A stretch of 64,000 nucleotides of DNA, taken from assembly GCA_903885965.1 (NCBI GenBank), contig CAISKQ010000060.1, positions 21,220 through 85,219 of the forward strand, read 5' to 3'. Origin of the DNA: an uncultured bacterium. Lineage in GTDB: Bacteria > Patescibacteriota > Minisyncoccia > Moranbacterales > GWC2-37-73. A program made the position numbers and the translations under genes. This document shows positions 1 through 64,000 of this stretch, in pieces. The notes below the pieces were generated by a model. The model saw only the letters and a program-made list of their open reading frames with translations. It was not told the origin of the DNA and searched no databases. Numbering within the stretch: the first letter of the stretch is position 1; the number at the start of each line of letters is the position of its first letter.

Positions 1-439
1 GAGCATGCACCGCTAGGCGCTTCTCTTCAAGCATCACGCCTGCATGCTGAATTGTGCCATCGGGATATAGCGATTTCGCGCCGACTGCGCCGACTTTTGA
101 ATCGTCAAATTGTTTCACCATCTCATCAAGCTAATTTTCCGAAATGACATCCGTATCATTATTCAAAAACAAGATAAATTCGCCTTTCGCATATTTGACT
201 GCAAAATTATTTATCGCAGAAAAATTAAAAGGCTTTGGATAATCCAATATTTTCACGTTGTCCTTCTCTTTTATTTTGTCCAAATAATCAAACGTAGGAC
301 TTTCATTGCTATTATTGTTTACTAGAATTATTTCATAATTTTCGTATGTTGATTTTTCGGAAATGCCAAAAACACATTTTTTTAACAAATGCGCCCGATC
401 ACGGAATGGGATGATAATAGAAATTCTCTGTTTAGACAT
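1..439 (-). pseudogene. GT2 glycosyltransferase with an in-frame TAG (131..133) at a conserved Trp position. The N-terminal part is 134..439. The same frame continues 1..130 and runs off the window.
   Basis: ORF 131..439 has GT2 N-terminal motifs (ISIIIPF, FLNNDTDVISEN). Reading past the TAG in the same frame gives LDEMVKQFDDSKVGAVGAKSLYPDGTIQHAGV, colinear with the paralog at 2645..3604 (NNDTVVTKNWLDVLVEEL...TIQHAGV). Confidence 0.6.
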
Positions 440-467
440 CGTTCTTTTATTTTTTCTATAATTGCTG

Positions 468-2585
468 TTATTTTAAATAAAATTTTAAACAATTATAATA
501 CTTTTTAATAAACTTGTCAGGGGAGGAAAATGCAAATTTAACTTTATTTTTCCATTTTTCAATATCAATACGTCTATTTTGCTTATGAAATTGTACATCT
601 TGACCATATCTTCGAAAAAATTCGTAGTTAATATGTTCTAAATATGTACAAAATCTCCATCTTTCCATTATTTTTTTTGTGTCAAGCTCTTTTTCCATAA
701 GATTGCACAGAAACACTTCCGTTTCTTTGGCGACATTTTCCCAACTATTAAAAGAAGTCATTGAGCCAGTAAGATCATGATGATATTCAATTTCATTTTC
801 AATAATAATCCTGAGTTCTTTAAAATAATCAAAGAAAACAAAGTTATCTTTAAAATCAGGATGCATTTCGAGAAGTTCCCTGCTTATAGCATTATTAAAA
901 ACGATTATTTTTTTATTGTAAGAAAGAGCTTTAATTATTGGAATACCAAATCCCTCATATTGACTTGGAAAAATAAGAAGTTTACATTTTTTATACAAAA
1001 ATTCAACAAAATCTGGAGATAAATTTCCGCTCTTGAAACAATAGGTATTTCTTGCGACATTAATTCCATCCCTCTCAAGCTCATCCTTCCCTATCCCCAA
1101 AATAACAACGTTTGCATTTAATCCTCTAATACCCTCAATGGCTACTGGTATTGACTTGTGCTTAAAATGGTTACCAAGCATTAGAACAAAATCTTCATCT
1201 TTAAACATCTCAATATTATCATCCTTCCTCATATCTATAGCTTTTCTTTCCTTATCAATACCAAGATGTATAGTTTCTATAGGCGTACTAAAGTTAGCTG
1301 TATTAATATTACCAACATATGCCAATGCGTCATACTTGCTAAAATCACTTATTGATATTATTCCATCAGCATACTGAAGTGAATAATTTAATGCAAAATC
1401 TCTCTCATCATTATTAAGATAATTCGATCTCCACGCAATCACGTCAAGCAATGAAAATACCACCCTTAAGGCCAAGCGATTCATCAAAACCAGCTGTTCC
1501 ATTTTAAAAATTTGTGATGGCATAATAGCGATATCAAATCTTTTTTCTATTTTTTTTATGTTTTCATTATAAACAACTCTGTCATATTTTTTTAGCAACC
1601 CATGAAAAAGTACCCCCTGCTCGTTAGACAGAATAGTAATCTCATATTTATCCCCAAATAGTCTAACAAAAGAATTAAGCAGTGATAAACTGTATTCTGA
1701 TGTGCCATTATGCGTCGATGGCAGATTGTATAAATTAAATAAAATTCTCTTTTTTGAATATACGCCACATACAATTTCCGAAAAATAATCAACCGGATTA
1801 ATACCATCAATCAGATATTTCCTAACTGCGTTGAGATATTCGGGGTAGCGACCTTGCAATATTAGCTCATTTTTTTCATTTAAAATCTTTTTTTCAGCAG
1901 ATGTAAAAGATTTGCCTTCAATATGATAAACAAATGCGTGATTAGCCATTGCAATCGAATAACCAAATTTATTTATCCTGCAGCAAAAATCATTTTCTTC
2001 ATTATATCCTTTTCCATATATCTTATCAAATAAACCAAAATTTACTACAAGATTACGACGAATTAGCATACAAAAACCAACGCCTGTTGGAATAATTGAA
2101 AATTGTGGTAATAGTTTTTTCAACTTTTCATGAAAGCCAAGGGATTCATTAATGATATCCATTCTTTCACCATCATATCTAAATGGCACTGATAAAATTG
2201 TTGCGTTATTGCTACGAGGGCAGACAACTCCATGTTTCTCACTCAAATAAAGCACACTGGTCATCTCATCCAAAAAACCCTCCGTTACTTCAGTATCCGA
2301 ATTAAGCAATAAAATATCATTTTCCGTCTTATCAATCTCGAAAACACCCCTATTGCATGTTTTAACAAATCCAAGATTTTTTTTATTCCTAAAGTACTTA
2401 AAATTATCAAAAGTTTTTATTGCATTTTTAATTTTTATCTCTAAATCATCAGCTTCGGAGCTATTATCATTGATCAATATAACTGAATGTTTCTTATTCA
2501 AATATTTTTTTAATGAAGAAAGACACTTTTCAAGTGTCGCCCAATCTTTATAAATAGGTATGATCACTGTAACATTTTTTTTCAT
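468..2585 (-). CDS. Two-domain glycosyltransferase: N-terminal GT2-like domain fused to a C-terminal GT4 (Glycos_transf_1-like) domain.
   Basis: N-terminus VTVIIPIYKD...ILINDNSSE (GT2 Rossmann/DXD region). C-terminal part has FPSQYEGFGIPIIKALSYNKKIIVF (GT4 E-x7-E region). Confidence 0.65.
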   Translation of the reverse strand: MKKNVTVIIPIYKDWATLEKCLSSLKKYLNKKHSVILINDNSSEADDLEIKIKNAIKTFDNFKYFRNKKNLGFVKTCNRGVFEIDKTENDILLLNSDTEVTEGFLDEMTSVLYLSEKHGVVCPRSNNATILSVPFRYDGERMDIINESLGFHEKLKKLLPQFSIIPTGVGFCMLIRRNLVVNFGLFDKIYGKGYNEENDFCCRINKFGYSIAMANHAFVYHIEGKSFTSAEKKILNEKNELILQGRYPEYLNAVRKYLIDGINPVDYFSEIVCGVYSKKRILFNLYNLPSTHNGTSEYSLSLLNSFVRLFGDKYEITILSNEQGVLFHGLLKKYDRVVYNENIKKIEKRFDIAIMPSQIFKMEQLVLMNRLALRVVFSLLDVIAWRSNYLNNDERDFALNYSLQYADGIISISDFSKYDALAYVGNINTANFSTPIETIHLGIDKERKAIDMRKDDNIEMFKDEDFVLMLGNHFKHKSIPVAIEGIRGLNANVVILGIGKDELERDGINVARNTYCFKSGNLSPDFVEFLYKKCKLLIFPSQYEGFGIPIIKALSYNKKIIVFNNAISRELLEMHPDFKDNFVFFDYFKELRIIIENEIEYHHDLTGSMTSFNSWENVAKETEVFLCNLMEKELDTKKIMERWRFCTYLEHINYEFFRRYGQDVQFHKQNRRIDIEKWKNKVKFAFSSPDKFIKKYYNCLKFYLK

Positions 2586-2644
2586 ACATTATTGAAAAAT
2601 ATAATATTAAGGCTTAATTCCACGTGACGCTGCTGCGAAGAGAT

Positions 2645-3604
2645 TTATTTTAAATATTTTTTTATTTTTAAGTATTCAGTTCTTAATTTCCAAAATTTTG
2701 AAGATTTTACAAATTCAAATTCCTCATTCTTTTTTCTGAATTCTTCGTCTTTTTCTAGAAGTTTATTTTTCAAATTTTGAATTTCATTTTTTTGATTTCT
2801 AATTAGTAAAAATTCACTCTGTGTTTCATCTTCCTTTCTGTATAAATAATCATCTTGCTTAACCGTATTGCTCCATTTTTGCAAAAAAAGCTCTCGATTT
2901 TCTTTGTGCTTGTCACCCCTCCCCTCTGAAATGCTTTCGTAGTGATAGACGACGCTTTCAGGGCAATACATGATGTCACTTCCAAGTTCTCTGATTTTAA
3001 GACACAAATCAATATCCTCATATCCATTCAGAAAGTTTTCATCAAATCCGCCAACTTTGTCAAAAATTTCTTTGCGCACCAACATGCAAGCCGCCGTCAG
3101 CGCGTTGAACTTCCTTTTTTTATTCACATAATGCTTCTCTTTTATTTCTCTCGCATAAATGTGATATGGAATTTTATCCTCCCCAAAAACAACTCCCGCG
3201 TGTTGAATTGTTTCATCGGGAAAAAGGAGCTTGCTCCCAGCAATCGCAACTTCAATATTTGTTTCAAGTTCTTCAACTAAAACATCCAGCCAATTTTTAG
3301 TAACAACGGTATCATTATTCAAAAATAATAAGAATTCACCGCTTGCCACAGAAGCACCGACATTACAAGCCCTGGAAAATCCTAGATTCTTATCGCTATG
3401 AATTGTGATAATTTTTTTACCTAAACTATCCAAATAACCCCTTGTCCCATCGGATGATGCGTTATCGACGACAATGATTTCAAAAGTATATTTTGATCCA
3501 AATTTAAAAATACTTTCCAAACATTTTTGAGTATACTCCAATCTATTAAATACAGGTATAATTATACTTACTATCATAGAATATTGATTAAATAAGGATG
3601 GCAT
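2645..3604 (-). CDS. GT2 family glycosyltransferase with a C-terminal coiled-coil tail.
   Basis: IVSIIIPVFN, IIVVDNASSDGT, FLLFLNNDTVVTKNWLDVL, YEDIDLC (DXD-like). K/E-rich C-terminus. Confidence 0.75.
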   Translation of the reverse strand: MPSLFNQYSMIVSIIIPVFNRLEYTQKCLESIFKFGSKYTFEIIVVDNASSDGTRGYLDSLGKKIITIHSDKNLGFSRACNVGASVASGEFLLFLNNDTVVTKNWLDVLVEELETNIEVAIAGSKLLFPDETIQHAGVVFGEDKIPYHIYAREIKEKHYVNKKRKFNALTAACMLVRKEIFDKVGGFDENFLNGYEDIDLCLKIRELGSDIMYCPESVVYHYESISEGRGDKHKENRELFLQKWSNTVKQDDYLYRKEDETQSEFLLIRNQKNEIQNLKNKLLEKDEEFRKKNEEFEFVKSSKFWKLRTEYLKIKKYLK

Positions 3605-3629
3605 TTAAAATTATCAACATTAAAATAAA

Positions 3630-4988
3630 CTACTTTCTCCATATATGTTCTAACTTTATAATTCCATATTGATTTTTTTCATTCGATATTATTTTAAAAA
3701 CATATTCTCTATTTTTATAATCAAAATGAGTTGTTTCTTTATATTTTTCGTAAAGCGAAACCGATAGTTGATAAGATCCGCTGAATAATTTAATACTCAG
3801 CATCACAAAATCAACAAATCCATCTCCGTAAATATTGTTAATATCATATCTGGATGTTTCAGTGTTTGGCCCTGAAATATGAATGCCGTCTTGAGTATGA
3901 ATTGCGACACCAAAAACAGGGTTTTCTATTTTCTTTTTTGCATTGTAATGTATCCTCGCCACAATATCATCTCCTGACTCAAAAACATTTTTTTCTTTTC
4001 CATCTTTATCCAAAAATTCCACTTTTGTGATTTCTGCAATTTTATTTTTTCTTTCCTCCTCCTGTGTTGCTTTTTCTTCTTCAATTCTTCTTTTTTCCTC
4101 CTCCAAGTCCTTTCCTTTCAATTTTTTCATTTCTTTTTGAACTCGCATATCTTCTTGTTTCTGCTCCTTTTCTATTCTCCTTTCTTCATCTGACATGTTC
4201 TGATAAATATATTCGTTTCCGACTTCCTCAGGATCGCCAATTTTCACAATTTTGCCACTTCGAAGCAACATCGCCCGGTCGCAATAGCGCTGCACCACAG
4301 CGATGTCATGTGTGACAATAACAACAGTTCGCCCCATCTCCCGATATTTATTAAACTCCTCCAAACATTTTGATTGAAAATTTGAGTCACCCACTGCCAA
4401 GACTTCATCCATCAGCAAAATTTCGCGATTAGCGTGAATAGAAACCGAAAATGCAAGACGCACTTGCATTCCAGAGGAATAATTCTTGAGTTTTTGATCA
4501 ATAAATCTTTCCAATTCTGAAAAAGCCACAATAGCATCAAATTTTTTGTCGATTTCTTTTTTGGTCAGGCCCAGAACCGTGGCGTTGAGATACACATTGT
4601 CTCGACCAGAAAGTTCAGGATTAAAACCAATTCCCAATTCTAAAAATGGAGAAATTCGCCCTTTGATTTCAATCTTCTTCTCGGCTTTCCGAAGGTTCAA
4701 CCTTCGGTGTTCCGAAGGTTCAACCTTCGGATGCGCATCAGCGTCTGGTTGATAAATCCCAGCCAAAATTTTCAGTAATGTCGATTTGCCGCTTCCATTT
4801 CGCCCAATGATCCCAAAAAATTCCCCTTTTTTCACCTCAAAAGAAACGTCGTCAAGGGCTTTGAATTCTTCGAAGCCTCCACTTTTAAAAACACTCGTAA
4901 CCGCTCCTCTGAGAGAGGAGATTTTTTCATGCGGAATCCTAAATGTTTTTGAAACATTCTTTACGCTAATTGCAATATTATCTTCCAT
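3630..4988 (-). CDS. Polysaccharide/teichoic-acid export ABC transporter ATP-binding protein (Wzt/TagH-like) with a coiled-coil linker and a C-terminal Wzt_C-like carbohydrate-binding domain.
   Basis: Walker [10 protein letters not shown], signature [11 protein letters not shown], Walker [14 protein letters not shown]-loop VVIVTHD. 452 aa against about 250 aa for a bare ATPase. K/E-rich linker then a beta-rich tail. Confidence 0.8.
   Translation of the reverse strand: MEDNIAISVKNVSKTFRIPHEKISSLRGAVTSVFKSGGFEEFKALDDVSFEVKKGEFFGIIGRNGSGKSTLLKILAGIYQPDADAHPKVEPSEHRRLNLRKAEKKIEIKGRISPFLELGIGFNPELSGRDNVYLNATVLGLTKKEIDKKFDAIVAFSELERFIDQKLKNYSSGMQVRLAFSVSIHANREILLMDEVLAVGDSNFQSKCLEEFNKYREMGRTVVIVTHDIAVVQRYCDRAMLLRSGKIVKIGDPEEVGNEYIYQNMSDEERRIEKEQKQEDMRVQKEMKKLKGKDLEEEKRRIEEEKATQEEERKNKIAEITKVEFLDKDGKEKNVFESGDDIVARIHYNAKKKIENPVFGVAIHTQDGIHISGPNTETSRYDINNIYGDGFVDFVMLSIKLFSGSYQLSVSLYEKYKETTHFDYKNREYVFKIISNEKNQYGIIKLEHIWRK
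4688..4729. repeat. Two tandem copies of a 19-bp palindrome CCGAAGGTTCAACCTTCGG, separated by TGTT, embedded in frame in the Wzt ATPase CDS.
   Basis: Direct reading. Encodes an extra segment (...[24 protein letters not shown]...) between Walker A and the Q-loop region. A single copy occurs in the decayed paralog at 6603..6621. Confidence 0.85.
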
Positions 4989-5051
4989 CCTTCTTTATAT
5001 TTTATATAGTATCTTATATGGAATTAACTTGATCCATATTAGTTTACCTCC

Positions 5052-5083
5052 GAGCTAAGCTCCTGAGTACAGGAGCTTAGCTC
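5052..5083. repeat. Perfect 14-bp-stem hairpin GAGCTAAGCTCCTG-AGTA-CAGGAGCTTAGCTC upstream of the wzt start.
   Basis: Direct reading. No flanking T-run, so it is not a canonical terminator. Confidence 0.7.
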
Positions 5084-5152
5084 CATCCCAATATACTACT
5101 AATTTAGTTAAGTTGGTATCTTATATGGTACTTCACATCTATCCTCATCCAT

Positions 5153-5190
5153 CATTCCAAAACTCGACGACCGCATAGTTTTGGTATCAT
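5153..5190 (+). promoter_or_regulatory. Copy 1 of a 40-bp palindromic element (CCAAAAC-N14-GTTTTGG followed by TATCAT).
   Basis: Sequence tccaaaactcgacgaccgcatagttttggtatcat. Family of 4 copies. Confidence 0.5.
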
Positions 5191-5420
5191 TGATTTTTTA
5201 CGCAAAATAGCAACCCGCTATAACAAACTTCTGTTTTTTTCTCCCCTTTTCCCGCATAAATAAGAACAAGTCAACCCCATTAGGAATTCTTTTTATAAAT
5301 CAATACTATCATTATACCACCAAAAATGCAACGCGCATTTAACCCAAAATCAAGTTGAATAGCCCCTCCTTTGGTTATTACATGCGAGCGGCAATAATAC
5401 TAAATTTTTACCCCAATTTT

Positions 5421-5462
5421 ATTATTCCAAAACACGACGACCGCATAGTTTTGGCATAATGG
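5421..5462 (+). promoter_or_regulatory. Copy 2 of the palindromic element with a -10-like CATAAT.
   Basis: attattccaaaacacgacgaccgcatagttttggcataatgg. Confidence 0.5.
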
Positions 5463-5523
5463 AAAATATCGGTAAATTCACATAGCTTATCCACATCAGA
5501 TGTTTAGATTAAGCTTAATATCT

Positions 5524-5566
5524 GATTATTCCAAAACACGACGACCGCATATTTTTGGTATAATGG
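5524..5566 (+). promoter_or_regulatory. Copy 3 of the palindromic element with an extended -10-like TGGTATAAT.
   Basis: gattattccaaaacacgacgaccgcatatttttggtataatgg. Confidence 0.5.
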
Positions 5567-5609
5567 GGTATCTTACCCCACTTAAAACAACGCTCCTAAC
5601 GTCAAAGGC

Positions 5610-6164
5610 TTAATACAATTTGAATTTTAGTTTGAGCTCTTCCCCATTAGAGATGTTTACAACCTCGCCATAGCGAACAAGATTTCGAAGTTGAAAATAT
5701 TCCGTGATGAAATTAATTTCATCCAAACAAGGAAAAGGATGGATAAAAACAGATTTTTGAATTTCTTTAAAGCCAAGCTCTTTCAGTTTTTCCCGAAGAA
5801 CATTCCGCTCCGATCTTCTTTTCTCAGGAATATCAAACATCACAAGCCGCCATCGATTATCCCATTTCAAGGGTTTAGGAATCTTAATAGCATCTATTTT
5901 AAATTCAAGTGTTTTTAGCTTTCCTTTTTCCGTTAGCACAATTTTAGTAGTTCCATTTTCTTGTTCAAGATAATCCACCAAGCGTTCTTGCTTAAATTCT
6001 TTTACAGCCCGGTATAGATATTGCTTATTTATCTCGTGCCAATCGCGCTTGAGCGTTTTGAAAACATTCTTTTGCGACCTTGGATTATTTGCAAGTCCAA
6101 GAGCCACTCCTCCTGCAAGAAGAAGTAGTATCTTTCTTTTAATTGGGCTCCTTATTTCTTTCAC
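5610..6164 (-). CDS. PaaX-like transcriptional regulator (N-terminal winged-helix-like region plus a PaaX_C-like domain).
   Basis: DNRWRLVMFDIPEKRRSERNVLREKLKELGFKEIQKSVFIHP matches the PaaX C-terminal domain pattern (W..V.FDIPE..R..R..LR..L..LGF..LQ.SV%). Confidence 0.5.
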   Translation of the reverse strand: MKEIRSPIKRKILLLLAGGVALGLANNPRSQKNVFKTLKRDWHEINKQYLYRAVKEFKQERLVDYLEQENGTTKIVLTEKGKLKTLEFKIDAIKIPKPLKWDNRWRLVMFDIPEKRRSERNVLREKLKELGFKEIQKSVFIHPFPCLDEINFITEYFQLRNLVRYGEVVNISNGEELKLKFKLY

Positions 6165-6216
6165 CTTATTTACAATGAATTTATTTTTGTCTTTTTATTA
6201 TTCTTATTGAAATCCT

Positions 6217-6258
6217 CATTATACCAAAACAAGACGACCGCATAGTTTTGGTATAATG
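6217..6258. promoter_or_regulatory. Copy 4 of the palindromic element, here with TATAAT on both strands. It sits about 50 nt upstream of the PaaX-like gene start.
   Basis: cattataccaaaacaagacgaccgcatagttttggtataatg. On the minus strand TGGTATAAT precedes the ATG at 6164 by about 45 nt. Confidence 0.55.
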
Positions 6259-6296
6259 CTTGCTAAATATTTTCTGCAATCTTTGCTTTGAAAATT

Positions 6297-6882
6297 ACTA
6301 TCTCCCACTGCCAAAACCTCATCCATGAGCAGAATCTCGCGGTTGGCGTGAATCGAAACCGAAAACGCGAGACGAACTTGCATGCCGGAAGAATAATTCT
6401 TGAGTTTTTAATCAATGAACCTTTCTAATTCTGAAAAAGCCACAATGGAATCAAACTTTTCATCAATCTCTTTTTTCGTCAGCCCCAAAACCGTCGCATT
6501 AAGATAGACATTATCGCGCCCAGAAAGTTCCGGATTAAAACCAATCCCCAATTCCAAAAACGGGGAAATTCGCCCGTTGATCTCAATCTTTTTCTCGGCT
6601 TTCCGAAGGTTCAACCTTCGGGGATACGTCTTCGTCAGCCTGATAAATCCCCGCCAAAATTTTCAGCAAAGTGCTTTTTCCGCTTCCATTTCTCCCAATG
6701 ATCCCAAAAAATTCTCCTTTTTTCACCTCAAAAGAAACGTCATCAAGAGCTTTAAATTCTTCGTAACCTTTGTTTCGCTTGAACACGCTCACTGCTGCAC
6801 CGCGAAGAGAACTCACCTTTTCGTGAGGAATGCGGAAAGTCTTGGAGACGTGAGAGACTTTAATTGCGATATTATCTTCCAT
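6297..6882 (-). pseudogene. Decayed duplicate of the 5' about 600 bp of the wzt/tagH ATPase gene, frameshifted at the palindrome.
   Basis: ORF 6583..6882 ([22 protein letters not shown]...[19 protein letters not shown]) and ORF 6408..6614 in another frame (RISPFLELGIGFNPELSGRDNVYLNATVLG) are colinear with wzt residues 1-200. Nucleotide identity to 4380..4988 is visible. Homology stops near 6297. Confidence 0.75.
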
Positions 6883-6944
6883 CTATTTATTTTTCAATAT
6901 TTTTCCAGCATATTATACTGATTCATCACTGTTTTTTCATATAG

Positions 6945-8171
6945 CTACAATGACCAAGGATACAGATATTCCTTATTGAGAATATCACCCTCTAATGATA
7001 CTAGGTTATATTTTTTTATATTATACTTTTCTTGAAAATATCTCACTGCCGAAGGATTAAATTTATTAAAGTTAATCTTTGCCTCAATTGGCAAAAATGA
7101 ATTATTTTTTCGCAAAATAAAATCTATCTCTTTCTTATCTTTTGTTCTCCAATAAAGCACATTATCTTTACCATATTTTTTTACCAATTCTGAAAAAATT
7201 CCAGTTTCAAAAACATTTCCAATGATTTCTTTTTGCAAATTCTTGAGCCACAACATCTGCATAAGACCAGTATCATAAAAAAGTATTTTTGGAGTCTTAA
7301 ACAATTCAGATCTGATATTTCCACTATATGGATGCACGAGTTTTATTATATAGGTATTTTCCATAATAAAAAGGTATCTCTCAACTGTTGGCTTGGCTAT
7401 CTTGCATGTGTTTGACAATTCAGTGACATTTAAAAGATTGCCACTCTGTGAGGCCAAAACCTCCAACAATTTGTTAAATTTGTCTATATCCTTTATTTCA
7501 GCAAGATCCCTTATATCCTTACGCACATAGGTATCAATAATTTGTTGTAAATATTTTTCCTTTTTTTCTCTTTCCCTTGTCAAGACAATTTTTGGATATC
7601 CACCAAAAAGAATGTATTCCTTGAAAAGTTTTTTCAACTCATCTATTTTCTTTTGAGTAAAAACTTTTCCTTTTTCAAAAGGATACCCCTTAAATAATAG
7701 GAATTCAGTAAAGGATAAGCTAAAAATTTCAAAATTAACAGTTCTTCCAACCAATGAATCGCTAAATTTATTTTTTATTTCGAAACTAGAAGACCCTGAA
7801 ACCACAAGCTTTATATTCTTATGATGATCTGAAATTAATTTTAAAAAAGACGATGGATGTTGCAGATATTGAATTTCATCAATAAAAACATACAATTTTT
7901 TATTGCTAGTGGCACTCTTCTTTGCCTTATTTAATAATCCCTCTTCAGCAAGAAGGTCAATAAAGCTTTCAACTCCGGAATCAATAATAGCCACATATCT
8001 AGAATCTTCAAGGTCTATATAGAAAACTTGCTTTTTCTCTCTTTCTAGCATCTCTTTGAAATAATATAGTATGTGCGTCTTACCCACCTGTCTTGCCCCA
8101 TGCAAAACCACAATATCATCAGTATTGAGATATTTGCTTATTTCTGACGTTATTTCCCTCTTATAAAGCAT
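6945..8171 (-). CDS. AAA+ ATPase of the COG1373/DUF4143 family.
   Basis: Walker A HGARQVGKTHIL, Walker B LYVFIDEIQYL, and the C-terminal domain typical of DUF4143 ATPases. Paralog at 36748..37917. Confidence 0.75.
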   Translation of the reverse strand: MLYKREITSEISKYLNTDDIVVLHGARQVGKTHILYYFKEMLEREKKQVFYIDLEDSRYVAIIDSGVESFIDLLAEEGLLNKAKKSATSNKKLYVFIDEIQYLQHPSSFLKLISDHHKNIKLVVSGSSSFEIKNKFSDSLVGRTVNFEIFSLSFTEFLLFKGYPFEKGKVFTQKKIDELKKLFKEYILFGGYPKIVLTREREKKEKYLQQIIDTYVRKDIRDLAEIKDIDKFNKLLEVLASQSGNLLNVTELSNTCKIAKPTVERYLFIMENTYIIKLVHPYSGNIRSELFKTPKILFYDTGLMQMLWLKNLQKEIIGNVFETGIFSELVKKYGKDNVLYWRTKDKKEIDFILRKNNSFLPIEAKINFNKFNPSAVRYFQEKYNIKKYNLVSLEGDILNKEYLYPWSL

Positions 8172-8282
8172 TTTTTTAGATTTATTGCTACTTATACTAT
8201 AATTATAGTCGAACTTAAATCTATGTCAAGTGTAATTTAAGTTTGATGCCAGAAGAATAAACAGTTATTAAACTTCTTGTTT

Positions 8283-8433
8283 TTGAGTTTCTGATCAATG
8301 AAACGCTCAAGTTCCGAAAAAACCACGATACCCCTAAGAGAACTCACCTTTTCGTGAGCTTGTCTGCCGCCGAGGCAGGGATTTTGAAAGTCTTTAAGAC
8401 GTTTTTAACTGAAATAGCGATATCTTCATCCAT
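8283..8433 (-). pseudogene. Second, internally deleted remnant of the wzt 5' end.
   Basis: Minus strand encodes MDEDIAISVKNVLKTFKIP (wzt N-terminus). 8283..8330 matches wzt 4485..4535 and the remainder matches 6805..6882. Confidence 0.6.
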
Positions 8434-8640
8434 TTCTCTATTATAAAGGATTTTATTGATAAATTCAACTCTTTTCCACATTTCATTTTTCTCCACCCAA
8501 GGCGGACAGGCGCAAAAAGAAACCTGGAGGAAACCTGCATGTCGGCAGATAGGGAAAACTCTCGCACCGATTATCACATTACGAGTTATCTTACTGATAA
8601 TTTCAATATTTTAGACATTTTATTTTTAAATGGAAATGAA

Positions 8641-8672
8641 AAGAGGACTGTTTTTAGCAGTCCTCTGTGGTT
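8641..8672 (-). terminator. Rho-independent terminator downstream of the 8692..9183 ORF.
   Basis: AGAGGACTG-N7-CAGTCCTCT followed by TTTTCATTT on the minus strand. Confidence 0.5.
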
Positions 8673-8691
8673 GAAGATATTGTGAAATTTT

Positions 8692-9183
8692 TCATGCTTG
8701 CAGCCATTCGTCAGTGCCTCTTGGGGCAAATTTGACCGACACACCGAGTTCCCGCAATGCATCCTTATGCCAAATGATACTGCTCCTTATTTCAATCCTA
8801 TCTTCTGGCGAAAATGCATCATTGTTAAGCAAGATTAGCTTAAACTTCGGAACGTTTAGCGGAAGCCTTTCCATCTTATCCTGAAATTCTTCATATGAAA
8901 TCTTTGAGAATCCGACAACATTAGAATAAAAATCAGGGATTTCCGATTTTTGTCTTCTGGACGTCATGATTATATCTTCAAAAAATTTGCCAGCAGCTTT
9001 GAGAAAATTTTGATATTGATTGAAGGTAGATATGAGATATTTCCAATATTCCAAAACTTCTTTTTGCAATTTTAAGCTATTCTTCAGATTAACTCTTCTT
9101 GTCAACATAACAAACTCCCATCGCAATACGCGGAATTTTCCGCAATTAAAAAAACTCCAAACACTCGCAAAACAATACCACAC
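8692..9183 (-). CDS. Hypothetical protein; the true start may be an internal Met.
   Basis: ORF only. 1-nt overlap with the upstream giant gene. Confidence 0.35.
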   Translation of the reverse strand: MWYCFASVWSFFNCGKFRVLRWEFVMLTRRVNLKNSLKLQKEVLEYWKYLISTFNQYQNFLKAAGKFFEDIIMTSRRQKSEIPDFYSNVVGFSKISYEEFQDKMERLPLNVPKFKLILLNNDAFSPEDRIEIRSSIIWHKDALRELGVSVKFAPRGTDEWLQA

Positions 9184-18422: not shown

Positions 18423-19616
18423 TTATTGATTATATATCGCTTCAATTTTCTTAGCTGAAATTTCCCAACTAAAATCTTTAATTCGAACCTTGTTAATCTC
18501 TCCTTTTTCTCTCATTTTGTCTTGGCTAGCAGCCAGTGAAAGGATCGCCTGCGCCAAACCTTGTGCACAAGCTTGCTTGGAAAATTCTCCACCTTGCCCT
18601 AAATATGTTCTGTTGTTATGACGGTCAAAGCATGCAACAGGAAGTCCTGCTGCCATATATTGCAGGATTTTTCCACTTGCTTGACGAATCGATGAATCCT
18701 TGGGATCAACTCCGATGTCACTTGCCAGCAAAATCTTTGGCATTTCAAAATAGCTAAGCGGACTAACAACACGAACGTCACTGGCCAAATTATTTTCAGC
18801 GACAAATTGCGAAACTCCTTCAACTGGAAAACCTGCGATAACAAAAAAAATATCCTTATTTTTAGCAAGAACCAACGGAATTGCCTCCAGCAGATAGGTA
18901 ATGCCCTTATTCATAACCATAGCCCCAGCGTAGGTCACTATTATTTTACCACTCGGAAACTCAAATTCTCTTTTAAGATTTTCTTTGCTTGGAAGATTTT
19001 TATGGTGGTCTTGGTTCGCACCATCCAAAACAGTAACAACATTCTTGTCTTTTCTGAAATCAATAATTTCTTGCGTATTCTCATCCGAACTTGTGATAGC
19101 TGCGTCGCCAAGATTATCAATGATTTTTTCAATCAAACTAAATATCTTTTTGAGCATGCCGGCTTGCAAATAGCTATGCGAGACCATTTCTTTCGTCAGA
19201 CTGCCATGAAAATCCGATACTAATTTCATTTTTCGCCAAAAAAGACAACTTTTCACAATCCAACCAATCAACACTCCTTCATGAAGGTGAGCATGGATGA
19301 TGTCTGGTTTTTCAGTTCGAGCAATATTGAAAACTTTTCGAATAAGCATCAAATCCAAAAAAATCTTTTGCCAGTCAGGACCAGCCTCGAGTTTTTTGTA
19401 CCAAAAAAGAAGCCGCCTGATTCTTCTGACGGATATTTTTGTTTCAACGCTTGAATCAATTTCGCTCCCAATGTGATAGGTTGCAATTGTGACCTGATGG
19501 CCCAGTTTTTCTAGCGCTAAAGCCTCTTCGAGTATTCTGATATGCGTTCCCCTATCTGCAAAAAACGGAGTTGGGGCAATAACCAATATCTTCTTCATAT
19601 AACCCCTAGTGTACAT
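18423..19616 (-). CDS. GT4 family glycosyltransferase.
   Basis: MKKILVIAPTPFFADRGTHIRILEE; C-terminal GT4 E-x7-E region (LLASDIGVDPKDSS...GLPVACFD). Confidence 0.8.
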   Translation of the reverse strand: MYTRGYMKKILVIAPTPFFADRGTHIRILEEALALEKLGHQVTIATYHIGSEIDSSVETKISVRRIRRLLFWYKKLEAGPDWQKIFLDLMLIRKVFNIARTEKPDIIHAHLHEGVLIGWIVKSCLFWRKMKLVSDFHGSLTKEMVSHSYLQAGMLKKIFSLIEKIIDNLGDAAITSSDENTQEIIDFRKDKNVVTVLDGANQDHHKNLPSKENLKREFEFPSGKIIVTYAGAMVMNKGITYLLEAIPLVLAKNKDIFFVIAGFPVEGVSQFVAENNLASDVRVVSPLSYFEMPKILLASDIGVDPKDSSIRQASGKILQYMAAGLPVACFDRHNNRTYLGQGGEFSKQACAQGLAQAILSLAASQDKMREKGEINKVRIKDFSWEISAKKIEAIYNQ

Positions 19617-19638
19617 TATATTTCAATAAATTCCTAGA

Positions 19639-22089
19639 CTATAGTCCAATCGTGATTCTTTCCCCATTTTGTGCGTGCCCAGCGATAATTTCTTTGGCAA
19701 CGAGATTTTCTACAGTGTCTTCAATGTAGCGATTGATGGATCTGGCTCCAAAAATAGGATTATAACCATTTTGAATGATTTTTTCAACAATGTTTTCATC
19801 AAAATCAATCTGGATGTTCTTTTCCTTATCCAGACGAGTAGCAAAATTCTCGAGTTTAAGCCGCACAACGTTGGCAAGTTCCTGTTGATTAAGTGGTCTA
19901 AAAAAGATTACGTCATCAAAACGATTCAAAAATTCCACTTTGAAAATATTGGCTTCCACCGTCCAGTCAATGACTGACTTTTTGATTTCTTCAGCGCCAG
20001 CCTTGCTTTCAACCATCTTCTTGATAAGCGCAGCGCCTGCGTTTGAAGTTGCGATAATCAAACAATTGCGAAAATTTATTTTTTCGCCAAAGGCGTCTGT
20101 CACAAAACCTTCATCCAAAATTTGCAGAAAAATATCCAAAATATCCGGATAAGCTTTTTCAATTTCATCCAGCAGCAATAAAGAGTAAGGATTATCTTTG
20201 ATTTGAGTCACGAGTCTGCCTTGCTGATTCAATTGACTTGAACCTAAAAGCCTATCGATGGAATTCGGCGATTGAAATTCGCTCATGTCCAAGCGAATCA
20301 CGTGTTTTTCATCGCCAAAGTATACTTTTGCCAATGCTTTGGCTGTTTCAGTTTTTCCAACACCTGTCGGACCAAGAAAAAGAAAACTTCCAACTGGTTT
20401 CTGTTGATCACCAATGCCACTACGAGACCTTCGTAGCGCCTCAGCCACCTGCGTAACAGCTTCTTTTTGTCCAATCACTTGTCTGTGCAAAACACTTTCC
20501 AACTTTAAAAGTTTCTTGCGTTCCACACTATCAATTTCTCCCTGCTTGATGCCAGTCTTAAGCGACAAATATTCGTCAATTGTTTTTTTGGTTACAAATT
20601 CCTGCTGCGTTTTTTTGTTCCAAAACATCAGCACATCCATCATTAAATCAAGTGCGCGCTCAGGCAAGGGCGAGCTCCAATTACTGCGAGATGAACTTGC
20701 TACAATTCCCCGGAGTGCTTCATACGTAAACAAGACTCTTTTTTTCTCATATTTTTCAAGCTGTTTGAGCATAATTTGAATTGTTTCGGATTCAGTCGGC
20801 TCACTCATTTCTATTACTTCAAAATATTTTGCTACTTGTTGCTTTTTTTCAATCATTTTGTGATATTCATTCGGCGCCCCAGTTGCAATCAAGCGAAAAG
20901 AAGGCTTGGCAAGAAAATCAACCAAAGCAACTGACACATCAGGATGCAGCATGTTTCCTTCTCCTCCAAAATAGTTTTCCAAATGTTCTATCACCAAAAT
21001 AACATTACCCGCACAAGCTGCTTCATAGAAAATTATTCGCAACTGATTTTCAATATCTTGATTGCGATTTATTGCATCTGAAATTACGCGGCTAAGATCC
21101 AAGAGCATTATTCTGACATTTTGAAACAAACTCTCCTGTTGCTGACCAGTTCTGATTTCTCGAGCTAAGGAATGAATCAGGGTTTTTCTGCCTATACCAG
21201 CACCACCAACCAGTAGGGCGCAATTTTGGTCTGGTCGAGTCAGAATCAGCTTCAAAATCTCTTCTTCGTTTTTCCTGCCAACAAGCTCCACATTAGCATA
21301 TTCGCTTGAATCAGATGCTGACAAATCCAGAGCATATCTGTCCAAATTCACCGTAAAGCCATATCGCCATTGCATGCCGATTGGAATTATTTTTTTCAAT
21401 TGTTGCCAAGTCCAAAACTTTGCACTGTCTTTTTCGTGTTGCATTTTTTCAAGTTCCCACGCTACTATTTGAGCATATTCTTCCTGCGAAATACTGCGAA
21501 GTCTTAAAAATTCAGCAAGCATTTCCTGATTATCCAAAATTTCAACTGGAAAATTTTTGAGTGATAACCCCAGGCGACCACAAATTTTCTCAAAAGCAAG
21601 GCTGCTGATAAGTTGGCCCTTGTCCATATTGGCAAGTGGTGCCTGCGTATCTTGAATATAGCAACTAATCGCGATAATTATCCATGTCAACAATCCACCT
21701 AACACCATTAGATTAACATTTCCTTGCAAAGCCAAAATAGGCCAACCAATGATTAACAATGGTGCGCAAATCCAAATCAAAATAACCGCAATTCCAGCAG
21801 CACAAACAATGATAGAAAAAACTAAACCAAATGCAATCACACATAAACGTACGAATGCACCTATCAAACGAGAAAAGACATTTCCGAGCAGCATTTCAGC
21901 TGAGCGCAAGGGTTGCCACCCCCGCCAATTGCGATTTTCAATATCACGATGCCAAGGAGAAAACAGCGTAAAAAAAAGTTCACTAATTGAAAAATAACGC
22001 CAACTGAAGAGTACAGCGTTTTTGTATATCTCCAGCGACTGGTGCATTCCTTCATTATAATACCAACGAAAAAAGATAGGACGTCGCAT
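19639..22089 (-). CDS. ClpA/ClpC-family AAA+ unfoldase with an N-terminal multi-TM domain and a degenerate first ATPase module.
   Basis: D2 intact: GPTGVGKTETAKALA, LLLLDEIEKA, ATSNAG. D1 degenerate: GGAGIGRKT (extra Arg in the P-loop), VIEHL replaces Walker B DE. N-terminal 3-4 hydrophobic helices (FVRLCVIAFGLVFSIIVCAAGIAVILIWICAPLLIIGWPILAL). Confidence 0.7.
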   Translation of the reverse strand: MRRPIFFRWYYNEGMHQSLEIYKNAVLFSWRYFSISELFFTLFSPWHRDIENRNWRGWQPLRSAEMLLGNVFSRLIGAFVRLCVIAFGLVFSIIVCAAGIAVILIWICAPLLIIGWPILALQGNVNLMVLGGLLTWIIIAISCYIQDTQAPLANMDKGQLISSLAFEKICGRLGLSLKNFPVEILDNQEMLAEFLRLRSISQEEYAQIVAWELEKMQHEKDSAKFWTWQQLKKIIPIGMQWRYGFTVNLDRYALDLSASDSSEYANVELVGRKNEEEILKLILTRPDQNCALLVGGAGIGRKTLIHSLAREIRTGQQQESLFQNVRIMLLDLSRVISDAINRNQDIENQLRIIFYEAACAGNVILVIEHLENYFGGEGNMLHPDVSVALVDFLAKPSFRLIATGAPNEYHKMIEKKQQVAKYFEVIEMSEPTESETIQIMLKQLEKYEKKRVLFTYEALRGIVASSSRSNWSSPLPERALDLMMDVLMFWNKKTQQEFVTKKTIDEYLSLKTGIKQGEIDSVERKKLLKLESVLHRQVIGQKEAVTQVAEALRRSRSGIGDQQKPVGSFLFLGPTGVGKTETAKALAKVYFGDEKHVIRLDMSEFQSPNSIDRLLGSSQLNQQGRLVTQIKDNPYSLLLLDEIEKAYPDILDIFLQILDEGFVTDAFGEKINFRNCLIIATSNAGAALIKKMVESKAGAEEIKKSVIDWTVEANIFKVEFLNRFDDVIFFRPLNQQELANVVRLKLENFATRLDKEKNIQIDFDENIVEKIIQNGYNPIFGARSINRYIEDTVENLVAKEIIAGHAQNGERITIGL

Positions 22090-22230
22090 ATTTTGTTTTT
22101 TATAATTTTTGTTTTAAAGTAAGTCTCAACCTGAAAGAGTTTATTTTGTAGGCTCGTACTCATTATACCTTTATTTTACCCCAAGAAAAAATGCTTTGCA
22201 AATCTTAAAAACCTAGGTATAATTGAAACA

Positions 22231-24030
22231 ATGAATACTCAACAAATATCCGCATCAGATTATAATTTACTAACCAAAAAATGCCTGCTTTGGCTTGGTT
22301 TTGGTTGGGTTGGTTTTCTGCTCACATTGACTGGTTTTTTTTATGCTTGGATTGTTTGGGCTGTTTTTCTTGCAGGGGCAATTGCATTAAGTGTTAACTT
22401 ATTCAAAAAACACGGACCATTTAAACTTTCAAGAGAATTGACATTGATTAGTCTCGGCATATTTATTTTTGTCATCACTCTTTCTTTTTTTACTTCGCCG
22501 ACACTTTTTTCCGGTCGGGATCAAGGATCAATAAGTGAAGCAGCTATCAGATTAGCGCAGAACCATAGCCTTGTATTTTCAAATCCTGCGGGGGATACGT
22601 TTTTCAAGTTGCGCGGTGCTGGAAGATCACTGAATTTCCCGGGCTTTTTCTATACAAGTAGTGGAGAGCTAATCACGCAATTTCCACTGGTCTACATCTC
22701 TTGGCTAGCTTCTTTTTATGGAATATTTGGAATAATGGGCCTTACTATTGCCAATGCCGTTTTGTCACTTTTATTTTTGTTTACTTTCTATAGTCTAGCT
22801 AGAGTATTTATGCCAATACGTGGCTCAATTATTTCTTTGCTTTTTGCGGCAACTTCCCTTTCAGTCTTTTGGTTCCCAAAATACACCCTAAGTGAAAACA
22901 TGGCCTTGCCACTTGTTTGGCTTTCCATCTTTGCCACGATTTCTTTTTTGAGAAATCAAAACAGACTAAATCTTCTCCTGCTCCTATCTTCTTCTGTTCT
23001 CCTCATCTTTACCCGTATTGAAGGCGTCGCTTTTTTCCTGATTTGCGCAGCTATCACTGTATTTAATAAGAATACTCGAACCTATCTCAAAAATACACTC
23101 GGATGGAAATTCTTTATTTTCCTTGGTTTTCTTTTTGCAATTTTAATTGCCAATGCCACTTGGGACATCAATTTTTATAAAGAGATAGTCAAGGCAGTTC
23201 TTCCGCCCATCACACCTCCACAAACAACATCGCTAGGAACAGTAGGCGACCCGGCTGTTTCAAATTTTTATATGCTTAAAGTTTTCTACCTCTATGGCAT
23301 GCTTAGTTTTTTTGTCCTATCCGCAGTTGCTTGTATTTTTTATGCGACCAAAAAAAATATCCCTAAACTCATTCCTTTCCTCATAGTGGCGCCAACCCTG
23401 ATTTATCTTTTAAACTCACACATCTCAGCTGACCATCCCTGGATGCTAAGAAGATTTGCATTTTCAGTTCTTCCTGGCACAATTTTTTATTGTGCGCTGA
23501 TTCTTGATGACTGGCAAGAATACTTAATTTCAACAAAAAGAAACTTGGCGTTGAGAGTATTACCATCAATCGTTGCGCTTTTTCTTATCGCTGGAAATAT
23601 GCCGGCATTTCTAAACTTTGTAACTTTTTCTGAAAATGAAAATCTACTACCACAAACTCAACAGCTAAGCAAACGCTTTTCTTCAAATGATTTGGTTTTA
23701 ATTGATCGATTAACAACCGATGATGGCTGGTCGATGATTTCTGGGCCAATGAACTTTCTTTATGGAAAAAATACTGCTTACTTTTTTAACATCGAAGATC
23801 TTACCAAGATTGAATTGAAGTCCTTTGATAATGTTTATCTCATTGCCCCAGACAGCAAAATTACTTATTATGAAAATAGCGCCATTGCAAAGCTACTAAC
23901 TCCAGATGGTCAATATACCCTTTCAACTTCCAGACTAGGCTTGGATCAGGAGTTTACTAATTCAAAAAATAGTTTTCCAGAAAAAAGATCAATCATCTCA
24001 CATGGGACAATTTTCAAAGTTTCAAAATAA
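22231..24030 (+). CDS. Polytopic membrane protein, probably a GT-C fold glycosyltransferase (PMT/ArnT-like), with a C-terminal soluble domain.
   Basis: More than 10 predicted TM helices in the first 450 aa, then a soluble domain. Confidence 0.45.
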   Translation: MNTQQISASDYNLLTKKCLLWLGFGWVGFLLTLTGFFYAWIVWAVFLAGAIALSVNLFKKHGPFKLSRELTLISLGIFIFVITLSFFTSPTLFSGRDQGSISEAAIRLAQNHSLVFSNPAGDTFFKLRGAGRSLNFPGFFYTSSGELITQFPLVYISWLASFYGIFGIMGLTIANAVLSLLFLFTFYSLARVFMPIRGSIISLLFAATSLSVFWFPKYTLSENMALPLVWLSIFATISFLRNQNRLNLLLLLSSSVLLIFTRIEGVAFFLICAAITVFNKNTRTYLKNTLGWKFFIFLGFLFAILIANATWDINFYKEIVKAVLPPITPPQTTSLGTVGDPAVSNFYMLKVFYLYGMLSFFVLSAVACIFYATKKNIPKLIPFLIVAPTLIYLLNSHISADHPWMLRRFAFSVLPGTIFYCALILDDWQEYLISTKRNLALRVLPSIVALFLIAGNMPAFLNFVTFSENENLLPQTQQLSKRFSSNDLVLIDRLTTDDGWSMISGPMNFLYGKNTAYFFNIEDLTKIELKSFDNVYLIAPDSKITYYENSAIAKLLTPDGQYTLSTSRLGLDQEFTNSKNSFPEKRSIISHGTIFKVSK

Positions 24031-24065
24031 TACCGAATTAACTTAATTACTGCTATATTCTTCTC

Positions 24066-24156
24066 GTGTCATACTGAACTTGTTTCAGTATCTACTCACT
24101 TTATTTCAGTCAGTTTGGTGCGTTAGAGATCCTGAAACAAGTTCAGGATGACATTT
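24066..24156. repeat. Paired palindromic hairpins (REP/BIME-like family), locus A.
   Basis: gtcATACTGAActtgtTTCAGTATc and gATCCTGAAacaagTTCAGGATgac, 45 bp apart. Confidence 0.7.
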
Positions 24157-24267
24157 GATGATAGTATAGATTTAGTTAAATTAGTATAAGTTATCGCGCA
24201 CTCGGAAACAAAACAATAATACACTGAAATAGATTATTTACTTCACTAGCTAATTACTACTAAAAAT

Positions 24268-25599
24268 ATGATCAATCTAACACATAAAATGACGCTTCAA
24301 AAGAAATGGAAAAGAATTTACATAGTCTCAAGGATTTTTTTGTATTTATTTTTTCTATTGGCGGCCCTTTTCGTTGGCTACCAGATATTGTTTCCTGAGA
24401 TATCACTGGACTATTCCTTCGGTAACGCAAATTCGCTTAAAAATACATTGGTTTCAATGCGAACAACCACTCAAAATCCTGCTAAAAACGGATCAATCAA
24501 AGCCAGTGACATTCTCTCCTTTAATGCTAACCCTATTGGAAATTTCAAGGATGCCAAATTAAGCTTCGTGCTGTCCAATGATTCAAAAACACCAGAAAAA
24601 GCAACCGTTAAAGCTCGTAAATCCTACAGCGCCTTCTTCTACCCAGAGGGAGCACCACTTGGCTTTGCCAATGGCTCCCTCCTGAGCATCAATGGAACTT
24701 ATTACATAATTTCTGGAGGAAAAACACGTCAATTTGTTTCCGGAGCAGCCCTTGATCAACTCGGATATTCTAGGACATCTTTTTTAAGAGTCTCCCAAGA
24801 AGACCTTAAATTAAATCCTCCTGGTGACAATATTTTAAATGCAACAAGTTATCCCGACGATACACTCATTGTCGTTGGCAATCAATATTATCAATTTGAA
24901 AATCAGCAACTCATCCCTTTTATTAATGACAAAGCCTTTCTTTCTAGGTATGATTCAACTCAAGCGATTCCAAAAAACGAAGACTTTCTGAGTGGCAGAA
25001 GTGTTTCAGAAAATTTTATCGGTTTTGTTGATGGAACACTTGCCTCCTCTGATCAGTCAGTTTTCATCCTTAGTCAGGGTAACAGCTATCCAATTGCTGA
25101 CGCTGCAACGTTTGTAGCTATGGGGTTTGACTGGAATAATGTCCTCCCGCTAACTCCTGCGGAAATAAACGTCTACAAGAGGCAAAAACAATTCACAGTC
25201 GATCAGCCCCATCCAATCGGAACTATTTTTTATGACAAAAATAAAAATAAATATTTTATGATTAGCGATGGACTGAAACATCCAATCGAAAATGAAGCTG
25301 TCGCCAAGACATATACCAAGGTTTCTCCAGTATTAATTGACTCTCAAAGCATTACAAAAAATGTCTCTTGCAAATTAGAAACGGCTCCACTGACCTTTCA
25401 CACCATCGCTTGCCAGTTCAACTTAAATGACATTTATGGCTTTCCTGGCAATGATTACCAATTTGATGTAACTTTCGGAAACGATGTTAAAGTAGTATCA
25501 ACTAATGTGACATTTTATACTCAATTGACTCAATCAAATACCCTAACATCCCTTTCTATTATTAAAAATCGTCTCCAAAACAATTATGTCCAAAACTAA
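24268..25599 (+). CDS. Hypothetical membrane-anchored or secreted protein.
   Basis: N-terminal TM (IFLYLFFLLAALFVGYQIL); ORF only. Confidence 0.45.
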   Translation: MINLTHKMTLQKKWKRIYIVSRIFLYLFFLLAALFVGYQILFPEISLDYSFGNANSLKNTLVSMRTTTQNPAKNGSIKASDILSFNANPIGNFKDAKLSFVLSNDSKTPEKATVKARKSYSAFFYPEGAPLGFANGSLLSINGTYYIISGGKTRQFVSGAALDQLGYSRTSFLRVSQEDLKLNPPGDNILNATSYPDDTLIVVGNQYYQFENQQLIPFINDKAFLSRYDSTQAIPKNEDFLSGRSVSENFIGFVDGTLASSDQSVFILSQGNSYPIADAATFVAMGFDWNNVLPLTPAEINVYKRQKQFTVDQPHPIGTIFYDKNKNKYFMISDGLKHPIENEAVAKTYTKVSPVLIDSQSITKNVSCKLETAPLTFHTIACQFNLNDIYGFPGNDYQFDVTFGNDVKVVSTNVTFYTQLTQSNTLTSLSIIKNRLQNNYVQN

Positions 25600-26032
25600 C
25601 CATCATCCAAACCTGTTTTACCGGCTGACAAAGTCCACAAAAAAAATTATCTCGAGTAGAAATTTTTTAACCTTGATATATAAACTCCTGCACGATTCGC
25701 TGTTTATACTGCTTTTCTCATTCACTATGATTTTAATCGCGGAAGGATTGCTTCCAGGAATCGCAACAGCTCATTTGAGCCTAGCAAAATTGGCAATCAT
25801 TGTAATTGCCACACTCATAGGAATTGTTCTAATCGGAAAGAAATTAGATTTAACTTACGCCAAAACTAGATTGAATAAAAGTAAGCTCCTGCCAATCTTA
25901 ATCACTGTCTCATTCCTACTGATTGGAAATTCCCTCTTGCGTTTTGCATTCTGGGAAAACATCATTATTACAGTTCTTACCCTTTTTGTTTTTATTCTTT
26001 TTTATCATCTACTATTCTTAGAAAGAAAGTAA
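25586..26032 (+). CDS. Small membrane protein.
   Basis: Four hydrophobic segments; ORF only. Confidence 0.4.
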   Translation: MSKTNHHPNLFYRLTKSTKKIISSRNFLTLIYKLLHDSLFILLFSFTMILIAEGLLPGIATAHLSLAKLAIIVIATLIGIVLIGKKLDLTYAKTRLNKSKLLPILITVSFLLIGNSLLRFAFWENIIITVLTLFVFILFYHLLFLERK

Positions 26033-26045
26033 CCATGGGGCAACC

Positions 26046-27164
26046 TTATATTTCTCTTATAAAATTCAGCGTTTCTTGCGCGCATTTTTTCCAGGAAAAT
26101 TTGCTGGCCTGATTCAATCCAGCTTGAATCATTTGTTGAGTCAATATCTTATCACCTAATACACTCTCGATGCATTGTGCTAGCTGATTACTGCTGCCGC
26201 CGTCAAAATAGCGTGCAGCGCAACTTCCTACTTCAGGAAGACTCGAATTTTTTGCCAAGATAGCAGGAACCCCGCAAGCCATCGCCTCTAGTGCAGGAAT
26301 ACCGAATCCTTCATATAAAGTTGGAAAAACAAAGATTGATGCGCTTCGATATAAAATTGGCAATTGAGCAAAAGGAACCCTGCCAGTAACAATGATATCG
26401 CCAGCAAAAGCGCTGGTCTTTATTCTTTGCAAGGTTTCTTGAAAATTCCAAGCAGGGGCGCCGGCAAACACTAATTTCATCTCAGGATAGCTTGCTTTTA
26501 TTTTTTCAAAAGCCTCAATCAGCACAATTAAATTTTTGCGCGGTTGAATAGCCCCAACATACAAAAGATAGTTTTTAGCTTTTAGCTTATAGCTTTTTAA
26601 GATTTTTTCCGATTGACTATCAGAAAAATTCTGGTTAAAAAGTTGGGAGTCAAAACCGTGATGGATAACTCTAATATTTTCCGCTTTAACAGTTGGATAA
26701 AACTTCAAGATGTCATTTTTGGTCGCTTGAGAAATAGCAATTATACCATCGGCGTTCAAAACCGCATAATCACTAAGACTATTAAGCTTGGCTAATTCTT
26801 TCTCTGGAAAATACTCCGGAAAAATCTTGAAAGCCAGATCATGGATAGTCACGACAACCTTAAGTGTCTTTCGTCGAAATTTGGGAATATTATGCACCGG
26901 CATCCAAAGCACCTGCGGTTTATCACAGAAAACTTGCCAAGCAAAACGAGTTTGTGTCCAAAATCGTGGAAAAGGGATTTTTTTGAAAAAATAATTTGAA
27001 AAATTTGGTGGAGTCAAATGCGGATTAAAAGCACCCCTATGATATATATCAAAAGAATCCTGCTGATCAAGGTTCCCAAAATTTTTCAGCATATTTAAGA
27101 TATATACCCTTGTACCATCAATACGCTCATGGTCAAGATCTGCGGCGTGAATTGCAATTTTCAT
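26046..27164 (-). CDS. GT4 family glycosyltransferase.
   Basis: FPTLYEGFGIPALEAMACGVPAILAKNSSLPEV (E-x7-E). Confidence 0.8.
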   Translation of the reverse strand: MKIAIHAADLDHERIDGTRVYILNMLKNFGNLDQQDSFDIYHRGAFNPHLTPPNFSNYFFKKIPFPRFWTQTRFAWQVFCDKPQVLWMPVHNIPKFRRKTLKVVVTIHDLAFKIFPEYFPEKELAKLNSLSDYAVLNADGIIAISQATKNDILKFYPTVKAENIRVIHHGFDSQLFNQNFSDSQSEKILKSYKLKAKNYLLYVGAIQPRKNLIVLIEAFEKIKASYPEMKLVFAGAPAWNFQETLQRIKTSAFAGDIIVTGRVPFAQLPILYRSASIFVFPTLYEGFGIPALEAMACGVPAILAKNSSLPEVGSCAARYFDGGSSNQLAQCIESVLGDKILTQQMIQAGLNQASKFSWKKCAQETLNFIREI

Positions 27165-27195
27165 AAACCTACGAAATTACAAAATTAAATACCTG

Positions 27196-27240
27196 CCCGC
27201 TTCGCTACGCGAAGCTTTGCAGGCGGGCAAAAATACAAAA
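27196..27240 (-). terminator. GC-rich nested hairpin followed by a T-rich tract; rho-independent terminator of the pseudouridine synthase gene.
   Basis: TGCCCGCCTGC...TTCGCGtagCGAAG...GGGCAGG then TATTTAATTTT on the minus strand. Confidence 0.5.
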
Positions 27241-27293
27241 ATTTCGTGTTCCGTATTTACTAAAAAGCTAAGAAGCTAAAGCTTAAAAAGCTA

Positions 27294-28046
27294 TTATATC
27301 CCTAAGCTTTCCAATAAAGTCTTCACTTCATCTTCTCCAAGTGCTCGCAATTGACCGATTCGAAGCCTGCCAAGATTGACATTCATAATTCTAATTCTTT
27401 TCAAATCAACCACTTCCCAACCAAGTGCTGTGGTCATACGCCGAATCTGATGCTTTTTTCCCTCTGTCAAGGTAATATGAAAAGTAAGCTCATCTTTTTT
27501 CTCAACAATTGCAGGGCGAGTTTTAAAATCTTCAAGCTGTACCCCTTGGCGCATAACTTTCAAAAAAATATTTGTTATTGGCTTATTCACGCTAACTACG
27601 TATTCTTTTTCATGCTCCCTGTCCGGGTTAAGTAATTTATCCGTAATACGTCCATCATTGCTGAGGATAATAAGACCACGCGAATTTTTGTCCAATCTGC
27701 CAACCGGGAAAACATCATCGGCAACTTTAACCACGTTAGCAATACTTTTTTGCCCATCTTTCGGTGAGTGCGTCACAATTCCGCGTGCTTTATGATAAGC
27801 ATAATAAACATATTTTTTCAATACGCCTTTTTCTTTCACATTAAGCTCAACTTTATCTTTCTCGAAAACCTTATCACCAATTTTAGCTTTTTTTCCATTA
27901 ACAACCACCAAGCCTTTGGTGATATATTCATCTGCTTCTCGCCTACTGCAATAATTGTTAAGTGCGAGATAACGATTAATTCTAATCGGATAGACTATTT
28001 TTTCTTCCATAATTTCATTCATTAAAAACTTATTCTGCCAAGTCAA
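27294..28046 (-). CDS. rRNA pseudouridine synthase, RsuA/RluB family (S4 domain plus PseudoU_synth_2).
   Basis: VFPVGRLDKNSRGLIILSNDG and HQIRRM motifs. Confidence 0.8.
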   Translation of the reverse strand: MTWQNKFLMNEIMEEKIVYPIRINRYLALNNYCSRREADEYITKGLVVVNGKKAKIGDKVFEKDKVELNVKEKGVLKKYVYYAYHKARGIVTHSPKDGQKSIANVVKVADDVFPVGRLDKNSRGLIILSNDGRITDKLLNPDREHEKEYVVSVNKPITNIFLKVMRQGVQLEDFKTRPAIVEKKDELTFHITLTEGKKHQIRRMTTALGWEVVDLKRIRIMNVNLGRLRIGQLRALGEDEVKTLLESLGI

Positions 28047-36747: not shown

Positions 36748-37917
36748 TTAGAAAAAATTATCCGCTGTAATCAATCTCGTTTTCGCCTCTGGGTATCTAT
36801 TTTTAAAAGCCTTATTGACAGATCTTCTTTTGTATTTCACTTCCACGCCAATGATTTCTCCCTTTTTTTCCAAAACTACATCAATTTCAGAGCCTTGTTT
36901 TGTTCGCCAATAATAAAACTTCAAATTTGCATCACAATAACTATCTTGCTTTATCAATTCACTAATAATGAAGTTTTCGAACAAAGCCCCCTTGTCAGTC
37001 CGCGAATCCAAATCAGAGAAATCACCAATCAGGGCATTTCTGATGCCCGTATCATAGAAAAATATCTTTGCTGCTTTTGAAATTTCATCCCGCTTTTTCT
37101 TTGAATATGGATACAGCCGAAACAAAATAAAACTCTGCTCGAAAATTTCAATATAGCGTTTAATTGTCCGCTGATCAGCCTTTAAGCTACTGGCTAGCTC
37201 TGAATAATTTATAAGATTTCCAATTTGAAAAGCCAGCAACCTCAGCAAATCTTTGGCTAATTTCTTGTCCTCAATCAAATCCAATTCCAAAATATCCTTG
37301 AAAATTAAACTGTCCACGAAATTCAAAAGATATTTCTCATCGCTTGGACTATCTATTAAATGCGGATATTGCCCATAAACCAACACACCATCAAGAACAC
37401 TTTTCAAATCAAACCTGTAAAGCTGATCCCTGGGCTTGTATTTTTTATCATCTATTATTTTTTCAAGAATATTGAAATTCAGCTCTTTTTCAATTCCTTT
37501 CTGATTCAAATATTCAGAAAAAGTGAGCGGATAAATATTATAATCTATCTTTCTACCAGCCAAACTCTCCCCTGTTTTGTTTTTGATGTGAAAAGAAGAC
37601 GAACCTGTAATTATAATTCTCATCCCATCTAATTGATCATAGATTATTTTCACTGCCCTGCCAGGATTGCTCAAAAGATGAATTTCATCAATAATAATCT
37701 CTTTGGATTTTTCATTTATGAGCGTTTTGTAGGTTTCAATGTCATATGTTTCAAGAATTTTTCTAATAGGCTCGTTATCCACCAAAAAATAGGATCCTTT
37801 CGGAAATATTTTTTTGACCAAGGTTGTTTTTCCAACCTGCCTTGAACCAAGCAAGATAAGCACTTGCTTGTATTTTTCAAAATGTCGACTAAGTTTGAGG
37901 TCAAGATGTCTTTGCAT
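36748..37917 (-). CDS. AAA+ ATPase of the COG1373/DUF4143 family (paralog of 6945..8171).
   Basis: LILLGSRQVGKTTLV, EIIIDEIHLL, and the C-terminal domain typical of DUF4143 ATPases. Confidence 0.75.
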   Translation of the reverse strand: MQRHLDLKLSRHFEKYKQVLILLGSRQVGKTTLVKKIFPKGSYFLVDNEPIRKILETYDIETYKTLINEKSKEIIIDEIHLLSNPGRAVKIIYDQLDGMRIIITGSSSFHIKNKTGESLAGRKIDYNIYPLTFSEYLNQKGIEKELNFNILEKIIDDKKYKPRDQLYRFDLKSVLDGVLVYGQYPHLIDSPSDEKYLLNFVDSLIFKDILELDLIEDKKLAKDLLRLLAFQIGNLINYSELASSLKADQRTIKRYIEIFEQSFILFRLYPYSKKKRDEISKAAKIFFYDTGIRNALIGDFSDLDSRTDKGALFENFIISELIKQDSYCDANLKFYYWRTKQGSEIDVVLEKKGEIIGVEVKYKRRSVNKAFKNRYPEAKTRLITADNFF

Positions 37918-38006
37918 ATAAATATATTACTTTTTAATCATCTGATGTAACAAAAGATATATCTAATTATACACACACCACTTTTTTTGTCAAGCCATTA
38001 TGTCAA

Positions 38007-38036
38007 ATCTTAGCTAATTTGAGCCCTTTTGGCAAG
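38007..38036. repeat. Direct repeat copy 2 of the porB 3' end sequence.
   Basis: tcttagctaatttgagcccttttggcaagcat. Confidence 0.85.
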
Positions 38037-38147
38037 CATTAGAATTGTATAATGTATTTTGTATGATGTATAAAGTAGCTATGCGCTTCCCACGTCTATA
38101 CATCATACTTTCTACATAATGAAAAACTAACTTGTTTTTTCATCACA

Positions 38148-39635
38148 TTAAATACGGAATGGTTTCGAAAGTTCTTGTATGAACTTTTTTAATTTAATAA
38201 TTTCAACTTGCTCACCTGCTTGTGCAATTTTATCATGGTCAATCTGACTCGCTATTGCATTCCGATGAGACCCCAGGAGTGCTCTTTTTTTGTTTTTAGA
38301 TTCAGTTACTATTCCTTGCACATGTTGCTCACGCTCTGCCAAATTAAGTATTTTTGTATATCGCTCTAGTGCTTCTTTTCTTAGTTCTAAAAAAAATCCT
38401 TCGTCTTCAAGTCTGACAATCTTCTTCTTCCAATCCCTTAAAATCTCAAATTCCAATAAAGAAATTATTTGCTTCCTTGGCATGCCAAAGTTTTCCATTT
38501 TTTCTATCAAGGCTAAGCCATCAGAAATTCTTTTTTGATGGAGTTTTCGCTCTTTATCTATGAGTTGTATTTCCTCACTTTCAATATGCCATTCACTAAA
38601 AAATGCCACATCCGCTCCAAGATAATCATATAACCCGCCCTCCGACTGGCTTTCCAATAAATAAGCGCTGATTATATCAATAGGGGTTTCGTCTTTCAAG
38701 TACGCAAATATTTCGTCTCTTATTCTCTTATCGGCAATAAATCCAGTGTTAATAATATTAACTTCTACACAAAAATATTGAAAAGCTTTTGGAGAATTCG
38801 CCATAACCGCTTTAACTGTTTCATCCAACAGGCTCTTTAGCGTGTGCCTCTCTTCATGAATCCTAATTATTTTTTTTTGATCATCAGATAGCTCGCCACC
38901 TTTATTATTAATTCCAATTTTTTCGCCCCTTGCAAATCCTTCACTTTTCTCTGCCACCTCCTCTGATGCGTTATAGGCTTTTGCATAATCTCTAATGTCC
39001 TCACATTCCACAAGAAAAGAAGTAGCCCCTCTATCAATATGCACCTTCCCACACGGTTCTCCGTTGAATAATTTTAGAAATAATTCTTCGTCATCCTCTC
39101 CAGGAATTAGCGTCCCCTGTATTGAGTCCATTGTTTTATTCCGATCACAAAGGTGCCTCAAGAAAATACCATACCCTTGAATCTGAGCTGGGCTCAGTTG
39201 CAAGCCCGCTGAATAAGCAATGATATTTTCTTTCAATGTTTCTACTTTTTCACCAAACTTAAGCTGGTCATTCTCTTGAAGTAAGATATCCTCCAAATAA
39301 CAATTTAATTGTGAAATTTTGACAAACTGTTCAATAAATCTTTTTTTATATTCAACAATCCTTCGTGATTTTTCTGTTAAATATTCCTCCTGGGAAAGTT
39401 CTTTACGCTCGTCTTTGGTAAAATTATTTATTTTCTTTAATTCTTCTGCTGGATCAAAACATTCATATTGCTCAGCAATTAAAAAACTCTCATCCACACC
39501 CAACCATTCTCTTCCATACTTATTGTACTCATTCTTGTCTTCATATTCATCATCAAAAAAATCTAGCGCATACTCAACATCACTTTTCACAACGTCAGGA
39601 TTATTGTTTATATTTTCAAATACATTTCCACTCAT
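38148..39635 (-). CDS. Acidic hypothetical protein with an HExxH motif (possible metallopeptidase-like). The ORF-track start at 39701 reads through the porB stop, so the start here is the MSGNVF Met.
   Basis: IRIHEERHTL contains HEERH; no other family signature recognised. Confidence 0.4.
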   Translation of the reverse strand: MSGNVFENINNNPDVVKSDVEYALDFFDDEYEDKNEYNKYGREWLGVDESFLIAEQYECFDPAEELKKINNFTKDERKELSQEEYLTEKSRRIVEYKKRFIEQFVKISQLNCYLEDILLQENDQLKFGEKVETLKENIIAYSAGLQLSPAQIQGYGIFLRHLCDRNKTMDSIQGTLIPGEDDEELFLKLFNGEPCGKVHIDRGATSFLVECEDIRDYAKAYNASEEVAEKSEGFARGEKIGINNKGGELSDDQKKIIRIHEERHTLKSLLDETVKAVMANSPKAFQYFCVEVNIINTGFIADKRIRDEIFAYLKDETPIDIISAYLLESQSEGGLYDYLGADVAFFSEWHIESEEIQLIDKERKLHQKRISDGLALIEKMENFGMPRKQIISLLEFEILRDWKKKIVRLEDEGFFLELRKEALERYTKILNLAEREQHVQGIVTESKNKKRALLGSHRNAIASQIDHDKIAQAGEQVEIIKLKKFIQELSKPFRI

Positions 39636-39657
39636 ATGCAGTATGAAATTATTTATT

Positions 39658-40566
39658 TTAGCTAATTTGAGCCCTTTTGGCAAGCTTTTCGAAATTTTCA
39701 TTAACCGTCTTTTGAATTTCTTTAATCACCTCAAGATTTTTTTCTTTAAAGAGATGTTTAAAGCGTCCTTGGGTTTTCAGGAATTCTTCAATCGGCTTTG
39801 GCTCCTTCACAATATTATTGATGATATATTTTCCATCTTCTATTTCAAAAAGCGGCCAAAAATTAGTTTCAGTGGCAAGTTTTCCAATTGCAACATACTC
39901 CGAAGTTGGAAATTTCCAAATTTGCGTGCAAGGTTGCAAAACCAACAAAAAGGATGGACCTGGAGTGTTTAAAGCTTTTTGAGCTTTGCGTTTCAGGTCT
40001 GGCAGATAAGCAACATTAGCTTGGGCCAAATATTTGATCCCATGGGCTTTGACAATTTCCATCAAATCTTTGCGTTGCTGAGTTTTGCCAAATGACTGAC
40101 TGCCAACTGGAGCCGTTTCAGTGTTGGCGCCATATGGGGTTGCGCCACTACGCTGTCCTCCAGTGTTCATGTAGCCTTCATTGTCATAGCAAACATACAA
40201 AAAATCATGTCCGCGTTCGAGAGCACCAGAAAGCGCTTGCAGGCCAATGTCATAAGTTCCACCGTCGCCACCAAAAGCGATTATCTTGGCAGGATTTTTT
40301 AACTTTCCGGATTTTTCCAAAGCTTTTTGCGCCGCATCAATCCCGGCCGCGGTGGCTGCCGCATTGCCAAAAACACTGTGAATATATGGCACTTTCCAAG
40401 AAGTTGATGGATAAATCGTTGTTGTCACTTCAAGACAACCAGTTGCGTTTGAAACAATCACTTGCTCATCGGTTGCCCCCAGCACAGTCCGCACAATCGC
40501 CGGAATTCCACAACCCGCGCAAGTAGCATGACCAGAAGAGAATTTTTTGGTAAGATCTTTATTCAT
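39658..40566 (-). CDS. porB: Pyruvate/2-oxoacid:ferredoxin oxidoreductase beta subunit (TPP-binding).
   Basis: GHATCAGCGIPAI (Cys ligand region), GGDGGTYDIGLQALSGA (TPP-binding GDG). Confidence 0.85.
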   Translation of the reverse strand: MNKDLTKKFSSGHATCAGCGIPAIVRTVLGATDEQVIVSNATGCLEVTTTIYPSTSWKVPYIHSVFGNAAATAAGIDAAQKALEKSGKLKNPAKIIAFGGDGGTYDIGLQALSGALERGHDFLYVCYDNEGYMNTGGQRSGATPYGANTETAPVGSQSFGKTQQRKDLMEIVKAHGIKYLAQANVAYLPDLKRKAQKALNTPGPSFLLVLQPCTQIWKFPTSEYVAIGKLATETNFWPLFEIEDGKYIINNIVKEPKPIEEFLKTQGRFKHLFKEKNLEVIKEIQKTVNENFEKLAKRAQIS

Positions 40567-40626
40567 ATATAATACGGATTAGAACGAATTAATTACGGAT
40601 CGTCACAGATCACAAATTCACACAGA

Positions 40627-41055
40627 TTATAGATTTAATTTTAGTTTAGATATGAATGGTTTTCTATCATTTGTGCAAATAGATCTTTTTATTTCTAATT
40701 CTTGAGTACAAAAATTAACCAAATAACCAATTTCATATTTACTAGCTTTTAAATAAGATCTTTGCTGATTAATATCATCGACTCTCGTGAAGCTAGTCGC
40801 TTTAATTTCTACTATTATTTTATCTTCCACCAAAATATCTGGGACATATGTGCCTAATTTTTTTCCTGTTTCCAATGAATAAATATCGATTCTTTTTTGA
40901 CTTTCAAATTTTAAATTCTCTTTTTCCAATTCTTCTTCTAGGGCTTTTTGATAAATAATTTCTTTTAATCCCTTTCCGTATTTATTTGCAACATTATAAA
41001 AACATCCTCGCACTTTGTATGATAATTCTTTTTCCAATAGACCATCCTCGCTCAT
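40627..41055 (-). CDS. GxxExxY protein (TIGR04256 family, PD-(D/E)xK-like) inserted inside the por operon.
   Basis: GKGLKEIIYQKALEEELE (GxxExxY), then D...EIK (VEDKIIVEIKA). Confidence 0.7.
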   Translation of the reverse strand: MSEDGLLEKELSYKVRGCFYNVANKYGKGLKEIIYQKALEEELEKENLKFESQKRIDIYSLETGKKLGTYVPDILVEDKIIVEIKATSFTRVDDINQQRSYLKASKYEIGYLVNFCTQELEIKRSICTNDRKPFISKLKLNL

Positions 41056-41109
41056 AAAATATGAATCCGTGATTCGTGAACATTCGTCACAAATTCGTGA
41101 AGATCCGTT

Positions 41110-42279
41110 TTACACTAGGTATTTAACCTTATTATCAATCTCCCCATCTTCTAAATCCTTGAATACTTTTTCAATGTCCTTTTGCATCGTGTCGCGACCG
41201 CCGAGACCGTAAACATAACTGGCAAGGTCTGGCTTGCGACTTGAGCTGTGATAAAGGCTGCTCACAATATCTTGATAGAGCGGAGGATATGCCCCGAAGG
41301 AAATTGCGCGATCCAAAACAGCAATTTTTGGAATGTGGGACAAAACTGCACCAATTTCTGCGTATGGAAAAGGCCTAAACATCTTCACGCTAAGCAGGCC
41401 GACTTTTTTCCCACTCATGCGAAGTGCATCGACAACATCCTTGGCTGTCCCACCAGTGGCACCCATGATCACAATCACGCTCGTCGCATCTTGCAAATGA
41501 TATTGCTCGAACATTTCATATTTTCTGCCTGAAATTTTGAAAAATTCTCCGCAAATTTTTTTGTAAGCAAGCTTAGCTTTTTGCATCACTTTTTCTTGAT
41601 CAAGCTTGAATTCAAAAAAAGTGTTTTGCAGCGCCAGGGTTCCAAAAGTTGTCGGATTCTCAAAATCAGTCAGCGATTGCTGCACTTTCCTCTCGCCCAC
41701 AAACTCTTTCACAACTTGATCATCCAAAATTTCAATTCTTTCGGTAGTGTGGGAAGTGTGAAAGCCATCCATGATTGGCATCACAGGAGCGCCAATTTCC
41801 TCAGCAAGCTTAATCGCAATAATTGTGTCATCATAAGCGTCCTGCACCTGCTCGGCAAAAATCTGCACCCAACCCAAATCTCGCACCGCCATCACGTCGC
41901 CATGTTCGCCGTGGATGTTCAGCGGTGCGCTGAGCGCTCGAGAGCTGACGCTCATCACGATTGGCAAGCCCAGCCCGCTGACCACCGGCAATGTTTCAGC
42001 CATGTATAAGATTCCTTGTGAACTTGAAGCGGTTACGGCCCGCGCTCCTGCAGCAGACGCGCCAATTGTTGCGCTCATTGCACTATGCTCAGATTCCACC
42101 TGCACAATCTCAGCCTCAACCAGACCGTCAGCTTTCATTTTCGCATAAGTTTCAATAATAGTGGTTTGGGGAGTGATTGGATAAACCGCCATCACATCCG
42201 GTCGAATTTGCCTCCAGGCTTCAGCAACCGCATAGCCGCCAGTCAATGCTTTAATATTTTTGTTTTTCTTATTAGACAT
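41110..42279 (-). CDS. porA: Pyruvate:ferredoxin oxidoreductase alpha subunit.
   Basis: LTGGYAVAEAWRQIRPDVMAVYPITPQT; about 390 aa, typical PorA. Confidence 0.85.
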   Translation of the reverse strand: MSNKKNKNIKALTGGYAVAEAWRQIRPDVMAVYPITPQTTIIETYAKMKADGLVEAEIVQVESEHSAMSATIGASAAGARAVTASSSQGILYMAETLPVVSGLGLPIVMSVSSRALSAPLNIHGEHGDVMAVRDLGWVQIFAEQVQDAYDDTIIAIKLAEEIGAPVMPIMDGFHTSHTTERIEILDDQVVKEFVGERKVQQSLTDFENPTTFGTLALQNTFFEFKLDQEKVMQKAKLAYKKICGEFFKISGRKYEMFEQYHLQDATSVIVIMGATGGTAKDVVDALRMSGKKVGLLSVKMFRPFPYAEIGAVLSHIPKIAVLDRAISFGAYPPLYQDIVSSLYHSSSRKPDLASYVYGLGGRDTMQKDIEKVFKDLEDGEIDNKVKYLV

Positions 42280-42283
42280 AATA

Positions 42284-42613
42284 TTATTTTTTCATAATTA
42301 TCGCTTTCACTGGACAGACTTGTGCGCAAACTCCGCAACCCTTGCAATATTCATAATCAATCACTGCTAAGTCTTTTTCTTTTGCAAATTTGCCACTAAT
42401 TTCAACTTCTGCCTCACTACGCTTTCGCATTTCCATAACAGCCTCAGGACAATGTGGCACACAAGTGCTGCATCCGATGCACTTTGAAGCATCTACTTCG
42501 GGCTTCATATAGCGCCAATCTCCTGTTTTTGGCGCCTTAGTTTGGTCATGATTTATAATTGCTCCTTTTTCCATATTGGTACTAATTTTCACGAATTTAT
42601 GACTGATTTTCAC
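42284..42613 (-). CDS. porD: Pyruvate:ferredoxin oxidoreductase delta subunit (2x[4Fe-4S] ferredoxin).
   Basis: CIGCSTCVPHCP and CKGCGVCAQVCP. Confidence 0.8.
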   Translation of the reverse strand: MKISHKFVKISTNMEKGAIINHDQTKAPKTGDWRYMKPEVDASKCIGCSTCVPHCPEAVMEMRKRSEAEVEISGKFAKEKDLAVIDYEYCKGCGVCAQVCPVKAIIMKK

Positions 42614-42675
42614 GGAGCACGGATATCCGTGATATGTGTCAATCCGTAATCAATCCGTTTCTATCCGTTAAGTTT

Positions 42676-43248
42676 TTAGAGTTCATCAAACCCAGCCTCC
42701 ATTGCCTGAATATTTTTTTCTGTCAATTCCTTGCCTATTTTTTCCAAAAATACACCGCGAAAAACTTCCGCTGCACTTTCCAGAGAAACAACCTCAGTAA
42801 TCTTAATCAATTGTCCAACTAAAACCATATTTGGATTTGAGCTCCCGGTTGTTTGACTTGCCAGCCCATTTGCATCAATCGCATAAATTTTTCCCTTGAA
42901 ATGTGGCACGTCTTTTCTGATTTCCTCACTATCCCTTTTTGAATTTATAATCAAAACTTCGTGCCGATCAAGATTTTTTGCAACATCCTGACTTCCAATA
43001 ACAGTTTCGTCCATAATCACAACCGCGTCAGGATCCGTGACTGGCTCTTGCGTTCGAAGCGGCTTGTCAGAAATGCGCAAAAACATCTTAGTAGGAGCGC
43101 CTGACCTTTCTGGACCAAAAAAAGGAAAAGCTTTCACAAATTTTCCTTCATTGACAGCCGCATGCGCCACGAGTTCAGAAGCAGTCTTAGCTCCTTGTCC
43201 CCCACGGGCAAAAAAGATTATTTCAAATGTATCTTTGTTTAGTTTCAT
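42676..43248 (-). CDS. porG: Pyruvate:ferredoxin oxidoreductase gamma subunit.
   Basis: IIFFARGGQGAKTASELVAHAA, typical PorG N-terminus. Confidence 0.8.
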   Translation of the reverse strand: MKLNKDTFEIIFFARGGQGAKTASELVAHAAVNEGKFVKAFPFFGPERSGAPTKMFLRISDKPLRTQEPVTDPDAVVIMDETVIGSQDVAKNLDRHEVLIINSKRDSEEIRKDVPHFKGKIYAIDANGLASQTTGSSNPNMVLVGQLIKITEVVSLESAAEVFRGVFLEKIGKELTEKNIQAMEAGFDEL

Positions 43249-43334
43249 TTTTGTTTTTCTGAAGCTTTATCGTTTTAACTCTTTTCATTTTAGCATATTT
43301 TACTAAATCTGACACACTGCCAATTCTGAACCCT

Positions 43335-44297
43335 CTAGATATTCATTAACATCTGCTGCTTGAGCAATTTATAGGCGCTATCCATGTGCTTTTCTGTCAT
43401 AGTCCTACCATCATCAAGATTACTGTGATAAACAGTCATAAGTTTAGTATAATCAGCTGAGATGAGAATTATTTTTTTGCTCAGAGTCATAATATTAAGG
43501 ATCGGAAAACCAAGTCTTAAAAATTTCTCCTCGGAAATACAAACGGCCTTTCCATTCCCAACACAGTCCACAACAATTATTTTCTTAGCCTTTTGCATTA
43601 TTTTAAGATATTGTTTTTCGAAAACCCTAAAGCCTTGACCCCAATAAACTGGATAATCAAATGACAATTCTTCAGCTGCGGAAAATACCAACAACACATC
43701 TTCTAATAATATTTTTTCTTTTATGGCAATTTTCAAAATCAGAGCAACTCCAGATGCATTGTCTATCGCACCCATATTAATACTATCATAATGAGCAAAG
43801 CAAATAACCTTTGGATTCTTTCTATTGCCTACTAAAATATTAACCGCGCTGTGCTTTATCTTTTCAACTTTCACCTCTCCTTGAATTTTCTTCCCATTTA
43901 AAACTTTCTGCAAGCCGTCATGACCTAGAGCTATCGCTGGTGCAAAATAATGATTGCCAACTGAAACACCCTCACACATTGGATTGAAATTAATATTTTC
44001 CTTATCAATGAAATGTGCGGATGGAATCAAGGAACTTAGGATATTTTCTTTTCCTATAATTTTTCCACCCACAAAACTACAACCTTGAATGTCTTCCAAT
44101 TGTACTCCGTCTACTTTCAAATATGCCTTGTTTATTCTGGGAATGTTTAGTGAAAATTTTTGGTCAAAATACAACAAACCATTAGCTTCAAGGATTTCTT
44201 TTAGGACATCTTTAGTCCTCTTTTCACCTTCCAGCTGTCTCGGAGAACAATTTATAATCTTATTTATACAGTAAAAATAATTAAATGTATTTTTCAT
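43335..44297 (-). CDS. M28 family metallopeptidase.
   Basis: FAHYDSINMGAIDNASG, SAAEEL (metal ligands H, D, D, EE). Confidence 0.6.
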   Translation of the reverse strand: MKNTFNYFYCINKIINCSPRQLEGEKRTKDVLKEILEANGLLYFDQKFSLNIPRINKAYLKVDGVQLEDIQGCSFVGGKIIGKENILSSLIPSAHFIDKENINFNPMCEGVSVGNHYFAPAIALGHDGLQKVLNGKKIQGEVKVEKIKHSAVNILVGNRKNPKVICFAHYDSINMGAIDNASGVALILKIAIKEKILLEDVLLVFSAAEELSFDYPVYWGQGFRVFEKQYLKIMQKAKKIIVVDCVGNGKAVCISEEKFLRLGFPILNIMTLSKKIILISADYTKLMTVYHSNLDDGRTMTEKHMDSAYKLLKQQMLMNI

Positions 44298-44374
44298 AAG
44301 TTTTAGTGATATTTTTTAAAAGTATAACACTCTATTTAGCATTATCCGCTAAATAGAGTGTTAAATGCAAGAAA

Positions 44375-45424
44375 CTATGCTAAAGAGATAAGCTGTTGCG
44401 CTATATGCTCCGTCACATCATACAAGGCGTTGCTTGTATTTTTCCCTGACAATGAGATTCTCCTTGCCCAGTTCCTATCTTCAATAGCCCAATTTGGAAA
44501 CTCATTAAGCTTGGATGAAAAATCCTCCACCTGAACCCTGAGCGGAGTATCAATTAGCAATGGCTCGAATCCACAAATCTCCTTTATCTTTTTTATGTTT
44601 GTAGAAAACCAGGCTATGACTTTTGGATCTTCATCAACTGTTGAAGCTAAGGCATGCGAACCATCCAAAAATAACAACAGATACAAAAAATAGTACCAAT
44701 CAGCCTGTGGCCTCGGATCCTGCAAATCAGATGAAAAGTCAGCCTCCCATGAATTTACTTTTCTATCCTTAAGTCCGGATCTCACGAAAACATGTTTTGG
44801 CATATTTCTGCTCCTGCTAATCACCGATTGACTTGCAAGTTCCCTCAGTAAAGATGAACAATCAACAAGATGATCATTTTCACCAAAACTTTTTCTACGC
44901 ATAGCATAATGAAAATCAACAAGCTTCATTCCATCGCAAGTTTCCAATATATCTAGGACTTTTCCATCAATGTCAACTCTCTGATGTCCAGCTAGAATAT
45001 GTTCCTTATTTATGAAGAGTCGCTTATTTTTTTGCGACCTAAATAGATATGGAATTTTAATCAAGGATGCCTTGTATTCGTTGCTTGAAACATAAGAATC
45101 CCTGGTAAACGCCATCGACATAGCCCTCGTATTAAGCCCATTTATCGATAAAAAATCAGCTAAAAGATTAATCGCAAAATGCTCTATATTCTGACATGGC
45201 ACCTGTCTTGCCAAACACAAAGTGAAAAAATTTCTGCCACTAAAATATTTATCAGCAATTGCAAAAAAATTCTCAATTCCATACTCACTAAAGCAGAAAT
45301 CATTAACCAAATTTCTTATTTTGGTTTTTTCTTTCCTTCGTGCTTCAATCTCGTCAAATAATTGCCTAGTATTCATGCTAAACATCCTTTTTTGATTTAA
45401 GTTGCTGGAAATTCCCATTGTCAA
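44375..45424 (-). CDS. Hypothetical protein.
   Basis: ORF only; Arg/Cys content somewhat atypical for the window. Confidence 0.4.
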   Translation of the reverse strand: MTMGISSNLNQKRMFSMNTRQLFDEIEARRKEKTKIRNLVNDFCFSEYGIENFFAIADKYFSGRNFFTLCLARQVPCQNIEHFAINLLADFLSINGLNTRAMSMAFTRDSYVSSNEYKASLIKIPYLFRSQKNKRLFINKEHILAGHQRVDIDGKVLDILETCDGMKLVDFHYAMRRKSFGENDHLVDCSSLLRELASQSVISRSRNMPKHVFVRSGLKDRKVNSWEADFSSDLQDPRPQADWYYFLYLLLFLDGSHALASTVDEDPKVIAWFSTNIKKIKEICGFEPLLIDTPLRVQVEDFSSKLNEFPNWAIEDRNWARRISLSGKNTSNALYDVTEHIAQQLISLA

Positions 45425-45469
45425 AAGATTTTAAAAGAACGATGTTTTCAAGAGAAACAAAAAACCGAC

Positions 45470-45500
45470 CAGCTAAGGTCGGCTTCTTATTGCGAATTCT
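45470..45500 (-). terminator. Rho-independent terminator.
   Basis: CCGACC-TTAGCT-GGTCGG followed by TTTTTTGTTT on the minus strand. Confidence 0.55.
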
Positions 45501-45738
45501 GATTTAGCTCGAGAGCCTTTCACACCTCGCAAAAACAAACCGGCCTTGGAAGTCGGTAAACCAAAAAAAGAGAAATGATAAAGATTTTTGAAATTGTTTT
45601 TGCATAATATTAAACTAATGATAACAAACTAAACATTGTTGTCAATAGTGATATGCAGACCTACATATATCACAATGTAATTTTAAACAAAAAAACATTC
45701 TGCACCTTTAACTATCCTGCATTTGCAATCAAAGACAA

Positions 45739-45768
45739 CAAAAAATGAGACCAGAGGTCTCATTTTTT
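45739..45768. terminator. Bidirectional rho-independent terminator downstream of the DsbA-like gene.
   Basis: AAAAATGAGACC-AGA-GGTCTCATTTTTTTT. Confidence 0.65.
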
Positions 45769-45798
45769 TTGCTAAACTTTTCTAAAAAGTTGAAAAAA

Positions 45799-46995
45799 CT
45801 ATTTGCTAAGTTGGTCATCTAAAACTTTTTTCACGTCATCATAAGTAGCTGCTGGTGTTTGCAAATCAGCTCCGACAAACATTGCAGGAGTTGCCTGAAT
45901 ACCAAAATCTTGACCATCTTTTTGCGAAGCAGCTATTTGATCCTTGAATTGCTTTGAATCAAAACATTTGCCAAATTCAGCCGCATTAAGTCCAAGACTT
46001 GCAGCGTAACCTTTGAAAGTTGAGCTACCATCTTTAAGCTTGCCCCAAGCATCTTGAGTTGCAAAAAGTTTATCAGCATATGCTAAGAATTTTCCTTGTG
46101 CGTTAGCACACTCTCCAGCCATTGCAGCCTGTGCTCCCTGAGCTGAAGATGCTGGGAAATAATTCTTAAACACAAACTGAATCTTATCACCATAGTCCTT
46201 AATCATTGGCGCAACAATTCCTTGATAGAATTTCTTGTCATCTGGATTCTGGAAATAATCAAATGACACAACTTTTACTTTTGCATCATCGCTGCCAATT
46301 TTAATATCCTTATCAGAGATTGTTGGGGCTACAAGATATTTCCCAACTGGAAAACCAGCCTCAGCCGATTTAATAGCATATGCATCTCCTTGTTGGTCTA
46401 AAAATGGCTCCGCCTTTGCAAATAATTCTGTCTTTTCTACCTCTTTAGAGAAGATAAAAGCTGGAATTGTTTTAAGTTTAAATTGAGCAACTAATTTTTT
46501 TCCCTCGGCTGAATTTACGTCAATTTTTTCAGTTAGCATGGTTGGAAGTGCACCTTTTAAGCCAACCAACACTTCGTCTGGCTTGCAAGCATCTCCACAC
46601 GCTTCATCGCTAACAACTTTAATTGTCACCATAGGCTCAGTATAAGCCACCCAAGTCTTGCCACTTGATTGGAAAACATCGGTGCTATTAAGAGCTTTCT
46701 GAGAAAAACCTCCGCCGCGTGCCAACTGAATCACATCAACAAACAAACTACCAACAAACAAACCTGTCAGCAAAATCACCATTGAAATCAGATTTTTGAT
46801 TTTGTGATTTTTTTCATCAATTGAATCAATCAAAACTTCTTCCACTGATTGATCGGGGTCAACAAAAATTTCTTCTTCATGTTTGCTGAGTTCTTCTTTC
46901 AAAATTTCAGCCTCCCTAATTTCTTTTTCATCCATATTTTTAATTTTAGGTATTAGCTTCTCAGGCATTAGCTTTTTAGGCAATGCATTCATCAA
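45799..46995 (-). CDS. Membrane-anchored DsbA-family thiol-disulfide oxidoreductase.
   Basis: N-terminal TM; AAMAGECANAQGKFLAYADKLFATQDAW resembles the DsbA/BdbD helical-insert region; ACGDAC Cys pair. Confidence 0.55.
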   Translation of the reverse strand: MMNALPKKLMPEKLIPKIKNMDEKEIREAEILKEELSKHEEEIFVDPDQSVEEVLIDSIDEKNHKIKNLISMVILLTGLFVGSLFVDVIQLARGGGFSQKALNSTDVFQSSGKTWVAYTEPMVTIKVVSDEACGDACKPDEVLVGLKGALPTMLTEKIDVNSAEGKKLVAQFKLKTIPAFIFSKEVEKTELFAKAEPFLDQQGDAYAIKSAEAGFPVGKYLVAPTISDKDIKIGSDDAKVKVVSFDYFQNPDDKKFYQGIVAPMIKDYGDKIQFVFKNYFPASSAQGAQAAMAGECANAQGKFLAYADKLFATQDAWGKLKDGSSTFKGYAASLGLNAAEFGKCFDSKQFKDQIAASQKDGQDFGIQATPAMFVGADLQTPAATYDDVKKVLDDQLSK

Positions 46996-47090
46996 AACTT
47001 AAACCTATTTAAAAAAATTATTTATTCGATTTATTATTAAAAAAAATAAATTCTTAACAAATCCAAACTAAAAAGCTAAAGCCTAAAAAG

Positions 47091-47591
47091 CTAGTTTTGT
47101 TGCTGATTACTATCCTGCACCGCTTGTTGTTTTTGAGCTGCATTTTGCACAGTCTGTTGCTGAGCTGCTTGCCGCAAAAGATTACTCTTGAGTTCGGCAA
47201 TATTGTAGCGCTGCACTTTAGCAGGAATCTGATAGTCATTAAAACCAATCGTGATTTTTTTCACCGCTTCAGTTTTGACTGTGATGCCGATTAGGATTCC
47301 AAGAATAAAAAACAAAGAGAGTTCAAAAACCAAATCTTTCTTTTTCTTCTTTGCTAAATCTTGTTGACTTTGAAATTTTTCAACTTTTATTTCAACCTGT
47401 CGAACTTCTTCAGTTTTTTCTTTTTCATTTTCAGTCTCAAAAATCATTTCAAAAGACTCCTGTTCTTCAGATGACTCTTGATTGTATTCTTTTTCCAATT
47501 CAAATTCCATTTTTTCCAATTGCTCTTCCCTTTTTTTATCCAAGTGCATAGGCCTATTTTTATTGGTTAATTTACATCCATAGCTTACCAC
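47091..47591 (-). CDS. Hypothetical single-TM protein with an acidic N-terminus and a Gln-rich C-terminus.
   Basis: ORF only. Confidence 0.4.
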   Translation of the reverse strand: MVSYGCKLTNKNRPMHLDKKREEQLEKMEFELEKEYNQESSEEQESFEMIFETENEKEKTEEVRQVEIKVEKFQSQQDLAKKKKKDLVFELSLFFILGILIGITVKTEAVKKITIGFNDYQIPAKVQRYNIAELKSNLLRQAAQQQTVQNAAQKQQAVQDSNQQQN

Positions 47592-47764
47592 AACCCCATG
47601 AAACCTACAACTTGCGCAGTTTTTTGATTTATTGTCTAATAAATTTACCCCTTTCCCCTAATTCTACCAATAAGAAAAACCTACGAATCCACAAATCAGC
47701 TACAAATCTACAAATAGAAAAAATTACATTTATAACAATATAACCATATAACAATTTTGTATTT

Positions 47765-49024
47765 TTATTCCTTCCTTAGTGCCTCCATCGGCGAAAGCTG
47801 GGAAGCCTTGTAGGCAGGATAAAAGCCAAAGATAATTCCGGTTGCCATGGAAAAACCAGTGGCAAGGGCAATTGAACCAAAAGTGACTGGGAAGTTAATG
47901 TTAAAACCGAAAAAGCTACTAATAAAATACGAAGCACCGAAAGAAATAAGATAGCCAAAAATAATTCCAACAACCCCACCAATCAAAGTAATAAAAACCG
48001 CCTCCAACAAAAATTGATTACGAATATCAGCCGCAGTTGCGCCAACGGCCTTACGAAGTCCAATTTCAAAAGTTCGCTCCACTACTGCCACATACATCAC
48101 ATTCATGATTCCGACTCCGCCGACGACCAGTGAAATTGATGTTAAGGCCAAAAGTAAAATATTAATCGTTCCAAAAACATCTCCAATAATTTTTTGTGCT
48201 TCTTGAATAGTTGAAACCGAAAAATCCTCTTGATCGGACTTATATGTTTTATGTTGACGCTTAAGCACATCAGCAACATCAGCTGCTGTAACATCAATCA
48301 AATTCGCATCTTTCACTTTCAGTGTAATCATTCGCACATAATCAATACCTAAAATTTTCTTTTGAAGCGTTTGCACTGGCATATATATCAACTCATCATA
48401 ATTGAAAAATGTCACGGCTCCTCTTTTTTCAAGCACTCCAATAACTCGAAAGTTCAAACCTTTAACTTTAATTGTTTTGCCAACCGCATCGTCACTACCA
48501 AACAATGTGTCCTTAACATCACTGCCAATCACGACGACTTGAGACAAACCATTATCATCTCCTTGGGAATAAAAAGTTCCTTGCGCAATTTTTGTAGCAC
48601 TATCAATGAATGGATAATCAGCGCCAGCCCCAAAAATCATTACTTGTTTATTTTGATCTTGATAGCTTGCCAACCCTTGTCCGATGTTCACCGGAGCAAA
48701 CTTATCAACATTAGGAATTTTTTTGATTGCCTCTCCATCAGCGATTTTCAATGTTGTAATTTGGATTCCCTGTGCTTGCCCCGTGGCATTAGCAGAAGAT
48801 GTTTTGCCGGTTGCTGGGACTTTTGTCTCAACCTGAATAATATCATTTCCAAAGCTCCCAATTTGCCCCAGGATATATTCCTTCACGCCTTGGCCACTTG
48901 AAGTCACTACAATAACCGACAAAATTCCAATCACAATTCCCACCAATGTCAAAACTGTCCGACCCTTATTGATGGTCAGACTCCGTGAGGCTAATTTAAT
49001 TGGCAAAAATAATTGCTTAAACAT
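47765..49024 (-). CDS. MacB/FtsX-type ABC transporter permease.
   Basis: N-terminal TM, large periplasmic domain, 3 C-terminal TM helices (MacB_PCD-like). Confidence 0.75.
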   Translation of the reverse strand: MFKQLFLPIKLASRSLTINKGRTVLTLVGIVIGILSVIVVTSSGQGVKEYILGQIGSFGNDIIQVETKVPATGKTSSANATGQAQGIQITTLKIADGEAIKKIPNVDKFAPVNIGQGLASYQDQNKQVMIFGAGADYPFIDSATKIAQGTFYSQGDDNGLSQVVVIGSDVKDTLFGSDDAVGKTIKVKGLNFRVIGVLEKRGAVTFFNYDELIYMPVQTLQKKILGIDYVRMITLKVKDANLIDVTAADVADVLKRQHKTYKSDQEDFSVSTIQEAQKIIGDVFGTINILLLALTSISLVVGGVGIMNVMYVAVVERTFEIGLRKAVGATAADIRNQFLLEAVFITLIGGVVGIIFGYLISFGASYFISSFFGFNINFPVTFGSIALATGFSMATGIIFGFYPAYKASQLSPMEALRKE

Positions 49025-49070
49025 AACTCAAATAAAAAATGTAAATCTTAAAAACCTAAAGCCTGAAAAA

Positions 49071-50312
49071 CTATTCGTACCGTAGCGCTTCCATTGGTGA
49101 AATTCGCGAAGCCTTGCGGGCAGGATAAAGACCAAACAAAATCCCAATCAAAATTGAAACGGATGTGGCAATTCCAACAGAGCTAGGTGAAATAATAAAA
49201 TCCCAGCTATACCCTAATGCATTAATAATAACGGATGCCAGTAGCGAAATCAGAATTCCAAAAATAATTCCAATAATTCCGCCCAGCAAGGTTAGAAAAA
49301 TCGATTCTATTAGGAACTGCAAAATGATATGCCGCGACCTAGCGCCAACCGCTTTGCGCAATCCAATTTCGCGAATGCGCTGATTAACTGAAATGAGCAT
49401 AATATTCATAATCCCAATTCCTCCAACCAAAAGCGAAATCGCAGCGATTCCAGTCAAAAAATATTTCAAAACATTGGTTATGTTAGTGATAGTTGCAATT
49501 GCTTGAGCGGTGTTTCGAACAGAAAAATCATCATCAACTTTATTTTTAATTCTATGCTGAATTCGCAATGCATATTCAACATCAACAGTAGCCCTGTCCA
49601 TATTGTCAGCAGAATCAACTTTGATTCGCATAAAGTTAACATGATCTATTCCAAGCAAAATTTTCTGCGCAGTTTCAAGTGGTATGTAAGTCAAATTATC
49701 CGTGTTTGTTATTCCACTTGCTCCTCTTTTTTCAAAAAGACCAATCACTGTAAAATTCGTGTCCTTAAGAGAGAAAACTTTTCCAATTGGATCATCACTA
49801 CCGAAAAGCAACGTTGCTTGGTCTGGACCCAAGACTGCCACCCGGGCAAGTCCAGCCTCTTCTTCTTTCGTAAAGAATCTGCCTGATTTAAGTGTAACAC
49901 TTTCCACATCCGGGAAGCTTGCTGAAACACCTTGAAAACTTGCTTCATTTGAATTGTTTTTATACTTTGCCGCCGCAATTCCGCTAACATAGGCGCAACC
50001 ATTGATTGCGCTTGGTACATTCTTTTTTTGAAGAATTGCTTGCAGGTCAGCTTCTTTCAATGTTGTAACCACGATTCCAAGTGCCGAAGCTGGCGGCCCT
50101 TTACTGTCAGATGCTCCCGGAAGGACACCAATCAAATTAGAACCAATCCCGGAAACCTGATTCAAAATAAGTTGCTGAGCACTAGCACCAATTGCCATCA
50201 CAATGATAACTGAAGCAATTCCAATAATAATTCCCAAAATCGTCAAAAAACTGCGGAACTTTGCCGCCATCAAGTTGGTATAAGAAATTTTTATTGGAGA
50301 ACTTAATTTCAT
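49071..50312 (-). CDS. MacB/FtsX-type ABC transporter permease (second copy).
   Basis: Same architecture as 47765..49024. Confidence 0.75.
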   Translation of the reverse strand: MKLSSPIKISYTNLMAAKFRSFLTILGIIIGIASVIIVMAIGASAQQLILNQVSGIGSNLIGVLPGASDSKGPPASALGIVVTTLKEADLQAILQKKNVPSAINGCAYVSGIAAAKYKNNSNEASFQGVSASFPDVESVTLKSGRFFTKEEEAGLARVAVLGPDQATLLFGSDDPIGKVFSLKDTNFTVIGLFEKRGASGITNTDNLTYIPLETAQKILLGIDHVNFMRIKVDSADNMDRATVDVEYALRIQHRIKNKVDDDFSVRNTAQAIATITNITNVLKYFLTGIAAISLLVGGIGIMNIMLISVNQRIREIGLRKAVGARSRHIILQFLIESIFLTLLGGIIGIIFGILISLLASVIINALGYSWDFIISPSSVGIATSVSILIGILFGLYPARKASRISPMEALRYE

Positions 50313-50324
50313 GAAAATTTAAAA

Positions 50325-51068
50325 TTATTTCAACAGTGTTCCTTCTCCATCGGCAATCAAACGATCCTTGACAAGCTCATCAGAAACGATTTGCCCATCT
50401 TTCATGTTCAAGATCCGCTTAGCATGCCGAGCTGTATAAGTTTCATGCGTCACCAAAATTACAGTGTGCCCAGCGTCATTGAGTTTTTGCAAAATCTTCA
50501 TCACAGCCAAACCTGATTTTGAATCCAAATTTCCAGTTGGCTCATCGGCAAAAATAATTTCTGGATTATTTACCAGCGCTCGCGCAATTGCCACTCGCTG
50601 TTTTTCTCCGCCAGAGAGCTGATTGGAAAGATAATCCGTGCGATGACTCATGCCAACTGCATCTAAGGCTTTAGTAATTTTTTCCTTATTGCTTATTTCC
50701 AAATGATCCTCATCATACAAAAGCGGTAGCTCCGTGTTCTCATAAACAGAAGTCCTAGGCAAAAGATTGAAAGACTGAAAAACAAAACCAATTTTCTTGT
50801 TACGAATTTTTGCCAACTCGTCATCGGAATATTGAGTGATATTTTTACCTTCCAATAAATAAATTCCTTCAGTCGGACGATCAAGCATGCCCAAGATTTG
50901 CATCAAAGTTGATTTTCCAGAGCCAGACGGACCCATGATTGAAATAAACTCACCTTTTTGAATTTCAAAACTCACATCAAAAAGCACTGGAGTTTTCACT
51001 CCTTCAGTTTCATAGGTCTTGCTTAAATTTTGAACAGAAATTAAAGGCATATTATTTTGTCGCCACAA
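50325..51068 (-). CDS. ABC transporter ATP-binding protein (MacB/LolD-like).
   Basis: GPSGSGKSTLMQIL, LSGGEKQRVAIARAL, IIFADEPTGNLD. Confidence 0.85.
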   Translation of the reverse strand: MWRQNNMPLISVQNLSKTYETEGVKTPVLFDVSFEIQKGEFISIMGPSGSGKSTLMQILGMLDRPTEGIYLLEGKNITQYSDDELAKIRNKKIGFVFQSFNLLPRTSVYENTELPLLYDEDHLEISNKEKITKALDAVGMSHRTDYLSNQLSGGEKQRVAIARALVNNPEIIFADEPTGNLDSKSGLAVMKILQKLNDAGHTVILVTHETYTARHAKRILNMKDGQIVSDELVKDRLIADGEGTLLK

Positions 51069-52368
51069 ACGTCACCACCCTTTCACCACCCTTGAGTCCT
51101 GATTTTATTTCGACCATACCATCATCACCTTCCAATCCTGTTTCAACTTTGACAGTTTTCACAGTATTATCAACTTGCAAAATATCCACTGTCTTTCCAT
51201 TGTTTGAATCAGTCTTGATTGCGCGAACAGGAATGCTAAGCACGTCATTTTTTTCTGCAGTTTTAATATCAATATTTGCACTCATGCCTGGTTTGATCCG
51301 AACATCAATGTTATTTAGCTTTAATTTTATTTGATAATAAACAACATCTTGAATTGTGGTCGAAGCCGGGTCAATTTCAATCACCTCTCCATCATAAATA
51401 TCCTCCGAAGTCAAAGAATCGAAAGTTATTTTTGAATGTTGACCAAGTTTTAATTTCACGATGTCAGATTCTGGGACTTTTGATTCAATAATCATATCCA
51501 AAGACATTACCCGAGAAAAAGTTTCCTTGATAACTCCAGTTCCCAAAATTTCACCAGGCTTATTATTAACCTCAGTGATAATTCCATTAACAGGAGAGAC
51601 CAGCGTTGCCTTTGCAAGATTAAGCGCAGCTTGATCATAAGTTGCTCTTGCGCCGGCCACGGCTGCGTTTCTCGAGGCTTTTGCAAAATCAGATTCAACT
51701 GTTTTAACTTTTGCGCTAGCACTATCAATTGTGTTTTGAGCATTTACTTTCGAAAGATCAGACTGTTCTTGTACCGTTTTTAAAGATTCCTTAGCTGAAT
51801 TTAAACTATTTTCAGCTGCGGTCAGGGTTGGTTTTGTTTGAAGCTTTATTGCACCATCGCTCAAGCTGTCATAATATGCTGACATATCATCATAATATTT
51901 TTGCGCATTATCAACCGCTTTTCTCGCAGCTGAAATGTTTTGATCATTCAGGGATTTTGTCTGACTAAGGGTATCCTCAGCGTTACTTTTTGCAACTTTC
52001 GCCTCCCGCAGAGTGTCACTATTAGAACCAGCATTGGCAATTGCTTGATCAAGACCAGCTTGAGCCTGGGCCATCTGTTTTTGAAGTGTCGCATCAGTTA
52101 GGGTTGCAATTTTGTCCCCTGCGGCAACCTTATCACTGGTTTTGACAAAAACATTGCTCACCCTGCCGCCTAGTTCAAAATTGAGAGTAATTTCATCTTT
52201 TGCAACTAAGTCGCCAGTAACTGAAACTGTTTGTGCCAGTGTTCCCTTAACCACATCCGCAGCTGTATAGGTAGTCACTGTTTTTTTGCTTTTAAAATAA
52301 AAAACAATTCCGCCAACGATAACGACAGAGATCACAATCCAAATTATCCATTTTTTTGCTTTTTTCAT
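51052..52368 (-). CDS. Efflux periplasmic adaptor subunit (HlyD/MacA family).
   Basis: N-terminal TM, long coiled-coil, C-terminal beta-barrel domains. Confidence 0.75.
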   Translation of the reverse strand: MKKAKKWIIWIVISVVIVGGIVFYFKSKKTVTTYTAADVVKGTLAQTVSVTGDLVAKDEITLNFELGGRVSNVFVKTSDKVAAGDKIATLTDATLQKQMAQAQAGLDQAIANAGSNSDTLREAKVAKSNAEDTLSQTKSLNDQNISAARKAVDNAQKYYDDMSAYYDSLSDGAIKLQTKPTLTAAENSLNSAKESLKTVQEQSDLSKVNAQNTIDSASAKVKTVESDFAKASRNAAVAGARATYDQAALNLAKATLVSPVNGIITEVNNKPGEILGTGVIKETFSRVMSLDMIIESKVPESDIVKLKLGQHSKITFDSLTSEDIYDGEVIEIDPASTTIQDVVYYQIKLKLNNIDVRIKPGMSANIDIKTAEKNDVLSIPVRAIKTDSNNGKTVDILQVDNTVKTVKVETGLEGDDGMVEIKSGLKGGERVVTFVATK

Positions 52369-52377
52369 ATTTGTTTC

Positions 52378-52490
52378 AAACTTTTGTCATACTGAACCTG
52401 CCTGCCCGCCTTTGGAGGGTTTCAGCATCTACTTCCTTTGCATAAGATAACTTCCTGCATGCAAGATCCTGAACTAAATTCAGGATGACA
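52378..52490. repeat. Paired palindromic hairpins (REP/BIME-like), locus C. The first hairpin carries a GC-rich 20-nt loop insert.
   Basis: gtcATACTGAAcctgcctgcccgcctttggagggTTTCAGCATc and gATCCTGAActaaaTTCAGGATgac. Confidence 0.65.
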
Positions 52491-52514
52491 AAAAATATAT
52501 TTACAATTTATTTT

Positions 52515-52976
52515 TTAAAAAAGAAAGTTCTGATTTACTTCTCCGTCCAATGCTTCATTAACTAAAGCGTCAGCAATTTTGTTCTTTTCGCGCAGCACAT
52601 GCGTAAAGGTTACCTTTTCAAACTCCAACATCAAGTTCCAAATTTCAATGAAATATTGCTGAATGCGGGGCTCTTTAAGCTTATACTCATGGCCGAGCTG
52701 TTTTACAACCAACTCGCTATCCAAAAAACAATTAATCGTTGCTTGTTTGGCTGAAATATTGCCCAGTAATTGCTTTAATTTTTTCAACCCAAAAATAAGC
52801 GCTTCATATTCTGCGTCATTGTTGGTTTTTATTCCAATACATTGCCCATATTTCCACTCCGCAACTTCTCCGCCAGAGGCCGCTTTATCCTTGACTGAAA
52901 TATACACACCAATTCCAGCCGGTCCCGGATTGCCTCGCGATCCGCCATCCGTGAACATGATAATTTCCTTTGCCAT
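52515..52976 (-). CDS. rnhA: Ribonuclease HI.
   Basis: FTDGGSRGNPGPAGIGV, EYEALIFGL, RNase H fold DEDD residues. Confidence 0.85.
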   Translation of the reverse strand: MAKEIIMFTDGGSRGNPGPAGIGVYISVKDKAASGGEVAEWKYGQCIGIKTNNDAEYEALIFGLKKLKQLLGNISAKQATINCFLDSELVVKQLGHEYKLKEPRIQQYFIEIWNLMLEFEKVTFTHVLREKNKIADALVNEALDGEVNQNFLF

Positions 52977-53317
52977 GATTTCACAAGTTTAAATCTTATA
53001 TTTTCATTCTAGCATTTTAAATACATTAGAGCAATAAAAAAAGCAACAAAATAAAAAGGTTTCAGGGGTCATACGCAACACATGGTTCCAACCAAGGACT
53101 ATTTCTGAATTTTTACGAGCTTGTTTGCTTTTTAGACCACTGCGAGCAACAGCGAACTGCGAGCGATTGGCTATAACTCCTAGCCAAAGGAGCGCGCCCA
53201 AAAAGTAAACAAGGGAAGTAAAAATTTCTAACTTAGCTTCCAAGAACCATAAACTGCGTATGACCCAAGACTTGTCTCTTAATATTTCAATAAAGAAGGG
53301 GCTAATGCACTTACAGC

Positions 53318-54541
53318 CTATCCCTTCGATAAAGTTATTTCAACTATTTCAGAGTGCTTTTCAGTTCGCATTGGTGTTCCCCACGCGCCAAGCCCACAAG
53401 AAGTATAGATTGAAAAATTGCCTTTTTTCTTCAAACCATAGTCATAACCTCCAAACATAAATCGCGTAACAATTCCAAATGGAAAGAGCTGACCCTTGTG
53501 AGTGTGCCCAGAAAGCATAAGAGAAATGCCAAGCCTTCGGATCTTCCCCACTTGAGTTGGCGTATGCCAAAGCAAAATACTTGGCTTTGATTGCTTGAAA
53601 TTTGAAATCTTTTTAATAGCCCTTACCACACTTAATTTTTCTGAATGCTTAGGATACTCAATTCCGATAAATTGAAGTCCGTCAACTAGTTTAATTTGAT
53701 TTCTCAAGCAAGTGATTTTTGTTTTACCCAAAACCTTAAAGGTCTCATTCAGACCCAAATAGGTTTCATGATTACCAGAAGCATAAAAAATCCCTTGTGG
53801 CGCTTTAAGCAGATTGAGCGGCTCGATAAAGACATCCACATGGCCATCCGTGCCGTCAAAAAGATCCCCGGTTATAACAATAGCATCCGGATTCAAAGAA
53901 TTTATCCTTTTTGCCACTTCACGCATATAGTCGACATGATATATATGTCCTAAGTGAACGTCAGATATTTGTACAATTTTTTTGCCAATCCAAACCTTAG
54001 GCAGATTATTAATGGAAACATTAATCTTTTTTACAACCGGAGTAAAAGCGTTAACAATGCCATATAGAGAATATATAGCTGCGCCAATAATTGCGAGACT
54101 TCCGATTTTTCTCTCGCTAGGATCAAAACCTGCAAGTTGACTTGCAAAAACAACCAACCAACCAAAGGCAAAGAACAGCAAAATATTGATCATGAAACCC
54201 ACCCACACACCAGAAAAGAAATAATATTTCCTATTAAAATGATTATCCCAGCGATGCGCTAGTAAGGTTGAAATCATTATACTGAAGCCCAAAAAAGAAC
54301 CCAACATGACCAATAGCCAGATTAGGATATTCTTTTCATACGGCTGAGAAAAGGGGAAAAAATGCGCCACAGAAAAATAGACCGCCACATGAGCAGCTAT
54401 ATAGGAAGGAAAAACCAGCAAAAAAACAACACTGGATTTTAGAATTTTTCTCACTTTATTTAACATCTGACAATTATAGCATATCTGCGTATCCTGACCA
54501 CACCAAAAAGATATCACACAGAACATCAAAAAACTTAGCAT
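53318..54541 (-). CDS. Membrane-anchored calcineurin-like metallophosphoesterase.
   Basis: N-terminal TM helices; DVHLGH, GDLFDG, GNHE, GHTH motifs. Confidence 0.75.
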   Translation of the reverse strand: MLSFLMFCVISFWCGQDTQICYNCQMLNKVRKILKSSVVFLLVFPSYIAAHVAVYFSVAHFFPFSQPYEKNILIWLLVMLGSFLGFSIMISTLLAHRWDNHFNRKYYFFSGVWVGFMINILLFFAFGWLVVFASQLAGFDPSERKIGSLAIIGAAIYSLYGIVNAFTPVVKKINVSINNLPKVWIGKKIVQISDVHLGHIYHVDYMREVAKRINSLNPDAIVITGDLFDGTDGHVDVFIEPLNLLKAPQGIFYASGNHETYLGLNETFKVLGKTKITCLRNQIKLVDGLQFIGIEYPKHSEKLSVVRAIKKISNFKQSKPSILLWHTPTQVGKIRRLGISLMLSGHTHKGQLFPFGIVTRFMFGGYDYGLKKKGNFSIYTSCGLGAWGTPMRTEKHSEIVEITLSKG

Positions 54542-54614
54542 TTAAGTTAAAAAATAAAACATCATTACTGATGTTTTAAAATAACCTAATTACTGCAAAT
54601 TTTTTACATGAAAA

Positions 54615-55148
54615 TTATGATTGCCCTTTAAATGCAACAGTTGCTGGTTGCAGACTAATCACTGGCAATGGCTGACAAATTTCTGCATAGCCATGCACTG
54701 TAATAGTTATTGGTTTTTTTGCTGAAGATGCTTTAATATTTTCATTCACTTTATCTGTTGGGTCAATCAGCTTAACATTAAAGCTTGTTTCTGCTTCATT
54801 TGGCTGATAATTCACGACTGGCAATTTTGAAACATCACTTTTCTTGATTGCAATAACAATTCCATCCTTGTCCTGCGAGACAAATTGACCTTCAATTTGC
54901 ACATCCCCATCATAATAATGAGGCTGACAACTATTATCGGCGGCGACATTCTCAGTGTCAACCACCTGCGCAGGAGCACGCTTAACTGGAATTACAACAG
55001 TATCATTTTTCTGCTCTTCAATAGTTAACTCTGCAATTTTTCTGGCATTCCTAATCCAAATAATTCCACCAATAATAATAGCAACCAACAAAATAATCAT
55101 AATTGCAAATTCGCTGGCAATACCATTGTCTTTATTTTTTTTACGCAT
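54615..55148 (-). CDS. Hypothetical single-TM protein.
   Basis: ORF only. Confidence 0.4.
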   Translation of the reverse strand: MRKKNKDNGIASEFAIMIILLVAIIIGGIIWIRNARKIAELTIEEQKNDTVVIPVKRAPAQVVDTENVAADNSCQPHYYDGDVQIEGQFVSQDKDGIVIAIKKSDVSKLPVVNYQPNEAETSFNVKLIDPTDKVNENIKASSAKKPITITVHGYAEICQPLPVISLQPATVAFKGQS

Positions 55149-55204
55149 ACTTTTTTATTTTTAGACAATTCACGGAAAATAAATTATTTTATATTTTTTA
55201 TTAT

Positions 55205-55300
55205 CTAGCGACGATAACAAAAGGTTTAATACCTTAAGGATTGTCCACCTCGGCGAGCCTCGGACGAGACGGGCCTCTTAAGCCTTGGGGTATTAAATAC
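55205..55300. other. GC-rich structured element in an AT-rich spacer. GGTTTAATACC...GGTATTAAATACC arms enclose a GC-rich core; possible bidirectional terminator or small RNA.
   Basis: aaaggtttaataccttaaggattgtccacctcggcgagcctcggacgagacgggcctcttaagccttggggtattaaataccctttt. Confidence 0.35.
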
Positions 55301-55308
55301 CCTTTTTA

Positions 55309-55500
55309 TTATTGGTACATACTAGTTATCGAACTCATTAGAGACGGCAGAATGAAAATAACTGCTACTAGAGGAAGAAGAACCGTAACCGCTGTTATGA
55401 TTAATGTCCACATAAAATACTTCCTCAATTTTTCAACTGAGATATAAATTGCATCAATCTTTGCCTGTTGCTCCTGGATTTTTTTTAAGATTTCTTCCAT
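55309..55500 (-). CDS. Small hypothetical TM protein.
   Basis: 63 aa, one hydrophobic helix; ORF only. Confidence 0.3.
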   Translation of the reverse strand: MEEILKKIQEQQAKIDAIYISVEKLRKYFMWTLIITAVTVLLPLVAVIFILPSLMSSITSMYQ

Positions 55501-55586
55501 GTTTAAAATTATAGCACGTTTTCAAAATTTGCGCAAAAAAAAACGCTGCCAAATTGAAGGCAGCGTTTTTTATTTCGAAAGAAAAT

Positions 55587-58500
55587 CTATTGCACAATAC
55601 TTCCTGATTTGCGTTTTCTCCAAACAAAGATTCCAGCTCCAGCAAGAATAATGACAAGTAACCATTTCCAATTCGAAGCCCAGAAACCTGATTGATTTCC
55701 ATTTTCTTGATCAGTTGTTTCGCCCAACACCGAACCAGTATCATTTGAGCCGCCTGAAGCTTCAGTGGTTTTAACCACGCTGTCGTTGTTGCTATTTTCA
55801 GAGGCAGCCTTGTCTTTTGAAGCTGGTTCTGTACCCTGAAGCACTCCCACAGCTACTCTATTACCAGTTGGAATAGTAATTTTAATTACCTTGGAAGCAC
55901 TTTGGTTGCCGGCAGCATCTTCGGTCACGACTTTGTAGAAATAGGTCTTTCCAATTTCAACGTCACTGTCCTTATATACCTCCTCTTGCCTATTTTGTTT
56001 AGAAACTCGTGAGCCACTGTCTTTAACGAAGTTCTTTTTGGTTCCACGATAGATATAAACCTTTTCAATTGATTTGTCCTTGGCATCCCAAGAAACTTTA
56101 ACATCTTGCGTCTCTGGACGATATTTAGCACCCAGATTCTTCACGGTGTCTGGAGCAAGCGTGTCTAGCAATTCTCCGAAAGAAGTAAAATGATAGGTCA
56201 AAATCTTGGTGTCAGTGCCGTTGCTGATGGTACACTCGCCACATACTGGGGCTCCAGTTGGACTGTCATAGGTTCCTGTGCAAATATTAGTGATCTCCAT
56301 CCATTGATTTGAACCAGCTGGGCGATAACCAACCGCCCCAGTCACACCTGGCAGCGTTATGATTACTGGAGTATCAAAAGTGATTGTTCCATTTGGTGAA
56401 CCAAGTGTGATGACAGTACCACCAACTGCAAAACCAGCTGGTGCTTTGCCGCCGTTTGGCGTGCCGGCAGTTGGCGCTGAAATGATTCCGTCCCAACTAG
56501 CTGGGCCAGTCACTTTCGTACCGTCCGGAATGACCACATCAGCAACGTCAGAATTGATAGTGATTTGTGGCAAGGTGCCAGTTCCTCCTGTGAGCAGCGC
56601 ACTCACATCAATGGTTGGATCTTGTGTGCCACTTGCCACTTCAACTGTCACATTTTGATTTTGATCCGTCAGCACGACTTGCGGATTGCCAGCATTAACC
56701 GTGGCATTTCCATCTCCGTCTGGGGCGGTTTGTCCGATTGTGAAAGTTCCATCAGCAGCATATGCGATGTCATAGTTTACATCCGTAGCATCAAAAGCAG
56801 TGATGCGATATGCACCAACAGTTTCACCAGCTTCACGGGTCAATCTCACCGGCGTATCAAGTGCCAATTCATTTTCACCATTCACAAATCCAGCATAAGA
56901 GGCCGTAAGTGTCGGATCAACAGCCCCATATGTTTTGCTAATATCATCAGCTGCAATAGTAAGAGCTTTCTGCTCAATAGTAAGGGTGCTATTCGTTGGA
57001 GTTACAGCATAGTTTGGATTAGAGCCAAGAGTCACAACGATTGCTGGTGTGCCAACATTAGAAAATTGAGTTGCAGTTGTGCCAAGTGTGTAGTTGAGTG
57101 CATCACCATTAATGATTCCAGCAACAACCGCTGTTAATTCTGGATTAACATCGCCATAAGTTTTTGTTTTAGCTTCAGCAACAACCGTCGCAGCTTTCTG
57201 CTCAATAGTAAAGCTTTGTGACACATCAGATGCTCCGTTGTAATTAGCATTGCCTGCTTGGTGAGCAGTCACAGTGCAAGAGCCAGCGCCTGTAATATGA
57301 ATTGCGTTATCGATACTTGAACAATTGCCAGAAGTGCTAAACACAACGGTCAGGCCAGAACTTGCTGAGGCGCTCACTGTAAAATCAACACCACCATAAG
57401 TTTTTCCAGACAATGCATCAAATGTAATTGCTTGATTTGCTTTAACAACATTTACCGTTCTTGTCACTGGTGTAGCAACGTTTCCTGCAGCATCGGTCGC
57501 ATTATAAGTTATCGTATATGTTCCAACCATATTTGTATCCACCGTTCCACTGGCATTCACGGCAACTGACGGATCCACATTATCAGTGGCAGTTGCACCC
57601 GCATCCACGTACGAACTTCCATACGTAATATCAATAGGGTTTGGATTATTAATTGTAATCACTGGCGGAGTTGTATCAACTGGTAGCGCTTGTACATATG
57701 CAGCATACTGCGAAAAATGACTCGTCCAAATTACCAAATCATTTCCAACGTCAATTTTACAACCACCATTTTTCCTAGCCAAATCTCCTGAATTTTGAGA
57801 ATCAGCAGCGCAAATATTAGCTATTTCAGTAAATTCTCCACCCACTTGCTTAAAACCAGTTCGCTTGCCAGCCTGACCAGGCAATAAAATCCTGACGGCC
57901 CTGTCAAAAGAAAGATTGGTGTTGATTGAGCCGACTTCAATTGCAGCATCAACTGAAAGTGCTCCTGGCACAGTTACGTCTTTTACATTTAAAGCGACTG
58001 GGGCGGAAATGATGCCATTCCAGTTTAGGTCTTTACTTGTAATTGTTGTCTGATTTGGAATTAATACTTGAGCAGAGTCTGAAGAAATTGAAATCTGTGG
58101 CAAAAGTCCAGTTCCATTGTCGCCAATAAGACTACTGACATTGACCGTTGCATTTTCAACCCCAGCTGCAACTGACACTACCGTAGCGCTTTGATTAGAA
58201 CTACTAACTAAAGCCTCCGAAGTGTCCGCATTGACATTGGTTGTTCCCCCTCCAGCCATAACTTGCTTTACTGTTGAAGTTCCTATGTTAGTAATATAGG
58301 CCATCCCAGGACCTGGGGAGACAAAAGGAATGTCAAAAAATGGCACGTAAGATGAGTTATTCCCCAAAATATCTTGAATATATAGATAAAACTTCCAACG
58401 TCCACCAGACGAATTTGTCGGAAGAGTTGCTTCGCAAATATATTTATTTTCAGCTATTTTTGTAACCAGCGTAGGAATAGCATATTGACTATTTCCTAAC

Positions 58501-61500
58501 AACTCACAAGAATTCTCATAATAACGGCCCAATGGCTCTGAAGTTTCAAATACTGCTGTGATTTTTCGTGAATGATTGTCAGTATTAACCGTGGTTGGTG
58601 TGACAGAAAAAGAATTGAGTTTTGGCCCAGTTTCATCTGAGATTTTTGCATCATTATTTATTACTGCTCCATCATGAGATGCTGGCCAGCTTTTTGTGTT
58701 TGAATCAAAACCAAAAGGATATCCATTTAGATAGCGTGCGTCATAATAACTATTATTCCAAAAACTATCTGCGAAGCTTAATCGAAAATACCAGTCTCCT
58801 TTTGCTGAACCTACTGGCAGTGTAAATTTACAAGTGTATTGATCTCCATTTTTTGTAACAATGTTATTATATATACCTCCCTGATAATTTTGACCTGTCG
58901 TATTTGAACCCAAATTACAGCTAACTCCATCATCATTTACACCAACAGGATCAGAAACTTTAAACGTTGCAGTTATGGTCTGCGCAGCATTTGAAGTGTC
59001 AACCGTAGTTGGTGTGGCGGAGAACTCAGTCAAGACTGGACCAGTTTTATCCGCACTTTCCGCAGGAGCTATATTAGTGACTTTAGCTGTCGCATTTGGC
59101 AACACAGCATTTATGCCAGAAATAACCCCATTATCATATTTATAATTAGGGTCATATCTATAACTAACATAATGACCGAAATTATCCGAAATATCATTTA
59201 TCCCAAAATACCAAGCTCCAGTGGCTGAAAAAGCTGGCAAAACAACCGTGCAAGTGTAATTATTAACTTCTCCTGGCACAGCCCTCAAAACTCCCCATAC
59301 ATACTGACTGTTTTTATCTGAATGAAGCTCACAAATAGCACCATCTCCTTTTTCATCTAAATAGATACCGTTTTGACTTGTGATTGTGATGTTTGCAGTA
59401 ATAGTGTCTGAAGAAGTCGAAGTGTTAACTTCTGCCTTATCTACAGAAAATTCCGTGAGCGCTGGGGGTGCAATATTTCCAAGATCAAAAGTCGACATAT
59501 TTTGAATCACTATTCCTTTTGCGCCAGGAACCTCATTTAAGTTTATTATGCCTTCCTGGACTCTTTCCCCTGAACCATAGGCACTTCCATTACCAGACCT
59601 ATCCTGAAAAAACAAATTAAAATCCCATTCTCCTTGCGCTGACAAACTTTCAAAATTAAAAATGCAAGTATATTGATCCTTTTTGCCAGTACTTGCAATT
59701 GCTCCATTATACCTTTGATACGCTGTTTTATTTGTTGAAATTAATTGACAATCTGAATTATCAATGTTAACCCCCGATGGATCTGAAACGGTAAAAGTTG
59801 CCGCAACTGTCCTAGAAGATGGCAAGTCCGTGTTGATAGTTGTTGGGGTAGCTGAAAAAGAAGTTACAATCGGACCAGACTCGTCCTTAATCAAAAAGTC
59901 TACTGCATGAGAATTACTTTCACCCAAACAATCAGCGCTAATAAATTCATTAATTTCAACTTTCCAACCTGAACCTTGAGTTGCACTGTCAGCTAAGGTA
60001 TAAGAACCTTTTTGTGGATCAACGCTACCAGCAGTGCAAGTACTAATATATGACCACGTTCCTTCGGGAGATAAAATAGCAAAACGATAATATTTATTAA
60101 CTGAAAGTGATGACTCTGTTTTAAAATAGATCGTGTCACCTGGTTGAAATTTTAAACTATTAGTTGTAAATCCTAGATCTTCATAGGTCATCAAGAAAGC
60201 TGTACTTGTCTGATGGTCAACCGCAGCTGTCGCTGGAAAAACTGCCGTCACCACACCAGAGCCAGCGGCATTGGTTGTGATTGCACCAGCGACCGTGAAA
60301 AAGTTTTCGGCAATACCATCTAAAGTGTATCCAGTTTTGGGAGTAAGGGAGATGATTGCAATATATGCCGTGCTCGAAGCAAATTTCGTCGGATTTCCAT
60401 TCCAGACAATTGTTGCTGAATATTGATCTGTGTCGGCGATGAAAGCTGTTGGGTTTGCACCAGTTGAGGGAGCGACTATTCCATTAATTTGGGCTTGCGA
60501 GATTAAAGCGGCAGCCGTTGCTGGAAACGTAACCATCACAATGCTAGAATTAGGCGCATTCGTCGTTGTTGCCCCTGCGACAGTGAAAAAATTTTCTGAA
60601 ACACCGCTTTGGGTGTATCCATCCTTGGGTATAATTACGATAGTCGCAGTGTATACCGTGTCTGGAGCAAATATCGACGAACCATTATTCCAATAAATCT
60701 TCGCTGAATATTGATCCGTGTCAGCGATGGAGGAAGTAAGCGTTGCGCCAGTTACAGGAGCTATTATCCCGTTGATTTGAGCTTGCGAGATCACAATTGG
60801 ACCCGACGGTGCCGATGGTGTTCCTGGAGCAAGTTCTCCGACTGAAAACAATGTCGCATGATCAGTCTGAAACGTGCAAAGACCATTAATTACAGCGCAT
60901 GTTTGATTCTGACCGTTCAATTGTTGTGTTTGCCAATCTGTTGCCCACTCATTTTGGGAAAAGACGTTGAGCGTCCTGCCATTAAAGTTATACCCAATAT
61001 ACATCGAAATCGTGAGCGGTTTAGAAAATGAGAGAGCTGTCCCTTCAATGCCTAAACGGATAACACCCGCGGAATCATACCCTGCAAGAGAACTGTTCAC
61101 CTGAAAAGTCAAATCCTGAGCTGTAAGGGCTGTCATATCAAACACGCCACCATCTTTTTTGCTGATTTCAGTCCCACTTGGGATCGTAACAGTTGCATTT
61201 GAAGATTCCAGCGTGTAATCGAGATTGAAAGTAGCCTTGTTTGCAGTGGCTGGACTCGTTCCGTCCATAGAAATGTAACCAGCTGCAATATCTTGACTAA
61301 GGATATCTATCGGAAAAGTCGGGTTTAAGGAAACAGTCCTTCCGTTTGTTATATTATAGGTCTCTTTCATGGTCGAGCTCTTTTCAAAACCCTCTTTCAT
61401 TTCAATTGCTTTCAGTGTCATTGATTTTGAAACTTCAATCGGCCCAGCATATAGTGAGGACTTCTCGTTAGGCTTCGACCCGTCCGTCGTATAACGAATT

Positions 61501-62573
61501 TCAGGATTTAAACTACTGTCCGTAGAATTTAATTCGACGCTAACCGTTTCAGGATAGACGCCTCCATAAATAGAGGCTATCGGCATATCTAGCGGTGCCT
61601 GCAATTTACAGTTATCGCCGTTATCATCACAACCATACCCATATCCATAACCTGCAGGCAAAGACATGGTTTGTTCGAACCATAATTTTATATTATTAAA
61701 CCACACTATTAAACTAGAACTCTTCTCCACAATGAGAAAAAGTGTGAAATGATCTAATTTAGCATCTATCTTGTTATCTTTTACTTTCACATCACCTTCT
61801 GGCACCGTTTCGGCTTTTTCGAGTCCAGCCACGTTCTCGGCAAATTTAATCTCAACATCTGACTGATCTTTCGGCTTCGGCAGAGTCATCATATAAGTAA
61901 AAGTCCCGTCGGCCATGTCGGACGTGATGTCATATGCCTTATTGGAAAGCGCATGCAGAGTCGCGACCTGCTCATCTGAAAGCGTGATTTCTTCAATCGA
62001 AAGCTTGCCCGCATCTTTTGGTAATTTCGTGAAGGTGACGGTCACTTGATCATTTTGTGGTGCCACATACGTTTTTCCCAACGCAACTACCACGTTAGTG
62101 GTTGCTTTATTTCCGTCATTGTTCCACTGCGGCAAAGTTTTGTCAGTCGGAGTTGGAGTTAGAATTGGTTCATTTTGAGCAGGTGCCACCTGAGTTTCTG
62201 TTGGCGCAACTGTTGCGGCTGGCATTTCAACTTTCGGAGTTTCGGGGACTGGAGTTAACACAACTGGTTTTTCAATTGTGACTGGCGGTGTTGCAACAAC
62301 TGGCGTTTCAGGAACCGAAGTTGACACAACTGGCGTCTCAACTTTTGGCGCATCTTTTATCACTTCACTGGCTGCTGGAGCTGGATCAGTTGTCACCACT
62401 GTTGCTGCGGTTACATCCTCAGCCTTGGCTGTCATCAACCCTGCAACCAAAAAATTCAAGCTAGTCATATAAAAAATCATGATTGGCAACAAAGTGGCTG
62501 CCACAATTCTTCTGAGCACAATAATTTCTCTCGACAAAAGACTTAATTGGAACATCCTCTTAATTGTGTTCAT
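55587..62573 (-). CDS. Giant (2328 aa) cell-surface adhesin-like protein: signal anchor, Pro/Thr-rich linker, CHB_HEX_C-like, DUF5011/Ig-like, MBG and FN3-like domains, internal tandem repeats, C-terminal TM anchor with a basic tail.
   Basis: IRYTTDGSKPNEKSS (chitobiase-C-like). DTTPPVITINNPNPIDITYGSSYVDAGATATDNVD...GNVATPVTRTVNV (DUF5011-like). EQKALTIAADDISKTYGAVDP (MBG-like). FN3-like near the C-terminus. Two about 95-aa tandem repeats (ISQAQINGI...FPATAA). C-terminal WKWLLVIILAGAGIFVWRKRKS. Confidence 0.8.
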   Translation of the reverse strand: MNTIKRMFQLSLLSREIIVLRRIVAATLLPIMIFYMTSLNFLVAGLMTAKAEDVTAATVVTTDPAPAASEVIKDAPKVETPVVSTSVPETPVVATPPVTIEKPVVLTPVPETPKVEMPAATVAPTETQVAPAQNEPILTPTPTDKTLPQWNNDGNKATTNVVVALGKTYVAPQNDQVTVTFTKLPKDAGKLSIEEITLSDEQVATLHALSNKAYDITSDMADGTFTYMMTLPKPKDQSDVEIKFAENVAGLEKAETVPEGDVKVKDNKIDAKLDHFTLFLIVEKSSSLIVWFNNIKLWFEQTMSLPAGYGYGYGCDDNGDNCKLQAPLDMPIASIYGGVYPETVSVELNSTDSSLNPEIRYTTDGSKPNEKSSLYAGPIEVSKSMTLKAIEMKEGFEKSSTMKETYNITNGRTVSLNPTFPIDILSQDIAAGYISMDGTSPATANKATFNLDYTLESSNATVTIPSGTEISKKDGGVFDMTALTAQDLTFQVNSSLAGYDSAGVIRLGIEGTALSFSKPLTISMYIGYNFNGRTLNVFSQNEWATDWQTQQLNGQNQTCAVINGLCTFQTDHATLFSVGELAPGTPSAPSGPIVISQAQINGIIAPVTGATLTSSIADTDQYSAKIYWNNGSSIFAPDTVYTATIVIIPKDGYTQSGVSENFFTVAGATTTNAPNSSIVMVTFPATAAALISQAQINGIVAPSTGANPTAFIADTDQYSATIVWNGNPTKFASSTAYIAIISLTPKTGYTLDGIAENFFTVAGAITTNAAGSGVVTAVFPATAAVDHQTSTAFLMTYEDLGFTTNSLKFQPGDTIYFKTESSLSVNKYYRFAILSPEGTWSYISTCTAGSVDPQKGSYTLADSATQGSGWKVEINEFISADCLGESNSHAVDFLIKDESGPIVTSFSATPTTINTDLPSSRTVAATFTVSDPSGVNIDNSDCQLISTNKTAYQRYNGAIASTGKKDQYTCIFNFESLSAQGEWDFNLFFQDRSGNGSAYGSGERVQEGIINLNEVPGAKGIVIQNMSTFDLGNIAPPALTEFSVDKAEVNTSTSSDTITANITITSQNGIYLDEKGDGAICELHSDKNSQYVWGVLRAVPGEVNNYTCTVVLPAFSATGAWYFGINDISDNFGHYVSYRYDPNYKYDNGVISGINAVLPNATAKVTNIAPAESADKTGPVLTEFSATPTTVDTSNAAQTITATFKVSDPVGVNDDGVSCNLGSNTTGQNYQGGIYNNIVTKNGDQYTCKFTLPVGSAKGDWYFRLSFADSFWNNSYYDARYLNGYPFGFDSNTKSWPASHDGAVINNDAKISDETGPKLNSFSVTPTTVNTDNHSRKITAVFETSEPLGRYYENSCELLGNSQYAIPTLVTKIAENKYICEATLPTNSSGGRWKFYLYIQDILGNNSSYVPFFDIPFVSPGPGMAYITNIGTSTVKQVMAGGGTTNVNADTSEALVSSSNQSATVVSVAAGVENATVNVSSLIGDNGTGLLPQISISSDSAQVLIPNQTTITSKDLNWNGIISAPVALNVKDVTVPGALSVDAAIEVGSINTNLSFDRAVRILLPGQAGKRTGFKQVGGEFTEIANICAADSQNSGDLARKNGGCKIDVGNDLVIWTSHFSQYAAYVQALPVDTTPPVITINNPNPIDITYGSSYVDAGATATDNVDPSVAVNASGTVDTNMVGTYTITYNATDAAGNVATPVTRTVNVVKANQAITFDALSGKTYGGVDFTVSASASSGLTVVFSTSGNCSSIDNAIHITGAGSCTVTAHQAGNANYNGASDVSQSFTIEQKAATVVAEAKTKTYGDVNPELTAVVAGIINGDALNYTLGTTATQFSNVGTPAIVVTLGSNPNYAVTPTNSTLTIEQKALTIAADDISKTYGAVDPTLTASYAGFVNGENELALDTPVRLTREAGETVGAYRITAFDATDVNYDIAYAADGTFTIGQTAPDGDGNATVNAGNPQVVLTDQNQNVTVEVASGTQDPTIDVSALLTGGTGTLPQITINSDVADVVIPDGTKVTGPASWDGIISAPTAGTPNGGKAPAGFAVGGTVITLGSPNGTITFDTPVIITLPGVTGAVGYRPAGSNQWMEITNICTGTYDSPTGAPVCGECTISNGTDTKILTYHFTSFGELLDTLAPDTVKNLGAKYRPETQDVKVSWDAKDKSIEKVYIYRGTKKNFVKDSGSRVSKQNRQEEVYKDSDVEIGKTYFYKVVTEDAAGNQSASKVIKITIPTGNRVAVGVLQGTEPASKDKAASENSNNDSVVKTTEASGGSNDTGSVLGETTDQENGNQSGFWASNWKWLLVIILAGAGIFVWRKRKSGSIVQ

Positions 62574-62875
62574 AATTTTTTTATTCGCCAGGCGGCGAAT
62601 GATTAAGTAAATAAAAAAATATTAAAATTTGTTAAATTAATTCGGAGCAACAAAAAAAACAAACCAACAAAAAGAAGCCATCTAATGATTTCCTTTTGCT
62701 AATTCGTTTTTTGCTTTGTTTAAACATAATACCAAGATTCACTCAACCCAATACTAGGCCCTAAAATAAGCCAACGGCAATTAATACCTTAATCATGCGC
62801 TTTTTATTTCCATTGTCAAGCAAACGGCAAAGCTCAATTCTAGATCCTATTTAAAGTCACCTGCCAAAATATAGT

Positions 62876-64000
62876 TTAGTTTTTCAAACTGATTCTATAA
62901 ACCCAAATAGCTTGAGCCAAATCAGCATTATCCTGAAAGACTACTTTTCCAAATTTTTGAATATATTCTCGCATCGCTTGACTCATGCGTGACTTTGACA
63001 TCGAATCAACCAAGATGTAGGCATTTTGCTGCTTTCGCAAAGGACTAGCAATGTATTTGTCTAAAGGGCTATGCTGAGTATATAGCATTGGAGTCCCGGA
63101 ATAATGTTCTTTCCCCAATTGACCCGTACTATCCTGAACTCTACCGGTATACGAAATAGGAATGGCAAAAGTTGAACGACCGAGATAGATTTTATCCATA
63201 TAAGGATAAGCTGAAATAATTGCATCCTCATCTTTGATTTCAGTCTTAATTTCTTGATATGCTTGCTTAAAGTTTGGCTGCGGAGTATATTCTTCCAAGG
63301 CAAATATCACCTGAGGAGTAAATAATAATGAATGAACCGTAAAAAAATCAAAAGTTAACAAGACAATACAAATAAATAAATATTTTTTTGTAGTTGGAAA
63401 AAGAAAATTCAGAGCATAACTACTATACATAAAAAGGAAGGGAGTGACAAAAAACAAATATCGATACTGATTGACAAGCACAAAAAATGAAAAGAACAAG
63501 GTGGCAGCAATAAAGAATATCCCAATAACAACATGAACTCTCCAGTTATTTTTTTCATATATAATTGCCAGTAAAAAACCAAGAATTGTCAAAAAGAAAA
63601 AAATTCCAAAAAATTGCCAAAAATACCCATTCAAATAATATTTTCCATAATTAACCATTCCCATCCCCAACGCGGAGATCAACATGTCTCGAAATATATA
63701 TATGCCTAGTCCGAGCAAGGCTATGGAAATTAGGCCTAGCCTATAAAGTTTTTTTAGAAAAAGATAACCAATAAGCGGAACCAGCAACAAAATGCCAGCG
63801 CTTTTTGAAGCAATCGCACAAACAACAAAGATCAAAACCGCTATCAAATATTTTTTTTCTAATTTTTTTTCATAAATAATCAAAAATAGCAACGCCATTA
63901 GAATAAAGAAAACCAAAAGCGCATATGGCCTAAGTTGTCTACTCCAAGCGATTTGCCAATAGGAAAAAGTAAACAAGAAAGCTGAAAACAAACCCACCTT
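62876..64000 (-). CDS. GT-C fold membrane glycosyltransferase (ArnT/PMT-like); the N-terminus lies beyond the window end.
   Basis: Multiple TM helices followed by a C-terminal soluble domain; the reading frame is open to the window edge. Confidence 0.5.
   Translation of the reverse strand, partial: KVGLFSAFLFTFSYWQIAWSRQLRPYALLVFFILMALLFLIIYEKKLEKKYLIAVLIFVVCAIASKSAGILLLVPLIGYLFLKKLYRLGLISIALLGLGIYIFRDMLISALGMGMVNYGKYYLNGYFWQFFGIFFFLTILGFLLAIIYEKNNWRVHVVIGIFFIAATLFFSFFVLVNQYRYLFFVTPFLFMYSSYALNFLFPTTKKYLFICIVLLTFDFFTVHSLLFTPQVIFALEEYTPQPNFKQAYQEIKTEIKDEDAIISAYPYMDKIYLGRSTFAIPISYTGRVQDSTGQLGKEHYSGTPMLYTQHSPLDKYIASPLRKQQNAYILVDSMSKSRMSQAMREYIQKFGKVVFQDNADLAQAIWVYRISLKN

Follow-up and report, generated by a model that had tools for sequence, protein, structure and literature searches.

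Repeated wzt 5′ ends and unrelated cargo genes at a putative insertion hotspot in a Moranbacteria-type bacterium

How does the beginning of one gene come to lie three times in a short region, with unrelated genes lodged between the copies? The question arises in a 64,000-nucleotide stretch of DNA (the whole of which is referred to here as the window) where a preliminary description had reported an intact wzt gene and two decayed copies of its 5′ portion. It suggested that DUF4143 ATPase genes travel as cassettes which duplicate their target, or that embedded palindromes drive a recombination hotspot. The features concerned are as follows; every gene treated is on the minus strand.

3630–4988, minus: intact gene for an ABC transporter ATPase of wzt/tagH type (452 aa), with a conserved ATPase half and a variable Wzt_C domain
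4681–4731, minus: two tandem 23-nt units inside the intact wzt, each with the palindrome CCGAAGGTTGAACCTTCGG
5146–5192, 5416–5462 and 5520–5566, minus: a 47-nt imperfect palindrome, present three times in the interval from the PaaX-like gene to wzt
5610–6164, minus: PaaX_M/Cas2-like regulator-like gene (184 aa; Pfam PaaX_M, 1e-21)
6213–6259, minus: fourth copy of the 47-nt palindrome, directly upstream of the PaaX-like gene and abutting the end of the long stub
6288–6894, minus: long wzt 5′ stub (copy 2), codons 1–206 plus ~12 nt upstream of the ATG (6882)
6945–8171, minus: DUF4143/AAA_14 AAA+ ATPase gene, 'type a' cassette (408 aa; Pfam AAA_14 and DUF4143)
8202–8243, minus: the DUF4143 cassette's own promoter, TTGACA-16-TATAAT (8229–8202; 12/12 consensus match)
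8278–8433, minus: short wzt 5′ stub (copy 3), codons 1–31 fused to codons of ~150–170
8692–14007, minus: upstream backbone, comprising wzm permease (13231–14007), a membrane ORF (12732–13160), an LCAT/lipase-like protein of 1176 aa (9183–12713) and orf163 (8692–9183)

One intact and two partial wzt genes

The intact gene matches the Pfam models ABC_tran (8e-22) and Wzt_C (1e-26); the NCBIfam TagH and Wzt models also match, but with scores below their cut-offs. BLAST, tblastn and alignments bear out the two additional 5′ fragments, which had been placed correctly to within ~10 nt at 6297–6882 and 8283–8433. Their homology to wzt is above chance at the nucleotide level (E-values of 5e-151 for the long stub and 1e-5 for the short one), and tblastn gives 5e-65 and 5e-45 for the long stub and 3e-5 and 2e-4 for the short. 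The long stub aligns to positions 4374–5002 over 632 nt at 78% identity, including two ungapped blocks of 300 and 175 nt at 84–85%. It carries a TAA (6408–6410), lacks one 23-nt palindromic unit, which shifts the frame, and is truncated past ...DSNFQ(SK). The short stub is internally deleted and carries a 25-nt palindromic insertion (8359–8383); faint similarity to wzt extends to ~8455, and a promoter-like site lies nearby at 8468–8440. All copies are in direct orientation and diverge from one another by 15–22%, and alignment of the three found no exact core sequence common to them. Both in the window and in L085, the older (upstream) stubs are shorter or more decayed.

Across this region the window is 100% identical to an ENA scaffold (85,977 bp) and to a separate Logan assembly, the two probably being derived from one sample; seven contigs carry the region. 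Because the assemblies are identical and the copies so divergent, an assembly artefact is unlikely to be the source of the wzt copies.

The wzt copies are different alleles

Decay of in situ duplicates, as the preliminary description implied, does not fit the pattern of substitution. The long stub and the live gene differ at 105 positions, distributed 16/11/78 over the three codon positions (dS 1.36, dN 0.068, dN/dS 0.05), and codons 104–206 of the stub hold only three amino-acid changes and one stop, although 16% of the nucleotides differ. In L028/L085 and L021, omega between stub and live gene is 0.02–0.10. Furthermore, for each of the two window sequences a closer match exists in another genome: in its 3′ part, the long stub is ~90–93% identical to the live wzt of L028/L085, and the nearest match to the window's live wzt is an L085 stub. 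Given this low dN/dS and these affinities, the copies are alleles which diverged under purifying selection and were joined by horizontal recombination, rather than a gene and its decayed in-place copy, and the same comparison does not support the idea of cassettes duplicating their target. The long stub is a recently inactivated, different wzt allele. Alleles of wzt are trans-specific and mosaic, and in L017 the stub and live gene share ~200 nt at 100% identity before an abrupt decay, a tract produced by gene conversion.

The notion of a recombination or insertion hotspot, on the other hand, stands. Extra wzt pieces recur in 12 of 81 related loci, and 10 of the 81 have additional 5′ pieces upstream; these lie on the same strand in L006, L013, L015, L017, L021, L025, L028/L085 and L055, and further loci with upstream 5′ pieces are L010, L087, L089, L091, L098 and L136–L148. 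The stubs, 13 or more in number, all stop inside the ATPase half (most of them within the first 80 codons), and none (all being ≤248 aa) reaches beyond the conserved ATPase domain. The slot holds DUF4143, Schlafen-like, NYN, toxin–antitoxin or IVP genes, depending on the locus. Its ancestral state, contiguity of wzm and wzt, is visible in most Saccharibacteria and many other loci, where wzm directly abuts wzt.

Palindromes and cargo between the copies

The PaaX-like gene, with orthologues of 71–77% identity in L007 and L098, scores 29.5 bits against the 264-bit cut-off of the PaaX equivalog model. The 47-nt palindrome around it has four matches in the window where none is expected, and analogous palindromes with the core ACGGCCGT or GCGGTCGTC flank PaaX-like genes in L007, L017, L021 and L055. 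Since every PaaX-like gene in the relatives has such counterparts around it, these palindromes are probably operator sites. The 23-nt units belong to an insertion that adds ~20 codons in frame where the ATPase has its conserved 'DKG' turn; the 248-aa copy of L085 shares this insertion, and the long stub retains one unit only. The wzt-internal palindrome is not supported as a breakpoint, since the in-frame insertion to which it belongs is remote from the points of truncation. With the 47-nt palindromes placed around the PaaX-like gene, the proposal of palindrome-driven breakage is not upheld.

The type-a DUF4143 protein has a C-terminal PD-(D/E)XK-type domain, in line with the placement of DUF4143 in that superfamily (PMC3424549), and corresponds to the PADLOC phage-defence candidate PDC-S01 (7e-82). 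Its relatives at 80–89% amino-acid identity occupy the wzm|wzt slot beside wzt stubs in L136–L148, and the cassette promoter, whose −35 box is bracketed by the inverted repeat AACTTAAAT/ATTTAAGTT, is kept in L136, L140 and L141–L146. The parallel drawn earlier with the porB locus also holds: three copies of the final 31–34 nt of porB, stop codon included (39655–39688, 38006–38040 and 36695–36728; 94–100% identical, with sharp edges), bracket orf517 and the second DUF4143 gene, DUF4143b. Both DUF4143 genes of the window therefore lie between repeats of a neighbouring gene end. Such repeats are found at 5 of 7 evaluable genomic DUF4143 loci and at 25 of 272 control genes, a significant association, and at ~9 of 31 evaluable metagenome relatives of the second gene, where the repeated sequence is porB, wzt-5′, wzt-3′, GT2 or histidine kinase. 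Relatives of both genes (PDC-S01) are often found beside wzt starts, with repeats of neighbouring gene ends on their flanks. Pooled repeats around DUF4143 cassettes have 61.5% of their differences at third positions, against ~45% expected for in situ duplication. A role specific to DUF4143 is not supported: Schlafen-like, NYN, MNT/HEPN, AbiE, Fic, IVP, IS200 transposase and MBOAT/AlgX genes are similarly arranged, and most DUF4143 insertions have no flanking repeat.

Serial acquisition and its alternatives

Next to a highly variable slot, no DNA is more conserved than the 5′ half of wzt, which encodes the ATPase. Our favoured reading, to which we assign a probability of roughly 0.6, is that recombination at a hotspot for accessory-gene insertion, directly upstream of wzt, has left the three wzt 5′ ends as stacked scars. 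DNA arriving from related lineages, perhaps by natural transformation, would bring upstream cargo followed by the donor's own wzt 5′ end. On the right it would recombine homologously inside wzt, and on the left an illegitimate join would place it inside or ahead of the resident wzt 5′ region. Such displacement, a form of homology-facilitated illegitimate recombination, would strand the resident 5′ end upstream as a stub and regenerate a complete, partly foreign wzt downstream. In the window, an early wzt may have been truncated on arrival of the DUF4143 gene with an 'alpha' wzt, leaving the stub at 8278–8433; the alpha wzt would then have been cut near nt 620–660 to leave the stub at 6288–6894, by a segment that brought an operator, the PaaX-like gene, a further three operators and today's wzt. 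We infer this mechanism, its route of DNA entry and the order of events; the order can be inferred only, because neither a genome with an empty site nor an intermediate one was found (among 5.8 billion proteins, the closest Wzt is 72% identical). Stubs of ≤248 aa are expected if the right-hand crossover must fall in conserved wzt DNA, and the heterogeneity of the defence- or selfish-type cargo points to recombination as a general process and not to a single element.

[quoted passage not shown] In Rhs, CDI and Vibrio cholerae T6SS arrays, as here, a conserved gene part anchors incoming DNA by homology, the previous module is displaced and left as an orphan in an age-ordered array, and the copies have their origin in other lineages, not in duplication. 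There, however, variable 3′ tips or immunity genes are orphaned on the downstream side, whereas at wzt the polarity is reversed, with conserved 5′ ends stranded upstream. The displaced wzt pieces are without evident function, the cargo consists of unrelated upstream genes, and the setting is a glycan-export ATPase gene in a CPR host.

Several observations sit less comfortably with serial acquisition. A number of stub|cassette junctions lie 0–15 nt from the cassette's −35 box or 2–8 nt from its stop codon, which is closer than random illegitimate joins predict. Successive cassettes in L041 and at porB share one stub boundary, as though it were site-specific or had been passed on by unequal homologous recombination. 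With mosaic alleles, it is less clear which of stub and live gene stems from the 'recipient' and which from the 'donor', and the synonymous divergence could also be produced by later allelic replacement of the live gene after any type of duplication.

These junctions lend some weight to a different account, possible but on balance doubtful, in which DUF4143 genes, and possibly cassettes of other kinds, move as discrete elements and insert at conserved gene ends by a dedicated mechanism, driven by the ATPase-nuclease that they encode or by a recombinase supplied in trans. The elements would either duplicate their target on insertion or bring in a substitute gene end, and the stubs would be att-like repeats comparable with tRNA 3′ ends or with SCC at rlmH. 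Besides the excess of gene-end repeats, type-b relatives (70–95% amino-acid identity) occur in more than 25 different flanks with repeats built from the local gene, 11 of 41 are directly upstream of a wzt-type gene, and the nuclease-motif residues (SEID...VExK) are invariant. Cassette conservation starts at the −35 box and stops at the stop codon, but synonymous sites between cassette copies are saturated (pS 0.67–0.85), so that these sharp edges may be mere limits of selective constraint. Among the ORFs scanned from 468 to 14478, moreover, no recombinase or transposase was identified; at ~60% or more of type-b loci no repeat flanks the cassette; repeats vary by locus from 31 to 620 nt and differ chiefly at synonymous sites; and the youngest event in the window brought the PaaX-like gene, not DUF4143. 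The likeness to tRNA-gene islands and SCC, in which cassettes devoid of their own recombinase form arrays split by direct repeats of a conserved gene end, fits the porB array and L041, unlike the wzt repeats, which are 160–620 nt long and 78–85% identical with variable ends. Free-standing homing endonuclease genes lying between conserved genes of phage offer a further comparison, in that compact, promoter-to-stop, nuclease-containing genes adjoin conserved coding sequence and the mosaic flanking alleles could reflect co-conversion. Homing, however, leaves no duplicated gene ends, and the DUF4143 cassettes, which encode candidate nucleases, occur in many unrelated contexts.

Rather improbable is a switch of glycan type (serotype), each event replacing the downstream locus, namely the wzt specificity domain and glycosyltransferases, with the left junction falling by chance inside the old wzt and the right one far downstream. 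The Wzt_C domains and downstream glycosyltransferases are indeed unrelated between genomes whose ATPase halves are 80–90% identical in nucleotides, wzm is 96% identical to that of L026 and wzt only 77%, in L021 the stub and the live gene are separated by genes for glycan-modifying MBOAT and AlgX-like enzymes, and a broken GT2 gene lies downstream (131–439). Were this correct, the stubs would be a record of earlier glycan types. The cargo, however, is mostly defence-like or selfish, and random junctions in a 1.3-kb gene should often give longer stubs than those seen; the scheme otherwise differs from serial acquisition only in the position of the right-hand crossover.

We think it very unlikely that the silent partial copies serve as a pilS-type reservoir for gene conversion of the live wzt. 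The L017 conversion, the mosaic alleles and the nearly intact stub translations are compatible with such a role, but the repeated part is the cytoplasmic, highly conserved ATPase half, where variation has no obvious benefit, amino-acid differences among copies are minimal, and stubs carry stops, frameshifts and internal deletions and decay with age. In situ tandem duplication followed by decay, or an assembly artefact, would account for the direct orientation of the copies and is already contradicted by the unrelated genes between them, the allelic affinities and dS given above, and a divergence that no assembler could have collapsed or expanded.

Defence-island hotspots flanked by core genes are a known concept, and the wzt slot resembles them in being a fixed position between conserved genes that holds different defence-type genes in each genome (PDC-S01/DUF4143, Schlafen-like ATPase, NYN, MNT/HEPN, AbiE, zeta toxin and DUF3800). 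It differs from them in splitting a normally contiguous operon pair, wzm|wzt, and in that one of its flanking genes is left behind as repeated stubs. Candidate phage-defence genes appear to accumulate, in this uncultivated bacterium of CPR/Moranbacteria type, at a hotspot directly upstream of wzt.

Organisation of the wzt locus

The genes of the wzt locus lie on the minus strand, and the components are listed here as they are transcribed.

Features of the wzt locus, in order of transcription
14007-13231, minus strand: wzm permease gene, first in transcription order
after wzm, minus strand: small membrane ORF
after the membrane ORF, minus strand: gene for a 1176-aa LCAT/lipase-like protein
between the LCAT/lipase-like gene and the short stub, minus strand: orf163
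8433-8278, minus strand: short wzt 5' stub
8171-6945, minus strand: DUF4143 AAA+ ATPase gene, with its own perfect sigma-70 promoter (8229-8202)
6894-6288, minus strand: long wzt 5' stub
between the long stub and the PaaX_M/Cas2-like gene: single copy of the 47-nt palindrome
6164-5610, minus strand: PaaX_M/Cas2-like gene
between the PaaX_M/Cas2-like gene and intact wzt: three further copies of the 47-nt palindrome
4988-3630, minus strand: intact wzt (ABC_tran + Wzt_C)
after intact wzt, minus strand: two glycosyltransferase genes

The intact (live) gene encodes a Wzt/TagH polysaccharide-export ATPase. Its ABC ATPase domain (Pfam ABC_tran, 8e-22) carries Walker A, signature and Walker B motifs, including LLMDE, and its C-terminal carbohydrate-binding domain matches Wzt_C (PF14524, 1e-26, residues 310-445). 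The wzm gene is found 8.2 kb upstream, in contrast to most relatives, where it is adjacent to wzt, and this separation is itself the phenomenon under study. The 184-aa PaaX-like protein matches only the PaaX_M/Cas2-like middle domain of the three-domain PaaX architecture. Its score against TIGR02277 is 29.5 bits (equivalog cut-off 264.55), and judged by its sequence it resembles a regulator with that domain and is not PaaX. An Rfam scan of 3000-14500 returned nothing relevant. At the far end of the glycan cluster, a GT2 gene is split into ORFs of 102 and 163 aa (131-439 plus adjoining DNA beyond the window start, locus L001 14550-15359) and is probably a pseudogene. Upstream of wzm, a 41-nt direct repeat (14058-14098 and 16854-16894, 85% identical) brackets 23S-rRNA-IVP, epimerase and glycosyltransferase genes.

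The alignment of the long stub with live wzt starts ~12 nt before the ATG and runs to codon 206, with 78% identity over 632 aligned nt and 84-85% in ungapped blocks. Its only lesions are a TAA codon (6408-6410), the truncation, and the absence of one 23-nt palindromic unit out of two; live wzt and a copy in another genome still have both units and stay in frame. The short stub consists of codons 1-31, with a 25-nt palindromic insertion, fused to codons ~150-170. The preliminary description of three wzt 5' ends, one intact and two partial, with PaaX-like and DUF4143 genes between them, thus holds for real DNA. An assembly artefact, which it had raised as a concern, is unlikely because an ENA scaffold and a separate Logan assembly, both probably from the same sample, match the window at 100% identity across 12-15 kb, and because the copies have diverged far beyond what repeat collapse would allow.

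Allelic origin of the copies and the wzm-wzt slot in relatives

Between the long stub and live wzt, 78 of 105 substitutions (74%) fall at third codon positions, with dS 1.36, dN 0.068 and dN/dS 0.05; codons 104-206 show three amino-acid changes and one stop at 16% nucleotide divergence. For an in-place copy that subsequently decayed, a ratio near 0.5 would be expected, so nearly all of the divergence arose while both were working genes in separate lineages. Stub/live pairs in two related loci, L085 and L021, behave in the same way (omega 0.02-0.10). Moreover, the live wzt of a Kiruna MAG (L028/L085) matches the long stub at ~90-93% identity, and a stub of that same genome is the closest counterpart of the window's live wzt. 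On this substitution pattern, the long stub and live wzt are different alleles and not decayed duplicates. When the repeats flanking DUF4143 cassettes were pooled, differences by codon position numbered 31/24/88 (61.5% third position, against ~45% expected for in-place duplication with a neutral stub), which points to copies from different alleles that then underwent some decay. An allele-coherence comparison of reciprocal single crossover (Campbell, or ends-in) with displacement found the alleles to be mosaic. The proposal that the ATPase genes travel as cassettes that duplicate their target is not supported by these data, the differences being mostly synonymous and the copies different alleles. 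As for ordering the events by divergence, as had been suggested, the long stub is no decayed in-situ copy; upstream pieces are shorter or more decayed, consistent with an age order.

The organism belongs to the Candidate Phyla Radiation (CPR), and its Wzt is at most 72% identical to its best relatives, which come from Moranbacteria/Parcubacteria MAGs. The wzm and wzt genes are immediate neighbours in most Saccharibacteria and at many other loci, and Moranbacteria-type loci have a variable slot between the two. Extra wzt pieces occur in 12 of 81 loci, and 10 of these 12 have upstream, same-strand 5' pieces; L010 holds three copies of the wzt leader with the first 16 nt of wzt, and there are further upstream-piece cases among the metagenome loci. 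No stub extends beyond the conserved ATPase half and most are <80 codons. The 5' pieces lie upstream on the same strand and, in the window and L085, become shorter or more decayed with distance. Cargo in the slot includes DUF4143, Schlafen/AlbA_2-HATPase_c_4, NYN, MNT/HEPN, zeta toxin, DUF3800, 23S-rRNA-IVP, IS200-type transposase and PaaX-like genes, as well as MBOAT and AlgX-like glycan-modifying genes in L021. The idea of cassettes at a recombination hotspot was partly right: the hotspot is borne out by the extra pieces, and neither target duplication nor palindrome-driven exchange is.

Two observations concern single loci. In L017 (8329-10163), a wzt stub and live wzt have an IS200-type Y1 transposase gene between them, and 23S-rRNA-IVP genes beside wzt stubs (L028 435-936; L055 4942-5527) sit inside 40-54 nt AT-rich inverted repeats, like the stems of rRNA intervening sequences. 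Exact-protein look-ups for an empty-site or intermediate genome gave the same arrangement only, homologue searches reached 92% for the stub (a copy in L085) and 72% for live Wzt, and the collections searched contained no close relative of the organism. A look for population heterogeneity among contigs L141-L148 showed them to be 96-99.8% collinear, with trivial gene-call differences.

Palindromes, DUF4143 cassettes and the porB array

The 47-nt palindromes, sought as genome-wide repeats or cassette ends, are confined to the surroundings of the PaaX-like gene. In the window and in relatives, each PaaX_M/Cas2-like gene is enclosed on both sides, upstream and downstream, by 2-6 copies of a palindrome of its own (window 5146-6259; L007 5465-6358; L017 4846-5759; L021 5681-6376; L055 2166-3321), with arms that differ between genomes and a common core (ACGGCCGT or GCGGTCGTC). 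The best interpretation is that they are putative operators of the PaaX-like regulator, probably co-evolving with it, and that the regulator's own gene and wzt are its probable targets. The wzt-internal palindrome is inserted in frame at the ATPase 'DKG' turn, and at this codon the nested palindromes of other lineages are different ones. GC-rich, palindromic insertions, 25-70 nt long and in frame, occur at fixed codons of the wzt genes of these bacteria (window 4681-4731; L005, L013 and L021 near codon 80; L017, L089 and L098 near codons 20-60), the sites including the 'DKG' turn and a position between 'IP' and 'HEK'. The palindromes at one site differ by lineage (e.g. CCCCnGTGAAAT...ATTTCACGGGG), and they recall Rickettsia palindromic elements, which are inserted in-frame in genes. 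Recombination driven by embedded palindromes, the second mechanism first envisaged, found no support, since neither the 47-nt nor the wzt-internal palindromes coincide with a stub end. Elsewhere in the window we noted a 72-nt element in three copies (24082-24153, 32953-33024 and 52419-52490), which starts with GTTTCAG and ends with the hairpin GATCCTGAAACAAGTTCAGGATGACA, and a tRNA-like gene with a two-base anticodon '(ca)' (ARAGORN, 29808-29883).

Both DUF4143 genes of the window, type a between the wzt stubs (6945-8171) and type b near porB (36748-37917), match the PADLOC candidate PDC-S01 over its full length (7e-82 and 1e-112, respectively) and carry AAA_14 and DUF4143 domains (Pfam); they are members of a candidate phage-defence family. 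DUF4143 is listed in the PD-(D/E)XK nuclease superfamily (PMC3424549), and the motif residues are invariant in our alignment. Direct repeats of a neighbouring gene end flank DUF4143 in 5 of 7 evaluable genomic loci, compared with 25 of 272 control genes, so that the association anticipated from the window alone was borne out. For type b there are 41 metagenome relatives, with amino-acid identities of 70-95% and over 25 different flanking contexts; 11 of the 41 are directly upstream of a wzt-type gene and ~9 have repeats from a local gene (porB 3', wzt 5', wzt 3', GT2 3', histidine-kinase 3'). All type-a relatives (80-89% identity) occupy the wzm-wzt slot and have wzt stubs to one side of them or to both. 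Nitrospirae, Deltaproteobacteria, Elusimicrobia and Brocadiaceae have homologues that are ~70% identical to the type-a protein; the best identity for the organism's Wzt is <=72% even within its own phylum.

Conservation of the cassette begins at the -35 box and ends at the stop codon. Cassette copies are saturated with differences at synonymous sites (pS 0.67-0.85). The sharp edges are therefore no proof of precise mobilisation, as they may just mark the limit of selective constraint, nor does high amino-acid identity between lineages and phyla prove recent transfer. Despite this saturation, promoters and leaders are strongly conserved (37918-38005, 8202-8243; L038, L041, L087-L123). The type-b promoter reads TTGACA-N17-TGTATAATTAGATATATCT, the type-a -35 box is bracketed by AACTTAAAT/ATTTAAGTT, and the promoter palindrome takes the form AACTTAAAT/ATTTAAGTT or AGATATATCT. 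Such conservation suggests tight autoregulation.

At porB, the last 31-34 nt of the gene including the stop codon are present in three copies (39655-39688, 38006-38040, 36695-36728), 94-100% identical and with sharp edges, that bracket an unannotatable ORF (~490-517 aa) and the type-b gene and are followed by tRNA-Thr (36570-36643). L086 has the same arrangement. The repeat was detected with blastn only, tblastn finding no porB duplicates. It looks att-type, unlike the wzt case: a repeat att/attC-like in form is present at porB, as it is in L041 with its constant stub boundaries, and the three wzt copies lack an exact short core repeat. A PD-(D/E)XK_3 gene (PF13366, 40627-41055) separates porA from porB, which normally adjoin; it is a further small gene of selfish type that splits such a pair.

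Proposed serial displacement at the wzt start

We favour, with a probability of roughly 0.6, a model in which the wzt stubs are scars of homology-facilitated illegitimate recombination acting by serial displacement. Incoming related DNA would anchor homologously in the conserved 5' half of wzt, and its other end would join, by illegitimate recombination, inside the resident wzt 5' region or ahead of it. In a first event, a segment with DUF4143 and the alpha wzt (the allele now represented by the long stub) would have stranded the short stub; in a second, a segment with operator, PaaX-like gene, operators and the present wzt would have truncated alpha. Relatives L007, L017, L021 and L098 have the canonical order PaaX-operators-wzt. 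Homology-anchored recombination is the simplest process giving the whole picture, and as proposed it would account for upstream 5' stubs no longer than the conserved domain, allelic difference between stub and live gene, older stubs lying farther away, and arbitrary cargo. As in displacement arrays of the Rhs/CDI/T6SS type, the conserved part of an anchor gene recurs as copies of different alleles (dS 1.36, omega 0.05), each wzt copy is closest to a copy in another genome, and polarity and age order are consistent. This process has already been put forward to explain T6SS effector-immunity arrays and Rhs loci that carry orphaned 3' regions in strings (PMC5361080), with a polarity that is mirrored at wzt. 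The scars would be known in kind, and it is the host and site that are unusual.

A dedicated cassette-insertion mechanism is unlikely, and deserves consideration in that stub/cassette junctions are often 0-15 nt from the functional edge of the cassette, the L041 and porB arrays keep the same stub boundaries throughout, and DUF4143 is enriched at wzt starts. No transposase domain was detected in ORFs scanned across 468-14478, no tyrosine or serine recombinase (IntI-type included) among those scanned in 468-14478 and 36748-45424, and no terminal inverted repeats bracket the cassettes; the sole candidate, a 10-nt resemblance between type-b cassette ends, is weak, AT-rich and not significant. A transposon or IS with target-site duplication does not fit the repeat lengths of 31-620 nt and mostly synonymous differences (74% at third positions in the window, 61.5% pooled). 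It is improbable that DUF4143 (PDC-S01) genes are autonomous single-gene mobile elements, compact promoter-to-stop units encoding an AAA+ ATPase fused to a PD-(D/E)XK nuclease, that home to conserved gene ends, above all the wzt start, regenerate the interrupted end and leave stubs. If true, this would be a new mobile-element class doubling as a defence gene, with long, variable gene-end repeats as its signature. Whole-cluster serotype replacement, which we also consider rather improbable, differs from serial displacement solely in the position of the right-hand crossover. The L017 stub is 100% identical to live wzt over ~200 nt before an abrupt decay, which indicates recent gene conversion; a gene-conversion reservoir is a very improbable origin for the stubs. 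Duplication in place or an artefact is highly unlikely.

To our knowledge, CPR bacteria are not amenable to culture, and very little is known of how they exchange genes; the stubs provide a readable record of successive DNA acquisitions in one of them. The wzm-wzt junction is a lineage-wide hotspot that gathers candidate anti-phage genes and adjoins genes building a probable phage-receptor glycan, and the conserved half of an essential-type gene appears to serve as the landing pad. Should the minority reading of DUF4143 genes as mobile elements prove true, these very abundant ATPases would gain a mobile-element function. The stubs themselves offer a simple sequence signature for finding hotspots and dating events in other streamlined genomes.

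Follow-up and report, generated by a model that had tools for sequence, protein, structure and literature searches.

A 42-nt pair of palindromes that lies in frame within the polysaccharide export gene wzt is probably a REPIN/MITE-like element, tolerated in a protein loop and belonging to a family of palindromic elements of the Candidate Phyla Radiation (CPR, Patescibacteria) that has a cognate IS200-like Y1 (HUH) transposase of the RayT type. Within the window, as we call the whole 64-kb stretch of DNA that was analysed, the most likely role of this element is that of a tolerated passenger, not of a regulatory switch. The segment is absent from most Wzt homologues, is predicted to be disordered and has a motif that is dispersed in the CPR, and the identical hairpin is physically associated with Y1 transposase genes in other genomes. 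These observations bear out a suggestion of the first-pass annotation, which had proposed, from the letters of the window, a MITE-like insertion tolerated in a loop.

The palindrome pair and its position in wzt

The sequence CCGAAGGTTCAACCTTCGG occurs twice on the + strand, at 4689-4707 and 4712-4730, with TGTT between the copies at 4708-4711, and it was matched in 0 of 100 shuffled controls. The tandem 19-bp palindromes reported in the first-pass annotation as lying in frame in wzt are thus real, and the coordinates given for them (4688-4729) are one base off (4689-4730). A third copy of the 19-mer, at 6603-6621, is the only one outside the doublet in the 64-kb window. The features of the intact gene and of a second, decayed allele are the following.

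3630..4988, minus strand: intact wzt (452 aa), host of the element, with an ABC ATPase domain and a Wzt C-terminal carbohydrate-binding domain
4683..4742, minus strand: in-frame insert of ~60 nt (aa ~83-102) relative to insert-free homologues, with edges uncertain by a few nt
4688..4731, no strand: whole doublet, the candidate REPIN-like unit, a near-perfect long palindrome with 20-nt arms, 95% complementary, and a 4-nt loop (repeat search and folding)
4712..4730, no strand: 19-nt palindrome, first in the coding direction, read as PKVEPS-E
4708..4711, no strand: 4-nt spacer that makes the loop of the long hairpin, TGTT on the + strand and AACA on the coding strand
4689..4707, no strand: 19-nt palindrome, second in the coding direction, read in the other frame as RRLNLR
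6270..6882 (approximate), minus strand: decayed remnant of the 5' part of a second wzt allele, with 87% nucleotide identity to intact wzt
6603..6621, no strand: lone remaining 19-nt palindrome in the wzt fragment, which has exactly one 23-nt unit fewer than the intact gene

Folding of the doublet showed the two copies paired together in one 19-20-bp hairpin with a 4-nt loop, with a dG of -22.9 kcal/mol (z -9.5) for single-stranded DNA of the coding strand and of -21.8 (z -7.6) for the + strand. The element is therefore hairpin-forming, as had been claimed, in the form of one stable structure; two separate small hairpins were considered and rejected, as folding preferred the single long one. 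A long hairpin was also predicted for the doublets of the loci L025 and L044. In the window both copies have the same centre base, which leaves one mismatch in the long hairpin and makes the copies a direct, not an inverted, pair, so that 23 nt may have been duplicated in tandem, or converted, locally after insertion. The doublets of L025, L006, L023, L003 and L041 have opposite centre bases and form perfect palindromes. Other identities for the motif were also rejected: an intrinsic terminator within wzt, as a U/T run is missing after the hairpin on both strands; a known RNA family, as the Rfam matches were limited to two tRNAs at other places in the window and one miRNA-like match below threshold; and a likeness to the tRNA T-arm (GGTTCAA), because the loop is too short.

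The product of wzt matched the Pfam families ABC_tran (8e-22) and Wzt_C (1e-26), and among 8000 homologues retrieved the named ones are from Candidatus Moranbacteria. The doublet is located 3' of the Walker A motif (GRNGSGKST) and ahead of the conserved SPFLELGIGF motif. About 100 of 120 homologues lack the insert and have YQxDKGKVxIxG in its place. DNA alignment with insert-free alleles resolved the insert into a variable 12-nt 5' flank, the 42-nt doublet and AAAGCC; the extra segment of about 14 residues that had been proposed thus describes the palindromes and spacer (14 aa), and the insert relative to homologues is longer, at ~20 aa or 60 nt. In the solved Aquifex Wzt structures 6an5 and 6oih, aa 84-105 are unmatched (a 20-aa gap), and AlphaFold (AF2) gave a pLDDT below 50 at aa 85-103, between a helix (68-75) and a strand (106-108). 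The insert is thus predicted to be a disordered segment of a surface loop. The L025 locus holds three wzt copies, two insert-free and one with the doublet.

The wzt ortholog of P0003, which has 70% amino acid identity to that of the window, retains the doublet with 8 substitutions in 42 nt, all within 4 pairing positions of the long hairpin, where they make 3 compensatory pairs and 1 repaired mismatch. Since the peptide encoded by the doublet changes from PKVEPSEHRRLNLRK in the window to PKAKPSEHRRLSLGK in P0003, this comparison shows the structure, and not the peptide, to be maintained. We also considered that the insert might serve Wzt as a functional loop in this lineage, under selection as protein (e.g. 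as a charged surface loop for a partner interaction), with its palindromy incidental. Such a role would fit the in-frame position of the insert in three alleles (window, P0003 and L025), its many charged residues and the conserved AEKK of its 3' flank. However, amino acids vary where base pairing is kept, AF2 confidence is low, most close homologues are without the insert, and identical DNA is found in unrelated genes and intergenic regions, making a functional loop highly improbable. As a tolerated element, the doublet would be neutral for Wzt function.

At this site other wzt alleles have another hairpin element, and gains or losses are seen between proteins that are 92-96% identical. Sequence relationships were ordered by UPGMA and by nearest-neighbour identities. 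If homologous recombination between alleles had spread the wzt insert, the result would be indistinguishable from transposition. A second family of wzt inserts (ACCCC(A)GTGAAAT...ATTTCACGGGGT) had no convincing match to the hairpins flanking the Y1 genes on the same contig (L047). The GGCTAAGCC hairpin variant is shared by a Y1 gene (P0191) and a wzt allele (P0003); one sample containing both was sought, and the two came from different samples.

The hairpin in other genomes and at Y1 transposase genes

A search for further copies of the 19-mer had been recommended by the first-pass annotation for the genome; a search for the exact 19-mer in GTDB species representatives found 40 loci, against a chance expectation of ~4 by our own arithmetic, and at least 22 of these 40 are in CPR (Moranii-, Nomura-, Taylor-, Parcu- and Saccharibacteria). 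In the 64-kb window itself, the motif is confined to the wzt copies, as might be expected of a one-off local event in which a chance palindrome, unrelated to mobile DNA, was tandemly duplicated. Given the 40 loci elsewhere, the strong CPR enrichment, the doublets in six other genes and the copies flanking Y1 genes, we regard such an event as extremely improbable, and a chance or one-off palindrome was rejected on the genome scan.

In-frame doublets were present in pheT (L006), tilS (L023), metG (L024), a miaB-like gene (L003), pth (L034) and a heavy-metal ATPase gene (L041). The pth doublet falls at a gap relative to solved Pth and is therefore an insert relative to homologues; insert status was compared for wzt and pth, and the other five doublet genes stand for in-frame presence. 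All doublet sites (7/7) were within ORFs, and the window doublet and the 7 others were all in frame, whereas 18 of 23 single 19-mer sites were intergenic, mostly 50 nt or less from an ORF (Fisher test for this contrast, p about 4e-4). Copy number per genome looks low, with exact 19-mers on at most 4 contigs of a MAG (Nomurabacteria Ike-200m-9) and on 2 contigs in three others, these being counts of exact matches in incomplete MAGs. Exact doublets appear rare in the JGI metagenome collection, because the L041 doublet was the single match. Viral contigs yielded one single 19-mer copy, in apparent coding sequence of a 4.4-kb contig, which is uninformative.

The association with transposase genes is seen in the Moranbacteria locus L013, where a Y1_Tnp gene (Pfam, E 5.5e-7) has the identical 19-mer at three places: ~25 nt upstream of the start codon, overlapping the stop codon, and in frame inside the gene. 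Its syntenic ortholog in L055 (77% identity) has the same hairpin layout, and both genes adjoin ligA. The Y1 genes of L007, L053, L056, L047 and L038 have the same architecture, each with its own variant hairpins. Hairpins stand at both ends of the genes of L013 (the exact 19-mer), L055, L053 and L056 and of both Y1 genes of L047; the L007 gene has one hairpin per end, of two related variants, and the L038 gene has one upstream and one internal. The Y1 gene of L054 is without flanking copies and contains a 50-nt perfect-palindrome doublet in frame, and in nearly every member of the family the transposase gene has retained an in-frame cognate hairpin at one position. In L013 and L007, a scan for exact matches in these incomplete MAGs placed the 19-mer at the transposase locus only.

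Four of these genes, from genomes other than that of the window, scored 29-34 bits against Pfam PF01797 (Y1_Tnp; cutoff 23), and NPNHYHF and YLxxYVNxN motifs are visible in the Y1 proteins, as evidence for the HUH motif and catalytic Tyr that mark a Y1 HUH transposase. Their only NCBIfam match was NF047646 (REP_Tyr_transpos, RayT), with 25-33 bits, far short of the cutoff of 80. The family has 3917 homologues, some of them named RayT by JGI; no relative of the Y1 proteins was found in the PDB by sequence, and tblastn found no Y1 transposase gene in the 64-kb window. By analogy with the RAYT/REP and IS200/IS605 systems, which act on folded single-stranded DNA, the Y1 enzyme would be expected to mobilise these hairpins.

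It is also conceivable that the element is a cis-acting signal retained for regulation, either as an mRNA hairpin affecting stability or translation or as a site to which the Y1 protein binds. The stability of the hairpin is high and its structure is kept by compensatory evolution, the in-frame cognate hairpin in nearly all Y1 genes hints at autoregulation, and single copies often lie just beyond ORF ends, like REPs and terminators. However, the hairpin lacks the following U/T run and an Rfam family match, most wzt alleles are without the element, and the element's own biology or intrastrand template switching can also maintain a palindrome. We therefore consider a retained signal unlikely.

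Unit number and the decayed wzt allele

The first-pass annotation had stated that a decayed paralog with one palindrome copy is frameshifted at exactly this point, and this proved correct: the fragment is shifted at the element, where one 23-nt unit is absent. It has further lesions, a CAA->TAA nonsense mutation and a truncation near codon 200. Its nearest relative, L025 2826-3572, has kept both palindrome copies in frame.

The annotation had also proposed a phase-variation switch, in which slippage between the two 23-nt units would reversibly toggle wzt and hence polysaccharide export. A change of one unit does shift the frame, the 19-mers are perfect direct repeats in the window genome, and loss of one unit did happen in the paralogous fragment. 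However, there are two units only, and all 7 public contigs with the gene have it in identical two-copy form, as consensus assemblies in which rare variants are invisible. The truncated products predicted for 1 and 3 units were not found in a collection of 15 billion proteins, in which the 99-aa ORF of the fragment, our control, was present (8 contigs). The two-unit state persists in 70%-identical orthologs with diverged and co-varying arms, which counts against a switch because frequent slippage would homogenise the arms. Furthermore, the one-unit copy is in a fragment that has a nonsense codon and a truncation besides, and the same doublet is found in the essential genes metG, pheT, pth and tilS, which a cell could not survive switching off. 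Because no copy-number variants of intact wzt were found, phase variation is unsupported, and we judge it very unlikely.

According to the model that we prefer, of a tolerated mobile element, a copy would have been inserted in frame into an ancestral wzt allele, where a solvent-exposed turn joins the Walker-A helix to the following beta-strand, and would be translated as a disordered loop of ~20 residues. In functional wzt the doublet would then be held at two units, because gain or loss of 23 nt destroys the frame, an arithmetic that the annotation had right. In the pseudogenised fragment this constraint would have gone, and one unit may have been lost by slippage or by hairpin-promoted deletion between the 19-nt repeats.

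A more far-reaching proposal is that CPR carry an undescribed REP/RAYT-like system in which hairpins are routinely in frame and the Y1 enzyme inserts and excises units in coding DNA, with housekeeping genes, a hot spot in wzt and a fixed site in the transposase gene as its sites. The 23-nt loss from the fragment, and the gains and losses between 92-96% identical alleles, would then be enzyme-catalysed events that toggle or remodel genes for surface-polysaccharide export. We think this decidedly unlikely.

Significance and comparison with known systems

REP/REPIN-RAYT systems, most familiar from Proteobacteria, are taken to be extragenic, and palindromic elements that lie in frame are an oddity, familiar above all from Rickettsia. 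Here both features would come together in the CPR, as a Y1-linked hairpin family present in coding sequence of three kinds, that of essential genes related to tRNA, of a polysaccharide exporter and of the transposase. If confirmed, this would offer a handle on selfish repeats in ultra-compact genomes with almost no intergenic space, would explain one type of unusual low-complexity insertion in proteins of the CPR, with consequences for annotation and for the prediction of structures, and would provide a natural test bed for target choice by single-strand hairpin transposases.

The closest parallel that we considered is with REP/REPIN sequences and the RAYTs (REP-associated tyrosine transposases) of Proteobacteria (Bertels & Rainey 2011, PMC3116915; Nunvar 2010; Ton-Hoang 2012). 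As in those systems, a palindromic repeat of ~20 nt may be dispersed in the genome, and the two members of a doublet fold together as a single long hairpin. The same hairpins also bracket a Y1 HUH transposase gene, with a matching hairpin variant for every transposase variant, and this gene is apparently inherited vertically at a fixed locus (L013 and L055, beside ligA). The CPR elements differ in that doublets are intragenic and in frame, REPs and REPINs being extragenic, and in that the cognate hairpin is also in frame within the transposase gene. In addition, CCGAAGGTTSAACCTTCGG is without the GTAG/CGTC tag typical of REPs, the Y1 proteins are well under the NCBIfam RayT cutoff, the host is of the CPR/Patescibacteria, and copies per genome are apparently low. 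A separate hairpin family in L047 (GTAGGGGTGAAACCCCTAC) does carry a GTAG/CGTC tag. We found no literature joining RAYT or REPIN with Patescibacteria, nor such repeats in papers on the CPR.

Like IS200/IS605 elements and their MITE derivatives (PATEs), the Y1 gene is bracketed by subterminal hairpins and scores above the Pfam Y1_Tnp gathering score, and the doublet resembles two end hairpins with the interior deleted. In contrast to the distinct LE and RE of IS200/IS605, the left and right CPR hairpins have the same sequence, and the position of the orthologous genes of L013 and L055 is conserved, which suggests a resident rather than a hopping gene. Simple-sequence contingency loci share with the doublet a unit that is not a multiple of three and a copy number that sets the frame; they differ in having many short units instead of two long 23-nt ones, and at wzt no population polymorphism was found in assemblies and the element is also in essential genes.

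The Rickettsia palindromic elements (RPE), reportedly described by Ogata et al. 2000, offer a further likeness, as palindromic repeats in frame in housekeeping genes of a small-genome bacterium that are translated as tolerated surface segments. The CPR element behaves similarly, as an in-frame palindromic repeat in several unrelated genes that is absent from homologues for wzt and pth. RPEs are 100-150 bp long and have no known transposase. The CPR element has no sequence relationship to them; it is a double hairpin of 42 nt, associated with a family of Y1 transposases.

An in-frame palindrome doublet and its insertion site in Wzt

The 19-nt palindrome CCGAAGGTTCAACCTTCGG was found twice within wzt, a polysaccharide-export ATPase gene, and once in a decayed copy of its 5' region:

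3630-4988, minus strand: wzt, 452 aa, domains ABC_tran and Wzt_C, containing the doublet
4689-4707 and 4712-4730: the two palindromes of the doublet, separated by the spacer TGTT
6270-6882: wzt fragment, 87% identical to the first ~200 wzt codons
6603-6621: third copy of CCGAAGGTTCAACCTTCGG, in this fragment

The first-pass annotation had placed the element at 4688-4729; its presence was confirmed, but its true position lies one base further right. Neither further copies of CCGAAGGTTCAACCTTCGG nor of its 11-nt core AGGTTSAACCT were found elsewhere in the 64-kb window, and shuffled sequence gave no CCGAAGGTTCAACCTTCGG matches. The coding strand reads CAT, CCGAAGGTTGAACCTTCGG, AACA, CCGAAGGTTGAACCTTCGG, AAAGCC, and the peptide encoded across the element shows that the two copies are translated in different frames. 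When folded as ssDNA, the copies pair with each other to form one hairpin of 19-20 bp, whose loop is 4 nt long and whose stem holds a single internal mismatch (-22.9 kcal/mol, z = -9.5).

Homologues of this wzt that carry organism names come from Candidatus Moranbacteria, of the CPR/Patescibacteria lineage. Compared with the best 120 Wzt homologues, about 100 of which read YQxDKGKVxIxG at the element position, the Wzt of the window has 20 extra residues there. Residues 84-105 are unmatched in the solved Aquifex aeolicus Wzt (6an5/6oih), where the gap follows ...GVTEPDK, which ends the Walker-A helix, and precedes the strand VERSGKV; in an AlphaFold2 model built from 48 input sequences, residues 85-103, flanked by helix 68-75 and strand 106-108, had a pLDDT under 50. 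These comparisons agree with the earlier proposal that the insertion occupies a loop. In DNA alignment with insert-free wzt alleles the net insert is 60 nt, made up of 12 variable nt on the 5' side, the doublet itself (42 nt) and AAAGCC.

This position is an insertion hot spot of wzt: it carries another insert, unrelated to the doublet, in ~17 of 120 homologues (e.g. APKKGKVHPVKSGEAGPAKREFHGVK). Its DNA has an outer stem, ACCCC(A)GTGAAAT / ATTTCACGGGGT, enclosing two small hairpins in a three-way junction, and its inner stems show compensatory changes, the first hairpin covarying as CGGGC/GCCCG, CGAGC/GCTCG and CCGGC/GCTGG and the second as CCGCC/GGCGG and CCCGC/GCGGG. Carriers include P0002, P0004, P0007, P0023, P0029 (with two units in tandem), P0037, P0046, P0091 and others; this DNA lies at L047 10265-10317, L050 4066-4115, L051 933-983 and L049 2284-2383, and in L002 a related copy lies between genes. 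Wzt proteins with the insert are interspersed among insert-free ones: P0037 (insert) is 96% identical to P0074 (insert-free, footprint NHGV), and P0023 (insert) is 92% identical to P0041 (insert-free). Since insert presence differs between proteins this similar, gains and losses are recent and repeated. The footprints of P0074 and of P0026 and P0027 (KRKFNGV and KRKFSGV) are remains after insert loss. One contig, L025, carries three wzt 5' copies, of which two are insert-free and one has the doublet.

Dispersal of the hairpin and its association with Y1 transposase genes

Copies of the 19-mer do exist elsewhere: a scan of one genome per species (596 Gb, CPR genomes being a small part of total bases) found the exact 19-mer at 40 loci, where by our own arithmetic about 4 are expected by chance. 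At least 22 of the 40 are from CPR bacteria (10 Moraniibacteriota, 4 Nomurabacteria contigs from one MAG, 2 Taylorbacteria, 3 Parcubacteria, 2 Saccharibacteria and a Kiruna bin carrying a wzt ortholog). Doublets, defined as 19-mer, 3-4 nt, 19-mer, lie in frame inside the long ORFs of pheT (L006), tilS (L023), metG (L024), a miaB-like methylthiotransferase (L003) and pth (L034), the last at a gap in the alignment with solved Pth structures. The JGI metagenome collection held one exact doublet, in a metal ATPase (L041), in the linker after an HMA domain. At CPR-like loci all seven doublet sites were within ORFs, whereas 18 of 23 single-copy sites were intergenic (Fisher test, our own, p about 4e-4), mostly <=50 nt from an ORF, and the stem was often extended. 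The hairpin also occurs in three MAGs labelled 'uncultured Bdellovibrionales' (L003, L034, L035, L037), including the in-frame doublets in pth and the miaB-like gene; these copies could have spread horizontally or belong to a shared family of elements, or the contigs could be misbinned or mislabelled.

Such hairpins lie beside and inside genes for Y1 (IS200-like, HUH) transposases in other genomes.

Hairpins at Y1 genes
L013 (Moraniibacteriota; 224 aa, Pfam Y1_Tnp, IS200-like): identical 19-mer ~25 nt upstream of the start codon, overlapping the stop codon, and in frame within the gene at 7174-7192 (peptide SINDFRRFNLRKPLVDIVAYCFNPNHYHF)
L007: 19-mer upstream, GGAGGTTSAACCTCC doublet inside (about 2190-2230), GGAGGTTGAACCTCC downstream
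L053 and L056: a CCTAAGGTTTAACCTTAGG-type hairpin at each end (centre of the L056 3' copy, GGCTTAGCC), doublet inside (L053 about 397-437)
L047, first gene: GTAGGGGTGAAACCCCTAC at each end, plus an internal copy
L047, second gene: CTTAGGACCGTCCTAAG at each end
L038: GCCAAGGGACTGTCCCTTGGC upstream, plus an internal copy
L054: internal in-frame perfect palindrome of 50 nt (24-bp stem), 2397-2446, without flanking copies
Further in-frame hairpins within Y1 genes: L047 1933-1955; L055 3192-3216; L038 about 1610-1630

The Y1 protein of L055 is 77% identical to that of L013, and its gene, with three slightly variant hairpins in the same layout, occupies the same chromosomal position beside ligA, which points to vertical inheritance. 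The protein family is large, with 3917 members at E <= 1e-5; those that are named come from Moranbacteria and Parcubacteria, and JGI labels some members 'REP element-mobilizing transposase RayT'. The RayT equivalog is the only NCBIfam match of these Y1 proteins, far below its cutoff. The internal hairpin or doublet mostly occupies a single fixed site immediately ahead of the HUH motif (elsewhere in L038), and in almost all of the 120 closest homologues a hairpin-derived peptide (e.g. DFRRLNLRK, DFLKLGFRK, PKVKPSEFLRLNLRS, PKVQPLASQRLNLRK) directly precedes this motif. We know of no description of an in-frame cognate hairpin inside a RAYT or IS200 transposase gene. No Y1 gene was found in the 64-kb window.

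Judged from these sequences, the suggestion of a MITE-like insertion was right and can be refined: the element would be a REPIN-like doublet from a family of CPR hairpins linked with RayT-like Y1 transposases.

Unit number, hairpin conservation and wzt remnants

The first-pass annotation had also proposed a phase-variation switch operating by slippage of the 23-nt unit. Its premise stands, in that a one-unit change shifts the frame and the fragment, frameshifted at this very point, lacks exactly one unit; it also has a nonsense change (CAA->TAA) and a truncation. The switch itself is unsupported, however: wzt has two units only, each of the seven public contigs in which the gene occurs shows two units, and the predicted truncated 1-unit and 3-unit products are absent from a collection of 15 billion proteins, in which the control, the fragment's 99-aa ORF, was present in 8 contigs. 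The same doublet, moreover, resides in essential genes. In the nearest relative of the fragment, from another genome (L025 2826-3572), both units remain in frame; two units are thus the ancestral state, and one was lost from the fragment.

Comparison with the wzt ortholog P0003 (70% identical) also counts against a switch, indicating that the two-unit state is evolutionarily stable with diverged arms. There, CCCAAGGCTAAGCCTTCGG AGCA CCGAAGGCTTAGCCTTGGG forms a perfect palindrome with 19-bp arms, and the eight substitutions that separate its 42 nt from those of the window are confined to four base pairs of the long hairpin, with G-C replaced by C-G, T-A by C-G, A-T by G-C and the G.G mismatch of the window by A-T. 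The peptide changed (window PKVEPSEHRRLNLRK, P0003 PKAKPSEHRRLSLGK) while pairing was kept, which counts against protein-level selection on the insert; the covariation would fit constraint acting on the hairpin, or else a mechanism keeping the arms complementary.

Long palindromes are prone to collapse. In a functional gene a 23-nt collapse would cause a frameshift and be purged, so that doublets would persist in ORFs, whereas in a pseudogene such as the wzt fragment it would have gone through. This account, which fits the finding of doublets in ORFs only and of single copies between genes, is to our inference the simplest one, and it reverses the logic of the switch.

Remnants of the wzt 5' region accumulate upstream of intact wzt in at least three genomes, with breakpoints roughly at codons 180-240. 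Positions of the remnants and of neighbouring features are:

6270-6882 and about 8344-8577: remnants in the window
341-430, 958-1446 and 2826-3572: remnants in L025
1769-2305: remnant in L044
5157-5184, 5427-5454, 5531-5558 and 6224-6251, minus strand: 28-nt repeat CCAAAACTATGCGGTCGTCGTGTTTTGG in the window
5610-6164: PaaX/Cas2-like gene in the window
5052-5083: perfect 14-bp-arm hairpin GAGCTAAGCTCCTG-agta-CAGGAGCTTAGCTC, upstream of wzt
about 5008-5020 and 5118-5130: 13-nt direct repeats GTATCTTATATGG bracketing this hairpin, ~110 nt apart
about 12,900-13,700 (L042 982-1758): wzm

Unrelated genes (PaaX/Cas2-like, AAA_14/DUF4143 ATPase, SLFN_AlbA_2) lie between the remnants, and the pattern suggests repeated replacement or integration, with crossover or attachment in the 5' half of wzt, which is conserved. 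The 28-nt repeat, with inverted ends (CCAAAAC/GTTTTGG), flanks and follows the PaaX/Cas2-like gene; one copy lies exactly at the truncation point of the fragment, and the repeat is absent from the other loci compared. The upstream hairpin and its direct repeats, seen in contigs of the window's own genome only, may represent a further small insertion that duplicated its target, or alternatively a promoter segment present in duplicate. The genes wzm and wzt, expected to be adjacent, are ~8 kb apart, separated by a 1176-aa lipase-domain surface protein, small ORFs, the AAA_14/DUF4143 ATPase, the wzt fragment and the PaaX-like gene; L047 shows a similar interruption that includes a Y1 transposase gene.

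Comparison with REPIN-RAYT systems

Literature searches for RAYT or REPIN together with Patescibacteria, and for such repeats in the Candidate Phyla Radiation, found nothing, which does not in itself prove novelty; a 2018 survey of Y1 HUH proteins makes no mention of Patescibacteria/CPR lineages (PMC6006769).

The closest known system is REP/REPIN-RAYT, with which the element shares a short palindromic repeat, doublets forming one hairpin, a Y1 gene at a conserved locus flanked by its own repeats, and hairpin variants specific to each transposase. Unlike that system, the CPR doublets are intragenic and in frame, the cognate hairpin lies within the transposase gene, the GTAG tag is missing from the window hairpin family, the Y1 proteins fall outside the curated RayT family, and the host is a CPR bacterium. 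Rickettsia palindromic elements behave similarly within genes, and IS200/IS605 elements with their MITE derivatives are other close relatives.

Follow-up and report, generated by a model that had tools for sequence, protein, structure and literature searches.

Why should four copies of one short palindrome cluster around a single small gene in an uncultured patescibacterium? In the window, by which we mean the whole 64-kb stretch of DNA analyzed here, the copies surround a gene for a PaaX-like regulator, and a first-pass annotation had read them as palindromes with an extended -10-like box, one of which would be a promoter overlapped by a dyad operator through which the regulator might control its own synthesis. 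Our comparison of this locus with its relatives leads us to a similar, modified view: the four repeats are probably double-stranded-DNA operators for the protein encoded between them, laid over promoters. To our knowledge, very few pairs of transcription factor and operator have been characterized in CPR bacteria (Patescibacteria), and in the literature library searched we found no paper linking PaaX or Cas2-like regulators to the CPR and none describing the motif. The pair described here, a 184-aa protein and a 38-bp site, is compact and open to direct testing.

A tripartite palindrome in four copies

The basic observation held up: the four copies are real, all on the plus strand and in one orientation, and all lie within 1.1 kb around the regulator gene (Table 1), although their left edges had been placed 1-3 nt off. 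A repeat search of the window returned a single 47-nt family with four copies, spaced 270, 104 and 693 bp apart; a motif profile run with nhmmer found no fifth copy across the 64 kb, the next best match having E=2.8. The dyad that had been proposed, CCAAAAC-N14-GTTTTGG, was recovered from the 64 kb at 5157, 5427, 5531 (with one mismatch) and 6224. When up to two mismatches were allowed there were six matches against 0.64 expected, and the two remaining ones, at 28641 and 35303, are weak and unrelated. Similarly, the invariant 12-mer GACGACCGCATA occurs exactly four times in the window, against 0.07 expected. The box TGGTATAAT, reported from copies 3 and 4, is indeed present on the plus strand of both, and copy 4 carries it on the minus strand too; TGGCATAAT is found in copy 2 and TGGTATCAT in copy 1. 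The palindromy claimed for copy 4 is perfect, with 14-bp arms, and extends to 6217-6258.

Table 1. Positions of the repeat copies, genes and other features in the window
Feature	Position	Strand	Description
wzt	3630..4988	-	ABC-transporter ATPase with Wzt_C domain; first gene of glycosyltransferase/export cluster
Copy 1	5152..5189	+	TCATTCCA-aaactcg-ACGACCGC-atagttt-TGGTATCA
Spacer between copies 1 and 2	5193..5415	.	223 nt; no ORF >34 aa
Copy 2	5422..5459	+	TTATTCCA-aaacacg-ACGACCGC-atagttt-TGGCATAA
Copy 3	5526..5563	+	TTATTCCA-aaacacg-ACGACCGC-atatttt-TGGTATAA; 46 nt past regulator stop codon
PaaX-like regulator gene	5610..6164	-	184 aa; candidate site-binding repressor
Extended -10 box TGGTATAAT	6218..6226	-	Predicted; left arm of copy 4, faces regulator gene
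Copy 4	6219..6256	+	TTATACCA-aaacaag-ACGACCGC-atagttt-TGGTATAA; 54 nt upstream of regulator GTG
wzt fragment, frameshifted	6282..6882	-	aa 1-207; 84-85% DNA identity to 4374-4988; abuts copy 4

The proposed unit, two 7-bp arms around a 14-bp gap, had to be replaced. The site is a 38-bp near-palindrome built in three parts, two inverted 8-bp arms at its ends and an 8-bp core between them, with an A/T-rich linker of 7 bp on each side of the core. In the window it follows the formula TTATACCA-N7-ACGACCGC-N7-TGGTATAA, with arms 22 bp apart and the core exactly central, and the inner AAAAC/GTTTT pairing of the window lineage falls in the linkers. Across the family the core is conserved (consensus RCGRYCGY; ACGACCGC in the window), and the arms stay at 8 bp and the gap between them at 22 bp. 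In 97 sites chosen by their core alone, 6.13 of the 8 arm positions were complementary; at random positions the value was 2.14. Between genomes the arms differ at a mean of 2.9 of 8 positions, against 0.5-0.64 among copies inside one genome. Arms that are nearly identical within a genome and variable between genomes point to one trans-acting reader.

Such a palindrome might also work as a folded single strand. A hairpin of RNA or single-stranded DNA, with the core in its loop, could be a processing or stability signal, an attenuator, a terminator, or a stem-loop bound by the RRM-like Cas2-like domain of the protein. Strong co-variation of the arms (7 of 8 pairs changed on both sides; 91 cells) is what a stem would produce, the core is kept while the stem sequence varies, the fold of copy 4 has an energy of -15.4 to -17.9 kcal/mol (z ~ -6), and many sites lie right behind stop codons or between convergent genes. 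The asymmetric core of the window clade, oriented alike in 34 of its 35 occurrences, suits a hairpin as well; a simple symmetric dimer does not require this fixed strand, which counts against our own reading. Other features are harder to reconcile with a stem. The linkers pair in 55% of cells across the family, compared to a shuffled mean of 42%, so most lineages would be left with a 22-nt loop; in most lineages the center of that loop is itself palindromic (ACGATCGT, GCGATCGC), a needless property for a loop, just as independent hairpins have no need of one arm sequence common to all copies in a genome. Mismatches within the arms show no clear G:T excess (9 of 37) and hence no clear G:U bias, and the fold of copy 3 does not stand out from that of shuffled sequence (z -0.4). 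A scan for intrinsic terminators reports none of the four sites, and no T-run, the source of a U-tract, lies behind any right arm. Rfam 15 yields only two tRNAs in the window at gathering score and no match between 4900 and 6400 even at E<=1. Finally, copies upstream of genes would precede the predicted transcription start. The palindromic center, the weak linker pairing and the lack of a clear G:T excess together are more in keeping with a DNA duplex read by a symmetric protein than with a hairpin, which we consider improbable.

A PaaX-like protein without a ligand domain

What, then, does the gene between the repeats encode? Residues 100-168 of its product match Pfam PaaX_M (PF20803; E 1.2e-21; 77 bits, cut-off 24), and the AF2 model has a pLDDT of ~90 over this part. 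Residues 1-99 have no Pfam match. Their model has a helix-helix-helix-strand-strand topology that is winged-helix-like, at a pLDDT of 50-65 only, and this low confidence in the putative DNA-binding domain is a point against an operator-binding role. The top Foldseek match of the model is E. coli PaaX (8A39; 200 columns, E 4e-5), and the winged-helix proteins F93, PadR and ORC2 are matched too; a sequence search of the PDB gave marginal matches only, to a Cas2 and to QsrR. The protein stops at residue 184, right behind the Cas2-like domain, and has no match to PaaX_C; all 22 of the 22 aligned homologs are 171-225 aa long. Its score with the NCBIfam PaaX equivalog model TIGR02277, 29.5 bits, is far below the cut-off of 264.55. 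The protein is a member of a CPR-wide PaaX-like subfamily (at E<=1e-30, the family comprises 327 or more clusters at 50% identity), with a winged-helix-like domain and a Cas2-like dimerization domain and without a ligand domain.

E. coli PaaX binds widely spaced inverted repeats, TGATTC-N27-GAATCA, and represses its own promoter by occlusion, hindering RNA polymerase (PMC9493321). Both proteins have a Cas2-like central domain, which in PaaX is joined to a winged-helix domain and here to a part that looks winged-helix-like in a low-confidence model. The operator of PaaX and the proposed operator here both consist of short inverted repeats more than 20 bp apart and lie over the regulator's own promoter (Px in E. 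coli, predicted here), with more such sites at neighboring operons. The differences are equally clear. Our protein has 184 residues, compared to ~305-316 in PaaX, and is without the C-terminal helical domain that senses phenylacetyl-CoA in PaaX. Its proposed operator contains a third element, the conserved central core, that is not described for PaaX, and the gap between the repeats is 22 bp rather than 27 bp; unlike in E. coli, the arms vary between genomes and sites lie on both sides of the gene. Finally, PaaX controls the phenylacetate catabolic (paa) genes and has phenylacetyl-CoA as its inducer, whereas there are no paa genes in the window region or in loci L001-L023.

The same Cas2-like domain has had a misleading effect. 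The protein passes both the Pfam CRISPR_Cas2 model (26.7 bits, cut-off 23.8) and the NCBIfam cas2 model (28.8 bits, cut-off 24.5), with matches that span residues 105-142 only. Homologs often carry the name Cas2 in public records, a misnaming that we ascribe to their just passing the cas2 cut-off; recognizing them as PaaX-like corrects a recurrent database error. If the name were right, the locus might be a degenerate CRISPR-like one, its repeats being CRISPR repeats and its protein a Cas2. Besides the Cas2 scores over ~37 residues and the names of the homologs, the C-terminal ferredoxin fold and the nearby palindromic repeats of ~38 bp would agree with this. We nevertheless give it next to no chance. 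The repeats are irregularly spaced, as noted above, and flank a gene that lies between them; the window contains neither a regular array nor spacers; no cas1 was found among the called genes of six fetched loci (those of the window protein and four homologs); and the full-length fold matches PaaX, with an extra winged-helix-like domain fused at the N terminus.

Association of gene and site across CPR bacteria

The first-pass annotation would have been contradicted by a motif that is a genome-wide repeat unrelated to the regulator. The motif is not of this kind: it is tied to the regulator gene family. A core-based scan of one genome per species located it in Moraniibacteriota, Parcubacteria, Nomurabacteria and Saccharibacteria, and regulator homologs adjoin it in L004, L011, L012 and L013. 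We counted strict 8-7-8-7-8 sites in 76 distinct homolog loci and found 64 of them in the gene flanks (46 kb) and 13, mostly spurious, in the 256 kb elsewhere, a density that is ~27 times higher in the flanks than in the rest of the same loci; when the definition was relaxed, a flanking site was present in 55 of 70 loci. Upstream sites lie 23-79 nt 5' of the homolog's start codon and downstream sites 2-124 nt past its stop codon. The post-stop site is frequent in the family whatever gene comes next; in a lineage where that gene encodes an M16 peptidase, the downstream site is ~40 nt ahead of it. Three matches on viral contigs were put down to chance, being G+C-rich and lacking both the arms and the gene. 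From the co-occurrence of gene and site we infer that the protein binds the site.

The association could, in principle, have a less direct cause: a different factor might bind the sites, or they might be a general CPR promoter module, and the PaaX-like gene would merely co-occur with them. The arms do resemble a generic extended -10 box, and isolated copies elsewhere adjoin the unrelated genes for rpoB, TyrRS, a Mur ligase and L28. Moreover, the sequence of the arms does not track the residues of the putative recognition helix. Some Arg/Lys swaps accompany TGGCGCCA versus TGGTACCA arms, in a comparison that relatedness confounds, but there is no clear match overall, and lineages with the same arms differ in these residues. 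This missing correlate for the arms also counts against our own reading, as do the isolated copies that in other genomes often stand between convergent genes (L005, L007, L010), where no promoter is expected. On the other side, a factor unconnected with the PaaX-like gene does not account for sites that are ~27 times denser in the flanks of that gene family, or for a window in which the sole copies surround the regulator gene. Nor does it account for a core that switches with protein clade, being GACGACCGCAT at or above ~64% protein identity and ACGATCGT or GCGATCGC in more distant members. A promoter module, for its part, is at odds with arms such as TGGCGCCA, which are not promoter elements. 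We therefore see little likelihood in this alternative.

Predicted promoters and the neighboring wzt operon

The operator reading supposes that promoters underlie the sites. About half of all arms in the family match the extended -10 box TGnTAnnnT, and in the window lineage both arms are outward-pointing extended -10 boxes (TGGTATAAT or a close variant). Two points tell against promoters: in some lineages the arms TGGCGCCA and TGTATCCA cannot serve as -10 boxes, and a promoter consensus scan found no -35 element at the sites and no -35/-10 pair at any of the four copies. The core was considered as a -35 element and rejected, because its distance to the -10 box, read from the sequence, is wrong on both strands. 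The gene-facing box of copy 4 would predict a transcription start near 6210 and a leader of ~46 nt. The earlier placing of this copy just 5' of the regulator start was correct, although the first start codon is a GTG, at 6164, rather than an ATG, and the gap is 54 nt rather than ~45 nt. The core idea of the first-pass annotation, an autoregulatory dyad operator over an extended -10 promoter, is strongly supported by the comparative evidence, namely the upstream position of the sites in homologs, the TGGTATAAT arm of copy 4 that faces the gene, and the precedent of E. coli PaaX. Its overall reading is supported in part, since the comparison speaks neither for nor against its suggestion that the three downstream copies are promoters of antisense or small transcripts.

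Our model of how the operators would work is as follows. A two-fold symmetric oligomer, most simply a dimer, would contact both arms and the core and, because the arms are outward-pointing extended -10 boxes, would block RNA polymerase both ways. We infer both the promoter activity of the sites and the direction of regulation. At copy 4, whose position suggests repression of the regulator's own promoter, the outcome would be negative autoregulation; at copy 1 it would be control of the downstream wzt export/glycosyltransferase operon. Copy 3 corresponds to the post-stop site of the family and might control an antisense promoter, form a loop with copy 4 or act as a roadblock. In its arrangement the locus recalls multi-operator repressors that work by occlusion and perhaps by looping, such as lambda CI with OL/OR, LacI with O1-O3, and GalR: several operator copies within ~1 kb, some of them over a -10 box, and the regulator gene among them. 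This likeness covers the arrangement, not looping or cooperativity; the protein family is unrelated, and, unlike in those systems, the half-sites here coincide with extended -10 boxes on both strands.

A stronger form of the model, which we regard as unlikely but worth stating, makes every site a self-contained two-way promoter-operator whose half-sites are the outward extended -10 boxes. The gene would be deliberately bracketed, at its start and behind its stop, to allow control in sense and antisense, looping for repression or insulation, and the arms would drift rapidly in step within a genome around a fixed core. If true, this would be a CPR-typical way of regulation whose specificity changes fast, and one that has not been described for PaaX or any other winged-helix repressor.

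The regulator gene has as neighbors in the window genes for Wzt, glycosyltransferases, a lipase-like surface protein and a DUF4143 ATPase, and the surroundings form a variable island that includes a candidate defense gene. Copy 2 belongs to a 104-bp unit, the copy plus a 57-nt spacer, that is missing from a 94%-identical relative (L024); we propose that it is a recent local duplicate. The 223-nt spacer between copies 1 and 2, considered as a place for a conserved sRNA or peptide, is conserved slightly above third codon positions in two close relatives. It was not found in more distant relatives, and the equivalent inter-site segments of L030/L031 lack it; it aligns weakly to wzt and may be a decayed scrap of that gene. 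The small ORFs in 4989-5609 are only 20-37 aa long. A recurring peptide, MRSS(S/C)FG, was rejected as a gene product, being the translated conserved core with variable continuations.

Might the copies instead mark the ends of a small cassette that moves or duplicates, or serve as its recombination sites? Such a cassette would be MITE/REP-like or made of att-like direct repeats, with the regulator as cargo. Direct repeats do bracket the gene, conservation among the window, L013 and L024 falls immediately beyond copies 1 and 4, the wzt fragment reaches right up to copy 4, some relatives have the 104-bp repeat-to-repeat unit and others lack it, and the island around is variable. REP and MITE elements, too, are short intergenic palindromes, sometimes between convergent genes, whose copy number varies by recombination. 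Here, however, the copies are few and clustered at one gene family, no RAYT, transposase or recombinase occurs within the module, and variable arms around a conserved center are the reverse of transposon ends. The neighborhood of lipase-like surface protein and wzt is kept across Moranbacteria-like genomes, the viral-contig matches are due to chance, and unequal recombination, which any direct repeats allow, explains why the unit is present in some relatives and absent from others. The probability that we allow a cassette is correspondingly slight.

With the repeats taken as operators, wzt becomes a candidate second target of the regulator. Copy 1 is 163 nt from the start of wzt, or ~56 nt when a window-specific insertion of 107 bp is subtracted, and in L013 every wzt 5' fragment has a site 46-70 nt upstream; this agreement in distance supports copy 1 as a wzt promoter-operator. 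We propose that copy 1 is better explained in this way than as a promoter for antisense or small RNA, the role suggested for it in the first-pass annotation. In the window lineage, the pairing of regulator and site would suggest that an operon for the export of cell-surface glycan (wzt) is expressed under regulation.

Four palindromic sites around a PaaX-like gene

Reading of the sequence over 4800-7400, together with pattern searches, confirmed the four same-orientation repeats reported by the first-pass annotation, and a repeat search grouped them into a single 47-nt family of four members (spacings 270, 104 and 693). Copy 4, described earlier as palindromic, proved in that search to be a perfect palindrome with 14-bp arms. 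The pattern CCAAAAC-N14-GTTTTGG occurs in the window at 5157, 5427, 5531 and 6224, against a chance expectation of 0.64, and there are four occurrences of the invariant 12-mer GACGACCGCATA, where 0.07 would be expected; window G+C is 37.6%. A profile built from many instances found no further copies anywhere in the 64 kb. The contig is of metagenomic origin (ENA ERZ18647568), and relatives are Moranbacteria-like CPR bacteria.

Features of the window discussed in the text
Feature	Position	Strand	Remarks
wzt, ABC exporter ATPase gene	3630-4988	minus	same strand as regulator, downstream; glycosyltransferases next
107-bp insertion	5022-5128		in wzt leader
Copy 1	5152-5189
Spacer between copies 1 and 2	5193-5415
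Copy 2	5422-5459
Copy 3	5526-5563
Regulator gene	5610-6164	minus	GTG start; 184 aa; between copies 3 and 4
Copy 4	6219-6256
wzt 5' fragment	6282-6882		frameshifted copy of wzt residues 1-207; upstream of regulator
AAA_14/DUF4143 ATPase gene	6945-8171	minus	beyond wzt fragment, upstream of regulator
wzt 5' fragment	8279-8433
tRNA gene	36571-36643	minus
28-nt direct repeats TTAGCTAATTTGAGCCCTTTTGGCAAGC	36699-36726, 38010-38037, 39658-39685

Identity to two related loci, L013 and L024, is 81-98% over the block that runs from copy 1 to copy 4 and drops to 54-72% immediately outside it. Copy 2 and a 57-nt spacer form a 104-bp unit that is missing in L024 (protein 94% identical), as expected if direct repeats recombined unequally. 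The distance from copy 1 to the wzt start is 163 nt, which includes the 107-nt insertion, missing in L013, and falls to about 56 nt once this is subtracted; L013 itself has two wzt 5' fragments, each with a site 46-70 nt upstream.

Conservation of the sites beside one gene family

A scan for AAAAC-NN-GACGACCGCATA-N-TTTT, with each species represented by one genome, yielded 14 loci, from Moraniibacteriota, Parcubacteria, Nomurabacteria, Saccharibacteria and unclassified Patescibacteria. A regulator homolog of 97% identity adjoins the motif in L013, where there are five copies, and motif copies lie on both sides of homologs of 85% identity in L011 and of 33-37% identity in L012 and L004. Homolog loci were also fetched directly (L017-L023, plus 80 metagenome loci, L024-L103). 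In 76 distinct loci, the gene flanks (250 nt upstream and 400 nt downstream) hold 64 strict sites in 46.3 kb, compared with 13, nearly all poor, in 256 kb outside them. With relaxed arm spacing, at least one site was present in 55 of the 70 loci with enough flank, and the control gave 11 matches in 189 kb.

Upstream sites end 23-79 nt ahead of the start codon and downstream sites begin 2-124 nt past the stop codon, with usually three to five copies per locus in the window's clade. Copy 3 is such a post-stop site, which recurs in many family members and is also present where the next gene is convergent (8 of 25 loci). Isolated sites between convergent genes occur in other genomes (L005, L007, L010); the one in the Saccharibacteria contig CAYIOX010000030.1 (L007, 760-870) is flanked by two more long perfect palindromes, GGCACATTTACGCCATGGCGTAAATGTGCC and ATATTTACGCTATAGCGTAAATAT.

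The first-pass annotation had named a genome-wide dispersed repeat unrelated to the regulator as one finding that would count against it; what we found instead is a motif tied to one gene family. Several observations speak against the sites being dispersed or mobile repeats: their low copy number, their attachment to a single gene family, their conserved centre and variable ends, and the lack of a recombinase or of genuine viral matches. Irregular spacing rules out a CRISPR relic, as do the failure to find a CRISPR-like array in the window and the lack of any cas1 among genes called in the fetched loci.

Across loci the geometry is constant: an 8-bp arm, 7-bp linker, 8-bp core, 7-bp linker and inverted 8-bp arm. 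The core is mostly a perfect palindrome, ACGATCGT or GCGATCGC, with GCTATCGC, GCGATAGC and ACGGTCGT as other forms; in the window's own clade, where proteins share at least about 64% identity, it reads GCGGTCGT on the gene sense strand and still fits RCGRYCGY. This asymmetric core has the same orientation in 34 of 35 occurrences beside the gene. The 34 are not independent events, since orthology of the copies across the clade is probable. The commonest arms are TTATACCA/TGGTATAA, with lineage-specific alternatives (TGGCGCCA, TGTATCCA, TGGAACAA, TGTCACAA, TGGTACCA) and a nearly invariant inner CA/TG. Arm complementarity averages 6.13 of 8 in 97 distinct core-selected sites, compared with 2.14 for randomly chosen positions within the same flanks. 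Changes on both sides were seen at 7 of 8 arm pairs (91 cells, 64 strict sites), and slid controls came nowhere near this; because the strict sites were preselected for at least 7/8 arm pairing, the percentage paired is biased. Between half-site arms from the same locus there are 0.5-0.64 differences in 8 positions, and between those from different loci 2.9.

Paired arms might also act as a hairpin in RNA or single-stranded DNA, a reading that several features of the site disfavour. The linkers are largely unpaired (55% of cells pair, against a shuffled mean of 42%), the centre is itself palindromic, and wobble bias is not clear, with G:T making up 9 of 37 arm mismatches. Predicted stability is uneven among the copies, from -5.6 to -15.4 kcal/mol on the plus strand (copy 3, z -0.4), arms are common to the copies within one genome, and there is neither a U-tract nor an Rfam match.

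A putative autoregulatory repressor

About half of all arms fit an extended -10 element (TGn plus at least 5/6 of TATAAT), among them 15 of the 29 upstream-site arms that face the gene. All eight arms in the window fit TGG(T/A/C)AT(A/C/G)AT, and TGnTATAAT occurs there 10 times against 3.4 expected, four of the 10 inside the 1.1-kb site region; no -35 match was found at the sites. The gene-facing box of copy 4 is TGGTATAAT (6226-6218), with a predicted transcription start at about 6210, and its position fits the standard autoregulatory one. In L047, L054, L056 and L094, whose regulator is followed by an M16 peptidase gene, about 40 nt separate the downstream site from the start of that gene, which equals the spacing at the regulator itself.

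On the best-supported reading of these sequences, the PaaX-like protein would bind double-stranded DNA as a symmetric oligomer, contacting the central core as well as both arms, and would repress transcription by covering -10 elements. Occupancy of copy 4 would make the regulator repress its own gene, and occupancy of copy 1 would repress wzt. We favour this reading because of the association between gene and site, the two-fold symmetry of the whole site, centre included, and the arms common to all copies in a genome; we infer the core contacts, and dimerisation via the Cas2-like domain. There is precedent in E. coli PaaX, which recognises TGATTC-N27-GAATCA and, by impeding RNA polymerase, represses its own Px promoter (review PMC9493321). 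Less probably, a factor other than the PaaX-like protein may bind the sites. The arms change fast, and we saw no obvious accompanying change in the putative recognition helix.

The regulator has a PaaX_M (Cas2-like) domain (E 1.2e-21) and an additional weak Cas2 match. The NCBIfam cas2 model TIGR01573 scores it narrowly above cut-off (28.8 against 24.5 bits, over 37 residues); because homologs pass this cut-off, many in CPR bacteria are deposited as 'CRISPR-associated endonuclease Cas2', a common misannotation corrected here. No CRISPR context was seen among the neighbours of the homologs examined. The AlphaFold2 model of the regulator (mean pLDDT 70) has a Cas2-like half at about 90 and an N-terminal half, at 50-65, of helix-helix-helix-strand-strand topology. 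The best PDB match is E. coli PaaX (8A39) and the second Rv0674, followed by matches to Cas2 proteins over the C-terminal half and to winged-helix proteins over the N-terminal half. The regulator is nevertheless not a PaaX orthologue, since it lacks the effector domain, has no paa genes nearby and scores far short of the PaaX equivalog model (29.5 against a cut-off of 264.55). As read here, the system would work like PaaX and its operators. This is a large family: among word-indexed candidates, 1217 clusters at 90% identity reach E<=1e-3, and 50%-identity representatives number 327 at E<=1e-30 and 2583 at E<=1e-10.

No description of the site or of a role for this regulator subfamily turned up in the literature searched. 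The regulatory logic is conventional; the putative regulator-operator pair is directly testable, in a poorly understood bacterial group.

Rearrangement and repeats in the neighbourhood

Fragments of the wzt 5' end occur at several points around the regulator module, both in the window and in its two closest relatives (L013: 1234-1580, 2428-2853, 4048-4326; L024: 226-318, 819-1482), which suggests that the wzt 5' end has repeatedly undergone insertion or duplication. In all three loci the fragment covering residues 1-207 stops exactly at the copy 4 edge. The wzt coding sequence contains at 4681-4730 a 23-bp unit with the palindrome TCCGAAGGTTCAACCTTCGGA, in 2.2 tandem copies read through in frame; an 84% identical wzt fragment has one unit only (6595-6617) and is frameshifted exactly at that point. 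The length of the unit is not a multiple of three, and its copy number sets the reading frame of wzt.

The 107-bp insertion looks like a small inserted element with target duplication, having 13-bp direct repeats GTATCTTATATGG at 5009-5021 and 5116-5128 and a perfect hairpin at 5052-5083 (14-bp stem, 4-nt loop). The spacer between copies 1 and 2 exceeds the regulator's third codon positions in identity, both to L013 (91.9% vs 88.6%) and to L024 (81.0% vs 75.1%); it contains an additional TGGTATAAT (5311-5319, minus strand) and a stretch, 5319-5340, resembling the wzt signature-motif region. This spacer may be what remains of a decayed piece of wzt, or it may give a lineage-specific transcript.

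In PADLOC, the AAA_14/DUF4143 ATPase has a match to the candidate defence family PDC-S01 (E 7e-82), and an isolated site in L009 likewise adjoins a DUF4143 ATPase. Other genes of island type occupy this neighbourhood in relatives: an MmeI-type restriction enzyme, KilA-N, a nucleotidyltransferase pair and DUF3800. Elsewhere in the window, the three exact 28-nt repeats, with unrelated flanks, lie at intervals of 1311 and 1648 bp, the first 56 nt from a tRNA gene, and may be attachment-site-like repeats of small tandem insertions.

Follow-up and report, generated by a model that had tools for sequence, protein, structure and literature searches.

Paired hairpins at four intergenic sites

The 64-kb window, by which we mean the whole stretch of DNA analysed, contains eight copies of a 24-nt hairpin arranged as four inward-facing pairs (elements A to D), which measure 87-106 bp when their limits are drawn from TGTCAT to ATGACA. 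Element A (24067..24153, forward strand) consists of an R-type unit at 24068-24091 (GTCAT-ACTGAA-cttgt-TTCAGT-AT) and a C-type unit on the reverse strand at 24129-24152, and is located 36 nt past the stop of a 599-aa glycosyltransferase-like gene and 114 nt ahead of the start of a 443-aa gene. Element B (29691..29777) has the opposite orientation (reverse strand), with a C-type unit on the forward strand at 29692-29715 and an R-type unit containing one G.T pair on the reverse strand at 29753-29776; it lies 30 nt past a tRNA-like gene (29808-29883, reverse strand) and 77 nt before the start (29613) of a 527-aa NUDIX/IPP-isomerase-like gene. Element C (32938..33024, forward strand) comprises an R-type unit at 32939-32962 on the forward strand and a C-type unit at 33000-33023 on the reverse strand, 48 nt past the prfB stop (33073) and 27 nt ahead of the conserved ftsE start (32910). 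Element D (52385..52490, forward strand), with an R-type unit at 52386-52428 (forward) and a C-type unit at 52466-52489 (reverse), is found between the stop of an RNase H gene (52515), 24 nt upstream, and the start of a MacA-like adaptor gene (52368), 16 nt downstream. A GC-rich insertion of 19 nt (about 52398-52420) brings the loop of its R-type unit to 24 nt, and the stem of this unit contains one A.C mismatch.

The original prediction of four paired-palindrome loci holds at all four places. The exact pattern TTCAGNATGAC has eight matches in the window, compared with 0.21 +/- 0.48 in dinucleotide shuffles, and none of 100 shuffles reached eight or more. A covariance model built from 122 units of other genomes recovers seven of the eight window units (32-47 bits, E 4e-6 to 7e-10) and no further significant copies in the whole window; the eighth, the left unit of element D with its loop insertion, is recovered by the pattern and not by the model. 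The placement of these loci, on the other hand, needed correction. All four lie between co-directional genes, 24-48 nt downstream of a gene or tRNA, and not between converging transcription units as had been proposed for some of them, and their orientation relative to transcription is 2:2. The GC-rich loop insert formerly ascribed to locus C belongs to element D, where it precedes the adaptor gene start by 30-50 nt. A hairpin was also thought to cover the ftsE ATG at locus B; the locus concerned is C, and the ATG within its hairpin (32943) is the start of an over-extended open reading frame. In this long frame the match to the FtsE profile starts at residue 12, ATGTTAARNTTTGAAAATGT is kept in the Moranbacteria relatives L123, L126 and L128, and the start conserved in relatives (MLKFENV...) falls at 32910. 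Because the conserved ftsE start codon occupies 32908..32910 (reverse strand), element C lies between the two cistrons, clear of ftsE.

Every unit follows the scheme (T)GTCAT-N-CTGAA / 5-nt loop / TTCAG-N-AT, and each pair joins one R-type unit (arm ATRCTGAA, tail ATCTRCT) with one C-type unit (arm ATCCTGAA), so that all four elements are head-head (HH) heterodimers with the tags outside and a 35-nt spacer between the units. The earlier description as palindromes was right about the paired hairpins; the GTC tag, however, is present on one side of each hairpin only, and the far-end ATGAC is that of the partner unit. The unpaired TGTC tag is carried by all eight window units and is followed by an 8-bp stem (ATNCTGAA / TTCAGNAT) that begins with AT and contains three G/C pairs in C-type units and the G-variant of the R-type, and two in the A-variant. 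Stem pairing is perfect in six of the eight units, the exceptions being the G.T pair and the A.C mismatch mentioned above. The loop is 5 nt long in seven units (CTTGT, CTCGT, CTTTT, TTTAT, TTTAG) and 24 nt in the left unit of D, and the energy of a single-unit DNA hairpin is -5 to -6.7 kcal/mol.

Once the 19-nt insertion of element D is taken out, the four elements align over 89 columns with no gaps. Identity between copies is 85-90% in the arms and 48% in the 35-nt spacer, at strictly kept length. The single strand of an entire element folds back on itself as one long, imperfect hairpin, in whose minimum free energy structure the left arm pairs with the right; fold z-scores are about -6 to -8 for A and C (A: -7.6, -8.4) and lie at -2.5 to -3.4 for B and D. 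The elements end in inverted repeats of 27 nt, which in element A are 93% complementary, and no flanking direct repeat indicative of a target-site duplication is present at any of the four copies. Stem position 3 differs between the two arms in every window element, and each small hairpin retains the complementary base. The 24-nt hairpin, together with its unpaired (T/C)GTC tag, is the functional unit; the long hairpin is not.

Assignment to the CGTC-tagged REPs

The pairs agree with what the text of Di Nocera, De Gregorio and Rocco (2013, BMC Genomics 14:522; PMC3733652) defines as the CGTC-tagged REP superfamily, a grouping of families CGTC-1 to CGTC-4 to which Neisseria dRS3 and Rickettsia RPE-4 and RPE-6 belong, and are therefore REP/BIME-like in architecture. 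According to that paper, members carry a CGTC tag, often TGTC, an 8-9 bp stem in which the first two positions are a complementary A and T, a loop and a short unpaired 3-nt tail with the consensus CCA. The loop measures 4-5 nt, the size in families 2-4 being 5 nt, and some members have odd loops. HH dimers with spacers of 20-100 bp are described as the commonest arrangement, heterodimers as predominant in CGTC-2 and CGTC-3, and the location as between unidirectional or convergent ORFs. The window elements share with this definition the TGTC tag, the 8-bp stem starting A-T/T-A, the 5-nt loop with occasional enlargement, the HH heterodimers, the position between unidirectional genes and the lack of a linked transposase. 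They differ in their CPR host, in their tails, which are CTN or CCT (CTA, CTG, CTC, CCT and CTT in the window) rather than CCA, and in their low density, with four dimers in ~71 kb and one or none in close relatives. Judged by these sequence features, the four loci are head-head heterodimers of CGTC-tagged REPs, of the CGTC-2 type by their 8-bp stem and 5-nt loop, an assignment based on the text criteria of the paper and one back-translated example. In this example, the intragenic peptide RHSELVSGS given in the paper for CGTC-2 of Sulfurovum back-translates to CGTCATTCNGAACTNGTNTCNGGNTC, which is the same hairpin. As such, the elements are ordinary, belonging to a repeat superfamily catalogued in 2013 (PMC3733652).

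Gain, loss and spread of the hairpin

None of the Moranbacteria relatives compared shares the elements at sites A, B and C, which are confined to the window organism. Element B is missing from the orthologous site in L123 and L124, and element C from the prfB-ftsE spacer of L123, L126 and L128, in which the gene order is shared. The lineage of L123, L124 and L125 contains one pair (ATTCCGGA + ATCCTGAA) at another site, and no pair was found in L126 and L128. Since the orthologous sites of syntenic relatives lack the elements and one relative lineage has a pair elsewhere, the elements have been gained and lost. The orthologous spacers have diverged, and insertion boundaries are therefore set at coarser than nucleotide resolution.

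A wider scan with the pattern yielded at least 120 genome stretches representing 10 phyla or more, where simple arithmetic gives about 5 stretches as expected by chance; the pattern was also identified in 55 viral contigs, some of them phage- or GTA-like. Sphingomonadaceae, Treponema and Sulfurovum have it on plasmids or secondary replicons as well. The family is thus very widespread and not confined to four copies lacking counterparts in relatives, and the original view that such repeats are not expected in a small AT-rich genome is contradicted by the 21 CPR/Patescibacteria among the at least 120 stretches listed, three of which are Moraniibacteriota. At least 10 bacterial phyla share the hairpin in near-identical, almost letter-for-letter form; across them the stem covaries and the tag, the AT foot and the loop are fixed. 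When partner units were found by the tag alone, which keeps the test free of circularity, all six inner pairs were complementary in 40 of 57 partner units (random chance 0.003), with 10 different stem sequences. GTCA is invariant in the 122 units of other genomes, for which the finder itself required GTCA[T/C]. The base before GTC is C in GC-rich hosts, in which the CCA tail is also mainly found, and the first tail C is kept in at least 90% of the family alignment. At the low-GC loci retrieved, 106 units were found in HH dimers, 32 head-to-tail (HT), 15 in TT arrangement and 104 singly, and some units lie inside coding regions. The 120 genome stretches and 55 viral contigs showed no recurrent neighbour gene or transposase in the vicinity of the units.

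Competing explanations and mode of copying

The original prediction placed the elements with enterobacterial REPs and BIMEs as RAYT substrates, and the part of it that concerns organisation is borne out: this is a dispersed family of paired hairpins with a BIME/REPIN-like doublet structure, two unit types per pair (cf. BIME Y and Z) and a long-hairpin fold. Short imperfect palindromes, an intergenic location and the lack of target duplication are further likenesses to the GTAG systems of enterobacteria and Pseudomonas, the last of these being expected for Y1 enzymes, and a single-copy RAYT replicating the elements from elsewhere in the genome would have escaped a gene search that covered ~71 kb of an estimated ~1 Mb. 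However, RAYT-marking GTAG tags are absent, all eight window units carrying TGTC. A check for a RAYT or IS200-like tnpA gene returned no Y1/RAYT or any other transposase gene in the 64-kb window and 7 kb beyond, and in the genome stretches and viral contigs retrieved, the units have no Y1 gene next to them. In the defining CGTC paper, Y1 genes are reported in many host species, none of them flanked by CGTC units, and no tyrosine transposase is associated with the repeats (PMC3733652). Furthermore, REPIN copies are near-identical over their full length, whereas the window elements are conserved in their arms alone, and GTAG REPs are lineage-specific, with RAYT-REP pairs diverging between species, whereas the present hairpin is near-identical across many phyla. 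We thus regard RAYT-driven copying as unlikely. The IS200/IS605 elements and PATEs offer a related comparison, as their recognition depends on subterminal DNA hairpins next to short unpaired motifs and they produce no target duplication, but their two end hairpins lie on one strand, in contrast to the inverted window pairs, and they carry or derive from tnpA. The outer 27-nt inverted repeats, the size of 87-106 bp and the presence/absence polymorphism would also suit classical MITEs, internally deleted DDE-type IS moved via terminal inverted repeats. This origin is very improbable, given that all four copies lack a target-site duplication, that the repeats always differ at the same stem position with each arm self-complementary, that units also occur singly and head-to-tail, and that no parent IS was found.

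A different possibility, which we consider doubtful although worth weighing, is that the host selects the hairpins as RNA or DNA structures, be it as protectors of mRNA 3' ends, partial terminators, or sites of processing or protein binding, and keeps them locus by locus, with mobility irrelevant or long past. The conserved arms next to a spacer that has drifted at constant length, the position of all four elements shortly past a gene or tRNA in co-directional strings, the unit with a G.T pair and the uniform direction of every unit relative to the genes in some viral contigs are consistent with this. Against it stand the relatives that have the same gene order and no element in the orthologous spacers, the 2:2 orientation in the window, the 14 same-sense and 20 antisense single units between co-directional genes at low-GC loci, and the units inside coding regions. 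Neither strand is consistently the RNA strand, because one unit has A.C where another has G.T on that strand. Intrinsic terminators were rejected as candidates, the stems being A+T-rich and followed by no T-run, and Rfam models gave only two tRNAs in the window at gathering score and, below threshold in 29600-31300 (including element B) and three element-bearing loci of other genomes, just generic long-hairpin (miRNA-type) matches. Two dyads about six helical turns apart and upstream of genes might also be read as transcription-factor operators or DNA-uptake sequences, and the arm loosely resembles the Neisseria uptake sequence, ATGCCGTCTGAA, a lead only. The dyad, however, is found beside unrelated genes, within genes, in viral contigs and in at least 10 phyla, is missing upstream of the same genes in relatives, and is far sparser, at eight per 64 kb, than uptake sequences, which are lineage-specific. 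We give this explanation hardly any weight.

Most probably, the four loci are CGTC-2-type REP heterodimers that represent non-autonomous, structure-defined selfish DNA in an ultra-small Candidatus Moranbacteria (CPR/Patescibacteria) host. By analogy with RAYT-REP systems and with IS200/IS605 elements, which transpose as single strands, such REPs may be copied by a trans-acting enzyme that works through a hairpin intermediate of single-stranded DNA. Candidates would be an HUH/Y1-type or other hairpin-specific nuclease or recombinase, encoded elsewhere or delivered by a mobile element, which presumably recognises the tag and the hairpin foot. After insertion between co-directional genes, the elements would be co-transcribed, and secondary roles of the RNA stem-loop as a barrier to 3' decay or in operon polarity are conceivable. 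The combination of strongly diverged spacers and conserved arms is unlike recent copying bursts, and constraint on the hairpin in situ, through a host or RNA function, or ascertainment fits it equally well. Because the hairpin is conserved nearly base for base across 10 or more phyla and no linked transposase was seen, we tentatively consider that it could be copied by a near-universal host enzyme of replication, repair or recombination acting on tagged single-stranded DNA hairpins, or by an undescribed trans-acting mobiliser.

Genomes of Patescibacteria/CPR are roughly 1 Mb in size and are thought to be streamlined, and none of the papers listed in literature searches combined REP or MITE terms with CPR terms. 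The five host phyla given in the defining paper (PMC3733652) do not include Patescibacteria/CPR, and the present data extend the class to this group and to viral contigs. In practical terms, the elements mislead gene callers, as illustrated by the ftsE start called inside a tag, and strain typing in metagenomes can make use of the hypervariable intergenic sites that they mark. That one hairpin allele is conserved across phyla, with a covarying stem and no linked transposase, sharpens the question of how CGTC-REPs are copied. If a near-universal enzyme or an undescribed mobiliser is indeed responsible, gene-poor CPR genomes that differ in repeat carriage would be the easiest place to find it by exclusion.

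Anatomy of the paired hairpins

The window contains four paired-hairpin elements, A (24067-24153), B (29691-29777), C (32938-33024) and D (52385-52490), and inspection of the sequence confirmed the presence of all four pairs at the loci named in the original prediction. Each element runs from a left-hand TGTCAT to a right-hand ATGACA and consists of two 24-nt hairpin units with their GTC tags facing outward, laid out as (T)GTC, AT-N-CTGAA, a 5-nt loop, TTCAG-N-AT and a C-tail; element B is oriented opposite to A, C and D. The exact pattern TTCAGNATGAC has eight matches in the window, forming four inward-facing pairs, compared with 0.21 +/- 0.48 matches in shuffles of the window. A covariance model trained solely on units from other genomes recovered seven of the eight units (E-values of 4e-6 to 7e-10) and no further significant copy in the 64 kb. 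The eighth, the left unit of D, carries a 19-nt GC-rich loop insertion and was matched by the pattern. Without this insertion, the four elements give a gap-free alignment of 89 columns, and every element is a heterodimer of one R-type unit (ATACTGAA or ATGCTGAA, followed by the tail ATCT(A/G)CT..CTTT) and one C-type unit (ATCCTGAA). Outside the doublet, nothing consistent over the flanks of all four copies points to a longer element, the one resemblance being between A and B, whose right flanks match at 18 of 22 positions. The loop insert of D (52398-52420) is without a second copy in the window; the loop of REP units is a recurrent entry point for small G+C-rich hairpins in several phyla (genome stretches L010, L020, L098, L102 and L116).

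As a single strand of RNA or DNA, the whole element is predicted to fold into one long imperfect hairpin, with predicted energies of -32 to -39 kcal/mol (z-scores of -6.5 to -8.4) for A and C as RNA, and weaker predicted folds for B and D. Stem position 3 is always unlike between the arms (A or G versus C), so that the long hairpin contains two mismatches. The small hairpins, in contrast, each keep their own complementary base at this position (six of eight perfect, one G.T and one A.C mismatch), and the arms are 85-90% identical between copies, whereas the 35-nt spacer is 48% identical and constant in length. Constraint does not fall on the long hairpin; self-complementarity at position 3, together with arms that were kept while the spacer drifted, marks the tagged 24-nt hairpin as the conserved, and presumably recognised, object.

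Class assignment and occurrence in other genomes

Feature by feature, the elements match the definition of the CGTC-tagged REP superfamily in the text of PMC3733652, a class assignment based on this text definition and one back-translated peptide rather than on published consensus sequences. According to the same text, CGTC units have a short tail and predominantly form head-head dimers, with tags outside and spacers of 20-100 bp, heterodimers being predominant in CGTC-2 and CGTC-3; they are located between unidirectional or convergent ORFs and, unlike GTAG REPs, are described there without an associated transposase gene. The family takes in Neisseria dRS3 and Rickettsia RPE-4 and RPE-6, and members are recorded there in Proteobacteria, Chlorobi, Bacteroidetes, Spirochaetes and Thermotogae, five phyla in all (Di Nocera et al. 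2013, PMC3733652). For Sulfurovum, this text gives an intragenic CGTC-2 unit as the peptide RHSELVSGS, which back-translates to CGTCATTCNGAACTNGTNTCNGGNTC, essentially the window hairpin. The tails differ, being CTN in the window units and CCA in the CGTC class as described in that text. No Rfam family was identified at gathering score and E-value thresholds, with generic miRNA-type long-hairpin matches alone; literature searches by literal sequence returned only primer coincidences. Among the papers listed by other literature searches, none combined REP or MITE terms with CPR terms. The later literature citing PMC3733652 contains nothing further on CGTC mobilisation. We conclude that the elements are a known kind of repeat in a new host phylum.

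When 596 Gb, with a single genome for each species, was scanned for GATCCTGAA-N3-8-TTCAGGATGAC, at least 120 stretches were retrieved, compared with ~5 chance matches expected by arithmetic from 20 specified bases. With taxa taken from record titles, 21 of the matches listed are Patescibacteria stretches spread over many CPR lineages, three of them being Moraniibacteriota; the others include stretches from Alpha- and Gammaproteobacteria, Campylobacterota, Bacteroidota, Gastranaerophilales, Bacillota, Treponema, Elusimicrobiota, Chloroflexota and Dadabacteria. Among complete CPR genomes, the hairpin is present in, e.g., the 1.28-Mb Gracilibacteria contig JAXLZO010000001.1. The pattern is also present in 55 viral contigs and in a few plasmids or secondary replicons of Sphingomonadaceae, Treponema and Sulfurovum; cultured phages yielded no match. 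At loci elsewhere, the unit is single or, most often, part of a head-head pair 56-146 bp long, and its partner often has another stem (GCTGAA, TCTGAA, GCCGAA, TCCGGA, CCCGGG, TCCTTG and others), with the GTCAT foot, the ATC end and a CTTG(T/A) or TTTAT loop constant across partner units. When partners were located by the tag alone, to avoid circularity, all six inner pairs were formed in 40 of 57 (random chance 0.003), and the pairing partners showed ten different stem sequences. The stem thus covaries; tag, foot and loop are without covariation.

A group of related phage-like viral contigs with 56% G+C (L148, L151 and L166; also L140, L158, L161 and L173) contains 11-17 CGTC-type hairpins per 13 kb, belonging to at least three classes (ATCCTGAA; ATTCCCGA, with a 9-nt loop; and ATTCCTGC, with a 4-nt loop). 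These hairpins share one direction, opposite in sense to the terminase gene, and follow one another head-to-tail instead of forming head-head dimers; their orientation is uniform in three related contigs.

Genomic setting and turnover among relatives

The window belongs to an 86-kb metagenome scaffold (ENA ERZ18647568; sample ERR4195057) with a host G+C content of ~37%. Its closest FtsX homologues carry the names Candidatus Moranbacteria or Parcubacteria, which identifies the host as a CPR/Patescibacteria bacterium. All four elements lie between co-directional genes, beginning 24-48 nt past the preceding gene or tRNA-like gene and leaving 16-114 nt to the following start codon; placement between converging transcription units, as originally suggested, applies to none of them in the gene map of the window. 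The heterodimers are oriented 2:2 relative to transcription. A hairpin described as covering the ftsE ATG proved to reflect an over-extended ORF at element C, whose ATG is part of the tag's CATG. In three relatives, the conserved ftsE start (MLKFENV...) corresponds to 32910, 27 nt beyond element C, and the FtsE profile starts at residue 12 of the long ORF. In this region (32908-32943), gene callers add 11 spurious residues by placing the ftsE start on the tag-derived ATG, which illustrates how REP units can corrupt start-codon annotation. Located 30 nt from element B, a tRNA-like gene (29808-29883, minus strand) is called 'tRNA-???' by ARAGORN, has an odd anticodon loop and reaches 26.1 bits with the Rfam tRNA model, below the 29-bit gathering score; it is atypical but, being nearly unchanged in the relatives L123 and L124, probably functional.

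In three related Moranbacteria lineages, whose FtsX is 78%, 76% and 73% identical, the syntenic contigs contain no element at the spacers orthologous to sites A, B and C. The 78% lineage (L123, L124 and L125) carries one head-head heterodimer, ATTCCGGA plus ATCCTGAA, at another site downstream of tRNA-Gln, where neither the window organism nor the other two lineages have an element. Site B is flanked in both the window and L123 by the conserved tRNA-like gene on one side and the NUDIX-gene start region on the other, and the segment between these flanks measures 157 nt in the window, element included, versus 23 nt in L123. Direct repeats flank none of the four copies, and exact insertion junctions were not placed because the spacers of the relatives are too diverged.

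A second palindromic intergenic element, with ends ...GCTTTTTAGG / CCTAAAAAGC..., was identified in the window (46954-47093), L123 (18290-18405) and L124 (~3640-3750). In relatives it fills the spacers that hold the CGTC doublets of sites A and B in the window, which marks these spacers as hot spots for several small repeat families. The window also contains a 200-bp intergenic element with 23-nt inverted ends (53066-53266; GGGTCATACGCAAC...) and a separate imperfect inverted repeat with GTCATCCTTAAG (16865-16935), which may be a decayed REP-like remnant. A G+C-richer structured stretch after tRNA-Gln (window ~30620-31055; ~11150-11500 and ~10190-10470 in the relatives L126 and L128) includes an inverted copy of the tRNA 3' end (30956-30976 versus 31033-31053) and 'GGGATTCGAACC' modules, with two to three repeats in relatives, and may represent one or more unannotated RNA genes, e.g. 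an intron-containing or permuted tRNA-like gene. Furthermore, small PDDEXK_3, DUF559 and 23S_rRNA_IVP/bAvd-like genes are variably present between conserved genes such as those for PFOR subunits (window 40627-41055 and 14077-14478; L123 3993-4337), which suggests selfish or defence-related insertions.

Dispersal of the units

The family is dispersed and structure-defined, and is gained and lost between related genomes, with flanks that lack duplication. We propose that the units are non-autonomous selfish DNA, which a trans-acting enzyme would copy via a single-stranded hairpin intermediate, in analogy to IS200/IS605 TnpA and RAYT, which read a hairpin and an adjacent unpaired motif. The position of the elements in runs of co-directional genes makes co-transcription probable, and protection or punctuation of mRNAs may be a side effect. 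Neither the window nor the 7 kb beyond its start encodes any transposase. All-against-all clustering of ORFs near units, from the 120 stretches listed and then with the 55 viral contigs included, yielded no nuclease or transposase cluster; all clusters were of housekeeping or phage structural type (ABC transporters, histidine kinase, Mur ligase, PGI, capsid and terminase). The ORFs inside distant head-head or tail-tail unit pairs were ordinary as well (NusA, PGI, phosphatase and capsid protein). Within the stretches listed, the 55 viral contigs and these bracketed genes, the units are without a linked mobiliser.

As the main alternative, selection in place may maintain the hairpins as RNA or DNA structures, which is supported by arms that are conserved next to a drifted spacer. 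However, elements are missing at the orthologous sites of relatives, units also occur within genes, and single units in low-GC loci show no orientation bias relative to transcription (14 versus 20). Selection in place and selfish copying are mutually compatible. The original prediction had compared the repeats in organisation to enterobacterial REP/BIME elements, which are RAYT substrates: its structural analogy holds, but the family is another one, and a RAYT-driven origin is unlikely given the wrong tag, TGTC, and a RAYT gene absent so far from the window and the 7 kb beyond its start. A classical MITE fails on anatomy or distribution, and operators, uptake sequences, terminators and a CRISPR-like array were rejected on both.

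Gene-poor CPR genomes may be well suited to the old question of which agent copies CGTC-type REPs and why a single hairpin allele is common to so many phyla and to phage-like DNA.

Follow-up and report, generated by a model that had tools for sequence, protein, structure and literature searches.

A GxxExxY nuclease-fold gene between inverted arrays of phased short words: a putative selfish cassette in the por operon of Candidatus Moranbacteria

In a genome of Candidatus Moranbacteria (CPR/Patescibacteria) from lake metagenomes, the por operon, an essential operon of metabolism, is interrupted between porA and porB by a small gene of the GxxExxY family (gxx below), which is enclosed by two inverted arrays of short words. 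Comparison of por loci indicates convincingly that this gene and its two arms were exchanged between species as one unit, recently and repeatedly. Arrays homologous to the arms but lacking the gene occupy other spacers of the same genome. The stretch of DNA analysed here (the window) is 64,000 nucleotides long, and every genome compared with it is a metagenome assembly. The features discussed are collected in Table 1.

Table 1. Host genes, cassettes and word arrays in the window
Feature	Position	Strand	Remarks
porG	43248-42676	minus	por operon gene order
porD	42574-42284	minus	start is the ATG at 42574; 96 aa
porA	41110-42279	minus	POR_N + PFOR_II; host gene upstream of the cassette
porA-porB cassette	40567-41110	minus	544-nt segment: gene and both arms
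Upstream arm	41056-41109	minus	ACGGAT/ACGAAT words about 10 nt apart, read on the minus strand
GxxExxY / PDDEXK_3 nuclease gene (gxx)	40627-41055	minus	142 aa
Downstream arm	40567-40626	minus	ATCYGT / ATTCGT words; inverted complement of the upstream arm
porB	39658-40566	minus	TPP_enzyme_C; host gene downstream of the cassette
Gene-less array, porG-porD spacer	42575-42675	minus	both arms back to back, in the same register
Gene-less array, ZIP-prfB spacer	34176-34290	minus	fills the spacer from the ZIP stop codon to the prfB start codon
S23p cassette	14068-14476	minus	inverted GTCATC / GATGAC arrays bracket a PF05635 gene
Gene-less inverted GTCATC/GATGAC array	16865-16937	.	counterpart of the S23p cassette

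The initial annotation had recognised a GxxExxY gene interrupting the por operon, and profile searches agree with it. The 142-aa product matches both PF13366 (PDDEXK_3; E 3.9e-29, 101.8 bits, cut-off 22) and TIGR04256 (GxxExxY; E 1.1e-30, 106.4 bits, cut-off 35). It has the GxxExxY motif, and its PD-(D/E)xK catalytic residues sit on a fold like that of restriction endonucleases. These residues (E32, D73, E83 and K85) are intact in the window gene and invariant among its homologues. The codons that differ between the window gene and its counterpart in the relative L007 comprise 17 synonymous changes and a single non-synonymous one, so gxx is under purifying selection. The window contains no second gxx copy.

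Sequence searches found no solved homologue of the protein, and a fold search returned generic PD-(D/E)xK relatives only. PADLOC defence-system models gave no match, the sole hit being a weak Cas4-like fold (E 0.0055). A search of PHROGs yielded one marginal hit annotated as 'endonuclease', and a check for phage vectors found no relatives of the protein in viral contigs. The function of PF13366 is given as 'Unknown', with 'multiple transfers' noted (PMC3424549). We count this entry, together with the lack of any cleavage or binding activity on record for a GxxExxY protein, against a nuclease-driven explanation of the cassette. In the searchable literature on GxxExxY proteins, PF13366 and intergenic palindromes of CPR genomes we found nothing relevant to flanking arrays or mobility.

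The upstream arm directly follows the stop codon of porA and leaves 8 nt to the gxx ATG, while the downstream arm ends 5 nt before the porB ATG. Neither arm contains a site resembling a promoter or a terminator; the promoter of por is located upstream of porG, and a further promoter follows porB. The cassette is therefore read through within the por transcript.

Nearly all of both spacers flanking the gene is made up of ACRRAT-type words (ACGGAT/ACGAAT), which form arms of about 50 nt with a spacing of mostly 10 nt. Read along the gxx strand, the upstream words have sense and the downstream words antisense orientation, i.e., they face inward. When one arm is inverted and aligned to the other without gaps, 36 of 51 positions are identical and the score is 42, whereas 2,000 shuffles do not exceed 29. 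It had been proposed that the flanks share repeats, including CGTCACA...AATTC. The shared vocabulary is real, but the repeats are mainly inverted, and direct repetition is limited to the 10-mer TCACAAATTC (P about 0.03). As candidate element ends, the direct CGTCACA...AATTC repeats were rejected as a by-product of word composition, the significant relation being the inverted one.

A census of the repeat supports its enrichment: ATYCGTSA occurs 18 times in the window against 6.65 expected, a count reached in none of 100 shuffles, and nine of these occurrences fall into the three spacers pointed out in the initial annotation. Clusters of ACRRAT are found in the window only at 34180-34277, 40574-40627, 41065-41108, 42625-42668 and 47683-47715, the last of these being one-sided. 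An Rfam scan of the window returned two tRNAs only, with no rRNA and no family match to the arrays. The suggested resemblance to a Rex box does not hold, as TTGTGAA-N4-TTCACAA with up to three mismatches gives 7 hits against 10.8 expected, none of them in the array spacers. A Rex or CRP operator was rejected as an identity for the arrays, which have no consensus match and also occupy unrelated spacers.

Comparison of por operons in relatives had been named beforehand as a test of the insertion. We fetched 32 por loci from species-representative genomes, in 28 of which the porA-porB junction could be read. The gene was present at this junction in two (L006 and L007) and missing from the other 26. 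Three more filled sites (L038, L118 and L119) came from other collections. Even close relatives lack the gene: in L035 (porA 90% identical at the amino acid level) and L008 (85%) the porA-porB spacer holds unrelated AT-rich word arrays. We note, as a point against nuclease-driven spread, that neither of these two gene-less close relatives has an empty ACGGAT target at this position.

Genomes that have the cassette are far more alike in it than in its surroundings. Gene and arms share 96-99% DNA identity, compared with about 78-89% for the flanking por genes. The difference is also seen at third codon positions. Between the window and L006, 141 of 143 gxx codons are identical and third-position identity is 0.986, against 0.55-0.75 in porG, porD, porA and porB; the corresponding values are 0.888 against 0.49-0.60 for L007 and 0.958 against 0.52-0.63 for L118. 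A sliding identity profile rises from about 0.8 to 0.97-1.0 over the upstream arm, gxx and the inner part of the downstream arm; the tract that includes the upstream arm has 87-100% identity between species. Such a pattern cannot arise by vertical descent and loss.

Two further genomes show the same discordance between the cassette and its host operon. The por genes of L118 are nearest to those of L007 (porA 95.5% identical in nucleotides), whereas its gxx is nearest to that of L006 (98.4%). In the distant L119, PorA and PorB share 55% and 66% protein identity with the window proteins, while the gxx at the same site reaches 81% and is flanked by ACGGAT arms.

These comparisons bear on an alternative in which the arrays are an ordinary host feature, serving as a por operator or as RNA-processing sites (Rex/CRP-like boxes or RNase III hairpins), and gxx is a vertically inherited accessory gene that most lineages have lost. 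The arrays do lie within transcribed operon spacers and fold into hairpins, and redox regulation of the por operon is plausible, as is known from Rex regulons. We nevertheless regard this alternative as very improbable. Besides the missing Rex-box and Rfam matches, the same arrays stand between ZIP and prfB, a location unrelated to redox metabolism, and the orthologous spacers of other species carry unrelated vocabularies or nothing. The synonymous-site identity of gxx between species, far above that of its flanks, is not obtainable by vertical inheritance.

The arrays without a gene are related to the cassette in detail. With the porD start at 42574, the porG-porD spacer comprises 42575-42675 and is filled by the array, in which true homologues of both arms meet in a perfect palindrome, CACGGAT-ATCCGTG; the earlier observation that the same repeats occur here with no inserted gene was thus correct. 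In this array the window shares 98-99% identity with L007 and L028, compared with 76-78% in the 300 nt of coding sequence flanking it. Arrays alone therefore carry the same signature of exchange or homogenisation as the filled cassette does. The second cluster (34180-34289) had been assigned to the region upstream of the ZIP transporter gene. Since ZIP and prfB are both on the minus strand, its actual place is upstream of prfB and downstream of the stop codon of ZIP. In register, the por-site and ZIP-site arms of the window are identical at 38 of 47 positions (upstream) and 36 of 44 (downstream), well above nulls. As RNA, both arrays are predicted to fold into interrupted hairpins (z = -2.2 for the porG-porD array and z = -2.7 for the ZIP-prfB array).

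Many species have an empty ZIP-prfB spacer. In the window it is filled by the gene-less array, which is conserved in L035, and in L026, L039 and L040 it is occupied by a 77-78%-identical gxx with homologous arms. The window array is orthologous to these filled cassettes, so that a site known from the window as a solo array is found elsewhere with a homologous gene inside homologous arms. The downstream arm of the por cassette matches the downstream arm of the L026 ZIP-prfB cassette at 43 of 52 positions. Filled L026 and unfilled L015 are 85-96% identical in the flanks of this spacer. At the same site, the 32%-identical gxx of L012 is framed by inverted words of another vocabulary, GACTCTAAT / ATTAGAGTC, which recurs in L023 as an array without a gene.

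The association of gxx with such words extends beyond por and ZIP loci. We retrieved 80 metagenomic homologues and collected word statistics from the 23 of them that are stand-alone genes. The pattern AC-N-[AGT]-AT occurs upstream of these genes 80 times in sense and 12 times in antisense orientation; downstream the ratio is reversed (10 sense, 81 antisense). The mean number of inward words per gene is 7.0, against 0.66 for 64 control ORFs from the same loci (Mann-Whitney p about 1e-9). The dominant word varies by lineage (CACGGAT, ACAGAT, CACGAAT or CACTAAT), while the word type is constant. Start-to-start spacing has a sharp peak at 10 nt (46 of 111 intervals), and 80 of the 111 intervals lie within 9-12 nt, so the words would fall on one face of the DNA helix. 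These data show that GxxExxY genes of the window's clade generally carry inward word arms. A 39%-identical homologue on a Fusobacteria plasmid likewise has ATCCGTG, ATCAGTG and CACAGAT words around it, but in a different arrangement.

We consider it somewhat probable that the unit is a selfish cassette in which breaks provoked by the nuclease at or near arrays are repaired from a filled copy, which spreads the gene together with its arms and leaves gene-less arrays as derivatives. The initial annotation had described a selfish nuclease-fold gene with terminal repeats of its own and solo repeat sites, and that description stands, given the patchy presence of the unit, its excess identity between species and the homology of the gene-less arrays to its arms. 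In the proposed sequence of events, the nuclease would bind the phased words, probably in a cooperative manner, and break DNA at or beside arrays. Recombinational repair from a filled copy, presumably DNA taken up from relatives, would then act as a homing-like gene conversion and place a copy of gene and arms in the corresponding spacer of another genome. Later loss of the gene would leave a gene-less array behind. The role of the nuclease in this spread is what we infer, and the conservation of gene-less arrays beside the gene in the same genome argues against arrays being simple homing targets.

In the por mRNA the arms could pair as a long interrupted stem around the ORF, in the manner of rRNA intervening sequences (IVS), and this pairing probably keeps the insertion harmless. 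Indeed, predicted folds of the whole cassette have the arms paired across the ORF in both the minimum free energy and the centroid structure. The arms are only about 70% complementary, their conserved feature is the word with its 10-nt phasing and not the pairing, and G-to-A variation is seen on both arms. Taken together, this points to recognition at the DNA level and not to a purely RNA constraint. Covariation between the arms amounts to one compensatory pair among only four distinct sequences, in which the register slips as the words repeat.

A pair of autonomous and non-autonomous transposons, following the logic of MITEs or of REPIN/RAYT systems, would account for much of the same anatomy. 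The GxxExxY protein would then be transposase-like, binding the phased words of both arms, joining the arms and excising or inserting the unit, and arm-arm units would be mobilised in trans. Units of the form arm-gene-arm do occur along with arm-arm units, a single gene copy accompanies gene-less copies within 64 kb, and transposon ends with multiple binding sites typically have their words phased at about 10 nt. Gene-less arrays are closer between species than their own flanks, and the same spacers hold different vocabularies in different species. We still find this alternative unlikely. No target-site duplication is visible at the cassette boundaries, and none can be defined because the whole spacer differs from that of gene-less relatives. 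Cassette copies with 98-100% identity are all at one single site, so that transposition between sites would have to be read from older homology only. PD-(D/E)xK nucleases hydrolyse DNA and do not carry out strand transfer, and we know of no precedent for a bare 142-aa PD-(D/E)xK core acting as the sole transposase.

The window also contains a cassette built in the same way around a gene of another family. Its gene (14092-14445) encodes a member of PF05635 (23S_rRNA_IVP, E 3.9e-35), i.e., an S23p protein with a four-helix bundle. In 11 relatives, two of which have a truncated version, a gene of about 124 aa lies between porD and porA; its match, where one is recorded, is PF05635 23S_rRNA_IVP / bAvd, and inverted GTAT-type arrays flank it. 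S23p cassettes thus share the architecture without having the nuclease fold, which means that the nuclease may not be the mover of the unit.

This observation favours a model in which the genes are passengers. Palindromic arrays would be a general feature of Moranbacteria spacers, exchanged independently or maintained by the host, and small genes would ride in their centres, the GxxExxY, S23p and DUF559 genes serving some other function, such as addiction, defence or nucleic-acid processing, rather than mobility. Nearly all por-operon spacers of relatives that are at least about 60 nt long hold an inverted word array, mostly without a gene; the near-identity signature is seen in gene-less arrays alone, and arrays with and without the gene coexist. 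Furthermore, the ACAGAT word, as GACAGAT heptamers, is present upstream of the S23p ORF of the Coxiella IVS (PMC4990558); the vocabulary is therefore not restricted strictly to a single gene family. On the other hand, gxx is tied to words of the CAC-R-R-AT type and not to the AT-rich arrays that dominate the same spacers, and the same words stand beside the homologue on the Fusobacteria plasmid. The invariant catalytic residues, purifying selection and the lack of a match to known defence systems also speak against this model, and we rate it as rather improbable.

The closest described system is the 23S rRNA IVS with an S23p ORF, known, e.g., from Coxiella burnetii and Leptospira. The Coxiella IVS is a selfish element of 428 nt, acquired horizontally and excised by RNase III; its terminal inverted repeats form a stem, the loop contains the S23p ORF, and GACAGAT heptamers stand in tandem just upstream of that ORF's start codon (PMC4990558). 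The por cassette resembles such elements in its size range (0.4-0.55 kb), in the words lying upstream of its start codon, in its sporadic distribution and horizontal acquisition, and in being transcribed within a host RNA. Like an IVS, it has terminal inverted repeats which enclose a small ORF and are able to pair in the transcript. The S23p-family cassette of the window has this architecture as well. However, the por cassette sits in the porA-porB spacer of a protein-coding operon and not in an rRNA helix, and its ORF encodes a PF13366 PD-(D/E)xK protein instead of an S23p / 23S_rRNA_IVP four-helix bundle. Its arms are phased arrays with about 70% complementarity, whereas the IVS has a near-perfect 28-bp stem; its ORF is under purifying selection, while that of the Coxiella IVS is decaying; and, unlike the IVS, it has gene-less copies.

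REPIN / RAYT systems likewise have a single gene between inverted short repeats, gene-less inverted doublets in intergenic spacers and lineage-specific vocabularies (PMC3116915, PMC3337134). They differ in the enzyme, the cassette encoding a PD-(D/E)xK nuclease and not a Y1 (HUH) transposase. They also differ in the repeats, which are single REP hairpins as opposed to arrays of 6-7-nt words phased at about 10 nt. In addition, exchange between species involves the very gene of the cassette.

Free-standing homing endonuclease genes are known from intronless homing in phages, and I-Ssp6803I is a homing enzyme of the PD-(D/E)xK type. The cassette behaves as such genes do in being sporadic at one conserved site and much less diverged than its flanks. 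It is also a small nuclease gene between conserved host genes, and its tract of high identity ends near the element. Yet, to our knowledge, homing endonuclease genes have neither flanking inverted arrays nor gene-less derivatives, and in the case of the cassette, putative targets and gene are present together in one genome.

MITEs, including the Rickettsia palindromic elements (mentioned in PMC1779305), are short palindromic gene-less elements of intergenic spacers with in-frame copies in coding genes (PMC10969869), much like the arrays described here. Terminal inverted repeats and short gene-less copies are both present in our case. A target-site duplication and a recognised transposase are not: the only ORF is the 142-aa PD-(D/E)xK one, there is no DDE transposase as a parent, and phased words make up the arms. 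Judged by the features that define these classes, the cassette is neither a TIR/DDE transposon nor a RAYT system, nor is it a Rex operator or a known defence system.

More tentatively, and with less confidence than we place in the selfish cassette itself, we suggest that GxxExxY proteins and, in parallel, S23p/IVS and possibly DUF559 proteins are the protein components of an unrecognised class of mobile elements, which could be called 'word-array cassettes'. In such elements, a small protein may recognise helically phased 6-7-nt words inverted around its own gene and may drive the copying or exchange of the unit and of its gene-less derivatives. The elements may colonise the operon spacers of CPR genomes and insert in frame into RecG and LepA, and the 23S rRNA IVS may be only the special case that was noticed first.

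PF13366/TIGR04256 is a large family spread across prokaryotes, for which the cassette offers a first functional lead. If our reading is true, the family would gain a concrete role as a nuclease tied to phased word arrays, and part of the repeat-filled spacers in streamlined CPR genomes would be explained. The puzzle of rRNA intervening sequences would then take in a second gene family as well as operons that code for proteins, and the cassette would count as direct evidence that CPR species have recently exchanged DNA. Enzyme developers could also be interested in the suggestion of a compact nuclease that may read short words in repeats.

GxxExxY cassettes appear to be a source of domain insertions in essential proteins as well, as the gene together with its arms is found in frame inside RecG and LepA of other CPR genomes. 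Recent mobility of the RecG insertions was considered and rejected: the inserted domains are 60-70% identical to one another, much like the RecG flanks, so these insertions are old. The window has an in-frame word array of its own, located within a glycosyltransferase gene (16110-16198).

The porA-porB spacer, which in the window holds the GxxExxY gene, is occupied by other, unrelated ORFs in three relatives (L020 7318-8592, L023 7277-8977 and L027 7174-8070). Their products, of 424, 566 and 298 aa, respectively, are charged and of low complexity. Since different ORFs fill the same spacer, it is a general insertion hot spot.

Insertions are also found within proteins. RecG of several CPR contigs (L065, L068/L069, L074, L075, L078 and L080) carries an in-frame GxxExxY domain together with inverted arrays of ACGCAGA/TCTGCGT words, placed between helicase motifs II (DEQHRFG) and III (SMTATPIPRT). 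Mutual identity of these domains is 60-70%, about the same as that of the RecG flanks, and by this comparison the insertion into RecG is old. LepA of another CPR contig (L079) has a GxxExxY domain with word arrays within its GTPase domain. The translated arms of the in-frame GxxExxY insertions form T/Q/N/D-rich and S/A/R/E-rich linkers. A 1272-aa protein encoded on a 408-kb contig (L121 4009-7827) has a weak match to PF05635, so it may contain an S23p domain inserted in frame, much as the GxxExxY domain is in RecG. Two GxxExxY genes, in differing contexts, are also present on this contig.

The window itself has an S23p cassette with its own vocabulary and, nearby, a gene-less array of the same words (see the table). 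GTCATC words, followed by AAGCTAAA words, also occur inside the reading frame of a GT1 glycosyltransferase, where they occupy the inter-domain linker and are translated as a low-complexity stretch. The strong GTAT/ATAC palindrome resembles the arms around S23p genes located between porD and porA in relatives and is therefore probably a gene-less copy of this S23p-flanking array type.

Features located in the window
Feature	Position	Strand	Details
S23p cassette (23S_rRNA_IVP gene, four-helix bundle, with its arrays)	14068-14476		gene bracketed by inverted GTCATC/GATGAC arrays
Gene-less inverted GTCATC/GATGAC array	16865-16937		2.4 kb from S23p cassette
GTCATC words, then AAGCTAAA words	16110-16198		in frame, GT1 glycosyltransferase ORF 15560-16798
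Strong palindrome of GTAT/ATAC words	38039-38130		RNA fold z = -4.9
Classical programmed +1 frameshift site CTT TGA C in prfB	34102-34108	minus	CTTTGAC
Compound palindromic element, ~90 nt, TGTCATCCTGAAC...GTTCAGGATGACA	24067-24153, 29684-29777, 32944-33024, 52385-52490		4 copies
39-nt repeat	36695-36733, 38006-38044, 39654-39692		3 copies
47-nt repeat	5146-5192, 5416-5462, 5520-5566, 6213-6259		4 copies
Repeated stretches of 300 nt and 175 nt	4374-4878 and 6288-6769		~1.9 kb apart, 84-85% identity

DUF559, a Vsr-like PD-(D/E)xK family, may be a third gene family with a repeat of its own: such a gene (L119 5001-5600) has GC-rich CCTCTCC...GGAGAGG hairpins on both sides. Similar gene-less hairpins are present in spacers of other genomes, as in the porG-porD spacer of L035 and the ZIP-prfB spacer of L037.

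Outside CPR, a Fusobacteria plasmid (L122, CP102406.1, 1190-1990) encodes a 39% identical GxxExxY protein. A unit of about 45 nt, present in three direct copies around the gene, contains both ATCAGTG and ATCCGTG words; CACAGAT words lie farther upstream. Words of this type seem to follow the GxxExxY family beyond CPR as well.

The window contains several other repeat families. The compound palindromic element belongs to the same family as the one occupying the ZIP-prfB spacer of the relative L025. On the minus strand, the 39-nt repeat contains what looks like a sigma-70 promoter, TTGCCA-17 nt-TAAAAT. The copy directly following porB is 97% conserved in L035. In the 47-nt repeat, TATAAT comes after an internal palindrome, CCAAAAC...GTTTTGG, and the whole looks like a repeated operator-promoter unit. 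The identity between the two copies of the 300- and 175-nt stretches suggests a partial gene duplication.

The prfB frameshift site is kept in most of the relatives compared, with variants in a few. As the true start of prfB, an ATG at about 34175, precedes this site, the mechanical ORF call (34074) corresponds to the post-frameshift part of the gene.

Follow-up and report, generated by a model that had tools for sequence, protein, structure and literature searches.

A 2328-aa protein encoded in the window (the whole stretch of 64,000 nucleotides analysed here, from an uncultured Patescibacterium) is on balance best read as a secreted, envelope-anchored modular adhesin, which combines predicted self-cleaving domains ending in the triplet HF[ST] with a candidate sortase-type C-terminal signal. 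The ORF is a genuine gene of a Moranbacteria-like ultra-small Patescibacterium. Its homologues are Moranbacteria/Patescibacteria proteins, and a 100% identical copy of the 2328-aa protein was found in each of two independent Logan assemblies. The initial annotation had described an adhesin-like giant surface protein, a description borne out by the domain content and the homologues. We moderately favour its placement in a superphylum-wide family of Patescibacteria with interchangeable adhesive modules between conserved ends. The layout of this family would probably, if far from certainly, comprise a Sec leader, a low-complexity linker, an N-terminal domain of about 135 aa (the N-domain), adhesive modules, and the motif G-x-V-L-G-x-x-T with a short polar spacer, a Trp-rich TM helix and a basic tail. 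Scans for promoters and terminators near the gene gave results at chance level.

55587..62573, minus strand: gene of the giant adhesin (ORF, ATG start, 2328 aa), predicted secreted, envelope-anchored modular surface protein

Leader, linker and adhesive modules

The following features lie outside the HF[ST] domains and the C-terminal anchor region of the giant.

62421..62573, minus strand: long leader of the Sec type, residues 1-51, with AKA↓EDV at its end (arrow, predicted cleavage)
62127..62420, minus strand: low-complexity linker, residues 52-149
61356..61565, minus strand: CHB_HEX_C_1/Fn3_assoc domain, residues 337-406
60222..60791, minus strand: two tandem units of an unnamed domain, residues 595-688 and 691-784, period 96 aa (self-similarity)
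58314..59900, minus strand: residues 892-1420, four DUF7034-like units repeating about every 138 aa (self-similarity and Pfam)
57447..57659, minus strand: Bact_surface_Ig-like domain (DUF5011), residues 1639-1709, single copy
56739..57446, minus strand: unit 1710-1795, then two MBG_2 domains (1796-1865 and 1871-1945; Pfam)
55860..56135, minus strand: FN3-like domain, residues 2147-2238

The N-terminus had been taken for a signal anchor. A hydrophobic N-terminal leader does exist; since the leaders of family members from many lineages consistently end in AxA followed by E, D or Q, a cleaved signal peptide (AKA↓ED in the giant) is likelier. The protein would thus enter the Sec pathway for export and its leader would probably be cut after AKA51. 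The proposed Pro/Thr linker corresponds to residues 52-149, rich in T (18%), P (18%), V (17%) and A (14%), and the proposed chitobiase-C-like domain to a Pfam match with CHB_HEX_C_1 (58.5 bits, residues 337-401), accompanied by Fn3_assoc (54.7 bits).

The two near-identical tandem repeats of about 95 aa in the initial annotation are indeed two tandem units with a period of 96 aa. They are only 64% identical (60/94 aa); their DNA agrees at 69% of positions, and third codon positions at 54%. The unit is present as a single copy in relatives and has no Pfam, NCBIfam (E≤10) or PDB-sequence match. An assembly duplication is ruled out by the 69% DNA identity, by TRF, which found no tandem in the DNA, and by the agreement of the two other assemblies. 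The NCBIfam model "tandem-95 repeat" (NF012211) was also rejected, having no match with the 96-aa unit or with the whole protein.

The DUF7034-like units score 26.4, 35.2, 31.6 and 19.5 bits in Pfam against a cutoff of 27. As to the repeated DUF5011/Ig-like and MBG-like modules that had been proposed, DUF5011 occurs once (65.8 bits) and MBG_2 twice (60.6 and 77.9 bits); the unit 1710-1795 exhibits only a sub-threshold match to the Ig-like Big_3_5 (14 bits, cutoff 35.5). Most of the proposed architecture therefore stands, apart from the identity of the repeats, the copy number of DUF5011, and the main repeated modules, namely the four DUF7034-like units and a duplicated module of about 200 aa, which had been overlooked. 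We propose that the CHB_HEX_C, DUF7034, DUF5011, MBG and 96-aa modules would bind a partner surface.

Domains ending in HF[ST]

The giant contains exactly three HF[ST] triplets, every one of them at the end of an HF[ST] (GAIN/ZU5/MAIN-like) module. These modules are the most informative feature of the protein and, like the conserved residues 150-292, had been overlooked.

61698..62126, minus strand: N-domain, residues 150-292, family-defining ZU5/GAIN_B-like beta-sandwich
61743..61751, minus strand: H275-F276-T277, where autoproteolysis is predicted (HF↓T), in the turn preceding the last strand
60810..61214, minus strand: residues 454-588, a degenerate copy of the 200-aa module with DHATLFSVGEL at its end (profile A3)
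57663..58280, minus strand: internal HF[ST] module, residues 1432-1637, ending WTSHF↓SQYAAYV (H1619-F1620-S1621; profile A3, 227.6 bits)
56136..56738, minus strand: anchor-proximal HF[ST] module, residues 1946-2146, ending ILTYHF↓TSFGELL (H2128-F2129-T2130; profile A3, 319.8 bits)

The N-domain has no Pfam, NCBIfam or PDB-sequence match. Its sequence is conserved (42-72% identity) across 109 stretches, which come from GTDB species representatives (Moran-, Pacei-, Woese-, Collier-, Roizman-, Shapiro-, Levy-, Davies-, Gracili-, Berkel-, Sacchari- and Andersenbacteria), and the domain always lies 86-239 aa from the protein start. Its AF2 model (pLDDT 92.1) is a GAIN_B/ZU5-like beta-sandwich, for which Foldseek returned ZU5 domains and the BAI3 GAIN domain at the top ranks (TM 0.5-0.6). 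In this model the HFT triplet sits between the last two strands (E124-129 and E134-139). H-F-T is invariant in the N-domain alignment (A1), and H-[FML]-T is found in 79/79 homologues (HFT in 73, HMT in 5, HLT in 1). By analogy with the HX(S/T) site of GAIN and MAIN domains, we infer that the N-domain would cleave itself at HF↓T.

The modules 1432-1637 and 1946-2146 are about 40% identical to each other. The degenerate copy (13.7 bits with profile A3, domain E-value = 2.6e-4) has HAT in place of HF[ST]. This module family comprises 2233 cluster representatives, and 145 of 146 domain matches carry H-[FL]-[TS] (HFT 143, HLT 1, HLS 1). Family-wide, a median of 165 aa separates the module from the C-terminus; in other phyla it is followed by SLH repeats (a Peptococcaceae protein) or by PG-binding or LysM domains. 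It has no Pfam, NCBIfam or PDB-sequence match and no profile-profile similarity (hhalign) to the N-domain, and AF2 modelling gave pLDDT <50 throughout its core, too low to read the fold. By its motif, position and architecture, the module 1946-2146 is a candidate MAIN-type autoproteolytic domain.

MAIN domains are GAIN_B-like bacterial domains cleaved at HX(S/T) (HF↓S in YfkN) and labelled "ZU5" by DPAM (Brogan & Rudner, bioRxiv 10.64898/2026.05.12.724683). Like the giant, MAIN proteins such as B. subtilis YfkN are large secreted surface proteins with adhesion domains including CHB_HEX_C_1, DUF5011 and fn3. H-hydrophobic-S/T lies in the last beta-turn of a beta-sandwich (a fold modelled in the giant for the N-domain), ZU5 is the top fold class for MAIN and N-domain alike, and MAIN and the module 1946-2146 are both placed just ahead of the cell-surface anchor. 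There are differences. The published MAIN domain stands between ectodomain and anchor, as does the module 1946-2146 (followed by FN3, stalk and anchor), whereas the giant's structurally supported domain is N-terminal, not anchor-adjacent. The N-domain is at the wrong end for the MAIN logic, which counts against our favoured reading. In the giant's case a single protein holds as many as three or four copies, and VLGxxT takes the place of the LPXTG, SLH or cell-wall-binding domain of MAIN proteins. Cleavage has been demonstrated for MAIN domains, whereas in the giant it is predicted from sequence and a structural model. The accessible parts of the preprint and its supplements (bioRxiv 10.64898/2026.05.12.724683) make no mention of Patescibacteria, and in the literature we found no description of GAIN/ZU5 domains in these bacteria.

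The eukaryotic GAIN domains of adhesion GPCRs and the ZU5/FIIND domains of NLRP1, CARD8, PIDD and UNC5 share with the giant an H-L/F-S/T triplet before a hydrophobic last strand; we take HF↓TLFLIV of the giant to be comparable to the eukaryotic HL↓TxFAVLM. In contrast to these, the giant is bacterial and extracellular, it has no GAIN_A helical subdomain, 7TM or death-domain partner, and the sequence identity with its N-domain is only 9-16%. SEA domains have the cleavage motif G↓S. Bacterial SEAL and eukaryotic SEA domains (PMC10556640) resemble the giant in concept, being juxtamembrane self-cleaving beta-turns whose products stay associated until pulled, but differ in fold and cleavage motif, and neither is among the structural matches of the N-domain.

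A simpler reading, which we consider rather unlikely, is that of an unprocessed adhesin held in the membrane by its C-terminal helix, in which the ZU5-like and HF[ST] modules do not cleave and serve structure or binding instead. The ZU5 domains of ankyrin and UNC5 have the same fold and are not self-cleaving. Non-cleaving ZU5 domains are among the top structural matches of the N-domain, that of ankyrin being the best of all, and these observations count against self-cleavage and for the simpler reading, as does the low pLDDT of the 200-aa module. Without catalysis, it is difficult to see why 79/79 and 145/146 homologues should retain H-hydrophobic-[ST] at exactly the turn that GAIN and MAIN domains use. 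Under the favoured self-cleaving reading, the HF[ST] domains would cut themselves through an N-to-O acyl shift, and the last beta-strand would keep the pieces together, in the manner of GAIN and microbial MAIN domains; we predict this for the N-domain from fold and motif, and for the 200-aa modules from motif and position only.

C-terminal motif, anchor and sortases

The Ser/Asn/Gly-rich stalk, C-terminal helix and RKRK tail of the initial annotation are all present.

55686..55859, minus strand: G/S/T/N-rich stalk, residues 2239-2296 (composition), with a degenerate motif GVLQGTE at its start
55713..55730, minus strand: pre-anchor motif V2282-L-G-E-T-T2287, candidate sortase recognition site (consensus G-x-V-L-G-[AE]-x-T)
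55590..55685, minus strand: Trp-rich TM helix (2297-2318) and basic tail RKRKSGSIVQ (2319-2328)

The extreme C-terminus is a hydrophobic helix with a positive tail, FWASNWKWLLVIILAGAGIFVW followed by RKRK, and these sequence features suggest that helix and tail would hold the giant in the membrane. SVLGETT lies 15 residues ahead of the helix; across the family the VLG motif is found 9-45 residues upstream, and relatives carry two motifs, one on each side of the stalk. Among the matches, 32 of 48 C-termini of the TM-plus-tail type contain it. In 69 proteins picked solely by their N-domain, the strict motif shows a 23-fold enrichment within the last 110 aa (Fisher p = 4e-40), and the window proteins, 18,113 aa in all, contain it a single time. 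The peptide NGSVLGEETTAD is an example bearing the VLG-type candidate sorting signal.

There is no LPXTG in the giant. With the LPXTG_anchor model (TIGR01167) it reaches 13.3 bits (cutoff 15.9), over profile columns 17-33 only (helix and tail), and the full-length protein has no match at E≤0.01 among the curated sorting-signal models. LPXTG, NPXTG, LPxTATN, PEP-, PEF-, Loki-, Heimdall- and Firmicu-CTERM were all rejected as sub-threshold matches confined to helix and tail columns; those of PEP_CTERM, Loki-, PEF- and Heimdall-CTERM are to C-termini of relatives, none to that of the giant. No curated sorting model covering the VLG motif was found, nor any description of a patescibacterial sortase motif in the literature.

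A sortase gene overlaps or directly follows the family gene in 11 of 79 related loci. These sortases match PF04203 (78-83 bits) and TIGR01076 (51-52 bits, cutoff 39.35), and reach no class-specific cutoff, the best being class C (pilus) with 69 bits against 160. Their neighbouring substrates carry VLGxxT and no LPXTG in the C-terminal ~60 residues inspected. VLGxxT is a candidate sortase signal, and a Patescibacteria-specific sortase would probably cut there and join the giant to the wall. The arrangement is that of Gram-positive LPXTG substrates (MSCRAMM-type), with leader, adhesive modules, wall-spanning stalk, motif, helix, basic tail and, in related loci, adjoining sortase genes. It differs in having G-x-V-L-G-x-x-T 9-45 residues upstream instead of LPXTG, and in a sortase clade that reaches the cutoff of no sortase class.

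On the simpler reading of an unprocessed, tail-anchored adhesin, the motif would show where the stalk ends and might, for instance, be a site of proteolysis, glycosylation or contact with the wall, which we again consider rather unlikely. The VLG motif may serve another purpose because it lies farther from the helix (sometimes far from it) than LPXTG usually does and also precedes two other C-terminal anchor types, both two-helix. No homologue of sortase, CAP or small membrane protein was found within the 64-kb window, and three syntenic orthologues showed no sortase, CAP or partner gene at distances up to 10 kb. This, too, would agree with an unprocessed adhesin; the 11 loci in which a sortase gene overlaps the stop codon of the family gene, with substrates devoid of LPXTG in their C-terminal ~60 residues, speak against it.

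Sortases could also polymerise the protein, joining the VLGxxT end to a conserved lysine in the N-domain of the next subunit to give a pilus-like filament. We regard this as very improbable. Its appeal lies in the class C score, in the presence of both N-domain and C-terminal signal in every family member, and in K39 of the N-domain, which is nearly invariant within V-x-V-T-F-T-K-L-P. The stretch in the giant, V-T-V-T-F-T-K-L-P, is presumably reminiscent of a pilin motif. However, the sortases reach no class cutoff, known pilins do not resemble subunits of 1000-3500 aa, the N-domain folds like ZU5/GAIN and not like a CnaB/CnaA pilin, and no multi-pilin operon was seen in related loci.

A second large secreted protein of the window had been noted to end in a TM segment and a basic tail, which we confirmed.

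9183..12713, minus strand: LCAT/lipase-like secreted protein, 1176 aa (Pfam LCAT, 53.2 bits, and other matches)
9513..9530, minus strand: VLGVAA of the lipase-like protein
9228..9281, minus strand: its TM segment, followed by a basic tail

Its QVLGVAAE lies about 83 residues ahead of the helix and has no T/S at the sixth position, two points against our favoured reading; its nearest homologues carry VLGAxx, VAGAST and similar sequences. The shared anchoring or sorting route proposed for the two proteins is supported in an altered form, because both unrelated families carry G-x-V-L-G-x-x-[TS] upstream of the TM segment and basic tail. The evidence is this VLG-type motif, which goes beyond generic hydrophobicity.

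Together, the HF[ST] domains and the C-terminal signal suggest a conserved, force-releasable attachment device. Once the adhesive modules are bound, mechanical load would pull a cleaved domain apart and release the ectodomain. All cultivated Patescibacteria are host-attached, and their means of holding on and letting go are largely unknown. As a tentative generalisation, Patescibacteria may share a "break-away tether" of hypervariable giant adhesins with a distal self-cleaving GAIN/ZU5-like domain, a novel sortase signal and a dedicated sortase clade; equally speculatively, a membrane protein with a CAP domain and a small multi-pass one would service it. Placement of the domain at the N-terminus would imply a logic unlike that of published MAIN domains, such as a releasable cap or a force sensor at the host-contact tip, while the giant's anchor-proximal MAIN-type modules would shed the whole ectodomain. 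If true, this would be a general mechanism of attachment and detachment in episymbiotic ultra-small bacteria. An N-domain with the GAIN/ZU5 fold and a catalytic triplet would extend the MAIN principle to Patescibacteria in a new topology, and a non-LPXTG motif with its own sortase clade would let annotation pipelines define the patescibacterial surface proteome.

Flanking genes

The initial annotation proposed that adjacent GT-C enzymes glycosylate the giant and the lipase-like protein.

62876..64000, minus strand: PMT_2 gene (GT-C, GT39-like) upstream of the giant (Pfam 29.8 bits), cut by the window end
55309..55500, minus strand: conserved downstream ORF, 63 aa, single TM segment (translation)
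54615..55148, minus strand: conserved downstream membrane-anchored protein, 177 aa (ORF)

The first of the two proposed enzymes is a PMT_2 protein encoded directly upstream on the same strand, 511 aa at full length in assembly L001, with homologues named GT39 in Moraniibacteriota. The second (22231..24030) reaches 31.8 bits with a putative glycosyltransferase family, below the cutoff of 200, has no Pfam match, and cannot be called adjacent because 33 kb separate it from the giant gene. PMT-family enzymes O-mannosylate secreted proteins in Actinobacteria, and the T/P-rich and S/T/G-rich segments would be plausible O-glycosylation targets; modification of such Thr/Ser-rich segments of both proteins during anchoring is nonetheless improbable in our view. 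The linkage is not conserved: a PMT_2 homologue within 10 kb was found in 0/79 related loci, and the three syntenic orthologues have other genes upstream and no PMT_2. A 56%-identical PMT_2 homologue (P0333 locus) adjoins no large surface-protein gene, the nearest being about 9 kb away. The proposed glycosylation by an adjacent GT-C enzyme is thus not upheld by conservation, though the proteins may still be glycosylated.

On the downstream side, the 177-aa protein has no Pfam or NCBIfam match, and its syntenic counterparts are about 178-186 aa long. The 63-aa ORF has a counterpart at the same position of 63-64 aa in the P0002 and P0003 loci and of 53 aa in the P0017 locus.

Gene reality and domain layout

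Translation of the window yields an unbroken ORF at 55587..62573 (-), with an ATG start, encoding a 2328-aa protein (hereafter the giant) in a gene array that lies nearly all on the minus strand and exhibits low GC (31-45%). The identical protein (100%), called from Met7, is found in two independent Logan assemblies. The feature is thus real, and neither the gene nor its internal repeats are assembly artefacts. Named homologues of the giant, of the lipase-like protein encoded at 9183..12713 and of the upstream glycosyltransferase are mostly from Candidatus Moranbacteria/Moraniibacteriota or other Patescibacteria, and we take the source organism to be probably Moranbacteria-like. A near-perfect hairpin of 18 nt (ATTCGCCGCCTGGCGAAT; stem of 7 bp, loop of 4 nt) and then A7 lie in window 62574-62603, directly 5' of the ATG as read on the minus strand, and this region has no evident Shine-Dalgarno sequence. 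Elsewhere in the window, ARAGORN calls a "tRNA-???" with a two-base anticodon at 29808-29883 (-), probably false or aberrant since the Rfam tRNA model stays below its gathering score there.

Domains and repeats of the giant (residues; encoded on the minus strand)
337-406: CHB_HEX_C_1/Fn3_assoc (Pfam)
454-572: degenerate 200-aa module with HAT (profile)
595-688 and 691-784: two tandem 96-aa units (self-comparison)
between 892 and 1420: four DUF7034-like units (Pfam)
1432-1637 and 1946-2146: duplicated module of about 200 aa, copies about 40% identical (self-comparison)
1440-1635: match to the first copy of this module (profile)
1639-1709: single Bact_surface_Ig-like domain, former DUF5011 (Pfam)
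1796-1865 and 1871-1945: two MBG_2 domains (Pfam)
1946-2146: match to the second copy of the 200-aa module (profile)

The initial annotation described the giant mostly correctly; its term near-identical for the tandem repeats is wrong. The 96-aa units have 60 of 94 residues in common, their DNA identity is 69% overall and 54% when third codon positions are taken, and no tandem in their DNA is detected by Tandem Repeats Finder, which together indicate an old duplication. Relatives carry one copy each of this unit, for which we found no match in Pfam, NCBIfam or PDB sequences.

Homologues other than the giant's own copies each cover 2-27% of it. Match mapping shows that the widely common parts are residues 1-290 (up to 89 of 119 matches) and the C-terminal 190-380 residues or so; the DUF7034 block is absent among the matches listed. 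Three proteins of 1996, 1412 and 1375 aa (P0002, P0003 and P0017) occupy the same chromosomal position, upstream of an ORF of about 53-64 aa, a protein of about 180 aa, a metallophosphoesterase, RNase H, an HlyD-like protein, an ABC ATPase and two FtsX permeases, and their likeness to the giant is limited to the two ends. As judged from sequence comparison, the giant locus is hypervariable with constant termini. Syntenic orthologues of 1375-1996 aa (window 47765-62573 compared with L003, L004, L006 and the P0002 locus) match only residues 1-290 and about 1943-2326, the middle modules being swapped. Directly 3' of the giant lie a 63-aa single-TM ORF (55309-55500, -) and a 177-aa membrane-anchored protein (54615-55148, -); both keep their place in relatives, and no family match was obtained for either.

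The N-terminal domain and the HF[ST] modules

Residues 150-292 (the N-domain) form a ZU5/GAIN_B-like beta-sandwich in the AF2 model, with structural matches to the ZU5 domains of ankyrin and UNC5B, the FIIND of CARD8 and NLRP1, and the GAIN domains of CD97, BAI3, CELSR1 and GPR126. It exhibits 51-75% identity to its relatives in an alignment with 28 invariant columns, H-F-T among them. The triplet H-[F/M/L]-T is present in all 79 homologues, at the turn separating the last two strands of the predicted structure. In place and chemistry it matches HX(S/T), the site at which GAIN domains self-cleave. When a single genome for each GTDB species was scanned with a pattern, 109 relatives (42-72% identity) were confirmed, in Moran-, Pacei-, Woese-, Collier-, Roizman-, Shapiro-, Levy-, Davies-, Gracili-, Berkel-, Sacchari- and Andersenbacteria, the domain lying 86-239 residues from the protein start in all relatives scanned. 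Many "MAG TPA_asm" records with a patescibacterial N-domain bear titles naming Bdellovibrionales, Gammaproteobacteria or Pseudomonadales (L013, L023, L024, L034-L036, L039, L043, L048 and other loci); their taxonomy is probably mislabelled.

The giant contains HF[ST] at three positions only, 275, 1619 and 2128, the latter two near the ends of the 200-aa modules. A profile search with this module picks out 2233 of 1.84 billion cluster representatives (752 at E<=1e-30). In 146 domain matches it ends with HFT in 143, HLT in one and HLS in one, and its median distance to the C-terminus is 165 residues. The family extends to other phyla: in KJS64014.1, a Peptococcaceae protein, apparent SLH repeats (judged by eye) come after two modules, and PG-binding or LysM anchors follow the module in other proteins. 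The AF2 model of the module region (pLDDT <50) is too low in confidence to set a fold, and hhalign gives no link to the N-domain.

A preprint (Brogan & Rudner, May 2026, bioRxiv 10.64898/2026.05.12.724683) describes microbial GAIN-like (MAIN) domains, mainly in Bacillota and labelled ZU5 by DPAM, as GAIN_B-like sandwiches with a cleavage site at HX(S/T) (HF|S in YfkN) and with products that remain associated. There MAIN links a large adhesive or enzymatic ectodomain to an anchor of sortase, SLH or wall-binding type, and co-occurring domains include CHB_HEX_C_1, DUF5011 and fn3; Patescibacteria are not mentioned in the preprint text and supplementary material examined. The anchor-proximal module 1946-2146 fits this architecture by position, its fold being modelled at pLDDT <50, whereas the structurally supported N-domain does not, since it lies at the end far from the anchor. 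We read the giant as a patescibacterial variant of these just-described surface proteins, one that carries its GAIN/ZU5-like domain at the N-terminus and has a candidate sorting motif other than LPXTG. Our literature searches found no description of such GAIN/ZU5-type domains in Patescibacteria, nor of the sorting motif.

The C-terminal motif and gene neighbours

The giant ends with ...GSVLGETTDQENGNQSGFWASNWKWLLVIILAGAGIFVWRKRKSGSIVQ. A helix plus basic tail is present in 48 of 107 distinct C-termini in the first list of giant homologues, and 32 of these 48 carry [VIL][LKE]G[EAD]x 9-45 residues upstream of the helix. In its six-residue form this motif turns up a single time among the 18,113 protein residues of the window, in the giant. 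Curated sorting models (LPXTG, NPXTG, PEP-CTERM and others) match the helix and tail only, below cutoff. Among 69 proteins picked by their N-terminal domain alone, the frequency of [VI]LGxx[TS] is 6.85 per 1000 residues within the final 110 residues versus 0.295 elsewhere (23-fold, Fisher p 4e-40), with the logo G-x-V-L-G-[A/E]-x-T (VLG motif). Many relatives have a second copy at the stalk start, right after the last folded domain, so that two VLG motifs flank the low-complexity stalk. The giant's own second copy is degenerate (GVLQGTE, residues 2239-2251, window about 55821-55859, right after its last folded domain); relatives have VLGVET or VLGAET.

The LCAT/lipase-like protein, unrelated to the giant, exhibits QVLGVAAE together with a helix and basic tail, and its closest homologues have VLGAxx, VAGAST or VLGVST ahead of helix and tail, more distant ones ending differently. 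The likeness of the two C-termini thus goes beyond hydrophobicity, and the shared anchoring or sorting route proposed for both proteins stands in altered form, the VLG motif being the common element. The lipase-like protein (9183-12713, -) also exhibits a weak beta-helix match, an LCAT/Lipase_2/PGAP1-type alpha/beta-hydrolase (about residues 295-512), Ig-like units and a K/S-rich stalk; in distant homologues a C-terminal region without TM helix (helical by eye) replaces the TM anchor.

Flanking ORFs of 79 related loci were clustered. In 11 (L014, L024, L028, L034-L036, L041, L052, L053, L076, L083), the family gene is overlapped or immediately followed by a sortase of about 220 aa (PF04203, 78-83 bits), which scores above cutoff with the generic sortase model and reaches no class cutoff (best class C, 69 bits versus 160). 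The tails (about 60 C-terminal residues) of the adjacent substrates contain VLGxxT and lack LPXTG. A multi-pass membrane protein of about 170 aa is often next after the sortase, and a CAP-domain membrane protein adjoins the family gene in 26 of the 79 loci. The 64-kb window contains none of these three partner genes. The cassette of CAP-domain protein, unclassified sortase overlapping the family gene's stop codon and 170-aa membrane protein recurs in other Patescibacteria; in L017, L020 and L021 the latter is fused to the family protein as its C-terminal anchor.

The link that the initial annotation drew between two GT-C enzymes and these proteins is unsupported. The adjacent PMT_2 gene (62876.., complete length 511 aa) does not keep its position beside giant-type genes in syntenic orthologues or the 79 related loci, and 22231..24030 gives a sub-threshold match only, 33 kb away. 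Glycosylation of the T/P-rich linker is possible, with no support from gene context.

Candidate processing of the giant

The analysis establishes the sequence features with their conservation, the N-domain fold and the presence of adjacent sortase genes in relatives; each processing step that follows is inferred. Family leaders end with AxA|[EDQ]. In the most likely processing order, the giant would be exported by Sec, its leader probably cut after AKA51; the C-terminal helix would then retain it while a sortase probably processes VLGxxT. Self-cleavage may follow at HF|T277, HF|S1621 and HF|T2130, the pieces staying joined via the last strand of each domain, and load would finally let the adhesive ectodomain go.
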